From assembly GCF_002571385.2 (NCBI RefSeq), contig NW_019218160.1, forward strand, positions 243,581 to 307,580: DNA of 64,000 nt, written 5' to 3'. Shown piece after piece: positions 1-64,000 of the stretch (positions are counted from its first letter, which is position 1; each line of letters starts with the position of its first letter). The position numbers and the translations under genes were made by a program. The notes under the pieces are model-generated. The model was not told the DNA's origin. It ran no database searches and saw nothing but the letters and a program-made list of their open reading frames with translations. Source of the DNA: Stylophora pistillata. Lineage: Eukaryota.

Positions 1-152
1 AAAGCTGACGTTTCGAGCGTTAGGCCTTCGTCGAAGGGAGAGCAATTTTAGTTTTTTCATACGATATGACTGCGGTCAAGACTAACTTAATGGAATAATT
101 TGGATATATCAACAAAGTTGAAGTGGTAAATTGGCCACCGTAACGATTACAT
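1..152. repeat. Permuted copy of the 15763-15913 junction (TIR segment plus hammerhead-repeat start)
   Basis: 1-38 matches 15877-15913 and 39-150 matches ~15763-15874. Confidence 0.8.
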
Positions 153-519
153 AGCTAACCGGGAGGCGGTTTCGATGGAAGAAAAGTAGCTAGAGTGCAT
201 GGACACTCATAAATTCCCTCCTAAAGTTCCTTTAAAATCATGAGCTCTGAGTAAGAGTCGGTAAATATAAATTTTTTGTAAAATGCGTGATAGGTCATCT
301 TTAATACAAAGGTTCTCGGTTCCCTTTCTTTTCATCGCTATTTGGTAGTACCCTACTAGACCAAGACTTTCAAAGAGTTTCTATTTCTTACAAGCTCTTA
401 CTTAAGTAAAGTAGGAGTAGAGTTATGATAAATCATCCTGGCATAAAATAAAAGATTACAAGAAATGAAAAATAATAATAATAATTTTAATAATAATAAT
501 CATAATAATAATAGAATTA

Positions 520-830
520 CCATGACTTCGCATAACATCTCTAGATGGTCTCAAGAATTTCTTTAAGACTTCTGTCTTCAGTCTTGGGTCGTCAGCTTTT
601 ACAACAAAGATGGCACCATGCAGTCTTTGTGCAAATGATGGAGACTGATTCAGCTCCTGTGCTCGAGCTCCATCCTCCACAGAACGAAAGACGTTTTCAC
701 CAGGCTGGACTTTCCCGTACAAATTATTCTGAAATTCTACGTACTCGTTAGAAATGAAGTTGAAGAAACCCCTGACGTCTACCAAGCTGAAGAACATCTC
801 CGGCAGGTAGTCCTGGAACGTAATGGTCGT
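520..830 (-). pseudogene. IFI44-like GTPase exon fragment lacking the P-loop
   Basis: TITFQDYLPEMFFSLVDVRGFF..LYGKVQPG..SPSFAQRLHGAIFVVKADDPRL..RDVMRSHG, then donor GTAATT. Homologous to 62340-62480. Upstream sequence is unrelated or repeat-derived. Confidence 0.7.
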
Positions 831-1035
831 GTTTACACTGGTCGCCGATACGAAAGCTTGGCGGTGGTTTTTTTAAGGATGAAAGATGGTAGACTTAAGA
901 TTGTTTCGATGTGAGGGAGGACTGTTGAGTGAGGAGTGTTTTCGAAGAGTAAAATCGAAAAACGCAACGACAAAAACGCATTCGTTACTGGTGTATAGTT
1001 AAATCGTCAAACAGAAGCAAAGATTAAAGGCTAAA

Positions 1036-1070
<35 letters not shown>

Positions 1071-2971
1071 GGCAACAAGGTAGTTTGATTATATCAACTC
1101 AGTTGAAATTGTAAATTGGCCACCGTAACGAATAAATTAATTAGCTTAATTTGTTTCACCTTAACAGCATATGTCTAGGATTTAAACATGCTGGGTAACA
1201 AAAACTAAGCGAAATCAAATTCCACAATGAATTAGTGCACATTCCAAGAGGACAGAAAGGACTCGTTCTTCCTTAGTATATATAATTTCGAAGGACCGAT
1301 GATTTTGATGACGCGTCTTTAAAGTAAATTACAAACCCCATTTCAAAGTTACATGCGTTTATAGTTTAGTGTACACATTGTGGCATTGGTTTCAGAATTG
1401 AAGCGAAAATTGCGCATCCACTAAAATGATCTAGAGTTTTAGAGGGATGTCCAACGTAGCCTTATTTGCATCGGCTACCAAATTACCGTAGATTCGCCAA
1501 GGTGTAACTGACGAAATGCTGAACAATTAAGAATGGAAAGGATGAGAAAATAGTCGAGATAACATATATCTGGTAAACAAGTAAGTCCATACTGAAAGAT
1601 TCGACTAGATTTGTCTCTGTCACATCGGAAATCAAAGTATTCCAGTTCTAATTGACATGAGGACAACGTGACANNNNNNNNNNNNNNNNNNNNNNNNNNN
1701 NNNNNNNNNNNNNNNNNNNNNNNNNNNNNNNNNNNNNNNNNNNNNNNNNNNNNNNNNNNNNNNNNNNNNNNNNNNNNNNNNNNNNNNNNNNNNNNNNNNN
1801 NNNNNNNNNNNNNNNNNNNNNNNNNNNNNNNNNNNNNNATACATTACTGCTTTTTCCATTCTTTGATTTTGTTTAAGTATCTCTGTTAAGTTTAACCGAC
1901 TGCACTCCTTAACTTGGATATTGAGTATCAAAATGCGGACCTTTGGAGCCTGTGGGGGGAGGGGAGCGAACGCACCCCGTGCACCCCCCTGGTTACGGGC
2001 CTGAACTTGGAGAACAGAACAGTTCACCCTTGCGTGACTATTACGTCAATAATCTCTGTGGGTGTAGGCTTTGTGTCTTCTTCTTTCTAAATATTGTTTT
2101 AATTGGAAGCAAACTATCCGAATTTTAAATTACCCTGTTTATTCAATAAATAAAGACCCCTTGACAGTGCTTTGTTCTGTTGAAAGGGACGCAGAGTGGT
2201 GTAGTGTATTGCGTTACTCAGCGTCACATTGCGTTACCACTGTAACGAACTTCCTATCATTCAGTCGTACCGAATCTTCTCTCCTAGATGAAAGTAAAAT
2301 AACTGATTACGATTATTGTAGGGTAAATATAGTATCTTGATTATTGAATAAACTATAGTTAAATTAGTGGAATGAGAGCTTCACCCATGAAGTGATCCCT
2401 ATGGTCCCTACTCGTTGAGTGCTCTTGCTGCTTGGTATGTACTTTGCCACAGAGCACGCCCAGGGCTTCTTTATTTGTTTCGTAATTAAGAATATGTTAA
2501 ATGGAGGTGGCGTTGAACGTGCATCTGCAATGACTATCACGATGTTTTTTGTTAAAAAAAAAAACCGCACAGATATCTAAGTCTCAAGTCTGAAGTCAAG
2601 TCTGAAGTCCCTTTTCGGCTTTCATAGTTTTCTGGGGTAATTCAAATTTTTTTTAAAGAGATAAAGAAACGTGAAAACGTTATTTGTCATCAAAAGATGA
2701 GACGAGACCGCGTATGCTTAATTGAAACAGACAGAAGTCGGGTCCATACAGATGATAAAGGCACTTGTGTTCGTGTTCAATTGTAAGAGTTTTGAGCTCC
2801 GATATATTCTTTGTTTCCTTAAAATTAAAAATAGTTAAATAATCATTTTATCACACTTGGCTAAGGTAAATACTGTAAAGAATTTAAAGGAAATATTCCT
2901 CATCAAACCTACAACAGTTAAGAAATATTGCGTTTCCATTATGTTGTTTAAGTCCTCTCTTCATTCCAACA

Positions 2972-4784
2972 GCTTACTATTGATAAATGTGATGATGGAA
3001 AATTAGCATCAGTCGCCGGTACCATTATTGAATATGTTTTAATTTAATGAAATTTTCATCTGTTTTTTTTTTTGTTTTTCGTTTTAAGACGGTGACGAAA
3101 CTCTTTCAGCCGATGAGGCTTTGAAAATCCGTTTAACACAGCAGCGAGACGACCCAAATATTTCACCACAGTTAAAGGAGAGTCTTCATCTGGAAAGAAC
3201 ATGTCCTTATTCGCCAGATTTTGATTGTAAGAGTGGTGATATGTTGCTTAAACTGGGTAAAACTACCGGTGGGTGCATCTTATACTTGCATGGTGGTTTT
3301 TTTTATCATATTTTTAACTTAAAATAAACCAACCAAAATTTATCTGTTTTATCCAAACTCAATAAGAATAAATGATGTCGAAAGGATCGAGGCTATAGTG
3401 GTGTAACTTGTTTAGTACCGTGTTGGGATACTGTGTAAACCCCACTAATGTGCTGAAATTCTCCGAACAATACTTTCCAAACACCTTATGCAGTGAATTC
3501 GTTTCTTTGAATTACCATTGATTGATAACTGATCTTTTCCTTTTGAATATTCTTAGCAGCCACCGAAGTTACCCTTCCTGATAATGTTGAGCAATCCCTC
3601 TTGTAAGAGTCGTTGGATGCCAAACAGGTTGTTCTTCGACTAATGGAGAACCTGCGACCGGACAAAGACGTTCTTGAAAGGCCAGACCCTGATACCAAGA
3701 AAATAGTCCGTAGTCTGGCACAGAAAGCAAAAGATTTAAAGAGACTTGATGTCTTCCAACATCTAAGAAAGATTGCACCGGCTGGAACTACTGGTTAGTC
3801 ACGTATTCTTGCGAAACCTGATCTCGCCATGAAACTGTGCTATACTTGAGGGTACTGCAGAAATCAAATCAAAATCACGAAGAAAACATAAACCTTTGGA
3901 AACTCTTTCTTTGAAAACTAGCTACGAGGCGGGTATTTCACCTCAAGAAATGAACATTAATCTTGTAGAATAGACAAACCCTAAAAAAATTCTTATTTTG
4001 ACAGTCAACTTTGAAGTAGTTTTTTGACCTGGATAATTAATATTTCCGTCGATTCTTTCATCATGCATTGTTAGGCTACCGAACTTATAGATACCTAAAG
4101 CAAAGAGAGTCGAGGGTTGTTCTTTACACTCAAAGCATTATTTTTTCCCAGCTACTTATTTTCCTGCGTGGGGCGGTAATTTGTTTTTCTCTCTGTTCAG
4201 GCCCTTTGTTGCCTGAAAATCTACCTGTCCAAAACATGCCAATCACCAAAGCGAGGGAACTTACAATTGATTTAACTGGTAAGCATTGCTTCTCTTTTAA
4301 CAAATAATGTAGGATGGAAACTTCGCAAGTACTATTATTTCTTTTCCTTATGCTCATTCTAGTTTGAAATGTCAGTTTCTTCGATTCACGTCCAAGTTGA
4401 CACTCCTATTTGGTTGACACATTGTTTTATTTTATGAAATTTCTAATCGGAACTATATATCCAGAGTTAGATCCAGTCAGGAGTAAGTCCCTTCAGGCGG
4501 AAGAAGATGCATGTGCACTAATATTTGAGACATTGCTGATCAGAACAATAAAATCAAGCAAACGAACAAATAAATGAACCTTTGATTCAGTTGGCGATGA
4601 ATGGATGGAGCTTGCTTAAGGACTGGGACTGACACCACAAGAGATTCGCTTTCTTGACAAGCGTACATTGAACCCAATGGAAGCAGCTCTGTCTTTTATT
4701 GCTAAGCAGCGCCACTTAAGCGTGGGTGAGCTGTACGAACTGTCGAGTGAACATGGGTTTCCTAGGTTGGCTGATCGTCTTTAG
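2972..4784 (+). pseudogene. 3' remnant of a ROCO-death-domain paralog
   Basis: Exons ~2972-3018, ~3090-3268, 3557-3794, 4201-4278 and 4591-4784 parallel exons at 31728-34483 (4201-4278 parallels 50693-50616). In-frame TAA at 3604 and 4617 (TCA and GAA in the paralog). No ROC/COR exon upstream. Confidence 0.85.
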
Positions 4785-6355
4785 GAAGCTGACTACGTGC
4801 AAATACCTGTCAGACCTTGAGATCACCTTTTGAAAGAATGTGATGAACCTGACAGGGATCCAATGAAATACAGGATATCCTTTTCAAAATATTATACTTT
4901 AAGGGAGTTTTTCTAGTCCATTAAATGTATTGACTGTTAGACATAGGAGTGTGAACCATTTGCGCAGTCCCTCTCGGTTTTCGAAAGCTGATGTATGGTA
5001 TTATCACGTTTATTGCAACGAAAATTTTCAGTAAAGTACATGTTTGACAATGTGATCCAGCAAGTTATAGGAGTAAAATATTTTTAAATAGCTTGTATTT
5101 TACGGTTTACTTTTTTGACAAACACGATCATTTTGGGTAGAATGGTCGGTTAGATCAGAGATAACAAATTTTGATTGATTTTTTTCATTCATAGTAAATC
5201 GCAAAAGAAAAGGTCGAGACGAATCTTTATTTAGACTGCACGTGCGTTTTGAGTCCTTGTAACGGAGCAAGAAAAACGCAATTAATTGGAAACTGTGAAA
5301 TTTGATGCAAGATCGACGGTTAATTGAGCTTGTAAAGAGTAAGTTTCGAGGCTATCGTTTCCTTATTTACAGCGTCCTGTGGAGAATGTATTAAGTACCT
5401 ATTAGACAGTGAGTTGAGGTTTCGTTGTGTTTAAGTTTGAAATAGAAGGTAAAGTTTCGTTAAATGCATGTTTTTAAGAATGCTATCCTAATATATCAAG
5501 GGCGTAATGAGCACGAGGTAAAAAATAACTGCACTATTGAGGCTTCCAAATATTTCGGTACTTCTCTTAGAATGTTAAAGATATAAACTAATGTTAATCG
5601 AAAGCGACGTAAGCGTATATTTTGTGCAATAAAACCACTTAAATAAAATGAAGTGGGAAATTTTTAAAGAGAAATGCTTTTCTCTTACAAATGAAGCTAA
5701 TACACTCGACTTTTAAGTAAGGTTTTTCGCTTAAAGGTTTACTTGCAGTATTCAGAGTTTTCAAACATTGAGCCTCGATCACCCGTTTCGTAGTCAAATC
5801 TTAGATGGCTTTGCATTTTTGAATGTCTTGAAAGTTTCGTTTAATGGAATACCTAGTTCTACCTCAATAGTTCCACTCCACTTCAAAAATCATGTTTAGC
5901 TAAAGTCGTACCTTTGATCTTAGCGCCTAACGGTCAAAAGCAAATTGAGGCTTGATAATTCTTTCCACGAAAGTAATAATTCGTTTCTCGCCTCTGTGAA
6001 GAACATTTTAAAGTACATTATACTCTATCTTAAATGAAGAAGACTTTTCGATATAGTTTGTCGCAATAAACCATTTTGGAGTGTTTTGTTGCATTATGCT
6101 CTTGACTTGTTCGGTGTGATCGCTCTTATTCTTCTTGTAAATAATTCTGCGAACTACGTATGTACGTAATGCGTCGATCAATTCGAAGCTTCAACATCCA
6201 CCCCCGGGCAACCCCCCGGACATTTGAAATTTTGAAGATTGGTTCGTTCAAAATTCTTTTCCCTGAAACCGAAATCGTGTTCAAATGCCCCGTCTAAAAG
6301 GCTAGAATTGATGATCGATATTTTTTAAAAGGCAAGATCAGCGACCATGACTTTC

Positions 6356-6396
6356 CAACCTCGGTCCCTGGGCCTTTTCCCTTAGGAACGAGGTTG
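6356..6396. mobile_element. 41-bp micro-MITE
   Basis: CAACCTCG...CGAGGTTG ends flanked by the perfect direct repeat CATGACTTTC (6346-6355 and 6397-6406). Confidence 0.75.
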
Positions 6397-6766
6397 CATG
6401 ACTTTCTTGAAGACCTTCTCTTCTGAGCAATCTGCTTGCGAAAAAGAACTTTTACCTTAAAAACACCACTGTATTAAAATATCATAAATATGCGTTCCGC
6501 TGGTTTAAAAGTTTTAATTCCACATCCCACGCGAACGGACAACGGGGAAATGCTGTGGGCTCCCGATGAGAACGTGCACCCCCCGTCCTCCTTCGGTCCT
6601 GAGAAGGAAGAGCCACCTCTCAGTTGAAATGGATGAGAGCCTCGAAAACAACCTTGCATCGCCTTTTCTATCACTTTATTACCTTAAGTGGTGACTGGAA
6701 TGAAAGTGAAGCCCATCTTGTTTCTACTCAACCTCACGGACGTGAATAATTCGATAACAGAGAATT

Positions 6767-7069
6767 AATCAAACAACAAATATATATGAAATACATATAT
6801 ATGAACTGCGGTTATGAAACGTATATGTGCACGATCCTTCGCAGTAAAGCACTATTTAAGCAATAGTGAAAATCAGACCTGAAAAAAATTCAGGCCTGTA
6901 CGGGATTCGAACCACTGACCTCTGCGATACTAGTGCAGCGCTCTACCAATTGAGCTAACAAGCCAACTGGGAGCAGGCCATCAAATTAATTCGACATAAA
7001 CCCGTAGATGATAAATCAAACAAGAAATATATATGAAATACATATATATGAACTGCGGTTATGAAACGC
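6767..7069 (-). mobile_element. tRNA-related repeat with ~55-bp terminal direct repeats
   Basis: tRNA-like segment at 6892-6964 (minus) with an aberrant anticodon loop; direct repeats 6767-6821 and 7014-7068; AGAATTAAT duplicated at 6761 and 7070. Confidence 0.75.
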
Positions 7070-8614
7070 AGAATTAATGTTTGGGGAATTAGGATTTGTT
7101 GGATTCATTTTTTAAGATCTACACGCATCGTTGCAATTGCGGTCGGCACGTTGCTTAGGTCGTGTGTGATAAAAGAATAGCTTTTACAATGATCATGTGA
7201 TAAAAATTATTAGAAAACATCATTAATCCAACTTATTCCACTTCATTGCGTCTAACTACTGTATTCGTCTGTTTCAAGCGAATTCCAAAATTTATCTCTC
7301 CGCTTACTTCATTATGAGGATGAGCACTGTGCAAGAGCTAAATGGTCAATGTTGGGTAAGTTTTGAGTTGATACGCTCAGTCAAATCTTAGTGAATAAGC
7401 ATTAATTGACGCTACACAATGTATGGTATTTATTCTTTACCCCACTAATCCCTTGAGATAGAGGAGATTACTGTTTACTCCTCTGGTTGCCATCAGTTTG
7501 CTTGCTCTGTAGCAATTTGATATATGGTAGTTAGGTGGATGAAATGGATGGTATTTTTTTTTCAAATACTTTAGTTTTTTGTTCTTCATTTCCCGTCGAA
7601 ATATGACTGAACAGCGTCATGAGAGCTTCGTCTTGTGGACTGATCCATATCCCTGTAAAAATCCTTAATTGTATCTATATATTGTGCCGGTAATTCTCAG
7701 ATTGGAGAAAAACTCGACGAAGGCAAAAGTGTTTGTCGTGTTTGAATGCGATGTGGGAGAGAAGTATGCGATAAATTGATCAAGAGAATGTTGTCGTGTT
7801 TATTACAGATAGCGGGAATTATTTGCCAATTCTGGCATACCTTATCAAACATTCGGTACATAATAGAGTGCAAAGGACTCCAAAATATTTGGGTAATCGA
7901 ACGCAATGAAATATCATTTCCAAACCTTCGATTGGACTCGTTCGTTAATGCATCTAAAACCAGGCCATATTTTTTCTTTCTAGCTCTCTGAACCGTTTTT
8001 CGTGGCCTAAAGAGTTTTCAAAACCTACTCCAAGAATTTGAATTACAATTGGGCACTAATTTGTGACTAGTGAAGCAAACAAAGAGAATAATGAAATATT
8101 TGCATGAAAACACTCAAGTGACGCTAAAGGAACGACGTGTTAAAAAGCACAGTGGCCTAGCCACGATTCCTAAGTAAAATGAATAACCCCATCAAACATT
8201 AATACATGAAAGAACCATGTGTCCTACAGCATCATGGTTGAACAAATGCGGAAAGTTCTTTAATATGAACCTTGAGAGATGTCTGCGTTTGCATTCTTCC
8301 GTTCTAATTTGGCTTGTGAATAATTTGCATAAAACTGAAAATATTGCTCACACCAAGAATTATTGAAATATCTCTCTAGGATCTTATTTAATGTTGACTG
8401 TTTGTTAATTTTTCATTGCCAAATTGGCTTTCAGTGAATTTCCTGTACACGTGGACTTAATAGAAAGATTTCCGTATAACCCCATACCAATAAAAAACAA
8501 AGCCGAAGTCCCGAAGGTAATCTGTTGTTTCGCCTCTGTGTTCTGTTATCCAAGAGTTATATGCATCGTGAGGTATGTGCTCGAAGGCTTACCCGCGGTC
8601 GAGCCTAGCCCAAC

Positions 8615-9271
8615 GCAAGAGGCCGATAAGGGCGGCTCAGTCGTTGTTTGGCGCACCGACCTCTACCAAAAAGAAGCTTTGCGGCAACTTTCTGACACCT
8701 CTTTTTATCAAAAGGTCGACAAAGACCTCACTGCCAGCAATCAAAACTCCGTCAAGAATACGATCAACCAACTCATAACTAAACAAGAATTGCCGGCCAC
8801 AGCAAAAAATCTCATCATAACCACTCCTAGAACTTCTCGTATTTACTTTTTACCTAAAATTCACAAACCTAACAACCCGGGTCGGCCCATTGTCTCGGCT
8901 TGCAGTTGCCCTACCGAACTTATCTCCAGCTATCTAGACAAAATTATGGCTCCCATCGTCAAAACTTTACCATCATATATTAAAGACAGCCAACACGCTC
9001 TTCAAATTTTTCGAGACTTTAATTTCCTTGGCCAAAACAAACTTCTTTTCACCATGGATATTACGTCTCTTTACACTGTCATTCCTAATGGCGAAGGCCT
9101 TCTGGCCCTTAAACATTTTTTTGATCAACGTACTGTTAAGGAACCTAAATCTGAAACACTACTACGCTTAGCCGAACTAGTGCTCACACTCAATTGTTTT
9201 TCATTCGGAAACAACTTCTTCAAACAAACCAATGGTGTAGCCATGGGCACCAAAATGGGACCTAGCTATGC
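8615..9271 (+). mobile_element. Penelope-like element reverse transcriptase fragment
   Basis: ADKGGSVVVW, YFLPKIHK..PGRPIVS, FTMDITSLYTVIP, GVAMGTKMGPSY motifs; truncated at the N at 9272. Confidence 0.92.
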
Positions 9272-10586
9272 NTTAGTGCGCCACTTGTGCTTGTACTGTT
9301 AGCAAGGCTTTACTGCTTACTATTTGGTTTTCGTCCCTCGTTATGTATGCCAAATTATTCATATCAGGACCCTACGTATGTAGCCTTAGCCCTCTTTCTC
9401 TGTCACGCAGCACTACGCAACGCTAGAATATTGTACAGGAAAGGAATTTTGTCTGATAGCAGTAAATCATTATGCACGATGACGAGGGCTGAGTGAGTTT
9501 TCGAGGAAGGCGGAGGAGTTAAGAGGGGCCGGCAGGGTCTCATGCTCCTTAGACACAGAATGAAGCTTTCACTTTTTCAAACTAATGAAGAAAACGTTTG
9601 AAAACAACATTTCTGCATGGGATTATTACTCTTTAGCGATCGCATTTGTTTTCTCCTCTCAATTTATGCAATGTTTTATAAATGCAGTGTACATGAAAGC
9701 TGGATTTTCGCACTCGAAGTATTTCGGTACCATGAATAAACGTGAAATTATCATGGTTAAAGCAGCAAAACTATTGATGCGTTTCGATAAAGGATTCTCT
9801 CCCAATGTGTATGACATATTATTATCCAACTACACTCCGTAGAGTATAAATGTCACGCGGTATTTGTGCTCCAGAGAACCAGTAGACAGGTTTCTCGCAT
9901 CGCGCAAGCGAAGAATTAGATTGAAAAAAAATGGACAATTTGGATCATATTTCTGACGACGAAGAGTCAGAATGGCTGGCAAATGAAGTTTATGGGATGA
10001 ATCGAAGGAAAAAAAAACAGCCAGACGATCAAGAAATTTCTTCATTTATTGAAGAAAATAGAAACAACAAGACATGGTTTATTTGAACTGTAGAATTACC
10101 TTAGTTATAAATTAAAATTATGTAAACAGTTATTTTTCTCCTTTTAAATCGGTGCAGAAAATTATTCCCAGCAGATACAGTGAGACGACAAAACCACGCA
10201 CAGACCAGTATCTATGAGCAATTCACACGAAGGTCACTCTGCGAGCTCTCAGCCAAGGAAAATACTAGAATTTACTTGAAATTCTTGATATTTCACTCGG
10301 CTGGTGCACGCCGTACCAATTTTTGTAAACTTCTGTCTTTAATATGAACCCTTAATATGAAGAAGGGGGAGCTTTTTCGAAAGCCAGTCGCAGTGTATTT
10401 TTAATGCATGATGACGTCGTGTTGGTTCTTACGACTCCGTTTCAAATGTGTTCTAAAAAAAGGATTTTCAATTGCTTTCCATTTCAGCCAAGATTTCCCC
10501 GGTAAGTCAAAGAGATACTTTATTTATTTATGTATTTCATCCACCAGGTGTACCGCTTGATTTTTTGATAACCAAGTCAGTTGCAA

Positions 10587-13500
10587 ATGGCCTCAAGGCT
10601 TCGCGGTTTGATTAAGTTTCCCTGGCGAGCAAAGAAAACGAAAGAGTCGGAGGAAGTTCTTTATGAAGAGGTAGGTAATCTTCTGTTCACATTGAGCACA
10701 TTTTGCCTCTTTGTCACGTGTTTAAATTAATTTGTTCTGTAAAATGGAATGAGTTATCAGCTCTCTTGGTATATTTGATGATTACCTATATATTTAAGAG
10801 CTTAATTCCCATTTAAAATTTTAACGTTGATTTTAATTACACTATATAAATTTTCCCACCCAGAATTTCAATATTTTGATATGCCTTTCTCGTTTCTGGG
10901 TCCTCCCTCTCCTCCTTGTCTCCTAAACACAAAATATGAAGTTAATCACCACTTAAAATAACAGTGCCGTAATTATACTTAGCGAATTTCAGACTGTAAG
11001 CTTGTGATTGTTATCAACTGAGAATCATATCTGGACAAAATATACTTTACATCTATCTGCAGAGAATTAAGCACACACGGTGTACCACTATTTAGAACTT
11101 CAATTTATTCGTCTGCAATAAAATAGTTTGAAAAGATTCATATGACAAATAACTGAAATTTGTGTTGAATATGGAAAAGGTAAGCATAGCTTTCAGTTCG
11201 AAGCGAAGGTCAACAAGGAAAACTTACATACCTGTATATCTCGCTGGAAGTCTTTGTTTAGCAGGGTTTGGCAAGCCGTCCTCGCGGGTTATTTTTGCCG
11301 GCTAACTTTCTTTAATACTTAACTTTCCGGTAGCTTGTGGAGGTTTACATATTTTTCTTTTTGAATTTTGGTATGTATTTTGACATTCAACCACACAACA
11401 GTTCACCTCATCTCAATTATTAGGAGTATAAGAAACTGATTTTAGAGAGGTCAAACAGGTCAACAAGGACAAACAATTTTCCTTGGATATTTGAGAGTCA
11501 ATTTTCAGCGTTTCGCTGGAGGCTCCAAAAACTTACGCACTCGTTCAAATAGCATAGATCGGACATGTGGTATCATTTTACATCTCTTCTGTTGATTAAT
11601 AGCAAAATATATAAATTCTGACCAAATAATTAAGAATTACGCTGTTTTGAAAATACCACACAAACAGCACTTTCCAAATTTGAGTGAGTGTGCTGTTCAA
11701 TTCCAAAACGCTTTTCTCAAAAGTGTAACGGGATCTGGAGTCCTCACCACTATCCATGTTTAGTACTAGGGCTGGTGTCCCGAAAACAACAAAAAAAGTT
11801 TTGGTAATTAGTCTTTTCGAGCTACGGGAGCTCGATGAACTTTACTAATTTTCTACGGTCAAAGTGCATATGACTTAATCTATGCAGATTTGTGTTACTC
11901 CATTTCTTGCTCAAAATCAATGTTTGAGGCAGTGGCTACTTTCAAAACTAGCATGGTTGTTTTTTTTTTTAAGTTGCGGATGTTCATAAATTCATCCAAA
12001 CTTTCCCCAAATCTAGCAATTACAAAAGTACAAATGAACATCTGTGTGACATTACGTTTAACTGTCTCATGGGGGCTAGAACATGTTGACAAAATGCCAT
12101 TAAGTTAGTTTTGACCGCTGTCATATGGTATGAAAAAACTAAAATTGCTGTCACCTAAAGACGTAGAAACGCTCATTCCAAATATGGCATTATGAAGAGA
12201 ACTTTATGTCTTACCAGAGCTTGAGAACATCTCCCCGAGAATGATCGAGAATCAGTCATGTGTCATGCTCTTTACTTTGAAAATGTCACGGATTCACATT
12301 TAACTACATCGCACGCAGTTACTTTAAAGTTGCCGAAAGAAATGGTTAATGTCAGGAGAGATACTTATTCTTTTTATTTCAGTTTACTCTAAAATTTGCC
12401 TTATCATGAAACAGAAAATGCAGTTTTATGGAAAACATATTAGCAACGCCGATTTCAGACAGAAATCTCGTCGGAATGTCCTTGTTTTTAGGTGATACAG
12501 TTAAATACAGTACAAGTATCATTCATTTCTATTGCCGCCTTATCATTTAGGGTAGCTCGATTAGCCGGGGCACCCTTCCTCCATGTAAACAGGCCCTTAG
12601 AGGTACAACTGCCTGCGTTTGCTCAATGAACGAAACTGAAAAACACTTGAAGTACAAAAGATAGACGGATTTAGTCAGAATATCACAACTTCAAGATTGA
12701 GGGGGAAGGAATGCAAATGTGGAGAGCTTATGGCATCAGGCAGGGAAGGCTGATTCCTTACCAAGATTAAGTCGTCAGGCCTCGTCAGTAAATGAAAAAT
12801 TATTTCCGCTCAAGGAGGTTCGGCTCCATAAGACGACACAAAGTAGTGTACCCCCTTTGGACAAGCACGTGTTCAAAGGGATTAACTGCACAACACACCT
12901 TCTAGTACTAGGCACGAGCAGTTTCGTGTTTCATTTCGCGTGAGTTTTCACTTTCAGCGTTCACCAGAGATTGTGTACTGTTTCGTTTTTCTTTTCAATG
13001 GGTCGTCAAAGTAGGTGTTCAGGTTGCAAAGAGTTAAAGTCTGCTCATGACTTCGGTCGTCCTGGAAAGTACTGTACCGGTCCAGGGGCCTGTTTCTCGA
13101 AGGTCCCGGTAACTTAACGGACCCGNNNNNNNNNNNNNNNNNNNNNNNNNNNNNNNNNNNNNNNNNNNNNNNNNNNNNNNNNNNNNNNNNNNNNNNNNNN
13201 NNNNNNNNNNNNNNNNNNNNNNNNNNNNNNNNNNNNNNNNNNNNNNNNNNNNNNNNNNNNNNNNNNNNNNNNNNNNNNNNNNNNNNNNNNNNNNNNNNNN
13301 NNNNNNNNNNNNNNNNNNNNNNNNNNNNNNNNNNNNNNNNNNNNNNNNNNNNNNNNNNNNNNNNNNNNNNNNNNNNNNNNNNNNNNNNNNNNNNNNNNNN
13401 NNNNNNNNNNNNNNNNNNNNNNNNNNNNNNNNNNNNNNNNNNNNNNNNNNNNNNNNNNNNNNNNNNNNNNNNNNNNNNNNNNNNNNNNNNNNNNNNNNNN

Positions 13501-16500
13501 NNNNNNNNNNNNNNNNNNNNNNNNNNNNNNNNNNNNNNNNNNNNNNNNNNNNNNNNNNNNNNNNNNNNNNNNNNNNNNNNNNNNNNNNNNNNNNNNNNNN
13601 NNNNNNNNNNNNNNNNNNNNNNNNNNNNNNNNNNNNNNNNNNNNNNNNNNNNNNNNNNNNNNNNNNNNNNNNNNNNNNNNNNNNNNNNNNNNNNNNNNNN
13701 NNNNNNNNNNNNNNNNNNNNNNNNNNNNNNNNNNNNNNNNNNNNNNNNNNNNNNNNNNNNNNNNNNNNNNNNNNNNNNNNNNNNNNNNNNNNNNNNNNNN
13801 NNNNNNNNNNNNNNNNNNNNNNNNNNNNNNNNNNNNNNNNNNNNNNNNNNNNNNNNNNNNNNNNNNNNNNNNNNNNNNNNNNNTTGAAGAGCTAACGAAT
13901 ATTGAGAGTACTCCTCCTACCGACGAACAGGGAGCTGCCGCTTCTTCTCAACCGTTGTTGCACTCTTTGGCCGAATCAGTGAAGCTTTTGTCCTCTGAAA
14001 TGAAGGCTCTTCGACGGGAGGTGAATGGTCTTTTAGCCTGTTCTGATCCAGGATGCAATATGGTGTTCAAGAAATTCAGTGAATTAAAAAGTCATCTTGA
14101 TGTAGGAGACCGCCACCAAATTCTCCGAAATTCTGATACAGTGTTTGACAAACTCAGAAGAAACTGGGCGGAGAAATTCTTCAATGTTAACGACGAGGAA
14201 ATCGACAGGACATTAGCAAGAAGAATGGTAGTCCCAGCAGCGATGTGCAGCTTTACTGGGCACTACATAAGCCACGAAGCCAGGAAGTCGTACGTTTCAC
14301 TTCTGATATTAAAGGCAGATCGCGGAAAAGTAGCTCTAGATATGAGAACGGCAAGAACGGCAGAGAAACCTAGAACGGCAAGAAACCCAGACAGCTCCCA
14401 CATGTTTGAAAGGAAGGACTAGCTAATGAAGACTCGAGTGCAGGGGTTTTTCTCGAGATTGGCGGCCGCAAGAACGAGACAGGGAAGCTGAGAAATTGAA
14501 GTGGAGGAAGTTTATGCAGAGGAAGAGGAGCAAGAGAGACGTGAAATGTTGGAAAACGTTACCGACCAGCTTGGTCTAAAACACCTTATTTGCTCTGGCT
14601 CATACTGCTTGTGTGACCTCACACGCGATAAGAAACTTGAAAGTTTCAGCGTAGTCATGCGTAAGAAGATGCTTAAATTTTTTGAGATTCCATATGGTTG
14701 CCGAGATGGGAAAAAAGATCTTGTAACGACCAAAACTTTCACGACCAAAATTCGCTTTTATTGGTTTTCTATCTGCTCATCGGACCTCGTTAGTCGAGTG
14801 GGTAGGCCTTCCCAAACATTACAAAAAACGGAACATTCTTGAGCGACTGAGGTCATGTGATGATTTCATGTGACAAAAAGGGCGGGAAAACACAAAAACA
14901 GGGAACCCAGCAACAGATATGTTAACTAAACTTTCCACATTCTTAGAGGGATGTATCTGTAACTGATAGGAAAAGGTCTAAACTTTTTAATAAAAATGTG
15001 GAACATTGTTTGATCCGTTTTGGTAAGGACTGGTTCGGCGTACACGGGGTTCCAAGTACTTTTTTCAGAACATATCTAGGAATAGAGCTTTACTTTTCTG
15101 GCAGCAGAGAGAATAGTTGATAAAACAAAGATAATATCGAAATAAGAGGAAAATAGCGAAAACATAGAAGCGTAGCTGCAAATTTTTCCGCCGACTCAAT
15201 CAATTAATATTTTGAAATCCTACATGAATCACGCGATGTAAATCTCTCCAAATTCGTTTACTTCCTGAATCTATTATAACCAAGTAAGAAAAGGTCATTT
15301 AACTTTAAAGAGATAAATAGACAGTGAATCATCGGCGGTGATTATCAAAACTAAAAGAGAAAACTTAATTCATTTATCTCTTAGTGGCCACTGATTTTGT
15401 ATTTTACCTTTTTTACTCTAATTATTACTATTTTACGATATCACGTAAAAACATGAGCATTTCAACGTGCCTGCCGCCTGAAATCGGTCGTCATAATCAT
15501 GCCTTCAAAAAAAATTACTTTTTGGTTCTCAATGAGGTAAATGCTGGTATAATTTACAGTAAAAATAAGAAAAGTATCACTCTTGACACAAACCATTTCT
15601 GTGCGATGTAGTTAAATATGAATCCGTGACATTTTCAAAGTAAAGACCGTGACACATGACTGAATCAACCCATTCTCGGGGAGATGTTCTTAAGCTCTGG
15701 TAAGAGATAAAGTTCTCTTCATAATGGCATATTTGGAATGAGCGTTTCTAAGTCTGTAAGTGAGAGCAATTTTAGTTTTTTCATACCATATGACAGCGGT
15801 CAAGACTAACTTAATGGAATAATTTGGATATATCAACAAAGTTGAAGTGGTAAATTGGCCACCGTAACGATTACGAAAGCTGACGTTTCGAGCGTTAGCC
15901 CTTCGTCGAAGGGCTAACGCCGTCGAAGGGCTAACGTCGCTCCGACGAAGGGCTAACCCTCGAAACGTCAGCTTTTGTAATCGTTACGGTGGCCAATTTA
16001 CCGCTTCAACTTTGTTGATATTTCCAAATTATTTCGTTACTCCCACCGACGCAGCCCCAAACAGTTTCTTTTGAAACTATCAGCCTTTATTAACTTACTG
16101 GAATTTTGTCAACATGTTCTAGGCCCCATGAGACAGTTAAACGTAATGTCACTCAGATGTTCATTTGTACTTTTGTAATTGCTAGATTTGGGGAAAGTTT
16201 GGATGAATTTATGAACATCCGCAACTTAAAAAAAGCAACCGTGCTAGTTTTGAAAATAGTCACTGCCTCAAATATTGATTTTGAGCAAGAAATAGAGTAA
16301 CACAAATCTGCATAAATTAAGTCATATGCACTTTGACCGTAGAAAATTAGTAAAGTTCATCGAGCTCCTGTAGCTCGAAAAGACTAGTTACCAAAAATGT
16401 TTTTGTTGTTTTCGGCACACCAGCCCTAGTACTAAACATGGATAGTGGTGAGGACTCCAGATCCCGTTATACTTTTGAGAAAAGCGTTTTGGAACAACAG

Positions 16501-19500
16501 CACACTCACTCAAATTTGGAAAGTGCTGTTTGTGTGGTATTTTCTAAACAGCGTAATTCTTAATTCTTTGGTCAGAATTTATATATTTTGCTATTAATCA
16601 ACAGAAGAGATGTAAAATGATACCACATGTCCGATTTATGTTATTTGAACGAGTGCGTAAGTTTTTGGAGCCTCCAGCGAAACGTTGGAAAATTGACTCT
16701 CAAATAAACAGTTTTCCTCACATCTTGTCGCCAAAAACTTGATAAAATAGCTTTACGAACCAAATAAATACAATTTTTGCTGATAGAATAAATCAAATAT
16801 CTCACAGTAAAAATTAGAGGGAATTCTGTGATCGGCCGAAATTCGAGTGGTCGGTTCTTACACGGACAGCCTCTTAATTTACAATATAAATTTAACCCAC
16901 CTAGAATTTCAATATTTTGATGTCTTTCTCATTACTGGGTTCCCCCTCTCCTCCTTGTCTCGTAAACACGAAATCTGAAGTTAAATCACCGCTTAAAAAA
17001 ACAGTGCCGTCATCATGCTTTGCGAATTTTTAGAATGTAAGCTTGTGATTGATATTAGCTGGGAAGTGTATCAGCGCAAAATATACTTTAAGCCTTTCTG
17101 CACTTTAAAATAAAAACCCCTAGGTGTATGCAGGGTACATGCTGCTTCGTCTGTGTGATTGTTTCAGTGGCCACTAAATATGTCTTAATTTGGATTCGAG
17201 GCACCTGAGCGAGTCGGCTAGAGTCTCGAATTGGAAATGATAAATTTTTTTCAGAAGACAGTGCTAAAGTTTTCAGAGGCCAACGGACTTTTATTTCTGC
17301 CTTTTCAGCTGTTTAAAGCAGAACAAGATGCTGCACCAGAAAAAAATGCTTCAACAGAAAGCAACGCTGCCCCAGGAAAGCATGCTGCTGAGGTAAGTTA
17401 GTGGTTTTCTTACCTAACTTAGAGTAGCAACCAAAAGAAGGTGTTCTGGCTGAAGAGTAACATGTCTGTACATATCTTGCCAGAGTTAATCTGACGGTGT
17501 TAAGATGTCCAAGCACTGGATGCATTTCAATAGTCATCATCAATAGTTATTTCTGCCTTTTCAGCTGTTTGCGACAAAAAAAAATGCTGGACCACAAAAA
17601 AATGCTGCACCAGAAAGTAACACTGCCCCAGGAAAAAATGCTGCTGAGGTAAGTAGGTGGTTATCTTACCTAACGTTGTGAAAAATAATGACCAATAGGA
17701 GGTGTTCTGGTTGAAGAGCAACATGTTGGTACATATTTACTTGGCACAGTAATTTGACGGTATTAGTGTGCCCAAGCATGGTATGCATTTCAATAGTGAC
17801 TTCATTTTCAGTTTTTAGTTGGTACCAGGAACACGATAAATGCCAGAAAAACGTCCACCTACTTAGATAAGTCAGCTCTTCAAACACAACCAATTTTTTT
17901 ATGCGACGGAATTTGGAGCTTGATAATCACAGAAATACGGTTTATTCCCCCTCCCAGAACACTTCAGAGAAGGCTATTTATTTCATCAATTTTGTACGTC
18001 ACTTGATGATAAAGATTTGTCCCTCTGCCCCACTTAAAGCAATTTTGAAGTAATTAGATCACATCGTTTGTGGTTTATACTTGCTGTGAGAGAACACTTT
18101 TAAATAGGTGCATACTTTTTATGCTGTATTCCTCTATTCAGAGAATAGTGTGGTCTCCTGGAACTAGAGTGATGGGAAAATATGCTTTCAAGGGGCGAGA
18201 CTCAGAGGTAAGCATTTTAATGATTTTATCAAAAATTGACTTGTGTTTGAGATAGTGGTGATGTTACATTGGTGACCAATTACTCACGCCGAAGGTTACA
18301 TAATTTTCTTTACGAGCCAGAAATTTCAAAAGTAATCAGTTATTTACACCCAGGAGAGCCTCTTTTTTTCTGTTTCATCATTTCATTAAGATTCTGAACT
18401 AGGAAAATATGGACAAGCCGAAAATTGAGCCCACCATTTTTAACTTGACTACTTGTCGTTTGTAAACGTAAAGGAACAAAGCTAATTTGCTAATTCTTCA
18501 AAGAAGCTTTCTCCAAGCATCTATTGATTGATGGTTCCTTTAGTTTATTGGAAGAAAACGTCAATAAAAGGGTTGGCTTACACAAGGGTACAATGTTATA
18601 ATCATTGACATCAGGTCAAACGGTCCAAATAATTGAAATGTTAATCTTTTATGTCTGTTCTATCTCAAGGATATGAGTTAACTATGAAAACAAATCACTG
18701 CTGGGTTAAAGGGCTGACAAATCTTCTTTGTCATTTAGGATCTGCCGTTTAAAAAGGGCGAAATTCTCATTATAGAAACAGTTACCAGGGTGAGTCCATA
18801 TGAAAACCTTGCAAAATTGTTCGGCATCGCTTATGGAACTGGGAAAAAGGTGTATTTTCGCGCTACCTCTTGTTTATGAGCATTACTTTCCGGTGAGACT
18901 CACCTTCCTCTGATTGAAAATTTGTCTGAAGTTTGGGTAGTAGCATGGCTGCCTACAAAATGACTCAATGAATTCGATAATGGGGTTTTGGTTTGTTTAT
19001 GTAGTCGCAGGTCATCAAGTTTAATGCTATGAGTGTAAAGGACCAGCGGATACTGGTGTTTCGGACTACAGACTGTCTAACAGGCGTATACACGAAATAG
19101 AATGTTCATGCCGTCCGGGACTGAAACCTAGACCTGCTGTACCGTTACTGGGCGCTTTATTAGCTGGGCCAAACAGTCGGCAGATTTATTTGCATGGTTT
19201 TTGTGGTCTCGAATATATTAATGTTCTTATAATCAATAACAAATTAATATATCGGAAAAGGTCTTAAAGATGTGAGGTAATTTCAATTTGGGAATCTTTG
19301 ATGAATATTGTTACGAGCGTGTCCACGAGAAAATCGGGAAGGGGGCGATAAACCACCTGCATTTTTTGCATAATTAATTAGTCAACTTTGCATTGCTGCT
19401 GTGACAAACTGAAAATCCATCTGCAAATTCAATCAACTGGGTTGTATTCTTTATTTATCAGACTTCAAGAAAACTGAATTGTTTTAACTTTTTCATTTCA

Positions 19501-22500
19501 TTTCTTCCCTTACCTCTCGCTTAAGAAAAGACGACTTTTTTCTAGTTTTGACAAAGTCGAAAAAATAAGGATATTTTAAAGCCCGATATCTCCGATGACC
19601 TACCACTTCTGATCATTATTCCTATATGGGCAGTGAAAGCCATCACTGGACTTCCAAAACACCCTTATTTGTTAACTCATGATACTTAGTATCTGTGCCA
19701 AATCGGTGATTTGAGGTTTAACGCTCCTGTCCGGTTCTGCCCGTTTTTCTCGGGGACACACTCTCAATTTTGTCTCATCTCTGTTTTCTGTAGGGTCACA
19801 ACTGGTATGGAGCAGTTAATAGTGAGGGACGAAAAGGATTCATTCCTGTCAACTTTGTTGAGAAATGTTTTACGTTCCGCGCTGTTGAACTCGAACCCGT
19901 GTTGTAAGTTAATTTTCTGAAAGCCTTCAGAAGAGTTAGATCTCAACGTTTGCAACTTGCCAAGTTTCCTATAATGCTGCAGAGTTTCAAAATTGTTTCT
20001 ATAATTGTTCACCTTGATAGTTTAGTATTGCAGTGAACAGGAGATTAGCAGGTAGACATGTATTAGGAAAATGCAACTGTGTTACTGTGTGGTACAAGCC
20101 ACAACAGCAGGTGATGGATCGACTGTATTTAATGTGCATCTCGGATCGTAATTTTAATGGTTCATAACGAATTGAGTGTATTTTCGTCTTACCTATACAA
20201 ATGAAACCGTGGAGGCGCGGTGGCCTCATGGTTGGTGCGCTCGACTCCGGATCGAGTGGCTCGGGTTCGAGCCCCGGCCGGGGACATTGCGTTGTGTTCT
20301 TAGGCAAGACACTTTACTTTAGGCAAGACACTTTACTCTCACAATGCCTCTCTTCACCCAGGTGTTTAAATGGGTACCGGAAAATTTAATGCTGGGGGGT
20401 AACCCTGCGATGGACTAGCATCCCATCCAGGGGGGAGTAGAAATACTCCTAGTCGCTTCATGCTACAGAAACCGGAGTTAAGCACCGGCCTGATGGGCTA
20501 CTGGCTCGTAAATAGACTTTACCCATACAAATGAAACAGTTTAGCAACGCATTTTTCATGAAAACAAACCTTCTAGATCATAAAGACTGAGAAGCGTCAG
20601 AGAGGTTTGGAATTATTGCGCTAAATGCTCTATACGAAAAAAAAAGTAAAAGTTAAAGTTCGCAAACGGTTCGTGAACGATTCTTAAACAATTTAGCTGT
20701 ATCAAGTTTGGTCGATTAACTTGGCTGTTATTCGACGAAGCGAAAGGTATGAAAATAGAGTGGAAGCCCATATCTGCGTGATAGTTGATGAGTATTCACC
20801 GAAGTGTAGGTGGCACAAGGTTGGATATTGTATTGAGCCGTGAAGCGGCGAGGGAAATATCCATCGCCAGCCACCGACACTGTAAATAGTATATACCAAA
20901 AAAGTGAGAAAATATAGCACGGTTACAATTTATTTGGACTCAAATCCTGCGCAAGTTCCTGGGAGGTGAAAAGGAAAAAACATAAACCCCTCCAGGCGAC
21001 TGGTATGTCACCTCTACTGTCTGTGGCTGAGATATTGTCCGAAAAATGAATATTTGGTTGAGAAGCGAAGCTTCGAGTACAAATGTGATATTATTGAGGA
21101 CAATCCCTCAGCCAAAGACATCATCACCCGACAGGTTTATATATATTTTAATAACCTGCACATTAATTTTCACGCCGGGTAAAGGCAGCTCGGAAAAAAA
21201 GCTATTGTTGATCTTTTTTTGGGTGTTTTCTGGAGCAGCATTAGCAACCAGCGTTTAAATGTCACTATCACTGGACTCTAAAAAACGAAATTGTTTTTCC
21301 TCCATGTAAAATATTACGGATGACGGGTAAAATTCTTCATCTGGCTTTTTTTCTGCAAACTTTGTTTCATTTCGGAAACAGAAAAAATCTCGACGCAAAC
21401 GGGAGTCGTTGCGTGATACATGTCTGGGATTTTGACATGAAGTAGCCAATAAGATCGCGCAAGAATTCGTGGGTGGGTTTTAAGAAAGGATATTCGGAGT
21501 TTGAGTAGCCAACCAGAGCACACTTTCAAAGCTATCCACAGTTTAATTGTAAACTAATGAAATTACCCGTTGCTTCCGTACTCACGGACGTTTCATACTC
21601 GGTCGATTCCTCTTCAGCAACGATCGTTGGTACACAGTCGATTGAATCGTTTCGTACCCATGCAAAAGCAATTAAGTCGAAGCCAGTTTTCTCGCCAGTA
21701 AAAAGAATAGAACTTGTTTTTTATCCAGAAGCTAACCAATTCGCACAGGCTTCAATCGCGAACTTTCAATTTGTGTTTGAAGTGGGCACGGTGAAGGGGC
21801 TACGCGTATTGTAGAGGCCGGAAGTGATAACAAGGAAGACGGTGATGCCAACGAAGACGATGCGAAATAAACAGATGAAACTGTATCTATTTTATCACCT
21901 ACCGGATTGCGATCTTTTTTTTTTTCACTTAATTGTTTCTGATAAGTTTCATGATCTTTTCAAACCTTCACGCGTGGTTACAGCTTGATTATCAATTCTT
22001 AACTGGAAGCTATTGTTTGTTTTTGTTTTGATCAAAATCACAGATCGTTTCATGGGGATATAAGCAGAAGAGAGGCTGAGATGCTTCTTAACCCTCGCGA
22101 AGACGGATTGTTTCTGATAAGAAACAGTGGCCACTATAAGGGGGACTATGCGATTTCGGTCTGGTATGTTTGTAGTTTGTCGTAATTATAAAGTGAACTT
22201 TTTGTATCTTCGAGAAATATTAAAGAGACGAACGCTTCGCTTATCGCAAGGTGTCACTGGGGAACTCTTTGATTAAAGATTCTTGGAAACTTGGTCCTAA
22301 TAACTCCTTGGTAGCACGTAGTCAATACTTAGCTCCTTAAAGTGATTCTTCCGAAGAAAAAGATGTCGTACAATTTTTTTATACTTACCTTAATGTTCCT
22401 ACCAATGTCTGTTTCGAAAACTACAATAAAAGAGATAGGCCACCTTGGTTGCTTAAGAGATATAATAGGCTGGTCTTACCCTATATATGCTTGTGCTGCA

Positions 22501-25500
22501 GTGGCTAATTCTCTCCTCATTAATTTGCTTCTACTAATGATACCTTAATATGTGTATTCTGTTGCTTCAAATCATCATTTTATCATTTCGACATTTTAGC
22601 TCATTAGTGCGCTTGTCGTGCATTCTTCTTCACAGCTGTGGTCACAAAGTTGAGCATTACAGAGTCAGAGTGAGTGACGGTGAAGAACTTACAGTAGACG
22701 ATGAATTTTCTTTTGGAAGTCTCCCCAAATTAGTAGAGGTAAGTAATGTGTATATCAGGTTCGATAGTAATCAGTCCTCCAGTAAACTGTATAGTTTTAA
22801 GTTTCGTGCAAATAATAAATACCATGCACAACTACTATGACAATGCAAAATTCTTTTAGTTAACTTTTATTTTACTGATTAGAGCCTCGAATATTGCTTT
22901 GAGGTTTTCCCCCATTGCGAGTTCGCCATCAACTACCGAGTTCGCCGCCTTTGGTAGAACAAATTCACCCCACTTTTGTGAGTTCGCACTCAATGGAATT
23001 TTTATGCTTGTTTCTTTATAGCGGAAAGTATTCCTTTGTGTATTTTTCAAGTCAATGTACCTCACATAGCAGAGCAGAACATTGAGAACAGAGTAGACTA
23101 TGCTCTGCGCAAAGCAAAGCATTTCAAGCGTAGAAGAACATGGCACATATTGATCGATTTAACTTGTCCAGCTACTGAGACGTGGATCCTTCTTATCTAT
23201 AAAAACACGCTCACGTACAACAAAGAATACTTTTCAAATTCTAAACGAAATATAATCTGCTAAAGTGGTTTAATAGACGTATCTCGAACAAACCACACGA
23301 GAGAATGGCGCCCCATGAAAATAATGCAAATGAAAAAGTCCAAAGTATGCCAATATTGAGGATCGAAATGAACCAGCGAACTGAAGAAGACGGCGCAAGA
23401 ATAAACGCAGACCAACTTGTTACTCATAACCTTATGCTACATCCTACAGTATGTTAATTTGACCAGTTAGCCACTACTCCTTTACATCACGGTCTGGCTT
23501 TTCTTAGCGTTATTCAAAGGACCCAGATGGACTATGTACGAGATTAGCAAAACCTGCCACGTATAAAGGAGAAACATTTTATACCAGCATCGATCGGTGG
23601 TGTTTTGATAACGGTAAGCAGGCATGCAAGTAAATGCGAAAATTTTTCCTTTAGGGGAAGATTTGCCTATAGTTTTTCCGAAAAAAAAAAGGATTTCAGT
23701 AATATGGGTAGTCTATACTTTATTGACCTTGTACAAAGTGAACTGGCTGAAGAAGTTTTGTTATGATTTCTCTCAGTTACTCGAGCCACCCTCAAACTTT
23801 TGACTTACTTACATTGTAATAGTCTTTTATAAGAAGGAAAGGCTAAGTTATAACACCCCTGACAATATTCATCTTTCGTTGTTGAAACAGCAGTGTATAA
23901 ATATTTCCGTTTTTCATTACGCAAGAAGTTGCTGTGGTTGTCAAGATAGAATTTAAAGAGATCCGATCAATCAGAAAAGAGGAAAAATTTTATGCAGATA
24001 ACTCGAACCTTCGAGAGAGTTCAAGGTGTAAGGCTAAGTTTTGGGGCGGTTGTACCGCTGAGTATTTTTACGAGCTATACCGTATTTTAGTAATTTGGTT
24101 CATCAGTTGAGTTGAAATTGTAACTGGGACGTTTTCTTGAGTAGTAGTGAGTAGGCAAATTGAGAACCTAGGACGCGATTTAAAATGTCGTTGGTTCACC
24201 GATGAGTACAAACGTACAAAATTTGTTTTCTTCTAGGTGGATGGGAAATAAACCGCACATGCCTTTATTCAAGGAACTGCATAAGAAGGGGAGACTTTGG
24301 GGGCAAGTATAAAGAATAAAAAGTTGCCGTTATTGAGAACTAAAAAAGGTTTCGTCTTAAATTTTCACTGTCTCTTGTAGCATGTGATCATTATTTCACT
24401 TAATGCTCCTTGAGTGCATCGCAAGGAACGCATAAAATAATAGTCTCACTCTTGATTTGCTGAAGTGTGCATTACGTTTCTTAAGATTTAAGCCTAGAAG
24501 GCCTAGAAGATCCCTCCCTTACATAGGACAATAGGAAATGTGTAGATGTATGGATAGACCGACAGAAAAACCTATAAGTAAGAATATAAATGAATCGATA
24601 CTTAAGAAGGTCGTGGTTTTTTTTCAATGAATGAACTTGCGATCGTAAATGAAGAAAAACAATTAGCAGATTGACCTATATACAACTAAGAAGATTCTAG
24701 GGCTTAGGTAATCACCAAATGTCATACCCTAAACCTAAACGGTCGTAAACGGACTTACCCCTATACCCATGATACTACAACACAGTCCCCATGCCTTGTT
24801 ACATTTCCTCGTGCCCACGAAATCTTTATTTTACCCTTTATTGCAAGCTCATTCGCGAAAAATGGTCTTTGTCAAATAGAGATTGTATTTTAGCAGTAGT
24901 GAGGAGAAAATTTGAGCAGTTAGCTGTAGGTGGAAATGTAATTTATCTTAATATGGAAAATGGGATTGATCAGTTGTTCATTAACCCCTCAGATATTTTT
25001 CAAGCCGAATACCTTAGTCACAAAGTGACTGTGAAAAAATATTCAGCAAAGAGCTATCAAGATGTTCAAGCGTTTTTACTTGAGGCTGCCATCATGACGT
25101 ATGTAAATCTTGACATTGTAGAGTTTTATAGTGATGAGGCTTTTTGGTTCTTTTGAAAATTTACCCAATTTTATTTCAAGCAGGTTGATCTCTCACCTGG
25201 CTTATTCTGAGAACTCTTTTTCATCATCCATCCATTCCTGAAGGTAAATGACTAACTACCGTGAGAAAGTGCTTTGAACTTTGGCTTTGGCTTTTTAAAC
25301 GGCGGCGATAGGGTTGCATTTGAGACCTTACCATAGTATGCAAGGTCTGATGAAAAATTAGAAGGAACAGTTACTTTTTGACAAGTTTCTTGATAAGTTA
25401 AAGTACCAAATAACTAGGTGTTTGTCAATCTACCTATTAACAGTTTTTATTTAGAAATAGAAAGAATATGAAAAACTGCATTGGGCAGACATGCAGGCAG

Positions 25501-28500
25501 TTGTTTTTATCGTGTCTTTTTTTTTTAACAGGAAACTACAGCATAGGAATATTGTGACATTATTAGGAGTGTCATCGACCGAAGACCCTTTCTACCTTGT
25601 GACAGAGTTTTGTGCAAAGGTAAGCGTTTCAGGGCCATGGAAAAACTTGCGTTTGATCAAACAGTTGCAGGTCAGTTGAGTTGCACCTTCAGCTACATAT
25701 CCACAACACCCAACAATCAAAAAGCCTCGGGAATTTAACGTCTTCTAAGTGTGCACCAAATTGTAAAGTTGTGCTGATGTAAGATGTAGTGATCCCTATT
25801 TCCTCGAGGCAGTTCAAAACTTTAAAATTATTTCGAGACTTAAAGAAAAAAAGCGTCAATGCATGACGATAGATGTTCATGAAAGATTAATGAGCAGGTT
25901 TTAGTTGCAGTTGAGAAGTTTGCTAGTATTAGGATAGGTGATAGGATGAAATGTATAATTGACCAATCAAATGTCCGATTGTGCCAGAAGCGATACGGAG
26001 TCAGTATCGAGGTCTGTTTCATCTGATTTTATTACTCATCAAGAGTTTTAGAGTAGTGTTGCGTTTCAAATGATTGTAACTATTTCCCATATTTTCTCTT
26101 TTTTTACATATAGGGAAATTTATTGGAATTCTTGTCGGGAAGAGGCTCAAGTACAATCCAGGAAGATGATCTTGTGAACGTTGCTCAGTAAGGAATTTNT
26201 CTTCTGGGAAAGTGATTCTTGTCAAATAAAGAATGCAGAGCAAGAGACTAGCCTTTATTCTGAACCATCAAACGGCCAAAAAATTACACGTGAAAGTGGC
26301 CCAAAGGAAGATACTATAGGAATGATTTCTTAGTTACCATAATTAATTCATATAAATGTTCTGTTCCACAGGGATGTAGCTCGCGGTATGGAGTATTTAC
26401 AATCCAAAAATGTAGTACACAGGTAAAATGTCTCGCCACAAATTTTTGGAAGGCATGAAAAGATGAGCCGTGATAAGGAATTGTGGGAAACTTGGATTCT
26501 TAGTTGAAAGGGAACCAAGAAACACAGTTGAATAGTACACGCGTTTTGATTGGTTCTTACTTGTGATCTATTGGAAAACAGACGTATGGGTGACATCACC
26601 ACTTACCGATTTTCCTGGGTGTGATATGAAACAAAAAGATTCTATATTGCCGTGCGTCTGTTCAGTAAATATATCAAAGAAAACGTCTAATGTCGTAAGA
26701 ATATCAGACATAATCAGCTGCGCCTAGTGTTCCATTTTTCTGCTCTTGCCAAATGTTGACCTCATCTGTGTTCTATGACCGAACAGTCGCACCGCAACTT
26801 GGAATCTATTGACTATAGTATGGAAAATCAAACCAACCGAGTGTTACAGAGAATGACTGAAGATAAGTGTCTAGAAATTTCTAAGTAAGAATATTACACG
26901 TCACTTAATAGTGTTACGGTATTTTCTCAACCGACAGAAAGTTACAACTCGTACCAACTCAACTTCTTTATTAACTGACGTAATAACTACCGAGCGATAC
27001 CAATAACTAGTACGATAACTATTCTCTTATGTTAGAGCCCTCTATAAAACTATAATGTCAGTGAACTACTGCACAACCCACAGTTCGCTTCAATCATCCT
27101 TATAACTTAACGATGTCCACAAAACTCTTCTCAATATAGCCTTCCACACGGCTGACAATTCCAGTAACAACACTAGCTCCTTTGGGCTCTTCACGACAGC
27201 ACTTACTCACTGAAAAAGGACTAACTTTAAGCGATCGCTACTCCTTATATATGTTTACAAAATGTTCTAGAACATTCTAGGAATCTGTAATACGACTATT
27301 TTTAGTATCATTACATCACTATTGCATCCTAACAAAATATGCTGACTAAGGGTTCTAGAAAGTTTCATTAAGAGTTCTTGATGAGTCAGCATGACTAACC
27401 GTTCCAGAAACTTCTTCAGTTCTATTTGTAGTAATTATGTAACACAACGCTCTCCATACCAGTAGAGCAGTCGAATTTGTAGGATTGTAGTGTTTTTTTT
27501 ATTGGTTGAATTAAACCGTAACACGAGTACATTTTGGGACTTACGGGTATGAGCAATGTTTTGAAAACGAATCAAAACATTACAAGTGGCCATTTAACAC
27601 CAAATATTCGAGAAGTTCATGCGATTTTCTTTTTGGTTTATTACACCCTCAACAAAACTCTCCCAACGAAAATTGTTCTTTCTTTGAATTGATCATTAAA
27701 AAAACTTGAGTTGAAATAGTGATACGCAAACGATGTCCTCGAAAAGGGAAAGTGCTCAGAAACGTTAAGGATCGTCTCACCAGTAATGATCACCTGGTAT
27801 GTTTTTATCACCTGGTATGTAAAAAAGCGCACTATAAATCAATAAATTATTAAATTATTATTATTAGTAGTAATGTAATCTACAGCATTACTGATAAAAA
27901 TTCTGAGCTATAGAGTAATTGTTTTTTGCTCAGAGTCAAATTGAGTGGGATATGTCATCAATACTTGCAGCTTTGCGTATCCTAACTATGTCCTCTTCTC
28001 ATATTTACATCTTCTCACTCCAGGGCGTTAATGGCGAGGAACATTTTGATAGATGAAGATGGAACAGCAAAGGTAGGTCAACCAAGGGTCATAACATTAT
28101 CACATAATGAAAACGCGATTATCTCGGGAGTAGTTGTTTTCACCTTTTATTCAGGTCTCCTTTATTTGGCAGGATTGTGAATTGCAATTGTCAGTCATCA
28201 TTCAGCTAGCGTGGAGCTGTTCTGCGATATAAAATAAAGAAATAGCTTGACTTCCACAGCTGTCATCTATTCTGTGATAAGATTGAAAGAGTACAACGTT
28301 ACTCAGATTCCACTAGTTTCATTTAAACGTCAAATTACGAAAGTTGGCTTCTGCTTAGTGAGGCTTTGAGAGCTTTGATTTATGTGCTTAAATGCCGTTG
28401 GTGTTTAGTCGCCTTTCCTTCACTGTTAGGTGTCTGAGTTTGGACTTGCACAGATGTACAATTCAAGTTCTGAGCGGAAAAATACTTCTGACAAGTGGGC

Positions 28501-31500
28501 AGCTCCAGAAGCAATCAGAGAGGGGGTACAGCGTACTTAGAGCTTTTAAGCATAATTAAAAGCACACACGTAGTAAAATGTGCAGATACATAATGTATCA
28601 AAGATACATAATTTCTAAATCAATCTTTAGTGTTGTTGTTGGTTTCGGTTTTTTCTTCTTTTTTATCTTTTTAATTGTTTGTTTGTTTGTTTGTTTTGGT
28701 TTATTCATATTTTGTGATGGAGGTCTTTTTGACGGTGAATAAGACTTTTTATTCTATGAGTCACGGGTGTTATCAAACAGTTTGTCATTTTACAGTTCAA
28801 TGAGCCAGTAACGTTCAAATTTGAAGTTTAAATCAACCAGTCACATTCAAAGTTGTGGTTTAAATCAACCAATCACAACCTTGGTTTCTTTTATTGAAAA
28901 TTTTCTCTTTGTTTCATCATTTGGCTTTGTTTCTTTACTTTGAAATTGAAATTTTTATGATCTATTGGTAATAAGACTTCGTGTCGTCCAGTTGGGTTTT
29001 TTAATTATACTCGTGGTCAACAAATCGAACTCCCGCTGGGCGGTCGTTCGATTTTGTTATTACTGGTATAGACCGAATTAAACTCCACTCGGTCCTATTA
29101 CCATTATAAAAGGTGTATACCATAACTGGAATCCAGGCGTCAGCGAATGATTTGTCCAGATTTATCGATTTTGTTTATGTCTGCAGATATTTTCCCCCCA
29201 GTCCGATGTGTGGAGTTATGGTGTTTTATTATGGGTGCTTTTTTCGTTTGGTGAAAATCCATATTCTGAGCTGGTTAGTGTTAAGGTGGATTAATGGTTA
29301 CGATCCGATTCAAAGGTCCTTTTGCTTTCTCGTAAGCTGGTAACCTTAAAACATATGATTTAGAATCACGTACTTTGTTTTCTTGTGTTTTCTAACTGAT
29401 GTTAAAAAACCCAAATTTGACATTACAGGAAAGAAAAGCTAACTCATGCGTGTAAGTCAAAGCTCATGGTCTAGACAGTACTAAGAAATAAACAAATTAA
29501 AGTTTTGTTGTGGTGTTTTTATTATGGAATTTAAAATAAGGATGCAACTAGTTGACAGTGGTTGCTTTTAGGTTATTTGCGCGGCTCTTCAAATTTAATT
29601 AATTAGGTTTTGGTTTTAGCCTGCAGACCAACTAGTCGACAAGATCGAAAAAGGGTACCGAATGAAATGTCCTAAAGCATGTAATACCGTCATCTATGGT
29701 ATGATGAGCAACTGGTGGAATATTGATCCAAGGGAACGTCCAAGTTTCAAAGAGATTTATAAATTATTGGCCAACTATTTTTACGGTATGTAATGTCATG
29801 TAACTAAACTGTGCCATCAATTTTTTTCCAAAAACTGAAATCTTTTTTACAATGTGAAAAATTTCTGAACAAGCTTCTAAGGTCAATATTTTTATGCACT
29901 TTTGTTTAGCAACTTGTCGGTGATAAGTCAATTTTCTAAGATTTATTTTACGTATTCATCACTTCATCATGACTTTCTTCGGATGTTGTATGAAGGTTAA
30001 TGTTTTGTACCCCAATTGCCGCTTCGTGGTTCATTAGTTCATTGTAACTATATCGCCAGTGCATTTGATCAATTAATTTTTTCATGTTAAGAATTTAGGG
30101 GTATTTGCCATTGTTTTGCCGTATAAAGATAAGGTAACGTTGTAACTTGAATTAGGTAGGGCTTACCCTAACCCACTTTAACCTACTTTAAAATGTGGAT
30201 TAATTCAAAGTTATTTATGCAAATAGATGAGGTGCCTAAAGAAATTCGTGCACGAGGACGTTTGGCTTTAAAGGCCTACAAAAAGGCTCTGTCAGAAGGG
30301 AAGACATGTGTCAAACGCGTGCCAATCATGTTAATTGGGCAGGACCGCTCCGGAAAAACCAGCCTTGCGAAATCTCTCAAAGGAGAGCGATTCAACTTGG
30401 AGGAAGNGACACTCCAGAGCTTAACAAAATGGTGGTCCTTGACGCTCAGTGGTTGATTGATGTTTTCAAGGAAGTTATAACTATTAGGCCATTTGACAGC
30501 AATGAGAAAAAATTTGAAGAGCTTTGGCTAAGGCTTGAAAACGAAGGAATCTTGGAGGAACCTCTTCTAGAACATGTTTGGGGTTCTCTATATCACAAAG
30601 AGGACACTTGCCAGGGTCTCATTGCGATCATGGAGAAGTTCAGTTTGCTTTGCTCTTGGCCCTTTTTGGATGACTCATGTAGTAAGCAGTACCTAGTGCC
30701 TTCCATGTTAATGTCGCACCCACCAGAAGAAATAATGGAGCTGGTTGTATCTGCAGAAATTCCCCCTCTCTTTATCAAATTTGAATCTGGACAAGTTCCA
30801 CCTGGCTTGTTTCCTCGATTGGTGCTGCAGTTTTTACAGTGGTGCAAACAAGAATGTACAAGCCCAGATCACCCTCAGCTTTACCACAATTTTGTCAGAA
30901 TTTACGATTCCAAAGAGGAAAATTGTTCCGTAATCCTCCTGTGCCATATGTCGTCAATAGAGGTTGTTGCTCACAGAGGTGATGACGGTCATGAGGTAGC
31001 ACACTGTTCAAAGTCAGAGATAACTTCGCCTGTGGAGAACCACCACGACGCCTTTGCTTGTGCAGTATTGAGGCAACTGAAATTGGTGCTTGAGTCCATG
31101 CGAAGGGAATTCTGTTGGCTACAGAATATGAAATATGAAATAAGTTTCTTGTGCCCTGTTTGTTGTCGAAGAGGTGCAGTCAGCTACTGCCGAACACATC
31201 GGAGAAAAAATTGCAAGCAAGAAGAATGCTTCCACTTCTGGCCCGAGTCAAAGCTGTTCAGCGACAAGAAGATGATCTGTTGCACCAGATCTGAAACTGC
31301 TAAGATGAACAGAGTTTCGTTGAAAAACTTCGAGCCTTGGTTTTCTCCTATGAGAAATCAGGTAAATGATTTTAGATAACACAATACTTTCTTTGGAGGT
31401 GAATTTCATTTTGATGAGATGTACAGAAAATGTGTTACGTGTTTGTCCTCAAAAGATAAGACGAGACCGTAAATGTTTAACTACTTGACTGAAACCGTCA

Positions 31501-34483
31501 GAGGACAGGTCCATAAAGACAAATAAGGCACCTATATTTTGGTTCGGTTGTAAAAGTTAAGTGCTTCGGAATATTACTTGTTTTCCCATGCAAAATGAAC
31601 AAAGTTATCCTTTTGTCACACATGCCTAAGGCAAGTATTGTAATTAAGGAAATGCATCAAACGTACAATGGTTAAAAAACGTTGCATTCCCATGATGGTG
31701 CTTAATTCTTTTTCCTTTTTTTAACAGTTTGCTGTCGATAAATGTGGTGACGGAAACTTAGCCTCTGTTGAAGGTAACATTACTGTATATGTTGTTTGAT
31801 GGTTCTCTCTAGAAAACGGAATAGGCAAAAAGTCCTTCATTTGACTGTTAAAAAATACATTTCATTTGACAAACCTTCAGACTGAAGCAAATATTGCCCA
31901 AAACTTTTCATCTTGTCTTTATTTTAAGATGGTGAGGAAAATTTTTCTGCCAATGAGTTTTTGCGAATCCGTTTAACACAGCGGCGAGACGACCAAAATA
32001 TTTCACCACAATTAAAGGAGAGTCTGCAGCTGGAAGAAGCCTTTCCAGAGACGCTGGAGTCTGATTCCAAACGTGGTGATATGGTGCAAAACCTGGATAA
32101 AACTACAAGTGAGTGCATCTTAAGCTTGCTTGTCCTTTCTGTTTTATTAGAAAAAAAAATAACAATGATCACTGCTATAAGAATATCAACATTTTAACCT
32201 AACATCATGAAGAAAAACAAGGGAAGGTTGAAGGCCATAGTTAGATTGCAAAACTGCCAATGTTCTGAAAATATCCGTGGCAGTTCTCCAAAGACATTAC
32301 GCAGTGAATAAATTATTTGAATTATCATTGATTGATGACTCATCTTTTCCTTTTGTTTAACCTAAGCAACCACCGAAGTTTCCCTACCTGATAATGTTAA
32401 GCAATCCCTCTTGTCAGCGTCGTGCAATGCCAACGAGATTGTTCAACAACTGAAGGAGAACCTGCAACTGGACAAAGACGCTCTTGAGCAGCCAGACCCT
32501 GACACCAAGATAATAATCCGTAATCTGGCACAGAAAGCAAAATATCTAAGGAGACTTGATGTCTTTGAACATTTAAGAGAGATTGTACCTGCTGGAACTA
32601 CTGGTTAGTTGTTTGTTCTTGCGAAATCTATCTTGCCGTACCCTTACGTATCCCATAGTTACCTGGAACATGAAACTATGGGATACGTGAGGGTACTGCA
32701 GAAATCAAATCAAAATTATAAAGAAAACATAAATCTTTATAAATTTTTACTTTGACAACCAACTGCAAAGCTGGTATTTGACCTGAAAAACTACATTTTC
32801 TGATGACTCTTTCTTTATGCGTTGGCAGACTCACTAACCGCGTCTAGAAAATAGAATGACCAGTGGTATGTTCAAGGTGTTCGGTTCGCGNTTGTAATTC
32901 CAGTCTGGAAGGCTCTAAGTGGGGGATGGTTGGCCATTTGTATGGTTATTCCAATCAACTCAGTGATTGGTGGATTCATTTGAGTATATTCATTTAATCG
33001 ATCACATTGTCTAATTACAACCCTACAGATTTGTAAATGAAATGGAGTTCTTCACCCAATCACGTTGGAAGAAATTGTAAACTTAAGGTTATAATCTTTA
33101 ATTTAAAAGAGACGATGCAGATCTCTATTTCGAATATTGCTATTGGCGTGTCATATAGTTTTCGATATAGCATGACTATGTGATAATTTCTGGTAGAGGA
33201 TTGTTATATGCATTGAAGTAAGATGACATAGTGGAGATGTAGTAATACTGTACTGTTTTGAGAGTTGCTGATTCATATAGACTATATGTAAAGTTAATGA
33301 AATGAAATTCCTCAAATGGTACGTCTATGAAAGAACCTAGAAGTTTCAAAGAGAAATATACATCCATAAAAAGTCATGCCGTCGATGAGATTTAGTTTCT
33401 TATCTTATAGTATTTTTACACTGCTAGTATCAGATGACTTTGATTTTATCTTGCAAATGTAAATTCATATTTCGTTTAACAGAGGTACTCCCGTAACAAT
33501 TGACATAAGTACAAAATTCGAAGAGTAATGTTGTCTGAGGCGATACATGAAGCTTTTAACCTACTTTGAATTAATATTTGCGTTTCAATAGTTGCACTCA
33601 CCTTTCAAAATTATGATTTCGTAAACGCTTGCTATAGATCACAGCGGTTTACGTTTGAAAGCAAAGTAAGGCTTGGTTAATCTTCTAGAGAAAGAAGCAA
33701 TTCATTTCTCGCCTCTTTGAAGAACATTAGTTTCCTATAGGTTTGCTGTAGTTTGCTACAAATAAACGTTTTGGAGTGTTTATTATTTGTGGTGTTAACT
33801 TGTTTTGTTATGATCGCCATTACTTCCTATGCAAATAATCCCTACAAACTATATCTGAACGCTAGAGCCAGTCTTATTTCAATGGTTCCCAATATAGCAC
33901 GCAAAGTCAATCAAAGTCAGAATCGTCCTGGAAACACCGACATCTTAGAAACTACTTTAATAGTTTTAACAATTTGACTTAAAAGTCAAATAAATGTATG
34001 GATTCATCAGGGCAATAGGCTTATTAGAGAAATCATACACTCTAATTTTCAGTGTAACAGGAACTTTTGAGTGAGTGTGGTATGCATTCAGCTTAACTCA
34101 TTTTCAGTAAAATGAGAAGAATGTGGCAGCGAAATGGCCTGTAACTTACGCAAGCGTAAAGGCTTACCACTGTGGTTATTTCAATTAAGGTCCCATTCTG
34201 AGTTTGAAATGTCAGTTCTGAAATCCACCTCCAAGTTAACCCAACTATTTTTATTATCAAAATAGTTAAAAAACAAACCTTTGATTTAGGTGGCGATGAA
34301 TGGATGGAGCTTGCAGAAGGACTGGGACTGACTCCTCAAGAGATTCGTTTTCTTGACAAGCGTACACTGAACCCAATGGACGCGGCTCTGTCTTTTATTG
34401 CAAAGCAGCGCCACTTAAGCGTGGGCGAGCTGTACGAATTGTTTATTGCACATGACTTTCCTATGTTAGCTGACCTATTGTAA
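10587..34483 (+). CDS. Multi-exon chimeric gene: SH3-SH2-CSK-type tyrosine pseudokinase fused to ROC-COR-helical linker-death domain (ROCO)
   Basis: Hand-spliced, phase-compatible exons: 10587-10670, 17309-17392, 17565-17648, 18142-18207, 18739-18789, 19794-19903, 22044-22163, 22636-22738, 23508-23613, 24237-24302 (GC donor), 24993-25098, 25532-25619, 26114-26187, 26372-26422, 28024-28072, 28430-28525, 29187-29273, 29620-29785, 30227-31361 (N at 30407), 31728-31773, 31929-32108, 32367-32603, 34290-34483. No stop codons within these exons. The first three exons and the terminal exon assignment are the least certain. Confidence 0.8.
12998..13084 (+). mobile_element. Possible tyrosine-recombinase retrotransposon (DIRS/Ngaro) gag N-terminal fragment
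   Basis: [29 protein letters not shown] (CxxC..H..C knuckle), interrupted by a GGGGCCTGTTTCTCG MITE end and an N gap. Family assignment from memory only. Confidence 0.3.
15820..16090. mobile_element. Non-autonomous Penelope-related fold-back repeat with hammerhead-like cores
   Basis: Arms 15820-15908 and 15944-16032 are inverted. Core gct CCGACGA agggctaaccctc GAAA cg TC agc at 15939-15972. 13-bp TSD TAACTTA(A/C)TGGAA at 15807 and 16091. Confidence 0.7.
17290..17800 (+). repeat. Tandem duplication of an 84-nt exon with its flanking intron (~256-bp unit)
   Basis: TATTTCTGCCTTTTCAG|CTGTTT...GCTGCTGAG|GTAAGT repeated at 17309 and 17565, with similar downstream intron sequence. Confidence 0.88.
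18142..23613 (+). CDS. CSK-type SH3 and SH2 domain exons of the chimeric gene
   Basis: [19 protein letters not shown]|[17 protein letters not shown]|[22 protein letters not shown] (SH3); [40 protein letters not shown]|[10 protein letters not shown]...[17 protein letters not shown]|[16 protein letters not shown] (SH2). Closely follows recalled CSK sequence (WPSGTECIAKYNF, DLPFCKGD, GLFLVRES, KVEHYRI, DADGLCTRLIKP). Confidence 0.9.
20208..20524 (+). mobile_element. tRNA-derived SINE, full length
   Basis: tRNA-like head with A box (TGGCCTCATGG) and B box (GGTTCGAGCC); conserved central domain (GGCAAGACACTTTACTCTCAC..CCCAGGTG..AAATGGGTACC); internal 19-bp tandem duplication; 13-bp TSD ATACAAATGAAAC at 20195 and 20525. 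Confidence 0.88.
24237..29785 (+). CDS. CSK-like tyrosine kinase domain exons, predicted pseudokinase
   Basis: GWEINR..IRRGDFG|[27 protein letters not shown]|[21 protein letters not shown]|GNLLEFL..|[17 protein letters not shown]|[16 protein letters not shown]|[18 protein letters not shown]|[18 protein letters not shown]|..GYRMKCP..RPSFKEI. Most intron positions match those recalled for CSK. Confidence 0.9.
26912..27443 (-). mobile_element. Possible solo LTR
   Basis: TGTTAC...GTAACA ends; minus-strand TATATAAGG (~27245) followed by AATAAA (~26970); no TSD found. Confidence 0.4.
28964..29107. repeat. Short palindromic MITE-like repeat
   Basis: TGGTAATAAGAC...GTCCTATTACCA termini with an internal hairpin (AACAAATCGAAC..GTTCGATTTTGTT). 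Confidence 0.55.
30227..31361 (+). CDS. ROC (P-loop GQDRSGKTS) and COR exon; most of ROC lost at the single-N gap at 30407
   Basis: ORFs 30193-30456 and 30306-31379 are the two sides of the N. Both align with the intact paralog at 51864-54124 (VPKEI..RG..A..KA; IGQ.RSGKTS; TPEL..VVLD.QWLI.VF; LVPSMLMS; FESG.VP.GLF; F.CP.CC; CKQEEC.HF). Confidence 0.9.
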
Positions 34484-36021
34484 CTGAAGAAGATTGTTGC
34501 GAGCAAATATTTGTCTGACCTCGGCTTATTTTTTACCTTTGGTAACAGCCAATCTGAACCTAAAAAGGACACTACATGCCTGGATATTTAGGCTTTTACC
34601 TTTTTGCTTTGTTAACGATAAAGAGTGGGGCGCAAAAACCTTTCACCCTGTGTAATTAGGTCCTGTTACCAATTAATCATAACCATTGCAATTTCCGAGA
34701 TAAACAGAGGGGATTAATCGAAATAGGGGTTTGTAATTCCAGTCTGGAAGGCTCTAAGTGGGGGATGGTTGGCTATTTGTATGGTTATTCCAATCAACTC
34801 AGTGATTGGTGGATTCATTTGAGTATATTCATTTAATCGATCACGTTGTCTAATTACAACCCTACAGATTTGTAAATGAAATGAGTTCTTCATCCAATTA
34901 CGTTCAAAGAGATTGTAAACTTAAGGTTATAATTTTGATTTAAAAGAGACTACGCAGATCTCTATTTCGAATATTGCTTTAGGCGTGTCCTATAGTTTTC
35001 GATATAGCATGAGTATGTGCTAATTTCTGGTAGAGGATTGTTATATGCATTCAAGTAAGATGACAGTAGAGATGTAGTAATACTGTACTGTTTTGAGAAT
35101 TGCTGATTCATATAGACTATATGTAAAGTTAATGAAATGAAATTCCTCAAATGGTATGTCTATGAAAGAACCTAGAAGTTTCAAAGAGAAATATACACCC
35201 ATAAAAAGTCATGCTGTCGATGAGATTTAGTTTCTTATCTTGTATGGTATTTTTACACAGCTAGTATCAGATGACTTTGATTTTATCTTGCAAATGTAAA
35301 TTCATATTTCGTATAACAGAGGTACTCACGTAACAATTGACATAAGCACGAAATCCGAAGAGTAATGTTGTTATCTGAGGCGATAAATGAAGCTATTAAG
35401 TAACCTACTTTGAATTAAGATTTGCGTTTCAATTGTTGCACTCAGCTTTCAAAATGATGATTTCGCAAACGCTTGCAATAGATCACAGCGGTTTACGTTT
35501 GAAAGCAAAGTGAGGCTTGGTTAATCTTGTACAGAAAAAAGCAATTAATTTCTCGCCTCTTCGAGGAACGCTTAATTTCTTATAGGTTTGCTGTAGTTTG
35601 CTACAAATAAACGTTTTGGAGTGTTTATTATTTGTGGCGTTAACTTGTTTTGGTATGATCGCCATTGCTACCTATGCAAATTATCCCTACAAACTATATC
35701 TGAACGCTAGAGCCAGTCTTATTTCAATGGTTCCCTACATAACAGGCAAAGTCAGTCAAAGTCAGAATCGTCCTGGAAACACTGAAATCTTGGAAACTAT
35801 TTTAATAGTTTTAACCATTTGACTTAAAAGTCAAATAAATGTTTGGATTCCGTTAAGGCAAGAGGCTTATGAGAGAAATCATACACTCTAATTTTCAGTG
35901 TAACAGCAACTTTTGGAGTGAGTGTGGTATGCATGAAGCTCAACACATTTTCAGTAAAATAAGAAGAATGCAGCAGCGAAATGGCCTGTAACTTACGCAT
36001 GCGTAAAGCCTTACCACTGTG
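32892..36021 (+). repeat. ~1.3-kb local direct duplication (32892-34173 and ~34730-36021)
   Basis: Near-identical text in both blocks, including the paired ORFs at 33753 and 35598. The first block starts exactly at the N at 32891. Confidence 0.92.
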
Positions 36022-36806
36022 GTAGTGACTGTGCCCCCGAGTAAGGTGTTGGTCTTCACGTGAAGCTTAGTAATGAGGTCATGTTTTCCTAAATAGTTGC
36101 CAAGCTTGAACATCGATGTCTTCCGTTTAACTTGTTGAGATTTTCTAGGTTACTTTCTTGAAATTCAAACATTACACAAATGTCGAAGGCTATTTTACTT
36201 ACCAGAGAACTCACACGAAAAGATAGTTTTCTCACATGGGCCCTTGAACGGCTAAATCATGTAACACGAACTGATTACGTTACCATACCGAAACGAAAAG
36301 AGTTGCAATTGAGGTAAAACCATCTTACACAAAATATGTTATGAAATAATTTCCCAATGGGTAAGAAATCACACATAAGAGGTTGGAATCCTCAGGGGGA
36401 GGAGTGGGGTCTAAACATTTTTGTGTTTCCAGAATAAGAGTCTTTAACATAACCAAAAATCATCCAACTCCCTTTCGCTTAGACCCCTCTCAATATCCAA
36501 CTGCCGGTCCCTCGTGTGGTTCTAGTGATACATTTAAACAGCAATCTTTAAGTTAGGTTTGGAGCGCTTTTCTTCTATAGCTTTTCTGACCTATTCATCT
36601 TACAGCAGGTTGAAAAAGAATGATAGTGTACGGTACGTCAAATATGCATGTCGGCGAAAGCCTAAAATAAGTAAAAGCAGATATAAAACATTACTTATTA
36701 CCAAGAATTGTGGTCGAATACACCTAAAAAGTCTGTAAACGTACGGAGGTATCAAAATGATAAAAGAAAGTAATATCACGTTTGACTCTTTCGTTACAGT
36801 GATACT

Positions 36807-39800
36807 TTAAATATGTCCCATTTCCTGTTCTAAAACTTTCCTCATGCCCGTGGACAATGGCAGGTCCGACTTGATTTCTTTCCACATTTCCTTAAGGACC
36901 ATGACGGTGTTGATTTCCTGTCTTCTCAGGTAGTCTAGTGCTGAATTTACTTTCCCCTGTTCGGTCCAGTGGTGCTGTTGCTTTAGCCGGGCAAAGAACT
37001 TCTCCACACTATCCACTCCACTGCTTTGTCCTGTGGAATGGTTAATAGTTTGTCCTAATATTTTCTTCCTCAAAAAATTTAAGTTGGACCTGGGTAGGCT
37101 GTAAATAACAGTAACAACCATTGGCGTATTTCCATTTAGCACACTAAGCAATGAAATGCTTATGCCCATCGAATAAAGATTTTCCCAATGAAATTAGGGC
37201 GTACTTAGTTCTATACAATACCAAGCAATGATATGAAGGAGAACATAATGTCTTCGAGGAAAGCAATGGATGTTGTTTTAGTTTGACTCTTAAAATTACT
37301 CGTTTGTTTATTACTCGATGATCATATTCCCTAGACATATATCAACACCAAACATTTCGCTTCCCACGGAACACAGATGAGTTTGTTTCACCTCAGTGTA
37401 ATTACGGGGTACTGTTTTCAAACATAGCTCGACTATTTACCAACCGAATTGAGGCGGGTATAATCTCATGAAGCCTTAATTTACACATTTTGAAAGGAAA
37501 CAAAAACATTTTCTTGAGTGCGAGATATAACTGTGTATTGTAAGCGTTATTAAAATACCTGAAGCCATTGCTTCCCTTTTCCTGTGAGTTTTTTCTCTCT
37601 GCTTACGTATTTGTATGAAGCTTTCAGCAGAAATCAAAGCGGACTCCAAAATGTCAAGAGCGGCTCGCTCTACTGTAATACTCCTGTTGTTATTCTCCTC
37701 TGTATAGTTAGAAATGAGGTGAGTTCTCCCTCCAGCACCGCCGGTTACCTGAGCTGCCATGCCACATGCATTTCTTTGGTCCTCTTCAGTTTTCAATTTG
37801 TCCAGACACGTGATTACAGTTACAGGAGTGTGACCTGCTCGTATGGATGAAATGAGGTGTGATACATCCATTTTACTGGCAAAGTGACAAATTAATCGAG
37901 GTTCCCTAGCAATGTGTTTCAGAAGTACCCTCAATCTTTGGTTGTAGCACGACAGACTAATTAGGTAAGTGAAATGCAAAACAAACTGAATCATTTTTAC
38001 TTCTCCTATAAACTTAAATAGGTGCCAAAATTAACAACCCCAAATGATGTGCTTGCAAAAGCAATATAATATTCCTAAAATATATTGCAGTTGCATAGTT
38101 TCCACGGTGACATTCCTCAGTCTCTCCGACCTGTTATTTTTACTAAACATGATTATTGCCATGAAAGTAAGTAATGAATGAATATCGGATTAATACTTTC
38201 ATAATCTGTTAAATAATTCAGCTCTTACCCTCTCTTTGAAAGTGAGCCCGGATCTTCTTAAGTGGCTCAGTGTAAGTGCCTGTCTCTAGTCGACGGTCGT
38301 TCCCTTTTACAACAAAAATTACAGCGTGTACGTATTTAGAGAACGGTTGAATCTTCCTTGCTGTCATCATCGACTCCTGCCCTCCATCGCTAGAGCGATT
38401 TTCAGACTTTTCGTGTTCTCTCTCAATTTCCTCTCCAGGGCGAATTCTGTTTACAAATCAAATGCACGGAAGGGCATCTAAGGAACTTGTATAAGTAATT
38501 TTTGTAACCCGCGGCCCCTTACAAAACCTTCCTTCAGGGCTGCAGTTTTCGGTCATATAACGCGTCAAGCCGGACCAACCTCATACGAACACGAAATATT
38601 TGACAGATCAAAAAGAATGTCATACTTTGTCCTGGATTTTCTTCAAAGCTATAAATTTCTTTTTATTTACCTTCCTGTTAGGATGTTCAGGCATTCATCA
38701 AAAAGCTTGTCGTCTCGTTCAAAAAATCCTCTGGTGTCCAGTATCCGAATTTGTTTTTGCACGTAATATTCCTGGAGAAGAATATCGCCTTCTCCTCCCT
38801 TTCCATGTTCAAAAGCGCTTTGGGTCTCTCCGATAGCTCGCTGTAGAGTTCCTGGTAAAACTTTTAATTTGATAATAAGATAGAATTGGTGGTAAATACG
38901 TACAGATGACGAATACTATTCTTAGCAACGACATGTAACTGTGTAAGCTCTACTTAAAGCAAACAAATAAATCAAAATCAAAGCAATACAAAAAATTGAA
39001 AATTAATATAAAAATTCAAGTTGTAACGCACAACGAAGTTGTCGTTTGGTTGAAATTTCCAACGCTGTAGGTCTTACTTAACAATAAAAACTTTATGGCA
39101 ACACTGAAATCCTAGCCAAGAATCTGGCTGATCGATGATTCAATGGACGTATAGTAATATAAGAAACGAAAGAAAGCGTCTTTCATCATGCCTGAATAAA
39201 CTTTATTCTTACTGACCTATGAAACTGGTCTTTCCGGAACCCGCTGGCCCGATTAAGGCAATGCGAATGAATTCAATGTTGTCCACTCGCAGATCACGGA
39301 AGGCTTCTTTCCTAATACGTGGGTGGCATTGAAAGTCGTAATTCATCAGTGTTTCTTTGAGTTGGAGCGTTTTTTCCTTTTCCTTTAGCTCTCTCGCTAA
39401 CTTTTCTGTTTCACGTTGTTGGACATCCAAGTTCTCTCTTAGCTCTTCGTCTTCAATTCGAGCCCTTTCTTCGGCGTCACGCAACGATCGCAGACGCAGT
39501 CTTTCCAACTCACCCTGCAGCTCTTTCATTTTCCTCTCGTGCTCTTCTTGGGCTCTGAGCCGACCTTGCTCGCACGCTGTCGGATCCGCGGTGTCTCGGC
39601 TTTCTGAATATTTCTTATTGAAGTAAAGCAAAATAAGTAAATACGCAGAACACCATGGAGCCTTGTTCTGATCTTTAAATATCTGAAAATAATTAACGAA
39701 AGCAGGCTCCGTGTTCCTGGGCAGTCTTCTTGCTGGGATAATACCAACGGTGCTATTTGTTCAGAGAGGATATTGTGAAGGATACATATTAGAACAAGAC

Positions 39801-40421
39801 CGGTTTTTTATTTTTTTTTAATTTTTAAGATTCATGCATCAAAATTATTATGAATGAGAGACGCTTACTTTGTTGATGTGTTATCAAATTTGAATCAAAT
39901 TCCCCGTTCCAAAGTGTCTCTTTTATTTTCCGGCGATAAGGTGTATCTTTCCACTTCAAGGAGCTGTTTCTATGAATCCGGCATTAGCCATTACAGAAGA
40001 AAGGTATCTCATCGACTTTATGATCCAAATTTTTCTCATAGTGCACATCGAAAGAAGTGTTTTTTCCCTAGAAATTGCCAGTCAGAGGAAAATTTCCCGG
40101 AAGTCGCTTTTAATACGTCTTGAGGTAGCAACACCAGAAATCGTAGCCATGGACAAAGGCGTACAAATTGACTTTCGATTTATACGTTTTTGGATTCATC
40201 ATCTTTGCAAATGTGCTCCTCAGCTGATGTTTTTTCGAAGGAGTCAAAGAGGCGAGCTTCAAAATTCGAATGTTTACTCAAAGCGCCGCAAGGAATTCGA
40301 AGGTAATTAAATTGGAATTGGCCCATCGCTTCCTTCGCAATTCTCATGCGTTATTGCAGAAAAGAGTATCTAAAGCGTATGATTTGTATGTACTTACAAT
40401 TTTTGACTCTTCACTTCCCAT
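36807..40421 (-). CDS. IFI44-family GTPase-like protein with N-terminal coiled coil and C-terminal SAM-like domain
   Basis: Exons (minus): putative 40421-40398 (MGSEESKI), 39682 or 39614 to 39217 (coiled coil; IALIGPAGSGKTSFI), 38851-38671 (RILDTRGFF), 38446-38229 (YVHAVIFVVK), 37834-37559 (VITCLD; LISNY; AALDILESAL), 37030-36807. All in frame. Motif order matches recalled IFI44/IFI44L. Confidence 0.8.
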
Positions 40422-41420
40422 TTTGGAAAAGGAGACGATTTTTCAACACTCGTTCTTTTCTTCGCTGACTGCCGAATACGACACTTAGCGAGTTTCGTGG
40501 GACTTCGGTTCTCAGAAATGACGTAGTTGACCCCAGATCTCCGGCCGTTCGTTTTGAGTGCATAAATCATTATTTTTCCCCAGATTGCTTCAGTAGATTC
40601 TGCTAGAGTCATGCAGACTGATGGAGTCGTTTTGCCTTTGGTGCAGGTTTGGCCAGTTGCCGACATAACAATTTTTCCTGACTGTTTCTAACGGGTCAGG
40701 AATCCCTTCATTGTCCATAACATAGATAGTGTATAAAAGATTTCTAGTTCATTGTCCCTACCTAAGGAGAAATTTTCTGTACATCATCGACGATGTCAGC
40801 GACACGATAAGGGTTGCAATCTAGATGTTTGCAATCTAAGCTAAATATTCGCTTCTGATCCCCTTTGGCACTTTAAGGTCGGGAAACGGTTGAACGATTT
40901 GTGTAAAATTCGCTCCTCGTTATATAGAGAGGTCTGATGTTGATTTTTCTATAAAATATTTCCAATTTGACCTTAGATCACATAACACAATTCACCAATT
41001 TCAATTTATGATGAATTGATGAAAAGTATCGTCTGAAATAATTAAATACAACGTTAGTGCGTTTCGGTTAGAAACTTATTTCTCAGAATTAGTATGTTTG
41101 TTTGATGATTTCATCCTCTTAATCACCAAGAGAAGGCCTTCATCAGCACAAGAGTTCCTCCCTGTCGTTGACGTTCCACCGGCAAGCATTTCTATCTGAG
41201 AATACCTTAATACCAAGTATCGGCAAGGGCTAAATCACACGGAATAAACAAAGTTAGTTATCGCCACGGTCTATGTGAGCGGAAGAAGTGCCTTCGCAAG
41301 GAAACCAAGCTGGTAAGTGTCACGTACTTCCTGTCTGTTCGCGTGACGTTCTATTTACCGGCATGCATTTTTTTCTGAGAAAAACGCCATTACCAGTTTC
41401 ATGGAAAACAGCTTTTGAAC

Positions 41421-43886
41421 ATGGACGAACAAAGCAAAATAGAGCAAAGCATTATAGAGGCAATTAATGATGAACCATATCAGAAAGTGAGGAAAGAATG
41501 TCGCAAACGTGTCTTTCTTTTTAACTGCGACAAAACATACAGTTTGGACTCAGTGGAGAAATTGCTTCTTGACCTGAAAGGCGATATCAGACGAGAGCTC
41601 AGCTTCGACATCGTCAAGACTTATTTTCGCCTTTCTGAAATGTCGCATGTGGCTGAGAAGGCCATTCCTAAACTGCAAATGGATGTTGCCTTTTTTGTGG
41701 TTCATGCGCATGAATCTCGTCTTTCCATAAACGAGAATAATGCCGGAATCGGTTATGCGAAGATCTACCAAGCATTGCTCCAGGCTACAGGTAAATAAAT
41801 GACGTGTTCTGTTTTTGCTGTAGATTTTACTTAACGACGGTCATAGTTTGCTCATGGCGGCTGAACATTATTCAAAGAAACACTGAAGATACATTCGGAA
41901 ATGACATTATATGTTTTTATGGTAAAGGATACCCGATTGAACTACTGCTAGACTGCTAGACTGTTTTTAGTTCGTAAACAAAGCAAGATTATACGGTTTC
42001 TCTTTCAATTTGGCCGTTAGCGTGACGCAAACAGCTAAATCAGATTTATGGTAATACAACAAACAAATTCGCTAAATTTAGTTATCACTCTACTCTTTCT
42101 CTTTTCATTTAACCAGACGGAAATGTTATAATTGTTATTGGCGGAGACGATCAGTACACGAGCAAAGATGAAGAAGGAAGTTCTGTGATTTCGCGCTGGG
42201 CCAGACTAAAGGTTTCCTCTCAATTTAAAGCCGAATTTCTTGACGGAAAGAAGAGCTTTATCTTTTCTTGGAATAAAATTCACAGAAGGATTCACGAAGA
42301 AGCGCTTCTGCATTACTTTGACCCAAGCAAGATTGGGCAGAAGTTTGAAAAGGAGTCGAATGAGCGGTCATCGCAAGAAAAAAACACTACTGATAGTCTT
42401 CCAGGGACGCCGAAGACCAAGAACACAGCTGCTTCAGAGCCAGCACAGTTTACGGATCAAGGGGTCGTAAGTAAGCAAAGCGAGCAGGAGGCAGTGCCAA
42501 TCTTACCACCGCCTACAAATGCTGAAAGCAACGGAGACTCATCAGAAACAGAAGAAGGAAAGCATTCAATTTTAGATGACCTGTCCGAGTTAATATTGAA
42601 GGAGTATGTCGTTGTAAGTGATGATGGTGTGGACTGTGAAGTAAGAGGTAACCGTCAGAGAGTATCCAACTGTTGTAATCTTCTTTCGTTTAAGTATCCA
42701 TGTATTGTGTGATCTTTTTGTAGATATCCGACTTAATACTCATCAACTAATTGCGGTTCAGGAGGAAGTGCTGCCCTTCCGAATGTTACCTAATGGAAAG
42801 GTCCTGGCACAGTTTCGGGCTATCTGATATTTGAAATAAGGGTGCTGTCAGCGGTCCATTTCAGATTTCTGGATCGTGATAAGAATAATTGTCTCGCCCA
42901 AAGGGCCTCTGGAATGGTAATTTTTGTCGTTTTGTTAGCGAATATTCGCTTATCCCATTCTGTTTCGTTTAAAATGACAAAAACAGTGGTTTCTGACCTT
43001 AAAATAGAGGTGAGATGTTAATCCGACAGTACATATTCATTCCGTATCTGAAACATCATAAATTAAATATCGAGAATCCGTCGACAGTTACAAAATTTCG
43101 TAATTCATTCTAATTTTCCTTAAGAACCATTTTGATGAACCTTTTTTTTAAAAAATGATACCAAAAAGTTCAATCGCGCTTTGTTTTCTCCGAAAAATCG
43201 AAAAGCTCAATATACACCTAGATGGCCGTTCTCCCCCCCTCCCCGTAAAACAATGAAAAAAGTATTTATGCAACTTCGTACACCACAGCGCGATGCAATC
43301 CCGATTTTAAATTTTGTGTGCTAGCAGATAGTCCTTTTTATCTTTTTGAAAATAGAATTTTCTTGTCATTTTGTTACGTTTAAGTCCGCATAGCGACCCA
43401 TTTAAATAATGAACTTTGTATTCTTGAGGAAAAATAGAATGAGTTACGAAATTTTGCAACTATCGGTGGATTCACGATATTTATGGTCAGTGACTCTTGA
43501 ATTTTTAAGGGGTTTCTGAAGAACAACAGATGAACGGCATAACGGAGGTTGGTACGCTTGTGTTTAAAACTCGAGTACGAAATGGAAAATTCACAGAGGA
43601 GGAGATAGAAGAATGGCGCCAGCAGTGGAAACTCCTTGATGAATTGCTGCCACGAATATCGAAAGATTTGGCGAATGTTGCAGAAGCTAATGTGGAGGTC
43701 TATCGTGTTAAACAGGGAGGTGCTGCCCGCGTTGTTATTAAAGACCTTTCAACCAGTTATCTGTCACTATACATCACCACAGTCATTGAGTTCTTTTACA
43801 ATGTGATAACCGGATTAATGGATAATGTGTATAGTTGCTTCGTTCAAAAGAAAAATCTGGAAGATATCGATATAGATTGGCCGTAA
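41421..43886 (+). CDS. Uncharacterised three-exon protein with probable TIR-like (flavodoxin-type alpha/beta) N-terminal domain, acidic linker and small C-terminal domain
   Basis: Exons 41421-41790, 42117-42647 and 43510-43886, joined by phase-1 introns, no stops. A conserved paralog at 45564-47819 supports coding status. The fold call is inference from the strand/helix pattern. Confidence 0.8.
43065..43483. mobile_element. MITE with ~60-bp imperfect TIRs in intron 2 of the TIR-like gene
   Basis: TAAATATCGAGAATCCGTCGACAGTTACAAAATTTCGTAATTCATTCTA versus TAGAATGAGTTACGAAATTTTGCAACTATCGGTGGATTCACGATATTTA. Confidence 0.7.
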
Positions 43887-44209
43887 GATGAACACTTGCA
43901 CTGCAGGGCTTAAGTACATTAAGTGAGACTGAAACTGCTTCAATATCGGATATACCCATAGATATTTGTAGTTTGAATGGGTCACACTGGCATTTATACC
44001 TCAAAGTTTATTATATGTCTAAGCCTTAGTTAACACCAAATTGCACTCGAAATCATGGTGTTACCTATACCAATAAGAATAGATCAGTAAAGTGCGTTTG
44101 ATGTAATTTGGTAATGGATTTTTTTGTAACGGCGTAACAAAATTCAGTGTATAATTAAACCTACCAACATCGAATGGTAGCTTGGCACAGTTCTGATTTA
44201 AAATGATTT

Positions 44210-44680
44210 ATTCCGTTCAATGTCAAAGACAAGAACAAGCTATGGTATTTTTAATATTAGATATCAAGGCACTAAGGTTTGGAATGCAATCAGTGATCAC
44301 ATTAAGCTTCTATCGCTTAAACAATTTAAGAAAAAGCTAAAATCAAGTATTCTTGCAGGTTACCAACTGAAGTAATTATACTATACATTTTCTTTCTTCC
44401 GATTAGTTAATCTGCCTATACGTACTTTATTTTCCTGCTTATTTTCGCTAATTTGTATTTTAAGAATATGTGTGGTACTTTAAGAAGTCCTCAGTACCTG
44501 ACACCGTTAGTCATTACAGTATTTAAAATCCTAAGGATGGCTGCTCAATTCTATTAGCTTAGTGGTTATTTTGGGCAGCCATGCACTTTATTTTATTTGT
44601 TTTCCTTTCTTTTAATGTAAGTTTTATTCAGGGTGCAAATAAAATTGTTGTTATTGTTGTTGTTGTTTTTGTTGTTGTAA
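44210..44680 (+). mobile_element. LINE (CR1/L2-group) 3' end
   Basis: RTSYGIFNIRYQGTKVWNAISDHIKLLSLKQFKKKLK stop-proximal motif, 3' UTR, AATAAA and a (GTT)n tail at ~44645-44680. Confidence 0.7.
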
Positions 44681-45563
44681 TCAAGTTGTTGGTTTTATCT
44701 AAATACTATCCCATCAAAGAGACAAAACCGTCGGCATTTCGCTTAGCCAGCCATAATTGACTTAATAGTGCACAAGTCAGGCTTGTTATTGCCTAGGGTA
44801 ATAGTGTCACGTTGTTACGCAAGAACTGTATAGTTACACGTTCTTTAGCCAATTTGGCTGCATGTTGAACTTTGGACAGCTGAAGTTTTGTTTCTTTCTT
44901 CCCATGCCAAAAACGTGTTGTGGATACTTCTGATCTTCGTTTACCGCACACTTATGACAATATATCAGACGGTACCTACTTCCATAGAGCGCAGTGAAAC
45001 AACTAGGTTTTTTTGTTACAACTGAATCACGTGCGCGCAATGTTGTCGTGCATTTTACCGAGTTATCTGTAGTTCTTTTTTTTTTATTATGAAAACGTAT
45101 AAACGCTGACCGAAAGACAATGTGACGGTTAATGTGTCTTACCGAAGAACCTAACACAACAGTCTCAGCCAGGAACCGAACCTAGACCTTAACGCAAGTC
45201 TTACGCGCTTCCATCAGCTCTTCACTTCTCTGACTTTTTGATTAAACGGCAAATCACAAATATATATATGTCGGTCAATGCATAGAAAAGAAATAAACAT
45301 AAGTCACAACAATATCATCAATCGAATGTCCGCTGTTTAATTTTGTCCTAGGATTTTATATTCCGATGCCACTTTCATTTTGTCACCTGAAGCATTGGCA
45401 GATGAATAAGTCTTGACTCGTCATTTTCACCATACAAGTAAGCTAAAGGAGACCAAGCCGCTGATGTCACGCACTTCCTGTCTGTCGTGACGTTCCATTT
45501 ACCGGCATGCATTTTTCTGACAAACAATATCATTTTCTGTTTCACGGAAAACAGCGGTCAACC

Positions 45564-47819
45564 ATGGATCAACGGCAGAACGAAATGGAGCGAAGTATTT
45601 CAGAAGCAATGAATGATCAACCACATCTGAAAGCGAAGATAGAATGTCGCAAACGTGTCTTTCTTTTTAATTGCGACAAAACGTACAGTTTAGAATCGGT
45701 GGGGAAACTGCTTCTTGACATGAAAGGGGATACAAGACAAGAGCTCAGCTTCGACATCGTCAAGACATATTTTCGCCCTTCTGAAATGTCGCATGTGGCT
45801 GAAAAAGCCACTCCCAAACTACAAATGGATGTTGTCTTATATGTGGTTTATGCGAATGAACCTCGTCTTTCCATAAACGAGGAAAATGCTGGACTCGGTT
45901 AGGCAAAGATCTATAAAGCACTACTTCAAGCTACAGGTAATTTTTCGGTGTATGTGATGAGGTAGGGGGTTTGGTTAGGTCACATTGGTAGTCATGTTCA
46001 CTTAAGGGACCGGTCGTTATTTATCACCTTTGAGGAAGGGGTGCGTGCAATTTTAGTTTTGTTACGTCTAAATTTATATAATGTCCTCATAGGCCTTGGC
46101 GGTCAGTCTTCGGTCATTCCGCGCCACCCCCACCCCCTCTTCGGAAATAAATAAGTGTGTGGTCCCTAAGTGTCAAATAAGCGTTATTAAACAGTCGCTT
46201 ATTCATCTTTCCTTTAAACAGACAGAAATGTTCAAATTGTAATTGGTGGTGACAATCATTAAAAGAGTACAGATGAAGAGAAGTCGTCTGTAATTTCTCG
46301 TTGGGCAAGGAGAAAAGTTTCCTCTCAGTTTCAAGACGAGTTTCTGGACGGAAGGAAAAGCTTCATCTTTTTGTGGAACAAAACTCACAGAAAGATTCAT
46401 GAAGAAGTGCTACCGAATTATTTTGACTCAGGTAAGAGTGGACAAAAGTTTGAATGTAAGCCAAATGAGCGGCCTGAACTATCTGAAGATACTCCTCACA
46501 AGGCACACGAGACCGAGAAGCTAGAAGCGGTATTGCGGGAGCAATTAACGGATCGTCCACATGCAACAGATGGGGCGCACAGTTCCTCAGAGAAAGACGT
46601 AAACACAAACACATGTTTATCTTGGAGGTGAGGTGTAATGACGAAGAAGATAAATCAAAAGAAGAAAGAAAGAAGGAAACGACGTGGAAAGATCCTAAAA
46701 GTAACGGGGATGGACCCTCGGAAGACTGTGCCAGGAAAATCGCCCCGATGAAGACAACGGAAGATGTGTTGATTTCTTATTTACGTGATATAGGCACGAT
46801 AGGCATGGATGACTATGTCACAGTAAACGAGGATGACCTTATTGATGAGGAAAGAAGTAACTATTTGAGAGTATCGTTGTGTCTAAGTTTACCTTAGGCT
46901 ATCGATTGGTTGTTTTTATTTTGAGTTTATTCAGTTTATGAATAGTTCGATGAAATCTTCGTCACCAAGAAAATATTAACGGAGAGCTCTCAGTTGATAT
47001 TCTCCTGTCGTCAGATATGGTTCGATTTTTACATAGTTACGTAATTGTGGGAGGTGATTTGGACCATTTTGTGTTTTATTATTTGTTTTCCCGTGCTAGG
47101 AAATTTAAGGCAATTTTTGTTCCATTGCAGTGCGTTAGGGTTGAAGCCCCTGTTAATTTTTCTTTTTGCTCAGATGATCAATCAAGGTTCCTTACATATT
47201 TATGATAGCGTGAATTGTAGACATAGCATCTCCCTTTTCTGAGAGTATTTACCCAGGCCGACGCATGTTTTGGCTTTTGAATATAGTCTGAAATGATGTT
47301 CTTCCTGTCTCAGAGAGATTCTAGTCCTTCAGCACGTTTGAAAGTGTTTTTTAATGTTCTCTGTCTCATGAAAACCAGTTTTCGTGTCGCATATTCAGCG
47401 AACACACCATGTTAAAGCGACAGTTTCCGTAACGAAGATTTTCAATTTTCAGCGTTTTCTGAGGACCAGCAAATGAATGACAAAACAAATTAAGGGACGC
47501 TTGTGATGAAAACCGTCATGCGAAATGGCAGCATCCTCTAAGTATGCTTGAAATCCGCAGTGGATACCTCCGAGTGGATTTTTACCCCATATATATATTT
47601 GAGCAGCTGGCACATGTTGCAGAGATCGAAGTGGAAATCTTCCATAAGGAGGAGGCAGGCGCTTTGTGCGTTGTGATGAGAGAGAATTCGGTCATCCATG
47701 CCATTATTGAGTATTTTTGGAACATGATGAGCGGGGTTTTGACCGTCTTTACAATCTCAGTCTTAAAAGTGCCTGAAGATAACGATATAGAGAAGCAGAC
47801 TGATGAACTTCTGATCTGA
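45564..47819 (+). pseudogene. Pseudogenised tandem paralog of the 41421-43886 gene
   Basis: Same exon layout (45564-45936, 46222-~46856, ~47453-47819) with premature stops at 45900 (TAG), 46260 (TAA), ~46629 and ~47491. Confidence 0.85.
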
Positions 47820-48732
47820 AGCACGAGGGATCTATTTGTTTTTCAAAACAAGCGGCAAGAACCCATAATCCCCTATCCCCCTTCCCCGCCCCCTCCATTT
47901 CCTTGTGTAAATAATTATATGCCAGAACCACGTAAATCTCTAAAGTACTTGTTAGCTTCGTTAAAGTCACGTAAACGACAACAAAATGTATTAGGAGCAT
48001 CAATAGCTAACGTGTAGCTGGAACAGACACCTTAGATTAGAAACATATTTGCAGAAAGAGGGGATGGATTTTGAATGTATAGGGATTCTTGGATCCGTTC
48101 AGCTGACCGTGATCTGGGGGAAGCCAAAGTTCTGCATTTTTTTTTATCGCTATAATTGTTTTAGTTTAAGACTAGAACAGTGACAGGGTCAAAGCTTGTG
48201 GTGTAATTGTAATCTTATCTTTCACTACACAGTAAGAGTATTGTATCGCTTATCCTGTGAACTCAATTACAAACACATTTAGATAGGGTCGAAGTGTTGG
48301 AGTACAAACACTAAGACCATATTACCATTTCAAAACAACATTGTGCCTCTTTATCATGTTTAATAAATTTGGCGTACATCTGTACATTGACAGGTCGCAG
48401 ATGACCTCCTCCTTAATCTACATGTGGCAGCGCAAGAGTAAGCAGGGGGAGTAACGCGGAAAAAAATATCCCGGTTACTACAATACCCGCAAGAATTGTT
48501 TGTCTAGAATCCGGACTTTTGTCTAATTCGTCGATTAGATCGTTTGAGCCATGTTCCAATTGGTGACAAGGTTATATATGTCAAATTTCCGGCGAAGTTT
48601 AAAACGAGTCATTACAAGGGCCGCCGAAGATAATGCGAACAGCATCATTTACTCTCTCGAAGCCTTCATTCGCCATTCGATGAGGGATGAGTAGACAGAA
48701 TGAACCCGAAGGATCAATAGCTTAAAGGCGGT

Positions 48733-49535
48733 GGATCAATGTTACTATAAGTAGAGTCGGCCGACATGTCGGTCGACAGTCGGTCGACAGTGGGTCGATA
48801 GTCGATCGACAGTCGGTCGATAGTGGGTCGATAGTCGGTAGATAGTCGGTCGACATGTCGGTCGATATGTCGACCGATATAGGTCGGCCGATAGTCGGTC
48901 GACATATCGGTAGACAGTCTGTCGATATTTGACCGACACTTGGCCGACACTTAGCCGACACTCGGTCAACACTTGGCCGATGCTTCACCGATACTTCACT
49001 GACAACTTAATCATATACCTGAAAGTTTATGCCTTCGAGTCAAATTTTTCTTCAAATCAAATTTTTCAATACCGACACTGCAACAATACACAACCACACG
49101 TGCGACGTTCAAACTATATTTACCGATAAAGTTCAGACACTTGACCGATAGACTACCGACACTCGGCCGATAGACCACTGACACTTGACCGATATTCCAC
49201 CGACACTTGACCGATATTCCACCGAGATGCGACACTCCATCTGTCGGTCGACAGTCGGTCGACATGTCGACCGACTATTTTCCGACTATCTTCTGACTAT
49301 GGACCGACTATGGACCAACTATGGACCGACAATGGACCGACTATCGACCGGCTATGGACCGACTATCGACCGACTATCAACCGACTATCGACTGACCTGT
49401 CGACCGACTATCGACCAACTATCGACCGACTGTCGACCGACTGTCGACCGATATGTCGGTCGATATGTCGGTCGACATGTCGGTCACCATGTCGGTCGCC
49501 ATGTCGGCCGACACTACCTATAGTAAAATTGATCC
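48733..49535. mobile_element. Palindromic MITE with internal 11-12 bp minisatellite arms and 8-bp TSD (Merlin-like)
   Basis: TIR GGATCAAT(G/T)TTACTATA..TAG.GTCGGCCGACATG at both ends; AAGGCGGT at 48725-48732 and 49536-49543; GTCGGTCGACA/ACCGACTATCG arrays. Confidence 0.85.
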
Positions 49536-50150
49536 AAGGCGGTTTGGCAAGAGTGTAATCTAGAAGTTGATATTGGAAGTGACAAAATAATTACATCCTT
49601 CTAGTGATCTGTTGTTGTGGCGAGTCCCTTGGAATACATATCTAAAGAGTGAAAAGGAAAAAAATTAAAAGGAGGTTTGTGGAATCTTTGCCGCCATGAT
49701 TGGGGTATCGGTTGAGGTCGACAGAGAAATTGGGACAGAGAACATTTAATCGCAGCGCTACTTGATGTCTTCGAGTCTTCACTGTTGTATCTAGATCTAT
49801 TTTTGATGAAATCGTATCGGATACATCAAAAGAATAACTCGAGAGAACAGCGCGTTTGCAAACAAGCGGCTGTCACCCCGACCGCCTTATCTTGTGCAGC
49901 TACACTATTTATCCCCCTCCCCCCTACCAAAGGGAACATGATCGCAGGTTATGGATACATGGGCAAAAGATATGCGGAGCACGTTAAGTAAGGTTTTCAA
50001 GGCCTAATCTAAGACGAAAACTGTGCACCCGAATGCTTTCTATCTGGACATTTTTAAAATGTAACAGAATAATTTCCGCGGTTTCCATCGAGGAATGTAT
50101 AAACTCACGTTAAGAGTAAGATTGCGAGACATAAGGTAAGTGTTAGTGCT

Positions 50151-62941: not shown

Positions 62942-63589
62942 GGAGTAAAAGCGTATTTTAAAACGCAGTTAGGCTATTTATGAAGATCCTACTCAACCAA
63001 CATGTTGAAAATACAATTATAAAAAAATACTTGACCGTGTGGATGGGAGAGATTTATATCAGTTTTAGGTTTGTATCAATCCTCAAAAGTAATATATAGA
63101 CATGAAGGCTGCACGGCCTATTCGGCTTCAAGTACAGGCCGGTACAGATTTCGCCCTTGAAAAAAAAGCACTTAGACTTCGCATGAACCATGCGATCCCA
63201 AGTTCTAAGCTAAGTACTCTTCTATAAGCTCATTGTCTTGCCCTCAATTAACTTAGTGACAATTAGGAATCATGTGGCATATTTACACTTTCTTTTTGGG
63301 CTTGCAAGAACATATATTGCTACGACGGCGTCACGTTACGAACAGCAAATTTTTGTCCGTTGGCGTGGTGACGGTTAGACGTAAACCATGGCGGAAGGAC
63401 TATACATGCCCTTTGAGCCCCCTTTTTTCCTGTTATCCCAACTTGTATGCTAGGGAGTGTAAAAGACGTTCTACAATTGCAAAATTAACAGAATGAGCGT
63501 CTCTTCGACTCTCAATTTGGTTAATTGTGCGTTGTGTGGCCGGTTTGAGCTCGGTTCAGATGGATATGACGCGATGTCGCAAATGTTGC

Positions 63590-64000
63590 ATGAGATTTCC
63601 AAAATGCTCCTAAAACGTTTGTCCAGCAGGGCTTGTTCTCTGCCTGACAGAGTTACAAGTCCTACCTTAACTAGTGCTTCGTCATGAAGAACACACGGAA
63701 AAATGATGCACTTCGCCCTCTTTTGCACTGCCTCTAACTTACGAGAAAGATACACGGGTAGACTGTCATGAAAGACTCGGCAGGTATATTCAGTAATAGG
63801 GCGAATGCAGCTACGATAGAACTGTACTAATTCATCAGAACCTAGACCTGAGCGCTTTAACTGAGAGAGACAAAACAGACGTTTCCTAGCCTTCTTAACA
63901 ACTTCCGCAATGTGATGGTTCCATTTTAAGTCGCTCAAAACATTTACACAAACCATCTTAGCCTGCGAAACAATATCAATATGTTTGTGATTAGTAACTA
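63590..64000 (-). mobile_element. Non-LTR retrotransposon (CR1/L2-group) ORF2 C-terminal fragment
   Basis: SDLKWNHHIAEVVKKARKRLFCLSQLKRSG..LVQFYRSCIRPITEY..LEAVQKRA motif series. Confidence 0.85.

What the first reader, a model, noticed from the sequence alone, without database searches (positions are those of the whole stretch)
10587..34483. CSK-derived SH3-SH2-pseudokinase fused in frame to a ROC-COR-death-domain module: candidate integrated-decoy receptor in an animal
Seen: the last kinase exon (29620-29785, ..KLLANYFY-G) has no stop, ends in a phase-1 donor (G|GTATGT), and 441 nt later a phase-1 acceptor (AAATAG|AT GAG GTG CCT) opens the ROC exon. All ~18 upstream exons are open. Established: CSK is normally a stand-alone SH3-SH2-TK that inhibits Src-family kinases. 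The well-known metazoan ROCOs are LRRK1/2, MFHAS1 and DAPK1 (CaMK-type kinase, ankyrins, ROC, COR, death domain). Plant NLRs use integrated decoy domains and pseudokinases. I do not recall an SH3-SH2-TK-ROC-COR-DD architecture. Inference: a duplicated CSK was captured as the sensor or bait of a GTPase-switched death-domain receptor that reports on phosphotyrosine signalling or on effectors targeting it. This would converge on the DAPK1 layout.
Basis: partly seen in the sequence, partly recalled or inferred. Interest (0 to 1): 0.92.

Follow-up and report, generated by a model that had tools for sequence, protein, structure and literature searches.

The report
Coral CSK-pseudokinase fused to ROCO death-domain protein
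In the coral Stylophora pistillata, a duplicated and catalytically dead copy of the kinase CSK is spliced in frame onto a Roc-COR GTPase protein ending in a death domain; this is one member of a large coral gene family that swaps its front end, so it is interesting but not a one-off.

Summary
RNA from four runs of four studies joins the last kinase exon (end 29785) to the Roc exon (start 30227), in frame. My 24-exon model gives one open frame of 1547 codons ending at 34481-34483.

- **CSK origin:** all 14 intron positions and phases match the canonical CSK gene found on another contig.
- **Dead kinase:** the expressed sequence reads HRA for HRD and EFG for DFG.
- **Hidden gap:** the single N at 30407 stands for about 1238 bases. 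RNA contigs bridge it in frame, so most of the Roc domain is missing from the assembly.
- **Death domain:** Pfam is marginal, but a fold search gives death domains as its top hits.

The architecture is not unique in kind. This genome has at least 78 COR matches. Related coral proteins carry PDZ, TPR, Cullin, GT4, HEPN, Src-like SH3-SH2 or OSR1-type kinase domains in front of the same Roc-COR-death core. One Oculina protein joins a CSK-like kinase lobe to Roc in the same register, and Nematostella has a pseudokinase-Roc-COR-death protein.

The decoy reading remains inference. The 5' end, the SH3 and SH2 exons, and the link across the 13126-13883 gap have no RNA support here. I found no paper describing this architecture.

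The parts
10587..10670 (+). Candidate first coding exon (ATG, 28 codons, phase-0 GT donor)
   Evidence: Sequence only. It is 100% identical on contig C1155. No RNA evidence. An alternative in-frame Met at 17237, in an extended exon, is also possible.
13126..13883 (.). Assembly gap inside the putative intron 1, within a repeated element
   Evidence: Both flanks match a second copy of the element at C376:240968-243579, in the same order and orientation. No coding exon abuts the gap. The gap's letters were not looked up.
17309..17648 (+). Two tandem 84-nt exons (17309-17392, 17565-17648) encoding a low-complexity Ala/Pro/Asn/Lys repeat
   Evidence: AG/GT sites in phase 0. They lie in a 256-nt direct repeat. 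Both are present on C1155. No RNA evidence.
18142..19903 (+). SH3 domain in three exons (18142-18207, 18739-18789, 19794-19903)
   Evidence: Pfam SH3_2, E 0.0015, on the third exon. Intron positions are shared with the CSK gene on C43.
22044..23613 (+). SH2 domain in three exons (22044-22163, 22636-22738, 23508-23613). The phosphotyrosine-pocket Arg (FLIRNS) is kept.
   Evidence: Pfam SH2, 46.6 bits. The best PDB hits are CSK SH2. Intron positions are shared with CSK.
24237..29785 (+). CSK-derived pseudokinase in nine exons: 24237-24302 (GC donor), 24993-25098, 25532-25619, 26114-26187, 26372-26422, 28024-28072, 28430-28525, 29187-29273, 29620-29785
   Evidence: Pfam PK_Tyr_Ser-Thr on exons k3, k7 and k9. 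RNA joints run from k4 onward. Motifs read IRRGDFG, VTVKK, HRA and EFG. Exon lengths and phases match CSK on C43.
27515..27796 (+). Alternative exon spliced to k6 (27796|28024). An in-frame Met at 27786 would give a short form: kinase C-lobe-Roc-COR-death.
   Evidence: The joint is seen in X12 and X14 contigs. The frame was checked.
29786..30226 (+). The 441-nt intron joining the kinase to Roc. If retained, the frame stops after two codons.
   Evidence: Homology to the CSK-less paralog on C523 starts only at 30222, 5 nt before the acceptor.
30227..31361 (+). Roc-COR exon. The P-loop is at 30229-30405. The N at 30407 hides about 1238 nt. The rest of COR-A and further COR sequence run 30408-31361.
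   Evidence: Pfam Roc (17 bits) on the P-loop piece and COR-A (30.3 bits, profile positions 61-143) on the second piece. RNA contigs bridge the N with 1238-1240 letters. The paralog open frame 51843-54236(-) passes both Pfam cut-offs.
31728..32603 (+). Three linker exons (31728-31773, 31929-32108, 32367-32603)
   Evidence: RNA joints 31361|31728 and 31773|31929, plus a loose end at 32108 that runs into the next exon. Frames checked.
34266..34483 (+). Last exon: divergent death domain and stop codon
   Evidence: Pfam Death, 21 bits, below the 22.6 cut-off. The model has pLDDT 79. The top Foldseek hits are FADD, p75NTR, TNFR1 and RIPK1 death domains, TM 0.66-0.72. The splice from 32603 is inferred from the frame only.

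Best explanation
This is a real, expressed fusion gene of Stylophora pistillata. It encodes a protein of about 1547 residues, in this order:
1. a short low-complexity N-terminus;
2. an SH3 domain;
3. an SH2 domain;
4. a catalytically dead kinase domain;
5. a Roc GTPase;
6. a COR domain;
7. linkers;
8. a divergent death domain.

**Origin (shown).** The first half is a DNA-level duplicate of the coral's own CSK gene. Its last exon lost the stop codon and gained a phase-1 donor. That donor splices onto the phase-1 acceptor that members of a large coral Roc-COR-death family carry in front of their big Roc-COR exon. This is exon shuffling. The family is an expansion with a constant core and exchangeable N-terminal domains.

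**Mechanism (inferred).** The SH2 and SH3 domains keep their binding residues. Together with the dead kinase they act as a non-catalytic targeting or sensing module for phosphotyrosine and proline-motif ligands. The Roc-COR unit acts as a GTP-controlled conformational and dimerisation switch, as in other ROCO proteins. The death domain passes the signal on by death-fold oligomerisation towards cell-death or immune adaptors.
For: - Junction and downstream splicing are seen in RNA of four studies. A single open frame runs through 24 exons.
- HRA and EFG are in the spliced RNA sequence.
- All 14 introns sit at the same position and phase as in the CSK gene at C43:620944-627928. That gene's last exon runs to a stop instead of a donor. 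C43 is the closest relative in the genome, and its N-lobe exon hits only CSK in the PDB.
- Roc and COR-A pass the Pfam cut-offs in the paralog. The death fold is supported.
- Family: at least 78 COR matches in this genome. Phase-1 acceptors sit just before the (V/I)P.EI motif in four copies inspected (window +, window -, C376-upstream, C523).
- N-terminal domains of relatives: NACHT, DED-Macro, CARD-FN3, CAP-Gly, PDZ, TPR, Cullin, GT4, KH, MIT, HEPN, SH3-SH2 and OSR1-type kinase.
- Oculina P0286 aligns without gaps across the kinase-Roc junction, 59% identity over 143 residues.
- A second copy with the same order of parts lies on C1155.
- COR evolves under constraint between the two copies (dN/dS 0.45).
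Against: - No RNA evidence was collected for exon 1, the SH3 or SH2 exons, or k1-k3, so a single full-length transcript is not shown. Contigs are short and cannot phase isoforms.
- X12 and X14 use an alternative exon (27796|28024) that would give a short form without SH3, SH2 or the N-lobe. X14 also skips exon k7.
- The Roc G-domain body is not in the assembly. Its integrity is inferred from length and frame only.
- The SH3/SH2 exons show a nonsynonymous rate about equal to intron divergence, which would also fit relaxed constraint.
- The CSK docking motif for Src-family substrates (RSRGR in human CSK, from my memory; RTRGR in coral CSK) reads SGRGS here. A CSK-like grip on Src kinases is therefore doubtful.
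- No functional data exist.
Confidence: 0.62

Rival explanations
1. Integrated decoy. The dead CSK copy mimics the real CSK or its partners. Pathogen or symbiont effectors that attack CSK/Src signalling hit the copy instead, which flips the Roc-COR switch and fires the death domain. This would be analogous to integrated domains in plant NLRs.
For: - The domain is kept as an intact fold but is dead catalytically.
- The family carries many different host signalling domains on one constant core.
- Nonsynonymous changes are in excess in the CSK-derived part between the two copies: 49 against 7 synonymous, dN/dS 2.0. For the SH3c+SH2 exons Fisher p = 0.049.
- The locus is highly polymorphic in RNA of different colonies.
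Against: - No effector, no interaction and no immune-induction data exist.
- The dN/dS signal is borderline and fits neutral drift as well.
- The core is a ROCO, not a STAND NTPase. No ROCO protein is known to me to work as a guard.
- Many of the N-terminal domains may simply be adaptors.
Confidence: 0.2
2. Conjoined transcription without a joint function. The working products are separate: a short Roc-COR-death form from an internal start (alternative exon 27515-27796), and perhaps a stand-alone SH3-SH2-pseudokinase. The long fusion would be a by-product of a CSK duplicate landing upstream.
For: - The alternative joint 27796|28024 in X12 and X14 has an in-frame Met.
- RNA depth is about twice as high on the Roc-COR exon as on the kinase exons.
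- Retention of the 441-nt intron would end the frame after two codons.
- The Oculina gene models start within the kinase C-lobe.
Against: - The k9>Roc joint is present in all four runs, and the intron has essentially no coverage.
- No polyadenylation signal lies in the intron.
- The k4>k5>k6 joints occur in X1 and X24, the same runs that show k9>Roc.
- Even the short form keeps kinase-derived sequence fused to Roc.
- The junction is conserved in Oculina.
- Contig depth is a poor measure, and paralogs at 95% identity may add to it.
Confidence: 0.12
3. A decaying, non-functional duplicate: the kinase motifs are broken because the copy is on its way to becoming a pseudogene.
For: - Catalytic residues are lost.
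- The nonsynonymous rate in SH3/SH2 is near the intron divergence.
- A neighbouring family member has a stop inside its death domain.
Against: - There is no stop or frameshift in 24 exons and 1134 visible codons.
- All splice sites are intact and used.
- The second copy is also open in every exon visible.
- Fold-critical residues of the kinase, SH2 and SH3 domains are kept.
- The gene is expressed in four studies.
Confidence: 0.05

Closest known systems
DAPK1 (death-associated protein kinase 1)
   Same: One polypeptide holds a kinase-fold domain, then Roc, then COR, then a C-terminal death domain.
   Different: DAPK1 has an active CaMK-type Ser/Thr kinase with a calmodulin site and ankyrin repeats, and no SH3 or SH2. 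Here the kinase is tyrosine-kinase type, derived from CSK, and lacks the catalytic Asp. The fusions arose independently.
Nematostella vectensis A7RN40 / XP_001639132 (P0065), an uncharacterised 'death domain-containing protein'
   Same: It reads pseudokinase-like domain, then Roc, COR-A, Death. The start of its Roc exon carries the same VP.EI..RG motif. It also lacks the Lys, HRD and DFG motifs on inspection.
   Different: It has no SH2. Its kinase is only 28% identical over 107 residues and is not evidently CSK-derived. Its COR is 31% identical to the window's.
Oculina patagonica gene models ACROYT_G027446 (P0286) and ACROYT_G037669 (P0279)
   Same: P0286 has a CSK-like kinase C-lobe that runs into Roc in the same register as here, followed by COR and a death-like tail. 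P0279 has SH3-SH2 directly before Roc-COR.
   Different: P0286 lacks SH3, SH2 and the N-lobe in its model. The SH3-SH2 of P0279 looks Src-like (ALYDY motif; my own reading, not a tool result), and P0279 has no kinase. Neither model shows the full SH3-SH2-kinase-Roc-COR-death order. Both are unreviewed predictions.
CSK (C-terminal Src kinase)
   Same: SH3-SH2-kinase order, 14 shared intron positions with the coral CSK gene, and an activation segment of CSK length.
   Different: HRD reads HRA, DFG reads EFG, and the first Gly of the G-loop is Arg. The substrate-docking Arg residues are mostly lost. The last exon has no stop and is spliced onward.
Plant NLRs with integrated domains, and plant or animal pseudokinase decoys
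   Same: A constant switch-plus-output core carries variable, sometimes catalytically dead, copies of host signalling domains.
   Different: The switch here is a Roc-COR GTPase, not an NB-ARC or NACHT ATPase. No guard function has been shown. The resemblance is one of logic only.
LRRK1/2, MFHAS1, and Dictyostelium Roco proteins (pats1, roco4; names that NCBI gives to Stylophora relatives)
   Same: The Roc-COR tandem.
   Different: Those proteins have LRR or ankyrin repeats, an active kinase after COR, and no death domain.

Membership tests
ROCO proteins | A Roc (Ras of complex) GTPase domain | tested here: inconclusive
   Only the P-loop piece is assembled (Pfam Roc 17 bits, cut-off 27). The rest lies in the 1238 nt behind the N at 30407, which RNA contigs bridge in frame. 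The paralog at 51843-54236(-) scores 34.2 bits, above the cut-off.
ROCO proteins | A COR domain directly after Roc | tested here: met
   COR-A profile positions 61-143 match, E 4.6e-7, 30.3 bits. The score is below the 35.3 cut-off because the start of the domain lies in the gap. The paralog scores 63 bits, and the family search gave 467 relatives.
CSK family (by descent) | SH3-SH2-tyrosine-kinase order, closest relative is CSK, and shared gene structure | tested here: met
   Domains. All 14 introns are at the same position and phase as in the C43 gene. C43 is the best match in the genome, and its N-lobe exon hits only CSK in the PDB. The last exon alone does not discriminate between Src and CSK.
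Active protein kinases | Catalytic Asp of HRD, Mg-binding Asp of DFG, and the GxGxxG loop | tested here: not met
   HRA, EFG and RxGxxG in the model and in the spliced RNA sequence. The beta3 Lys, the alphaC Glu and APE are kept. The protein is predicted to be a pseudokinase.
Death domain superfamily | A six-helix death fold, recognised by profile or by structure | tested here: met
   Pfam Death gives 17.5-21.4 bits at the same C-terminal place in the window's last exon and in 4 of 6 relatives scanned; all are under the 22.6 cut-off. Nematostella P0065 scores 35.7 bits. The AlphaFold model has pLDDT 79 and five helices. The first 20 Foldseek hits are nearly all death domains, TM 0.57-0.72, with weak E values near 0.2. 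Helix 1 is not in this exon.
DAPK1-type ROCO | CaMK-type active kinase, calmodulin site and ankyrin repeats before Roc | tested here: not met
   The kinase is CSK-derived and dead. No ankyrin match was found in any exon scanned.
Integrated-decoy immune receptors | The integrated domain is the target of an effector, and its modification activates the receptor | not testable with these tools
   Only indirect signs exist: variable N-termini in the family and dN/dS of 2.0 with borderline significance.

The most novel reading that the evidence does not exclude
The coral Roc-COR-death family would be an animal counterpart of plant NLRs with integrated domains. A GTPase switch with a death-domain output would display copies of host signalling hubs: CSK, Src-like SH3-SH2, OSR1-type kinase, PDZ and others. 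This gene would guard phosphotyrosine signalling against effectors of pathogens or symbionts.
Probability: 0.2. Interest if true: 0.9.

Novelty: new variant of a known kind. Interest (0 to 1): 0.6.

Why it matters
ROCO proteins such as LRRK2 and DAPK1 are studied as single genes. Here a reef coral has dozens of them, built on one Roc-COR-death core with exchangeable front ends. One of these front ends is a dead copy of a central regulator of Src kinases, and it is expressed.

This gives a concrete, testable case of exon shuffling creating candidate immune or cell-death sensors in an early-branching animal. It also points to a link between phosphotyrosine signalling and death-fold signalling. 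If the front ends prove to be sensors or baits, it would extend the integrated-domain principle from plant NLRs to a different switch class in animals. That would bear on coral immunity, symbiosis and bleaching biology.

Tried and rejected
- **Classifying single exons against the PDB.** The SH2 exon puts CSK first by a small margin. The last kinase exon puts Src before CSK, and that of the canonical gene puts Abl level with CSK. The window's own k2 exon found nothing. Single exons are too short, so I relied on intron positions instead.
- **Search of 1.84 billion representatives with the COR exon.** No representative has a CSK-like front. The best match is 58% identical, so this gene's own product is not in that library.
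- **P0297 and P0298.** They looked like hits but are unrelated proteins with four kinase domains.
- **The look-up of encoding contigs for Oculina P0286 and Pocillopora P0441.** Neither is on record, so I could not inspect their upstream DNA.
- **Rfam on 9000-36500.** Nothing found. The very deep RNA signal at 26850-27249 stays unexplained.
- **Four literature searches.** No paper on this architecture or on a coral ROCO expansion. The nearest are Kaur et al. 2021 (PMC8195603), on expansions of death-like and TRADD-N proteins in marine invertebrates, and the Aplysia immunome paper (PMC9334734), on ROCO fused to TIR and death-like domains.
- **Whether the RNA contigs come from the C1155 copy.** Only 7 of the 17 variant letters in the COR exon that I compared match C1155. 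The samples therefore carry other alleles, and I cannot say whether C1155 is a paralog or a divergent haplotype.
- **Joined protein.** The spliced protein was not sent to any search, family or structure tool. Those searches were made exon by exon, by reference. The joined model was built only inside scripts, for frame checks and for local pairwise comparison with proteins already fetched.
Full report
**What the window is.** The window is G000:C376:243581-307580 of a 398-Mb coral assembly. An NCBI protein of Stylophora pistillata (P0425, named 'pats1') sits on a 320,863-nt contig, which is the length of C376, and it maps at 99.9% identity just upstream of the window. The genome is therefore Stylophora pistillata.

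**The observation.** Exon 29620-29785 has no stop and ends G|GTATGT. After 441 nt, AAATAG|AT GAG GTG CCT opens the next exon. I laid RNA of four runs from four studies on 26250-32240.
- The joint 29785|30227 is present in contigs of X1, X12 and X14, and in five raw reads with five different starts in X24.
- The intron has no depth in three runs.
- The strand of X24 fits a + strand RNA, assuming a standard stranded library.
- The same data show the joints k4>k5, k5>k6, k6>k7, k7>k8, k8>k9, COR>mini-exon and mini-exon>linker 1, plus a loose end from linker 1 into linker 2.

**The hidden gap in the Roc exon.** The assembly has a single N at 30407 with a frame change across it. Contigs of X1 and X12 carry 1238-1240 letters between 30404/30406 and 30408. 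Adding 1238 to the 178 coding bases before the N gives 1416, a multiple of three, and the next codon then starts at 30408 in the COR frame. So about 413 codons, the body of the Roc domain, are missing from the assembly but present in the RNA. The paralog open frame at 51843-54236(-) has the same spacing and passes the Pfam cut-offs for Roc and COR-A. I did not read or fill the missing letters.

**The exon model.** From splice sites, the RNA joints and homology, I built a model of 24 exons.
- It gives 1547 codons (413 of them unknown) with a single stop at 34481-34483.
- One donor (24302) is GC. With it the G-loop exon joins the next exon exactly as in CSK. The only GT donor nearby would delete a beta strand.
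- The model was joined only inside scripts. No search tool saw the joined protein.

**The gap at 13126-13883.** It lies in my first intron. Its flanks (12552-13125 and 13884-15874) match, at 95-98% identity and in the same order and orientation, a second copy of a repeated element at C376:240968-243579, where the flanks are 231 nt apart. The gap is thus inside an intronic repeat, not in coding sequence. However, exon 1 (10587-10670) and everything up to kinase exon k3 have no RNA support here, because the single reads call covered only 26250-32240. An in-frame Met at 17237 is an alternative start.

**CSK origin.**
- Searching the genome with the SH2 exon and the last kinase exon finds a compact gene at C43:620944-627928(-) as the nearest relative.
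- Projecting each of my 15 exons from SH3 to k9 onto that gene finds an AG acceptor at the predicted base in 14 of 15 exons (the other is 3 nt off) and a GT donor at the predicted base in all 14 internal exons. Exon lengths are the same or differ by one or two codons.
- Its last exon has no donor and runs to a stop.
- Its N-lobe exon hits only CSK in the PDB.
- The window gene is therefore a DNA-level duplicate of CSK whose terminal exon became an internal one.

**Pseudokinase.** The spliced sequence reads VVHRALMARN (HRD to HRA), VSEFG (DFG to EFG) and IRRGDFG (first glycine of the loop lost). The beta3 lysine, the alphaC glutamate and APE are kept. These codons lie in RNA-supported exons, and no variant letters are listed there. 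The SH2 keeps FLIRNS and the SH3 keeps its Trp and Pro. The Src-docking motif of CSK (RSRGR in human CSK, from my memory; RTRGR in coral CSK) reads SGRGS here.

**Death domain.** Pfam scores the last exon 21 bits, against a cut-off of 22.6. Similar sub-threshold matches occur at the same C-terminal place in 4 of 6 relatives scanned. The Nematostella relative scores 35.7 bits. A profile of five paralog exons weakly hits the p75NTR death domain. An AlphaFold model (pLDDT 79) finds FADD, p75NTR, TNFR1, RIPK1, DR3, ankyrin and MyD88 death domains as nearly all of its first 20 Foldseek hits, with TM 0.57-0.72.

**The family.**
- The COR exon has at least 78 matches in this genome, about 20 of them full length.
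- The window alone holds three members: this gene, a minus-strand one at about 50154-54236, and the tail of an upstream one at 3072-4790.
- The four family copies I inspected each have a phase-1 acceptor just before the (V/I)P.EI motif.
- Annotated relatives in Oculina, Montipora, Acropora, Orbicella, Pocillopora, Actinia, Nematostella and echinoderms carry very different domains before, and sometimes after, the core. These include NACHT, DED-Macro, CARD-FN3 with a C-terminal TIR, CAP-Gly, PDZ, TPR, Cullin, GT4 glycosyltransferase, KH, MIT, HEPN, Src-like SH3-SH2 and an OSR1-type kinase with its C-terminal domain.
- This is the pattern of a lineage-specific expansion with a constant core and variable flanks. 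That pattern has been described for death-like and TRADD-N proteins of marine invertebrates (PMC8195603).

**Relatives of this particular fusion.**
- Oculina P0286 aligns without a gap across the junction, from the kinase C-lobe into Roc, at 59% identity over 143 residues. Its kinase piece resembles coral CSK.
- Pocillopora P0441 is a 78% identical ortholog of the Roc-COR part, but its model is cut at the 5' end.
- Nematostella A7RN40 is pseudokinase-Roc-COR-Death, with a kinase that is not clearly related.
- No protein with the complete SH3-SH2-kinase-Roc-COR-death order was found. Four literature searches found no paper on it either.

**History of the locus.**
- Contig C1155 carries the same order of parts, colinear at 88-99% DNA identity. 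Its kinase is hidden in a large gap, and its tail resembles the upstream paralog instead.
- The CSK-less copy on C523 is 92-95% identical from 30408 to 36349, introns included. Upstream, its homology reaches back only to 30222 (80% over 30222-30396), which is 5 nt before the acceptor. This places the breakpoint of the capture in that intron.
- Between the window and C1155 copies, the CSK-derived exons have 49 nonsynonymous and 7 synonymous differences (dN/dS 2.0). Fisher p is 0.09 overall and 0.049 for SH3c plus SH2. COR has dN/dS 0.45. The nonsynonymous rate is close to the intron divergence, so diversifying selection and relaxed constraint both fit.

**Isoforms.** X12 and X14 join an alternative exon ending at 27796 to k6. 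An in-frame Met at 27786 would then give a kinase C-lobe-Roc-COR-death form, like the Oculina model. X14 also skips the 96-nt exon k7, which keeps the frame. Retaining the 441-nt intron would stop the frame after two codons, but the intron is not covered and has no polyadenylation signal.

**Verdict.**
- The decoy function is a reasonable but untested hypothesis.
- The thing is a new domain combination within a known kind (ROCO proteins), and a member of a large, apparently undescribed coral expansion.

Noticed in passing
window 50154-54236 (-): A complete family member on the other strand. It has a 798-codon single exon with Roc and COR-A above the Pfam cut-offs (51843-54236), a linker exon (51099-51482) and a death-domain exon (50154-50345). 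Its upstream exons were not sought.
   Followed up: partly
window 3072-4790 (+): The tail of another family member (linker exons and death-domain exon). It has an in-frame stop inside the death domain at about 4617. This is probably a broken copy, or the stop is a sequencing error.
   Followed up: partly
window 26850-27249 and 26545-26575: RNA contig depth reaches 45,000-148,000 in an intron, with many loose ends. A short stretch is shared with something very highly expressed elsewhere. There is no Rfam match.
   Followed up: partly
window 32892-34176 and 34731-36023: A 1.3-kb direct repeat (93% identical) flanks the death-domain exon. The single N at 32891 sits exactly at its edge, so this may be an assembly join.
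   Followed up: no
G000:C1155:15925-52966 (-): A second CSK-like plus Roc-COR-death locus, with 100% identical exon 1 and SH3b, 59-81% identical SH2 exons, and a tail taken from another paralog. It is either a paralog or a very divergent haplotype. RNA of other colonies shows yet other allele mosaics.
   Followed up: partly
window 459-872 (-), 38670-39760 (-), 62142-62594 (-): Repeated open frames with a P-loop (GPAGSGKTS) and a shared D(T/V)RGFF motif. They may be another GTPase-like gene family in the same cluster. There is no significant Pfam match.
   Followed up: partly
window 41298-42349 and 45446-46454 (+): A tandem pair of unknown genes, 79-83% identical at the DNA level, with open frames of 125-199 codons and no Pfam match.
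   Followed up: partly
window 9000-9299, 58424-58888 (-), 60914-61741 (-), 63474-63998 (-): Transposon remains: a reverse-transcriptase-like frame (by eye, not scanned), a GIY-YIG nuclease domain (Penelope-like, my reading), a hAT dimerisation domain and an ALKBH8_N-type match. There is a microsatellite-like array at 48732-49520.
   Followed up: partly
window 13886-14839 (+): An open frame right after the assembly gap, with faint C2H2 zinc-finger signs. It is part of the repeated element that also lies at C376:240968-243579, and is not part of the gene.
   Followed up: partly

Follow-up and report, generated by a model that had tools for sequence, protein, structure and literature searches.

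A predicted-inactive CSK copy fused to a Roc-COR GTPase in the coral Stylophora pistillata, a candidate integrated bait

Gene structure and expression

The window, a 64,000-nucleotide stretch of a Stylophora pistillata contig, contains an expressed gene in which a duplicated CSK (SH3, SH2, and pseudokinase) is spliced in frame to a Roc-COR GTPase and a likely death domain (Table 1). An open frame of 506 codons without a stop runs from the SH3 exon to an assembly gap at 30407, where an N conceals about 1240 nt; a contig from RNA run X8 spans this gap with 1240 letters. The joint between kinase and Roc (29785>30227) is present in five of eight RNA runs (X8, X18, X20, X22, and X23), and the joint between the SH2-kinase linker and the first kinase exon (23613>24237) is also present in RNA. 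The last kinase exon stops at a phase-1 donor, whereas true CSK continues to its stop codon. No splice of the likely first coding exon was seen among the RNA rows listed.

Table 1. Features of the fusion gene, with positions counted from the first letter of the window
Feature	Position	Strand	Basis
Likely first coding exon, begins MASRL	10587..10670	+	97% match to N terminus of NCBI model P0436 (second copy)
Two 84-nt repeat exons, low-complexity linker (17309-17392, 17565-17648)	17309..17648	+	Present in models P0248 and P0436
SH3, three exons (18142-18207, 18739-18789, 19794-19903)	18142..19903	+	AG/GT ends and phase; match to CSK exons on C43
SH2 plus linker to kinase, on three exons (22044-22163, 22636-22738, 23508-23613)	22044..23613	+	
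Kinase exon 1, Gly loop IRRGDFG (24281-24301), GC donor at 24303	24237..24302	+	Sequence and RNA
Kinase exons 2-4 (24993-25098, with VTVK and alphaC Glu; 25532-25619; 26114-26187)	24993..26187	+	RNA joints, alignment
Kinase exons 5-6 (26372-26422, 28024-28072), encoding HRALMARN	26372..28072	+	Joint in 6 of 8 RNA runs
Kinase exon 7, EFG and APE	28430..28525	+	RNA joints in X22, X23, X20
Kinase exons 8-9 (29187-29273, 29620-29785)	29187..29785	+	RNA joints, CSK alignment
Roc-COR exon, P-loop GQDRSGKTS	30227..31361	+	RNA joint; Pfam Roc, COR-A
C-terminal exons, Death-like domain at end (last ~34290-34484; inner limits approximate)	31729..34484	+	NCBI models P0002 and P0248

Pfam recognizes SH3_1 (E 2.8e-8) and SH2 (E 4.6e-16) in model P0248, and the FLVRES arginine of the SH2 domain is kept, as FLIRNS. 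The RNA joint and the P-loop in the window place the Roc-COR tandem of a Roco protein in one polypeptide, and Pfam Roc and COR-A match the near-identical model P0003 and Pocillopora P0254. G1 lies inside the window. The gap covers G3 (WDFGG) and G4 (THAD), whose sequences come from P0003 alone, which is 93% identical over COR. The likely death domain scores under the curated Pfam cut-off (E 0.005-0.007), exceeding it only in the relative P0119.

The intron following the first kinase exon is GC-AG and is used in RNA (three reads in X21, five in X24, and the X8 contig). In run X18, a contig skips exon 7 with the frame kept, and the intron after 26422 is retained. The assembly has a Trp codon at 29713-29715 that reads Cys in all seven RNA runs covering it.

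It is also worth recording the surroundings of the gene. An upstream Roco gene (P0282) is headed by exons related to the 84-nt repeat exons, decayed Roco copies lie nearby, and SH2 exons occur directly upstream of other Roc genes in this genome. Database annotation of the gene is wrong, either calling it "CSK" or "MATK-like" or splitting it in two. A literature search found no description of such a gene.

The kinase module is a CSK copy without its catalytic aspartates

An intact CSK, with GKGEFG, HRDLAARN, and DFG, is encoded elsewhere in the genome, on contig C43. The captured module is 55% identical to it (243/441), shares 10 of 15 exon lengths with it, and groups with it in the kinase tree with support of 97/95. 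By this ancestry and by its SH3-SH2-kinase order (Pfam on P0248), the module belongs with the CSK family, from which it departs in the replacement of both catalytic aspartates.

A preliminary description, made from the sequence alone, held that the catalytic motifs had been specifically inactivated while the frame was preserved. Each motif it named was recovered. HRD has become HRA, with Arg split between AG (26421-26422) and G (28024) and Ala encoded by GCG (28025-28027), so that the loop reads VVHRALMARN; DFG has become EFG (GAG TTT GGA, 28436-28444); and the Gly loop is IRRGDFG. VTVK, FLLEA, APE, and SDVWSYG are all present, the last in exon 8, beyond position 28525, where that description ended. 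No stop interrupts the nine joined kinase exons, and the Roc exon continues their frame. The HRA joint was found in RNA runs X21 (eight reads), X24 (one), X22 (two), and X23 (seven) and as contigs in X8 and X20; among the rows listed, it was absent for X12 and X18. No variants at the HRA or EFG codons appear among the RNA variant rows listed, and a search across the 64-kb window found no alternative intact exon with DLAARN or DFG. A-to-I editing was considered as a rescue and rejected, as the codons show neither Asp to be recoverable.

A kinase is regarded as a pseudokinase when at least one of the VAIK Lys, HRD Asp, and DFG Asp is lost, and a kinase deprived of its HRD and DFG aspartates is unable, or barely able, to transfer phosphate. 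Here two of these three residues are gone and the VAIK (beta3) Lys is kept, together with the alphaC Glu, two loop glycines, and the catalytic-loop Arg and Asn; the first loop Gly is lost relative to CSK. Genomic sequence and RNA thus support pseudokinase status.

That the inactivation was specific is only partly supported. Both aspartates are lost, but so are residues for docking Src: YLRTRGR has become FLSGRGS in the exon at 26114-26187 (R>S, R kept, and R>S against coral CSK, a departure from the CSK pattern), at residues that we take from the motif to match human Arg279/281/283. In the available text on human Csk, these arginines dock Src and Asp314 is the catalytic base (PMC10016382). In all, 13 of 57 CSK-invariant kinase positions have changed, including the two docking arginines and the P+1 proline. 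Change affected 8 of 21 functional sites and 12 of the 63 remaining conserved sites (p=0.086); for the three dead CSK copies, this one included, the enrichment gave p=0.086, 0.091, and 0.071, none significant.

Constraint on the fold and rapid change in SH3-SH2

The dead state is shared with an ortholog from a second genus, the outcome sought by a check that the preliminary description had named. Pocillopora damicornis P0291 has HRGLMARN and EFG, so that the HRD Asp is absent from both and EFG is common to them, and all three docking arginines are changed in Pocillopora. The same kinase-Roc junction occurs in P. verrucosa model P0254; the Pocillopora models are partial. A single-sequence AlphaFold prediction of P0291 (mean pLDDT 40) was uninformative on the fold and was discarded.

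The frame, whose preservation had been offered as evidence of selection, is intact, yet by itself it says little, since the downstream Roc-COR-Death depends on that frame for its translation. The case for selection on the fold is instead carried by amino acid constraint. Between Stylophora and Pocillopora, 6 of the 70 conserved sites differ, as do 30 of the other 109 (p=0.002), and the 6 changes at CSK-conserved sites since the genus split compare with 13.9 expected under a frame-only null (P=0.0014), although substitution severity did not depart from that null (P=0.12). Against true CSK, invariant sites are kept more often (44/57) than variable ones (91/191; p=7e-5). Pairwise dN/dS against true CSK is 0.18 (kinase, 0.21), a value that averages in the slow true-CSK branch at a dS of about 2, near saturation. 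These sequence comparisons support retention of the kinase fold under selection. The variants listed for the linker and kinase exons number nine, eight of them nonsynonymous; paralog reads may contribute, and the set shows no strong purifying selection at present.

Compared with a second copy, on contig C1155, the SH3-SH2 region shows a dN of 0.143 and a dS of 0.054, with introns at 4.8% (Fisher p=0.009; maximum-likelihood omega 2.6, p=0.016). This excess of dN over dS was measured for SH3-SH2 only, because the kinase of the second copy falls in an 8.9-kb gap (C1155:22076-30937). In COR, dN is 0.041 and dS 0.085, and the constraint is not significant by maximum likelihood (omega 0.62, p=0.16).

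Exchange of N-terminal modules on a common chassis

The genome has at least 73 Roc starts, and related Roc-COR-Death chassis bear other modules. Oculina P0242 is SH3x3-SH2-kinase-Roc-COR-Death with DFG>AFI, and the docking site of its CSK copy still has basic residues. In Oculina P0252, the layout is WNK-Roc-COR-Death, with HRD>HRN and DLG>GGL; the WNK of the Stylophora genome has intact HRD and DLG, and no WNK-Roc fusion was seen there, all WNK exon matches being on contig C111 with no Roc listed. Other chassis carry GT4 and TRADD-N or an IIGP/IFI44-like GTPase. The Roc-COR tree rejects a single clade of CSK-bearing chassis (p-AU 3e-14), and modules have therefore been exchanged or captured repeatedly.

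The pocilloporid and Oculina CSK fusions share 11 derived residues, compared with 3 and 4 (binomial p=0.014, with long-branch bias possible) and form one clade in 48% of bootstraps; AU tests of one versus two origins rejected no arrangement (p=0.17 and 0.24). A metagenome scan gave five loci. Querying with only the last kinase exon, a weak test, gave two candidates and no matches, and an Oculina kinase C-lobe query returned generic tyrosine kinases, with no further Roc fusion among the 120 of 493 matches listed. The ESM Atlas yielded generic kinase clusters only, and a PDB sequence search found bacterial Roco proteins, LRRK2, and LRRK1, with nothing close.

Possible function

We propose, with a probability of about 0.5, that the dead CSK module is an integrated bait or sensor controlling the death-domain signaling of a Roco switch. 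The module, keeping its shape, would present a target for whatever binds or modifies host CSK/Src-type signaling, such as an effector from a microbe or a phosphotyrosine cue from the host. Binding or modification could alter the nucleotide state of Roc-COR or its oligomerization, and the death domain might then recruit a cell-death or inflammatory adaptor. An active CSK copy would upset the control of Src, which may be why catalysis and Src docking were given up. The gene would belong to a fast-evolving receptor family that, by analogy, is probably immune.

Alternatively, the pseudokinase may act within the molecule, packing on Roc-COR and tuning it, possibly still binding ATP through the kept Lys-Glu pair, while SH3 and SH2 localize the protein to host phosphotyrosine and no foreign ligand is involved. 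The kinase residues noted above as kept, from the beta3 Lys to the catalytic-loop Asn, fit such a regulator or scaffold, as do the SH2 arginine, the constrained fold, and the SH2 exons immediately upstream of other Roc genes. A fixed host ligand, however, would not predict an SH3-SH2 dN/dS of 2.6 between close copies, nor that unrelated N-terminal modules should replace one another on a single chassis, and we consider this explanation somewhat unlikely.

It is less probable still that exon shuffling merely set CSK before Roc, with selection only for frame and a folded, harmless spacer that has no role of its own. The downstream Roc-COR-Death forces the frame, the listed variants are mostly nonsynonymous, one run shows aberrant splicing, decayed Roco copies lie nearby, as in a birth-and-death family, and functional-site enrichment is not significant. 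Against this stand the nine kept kinase exons, dN>dS in SH3-SH2, the presence of such dead CSK fusions in two families of corals, and constraint exceeding frame since the genus split, though selection for folding could still yield that last signal.

We doubt strongly that the module is a noncatalytic Src-family inhibitor or a dominant-negative CSK, wired to a Roco switch. Tight binding alone suffices for Chk/MATK to inhibit Src kinases, in the available text of PMC10016382, and the Oculina copy keeps basic docking residues; yet Ser has replaced two of the three docking arginines in this gene, Pocillopora has lost all three, and the WNK and other modules would be left unexplained. The very young pseudogene raised in the preliminary description, or an assembly error, can be set aside almost entirely despite the assembly gaps and the Trp/Cys discrepancy: the module shows neither near-identity to its parent (55%, dS about 2) nor neutral decay nor species-specific lesions, EFG and the loss of the HRD Asp are shared with Pocillopora, constraint followed, and the RNA is spliced.

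Returning to the integrated bait, a broader and more tentative proposition is that stony corals may have integrated-decoy receptors on a Roc-COR-Death chassis, repeatedly capturing and disabling host enzymes (CSK, WNK) for use as baits. Integrated decoys are a paradigm of plant NLRs; an animal example on a Roco GTPase, if true, would mean that the same logic evolved on a different switch. The captured modules would then amount to a list of host proteins attacked by coral pathogens or symbionts, with Src/CSK and WNK signaling as testable targets for coral immunity. Without an immune role, the gene still combines a pseudokinase with a layout convergent on that of DAPK, and it serves as a natural experiment on the loss of catalysis in kinases that have been fused.

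Comparison with known systems

DAPK1 has a kinase-ankyrin-Roc-COR-Death architecture, its kinase being a calmodulin-regulated Ser/Thr kinase. The coral gene likewise has its kinase at the N terminus, as described for DAPK1 in the available text of PMC4104024, with Roc-COR central and the likely death domain C-terminal. Its kinase, in contrast, is a dead CSK-type tyrosine kinase with SH3 and SH2, no ankyrin repeats were matched by Pfam on P0248 or P0242, and it is one of dozens of paralogs with swapped N termini. The resemblance is one of convergent layout. CSK and CHK (MATK) share its SH3-SH2-kinase order, intron positions, and tree place beside the CSK of this genome, but in the coral gene neither catalytic Asp remains, the first loop Gly and two of the Arg for Src docking are also gone, and Roc-COR-Death is fused to the module.

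Plant NLRs with integrated domains join a copy of a host protein, often a kinase, to an NTPase switch as a presumed effector bait, in the available text of PMC9528084. The coral gene and its relatives similarly attach domains copied from host proteins (CSK and WNK donors are intact elsewhere in the genome) and, by the chassis tree, exchanged among paralogs. The switch of the coral gene is Roc-COR rather than NB-ARC/NACHT, there is no LRR (Pfam matched neither NB-ARC/NACHT nor LRR on P0248 or P0242), and the effector-bait role of its module is putative. Our best reading, by analogy, is a mode like that of NLR integrated domains in a gene that is not an NLR.

Among Roco proteins, the amoebozoan IMLRK group (pats1 and roco9) also has an inactive enzyme domain, a myotubularin, at the N terminus; in the available text of PMC2927912 it has a C-terminal kinase, mostly predicted active, and it differs further in having no death domain. 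Bacterial AP-GTPase/COR conflict systems and the brown-algal and Trichoplax Roco expansions, for which counter-invader or immune roles are proposed, share Roc-COR with variable fused domains, as far as the available portions of PMC8195603, PMC11378527, and PMC4104024 describe them. In these same portions, the bacterial and algal proteins use LRRs as their N-terminal sensor and the variable bacterial effector is C-terminal, whereas the coral genes keep a likely death domain throughout and vary entire host signaling modules at the N terminus.

Structure and expression of the CSK-Roco gene

Judged from sequence, the CSK-Roco gene encodes a Roco protein with a pseudokinase, the latter so classed by its motifs. 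The motifs listed in the preliminary description were borne out, both the altered ones (HRALMARN, EFG, and IRRGDFG) and the retained VTVK, FLLEA, APE, and SDVWSYG, and the nine kinase exons do join without a stop, as it had claimed. The transcript evidence comes from 8 RNA runs, out of 24 runs listed, and for each kinase intron one run or more contains the corresponding joint. Splicing links the last kinase exon to the Roc P-loop exon; this joint was absent among the matches listed for runs X12, X21, and X24. No intact alternative to the dead-motif exon was found within the window, and no variants at catalytic codons occurred among the RNA variants listed. Because these listed variants are not conclusive, the Pocillopora ortholog serves as an independent check. 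In run X18 an intron was retained, and the EFG exon was skipped in frame.

SH3 and SH2 exons lie upstream of the kinase exons, and NCBI models, exon phase, and the splice signals themselves indicate how they are joined (the listed RNA matches start at 23613). Downstream of Roc come COR, whose exon is 100% identical to an NCBI protein filed under Stylophora pistillata, and then a weak Death match. The GenBank model PFX19103.1 labels the locus "Tyrosine-protein kinase CSK" and links kinase to COR, omitting three kinase exons and Roc and including upstream exons from another gene.

Features of the window and of related Roco loci in the Stylophora genome
Feature	Location	Strand	Remarks
CSK-Roco gene, probable start	10587	+	
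Gly-loop, IRRGDFG	24281	+	
GC-AG intron	24303	+	GT-AG in true CSK; used in RNA
HRA joint (HRALMARN)	26422/28024	+	6 of 8 RNA runs
Intron	26423-28023	+	X18: deep intron-retaining contig and joint ~27796 to 28024, possible aberrant allele
Repeat in this intron	~26900-27460		
EFG	28436	+	
Trp codon	29713-29715	+	Canonical Cys in RNA runs; private allele or assembly error
Kinase-Roc joint	29785 to 30227	+	X22, 7 reads; X23, 7 reads; contigs in X8, X18, X20
N in assembly	30407		Conceals ~1240 nt of Roc
Orphan 3' exons from a different Roc-COR-Death gene	2970-4783	+	Near-identical to 3' exons of C1155 copy; in-frame stop near 3605; attached before CSK module in GenBank model (P0248)
Second, divergent Roc-COR exon	51843-54236	-	798 codons; Pfam Roc and COR-A; long branch in tree
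IIGP/IFI44-like GTPase gene pieces	519-848, 37593-39340, 62343-62730	-	Resemble N-terminal module of P0282
Upstream Roco gene P0282	G000:C376:174396-214668 (L031-L034)		Begins with 84-nt repeat exons shared with CSK-Roco gene
KH, pairs	C140, C1140; L038, L039	same as Roc	Upstream of Roc start
HEPN	C276; L043	same as Roc	Upstream of Roc start
IIGP-like	C523		Same strand as Roc, upstream of Roc start; matches P0282 strongly, Pfam weakly
SH2 and ubiquitin(-like) exons	G000:C184 (L052, L053)	same as Roc	Directly upstream of Roc gene
SH2	G000:C102 (L051)	same as Roc	Directly upstream of Roc gene
Gcd10p/TRM6	L047, L049		Two further Roc starts, weak matches

Origin and age of the dead state

The intact CSK on another Stylophora contig, C43, carries GKGEFG, HRDLAARN, and DFG. 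The window module shares 243 of 441 residues and 10 of 15 exon lengths with it, and by this comparison its donor is CSK. Pairwise ML dN/dS against this true CSK was 0.18 overall and 0.21 for the kinase, at a dS of ~2 and with the slow CSK branch averaged in. Kinase sites invariant across 10 reference CSK-like kinases were kept in 44 of 57 cases, versus 91 of 191 variable sites (p=7e-5).

Loss of HRD and DFG recurs in the ortholog: a partial Pocillopora damicornis model (XP_027051167.1), whose accession adjoins that of a Roc-COR model on a contig of equal length, has HRGLMARN and EFG, so the dead state is older than the Stylophora/Pocillopora split. The partial P. verrucosa model XP_066024910.1 has a kinase-to-Roc junction identical to that of Stylophora.

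An open frame is weak proof, as Roc-COR-Death needs the frame, and we therefore tested whether amino acids stayed constrained once the kinase was dead. In an alignment of 179 sites, Stylophora and Pocillopora differed at 6 of 70 CSK-conserved positions and at 30 of the 109 others (p=0.002). Under a neutral null that preserves only the frame, 13.9 conserved sites rather than 6 would be expected to differ (P=0.0014, 5000 runs). Substitution severity between the genera did not differ from this null (P=0.12). Among the linker and kinase variants listed, eight of nine were non-synonymous, which together with the aberrant splicing in X18 argues against strong present-day constraint. A young pseudogene or an error is close to untenable; the pseudokinase module is real, it is expressed, and it is old.

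Specificity of the losses

The catalytic motifs had been described as specifically inactivated. The catalytic losses stand, and "specifically" holds only in part, as 13 CSK-invariant sites are changed, among them the first loop Gly, the VAVK Ala, both Asp, the P+1 Pro, and two Src-docking Arg. Our functional-site list, docking residues aside, follows general kinase knowledge. Of the functional sites, 8 of 21 had changed, and of the remaining conserved sites 12 of 63 (p=0.086). Oculina leans the same way (p=0.071), as does Pocillopora (p=0.091), which is not an independent case. The Src-docking residues are those given in PMC10016382. Catalysis and substrate docking are predicted to have been shed together.

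Exchangeable modules on a Roc-COR-Death chassis

The Stylophora genome holds at least 73 Roc starts (73 of 81 candidates match). Architectures outside the window were read from NCBI gene models reached by COR search. Oculina XP_078381375.1 (P0242) is SH3x3-SH2-CSK-like kinase-Roc-COR-Death, its SH3 in triplicate; its kinase retains HRD, with DFG changed to AFI, two loop Gly gone, and the catalytic-loop Arg altered. A second Oculina model, XP_078380037.1, has the order WNK-OSR1_C-Roc-COR-Death; it reads HRN and GGL, versus HRDLK and DLG in the WNK of the Stylophora genome. The captured kinases we found, CSK and WNK, lack catalytic residues in both cases. In KAL9956867.1 the modules are GT4 and a weak TRADD-N. 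The upstream neighbor XP_022800903.1 (P0282) has an SH3 remnant followed by an IIGP/IFI44-like GTPase in place of SH2-kinase, likely a module swap within the cluster.

We also surveyed 10 to 20 kb before 16 other Roc starts, scanning 134 of 688 open frames. Same-strand non-transposon domains, over or near threshold, lay upstream of 6 of the 16; these adjacencies are candidate fusions. In the Roc-COR tree the Oculina CSK chassis adjoins the Oculina GT4 chassis, and a single clade of CSK-bearing chassis is rejected. A Logan transcript fragment (P0381), its kinase part missing, clusters with the pocilloporid CSK copies as a further relative.

A near copy of the gene on C1155, perhaps a paralog, perhaps a divergent allele, has its kinase inside an 8.9-kb gap. 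It differs from the window at 171 of 3580 intron sites and 61 of 547 SH3-SH2-linker exon sites. For the latter exons dN was 0.143 and dS 0.054 (p=0.009; ML omega 2.6, p=0.016); for COR, dN was 0.041 and dS 0.085 (counting p=0.025; ML omega 0.62, p=0.16).

Possible function and relation to known systems

Taken together, we observe a dead-motif CSK module with a constrained fold and a diversifying SH3-SH2, on a constant GTPase-death chassis whose fronts are exchangeable. The module may act as bait or sensor, its engagement would switch Roc-COR, and the death domain would pass the signal on to cell death or inflammation; we give this reading a probability of roughly one half. An intramolecular regulator or scaffold for host cues is a possible, clearly weaker alternative. 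That the kinase is a folded passenger seems unlikely, and a non-catalytic Src inhibitor more doubtful still. Joint loss of catalysis and substrate docking argues against a simple Src-binding decoy. We regard a decoy role as a strong lead rather than a result.

Roco evolution was reportedly treated by Marin in 2008, and coral NLRs by Hamada in 2013. In full-text literature we found no description of a coral CSK-Roco or kinase-Roc-COR-Death family (the supplementary architecture tables of PMC8195603, outside this search, could list such proteins), and a coral Roco architecture with a CSK pseudokinase is apparently undescribed. We rejected the protein as a working CSK, a DAPK1, or an NLR. By analogy, as bait or sensor the CSK-Roco module would work much as the integrated domain of a plant NLR does.
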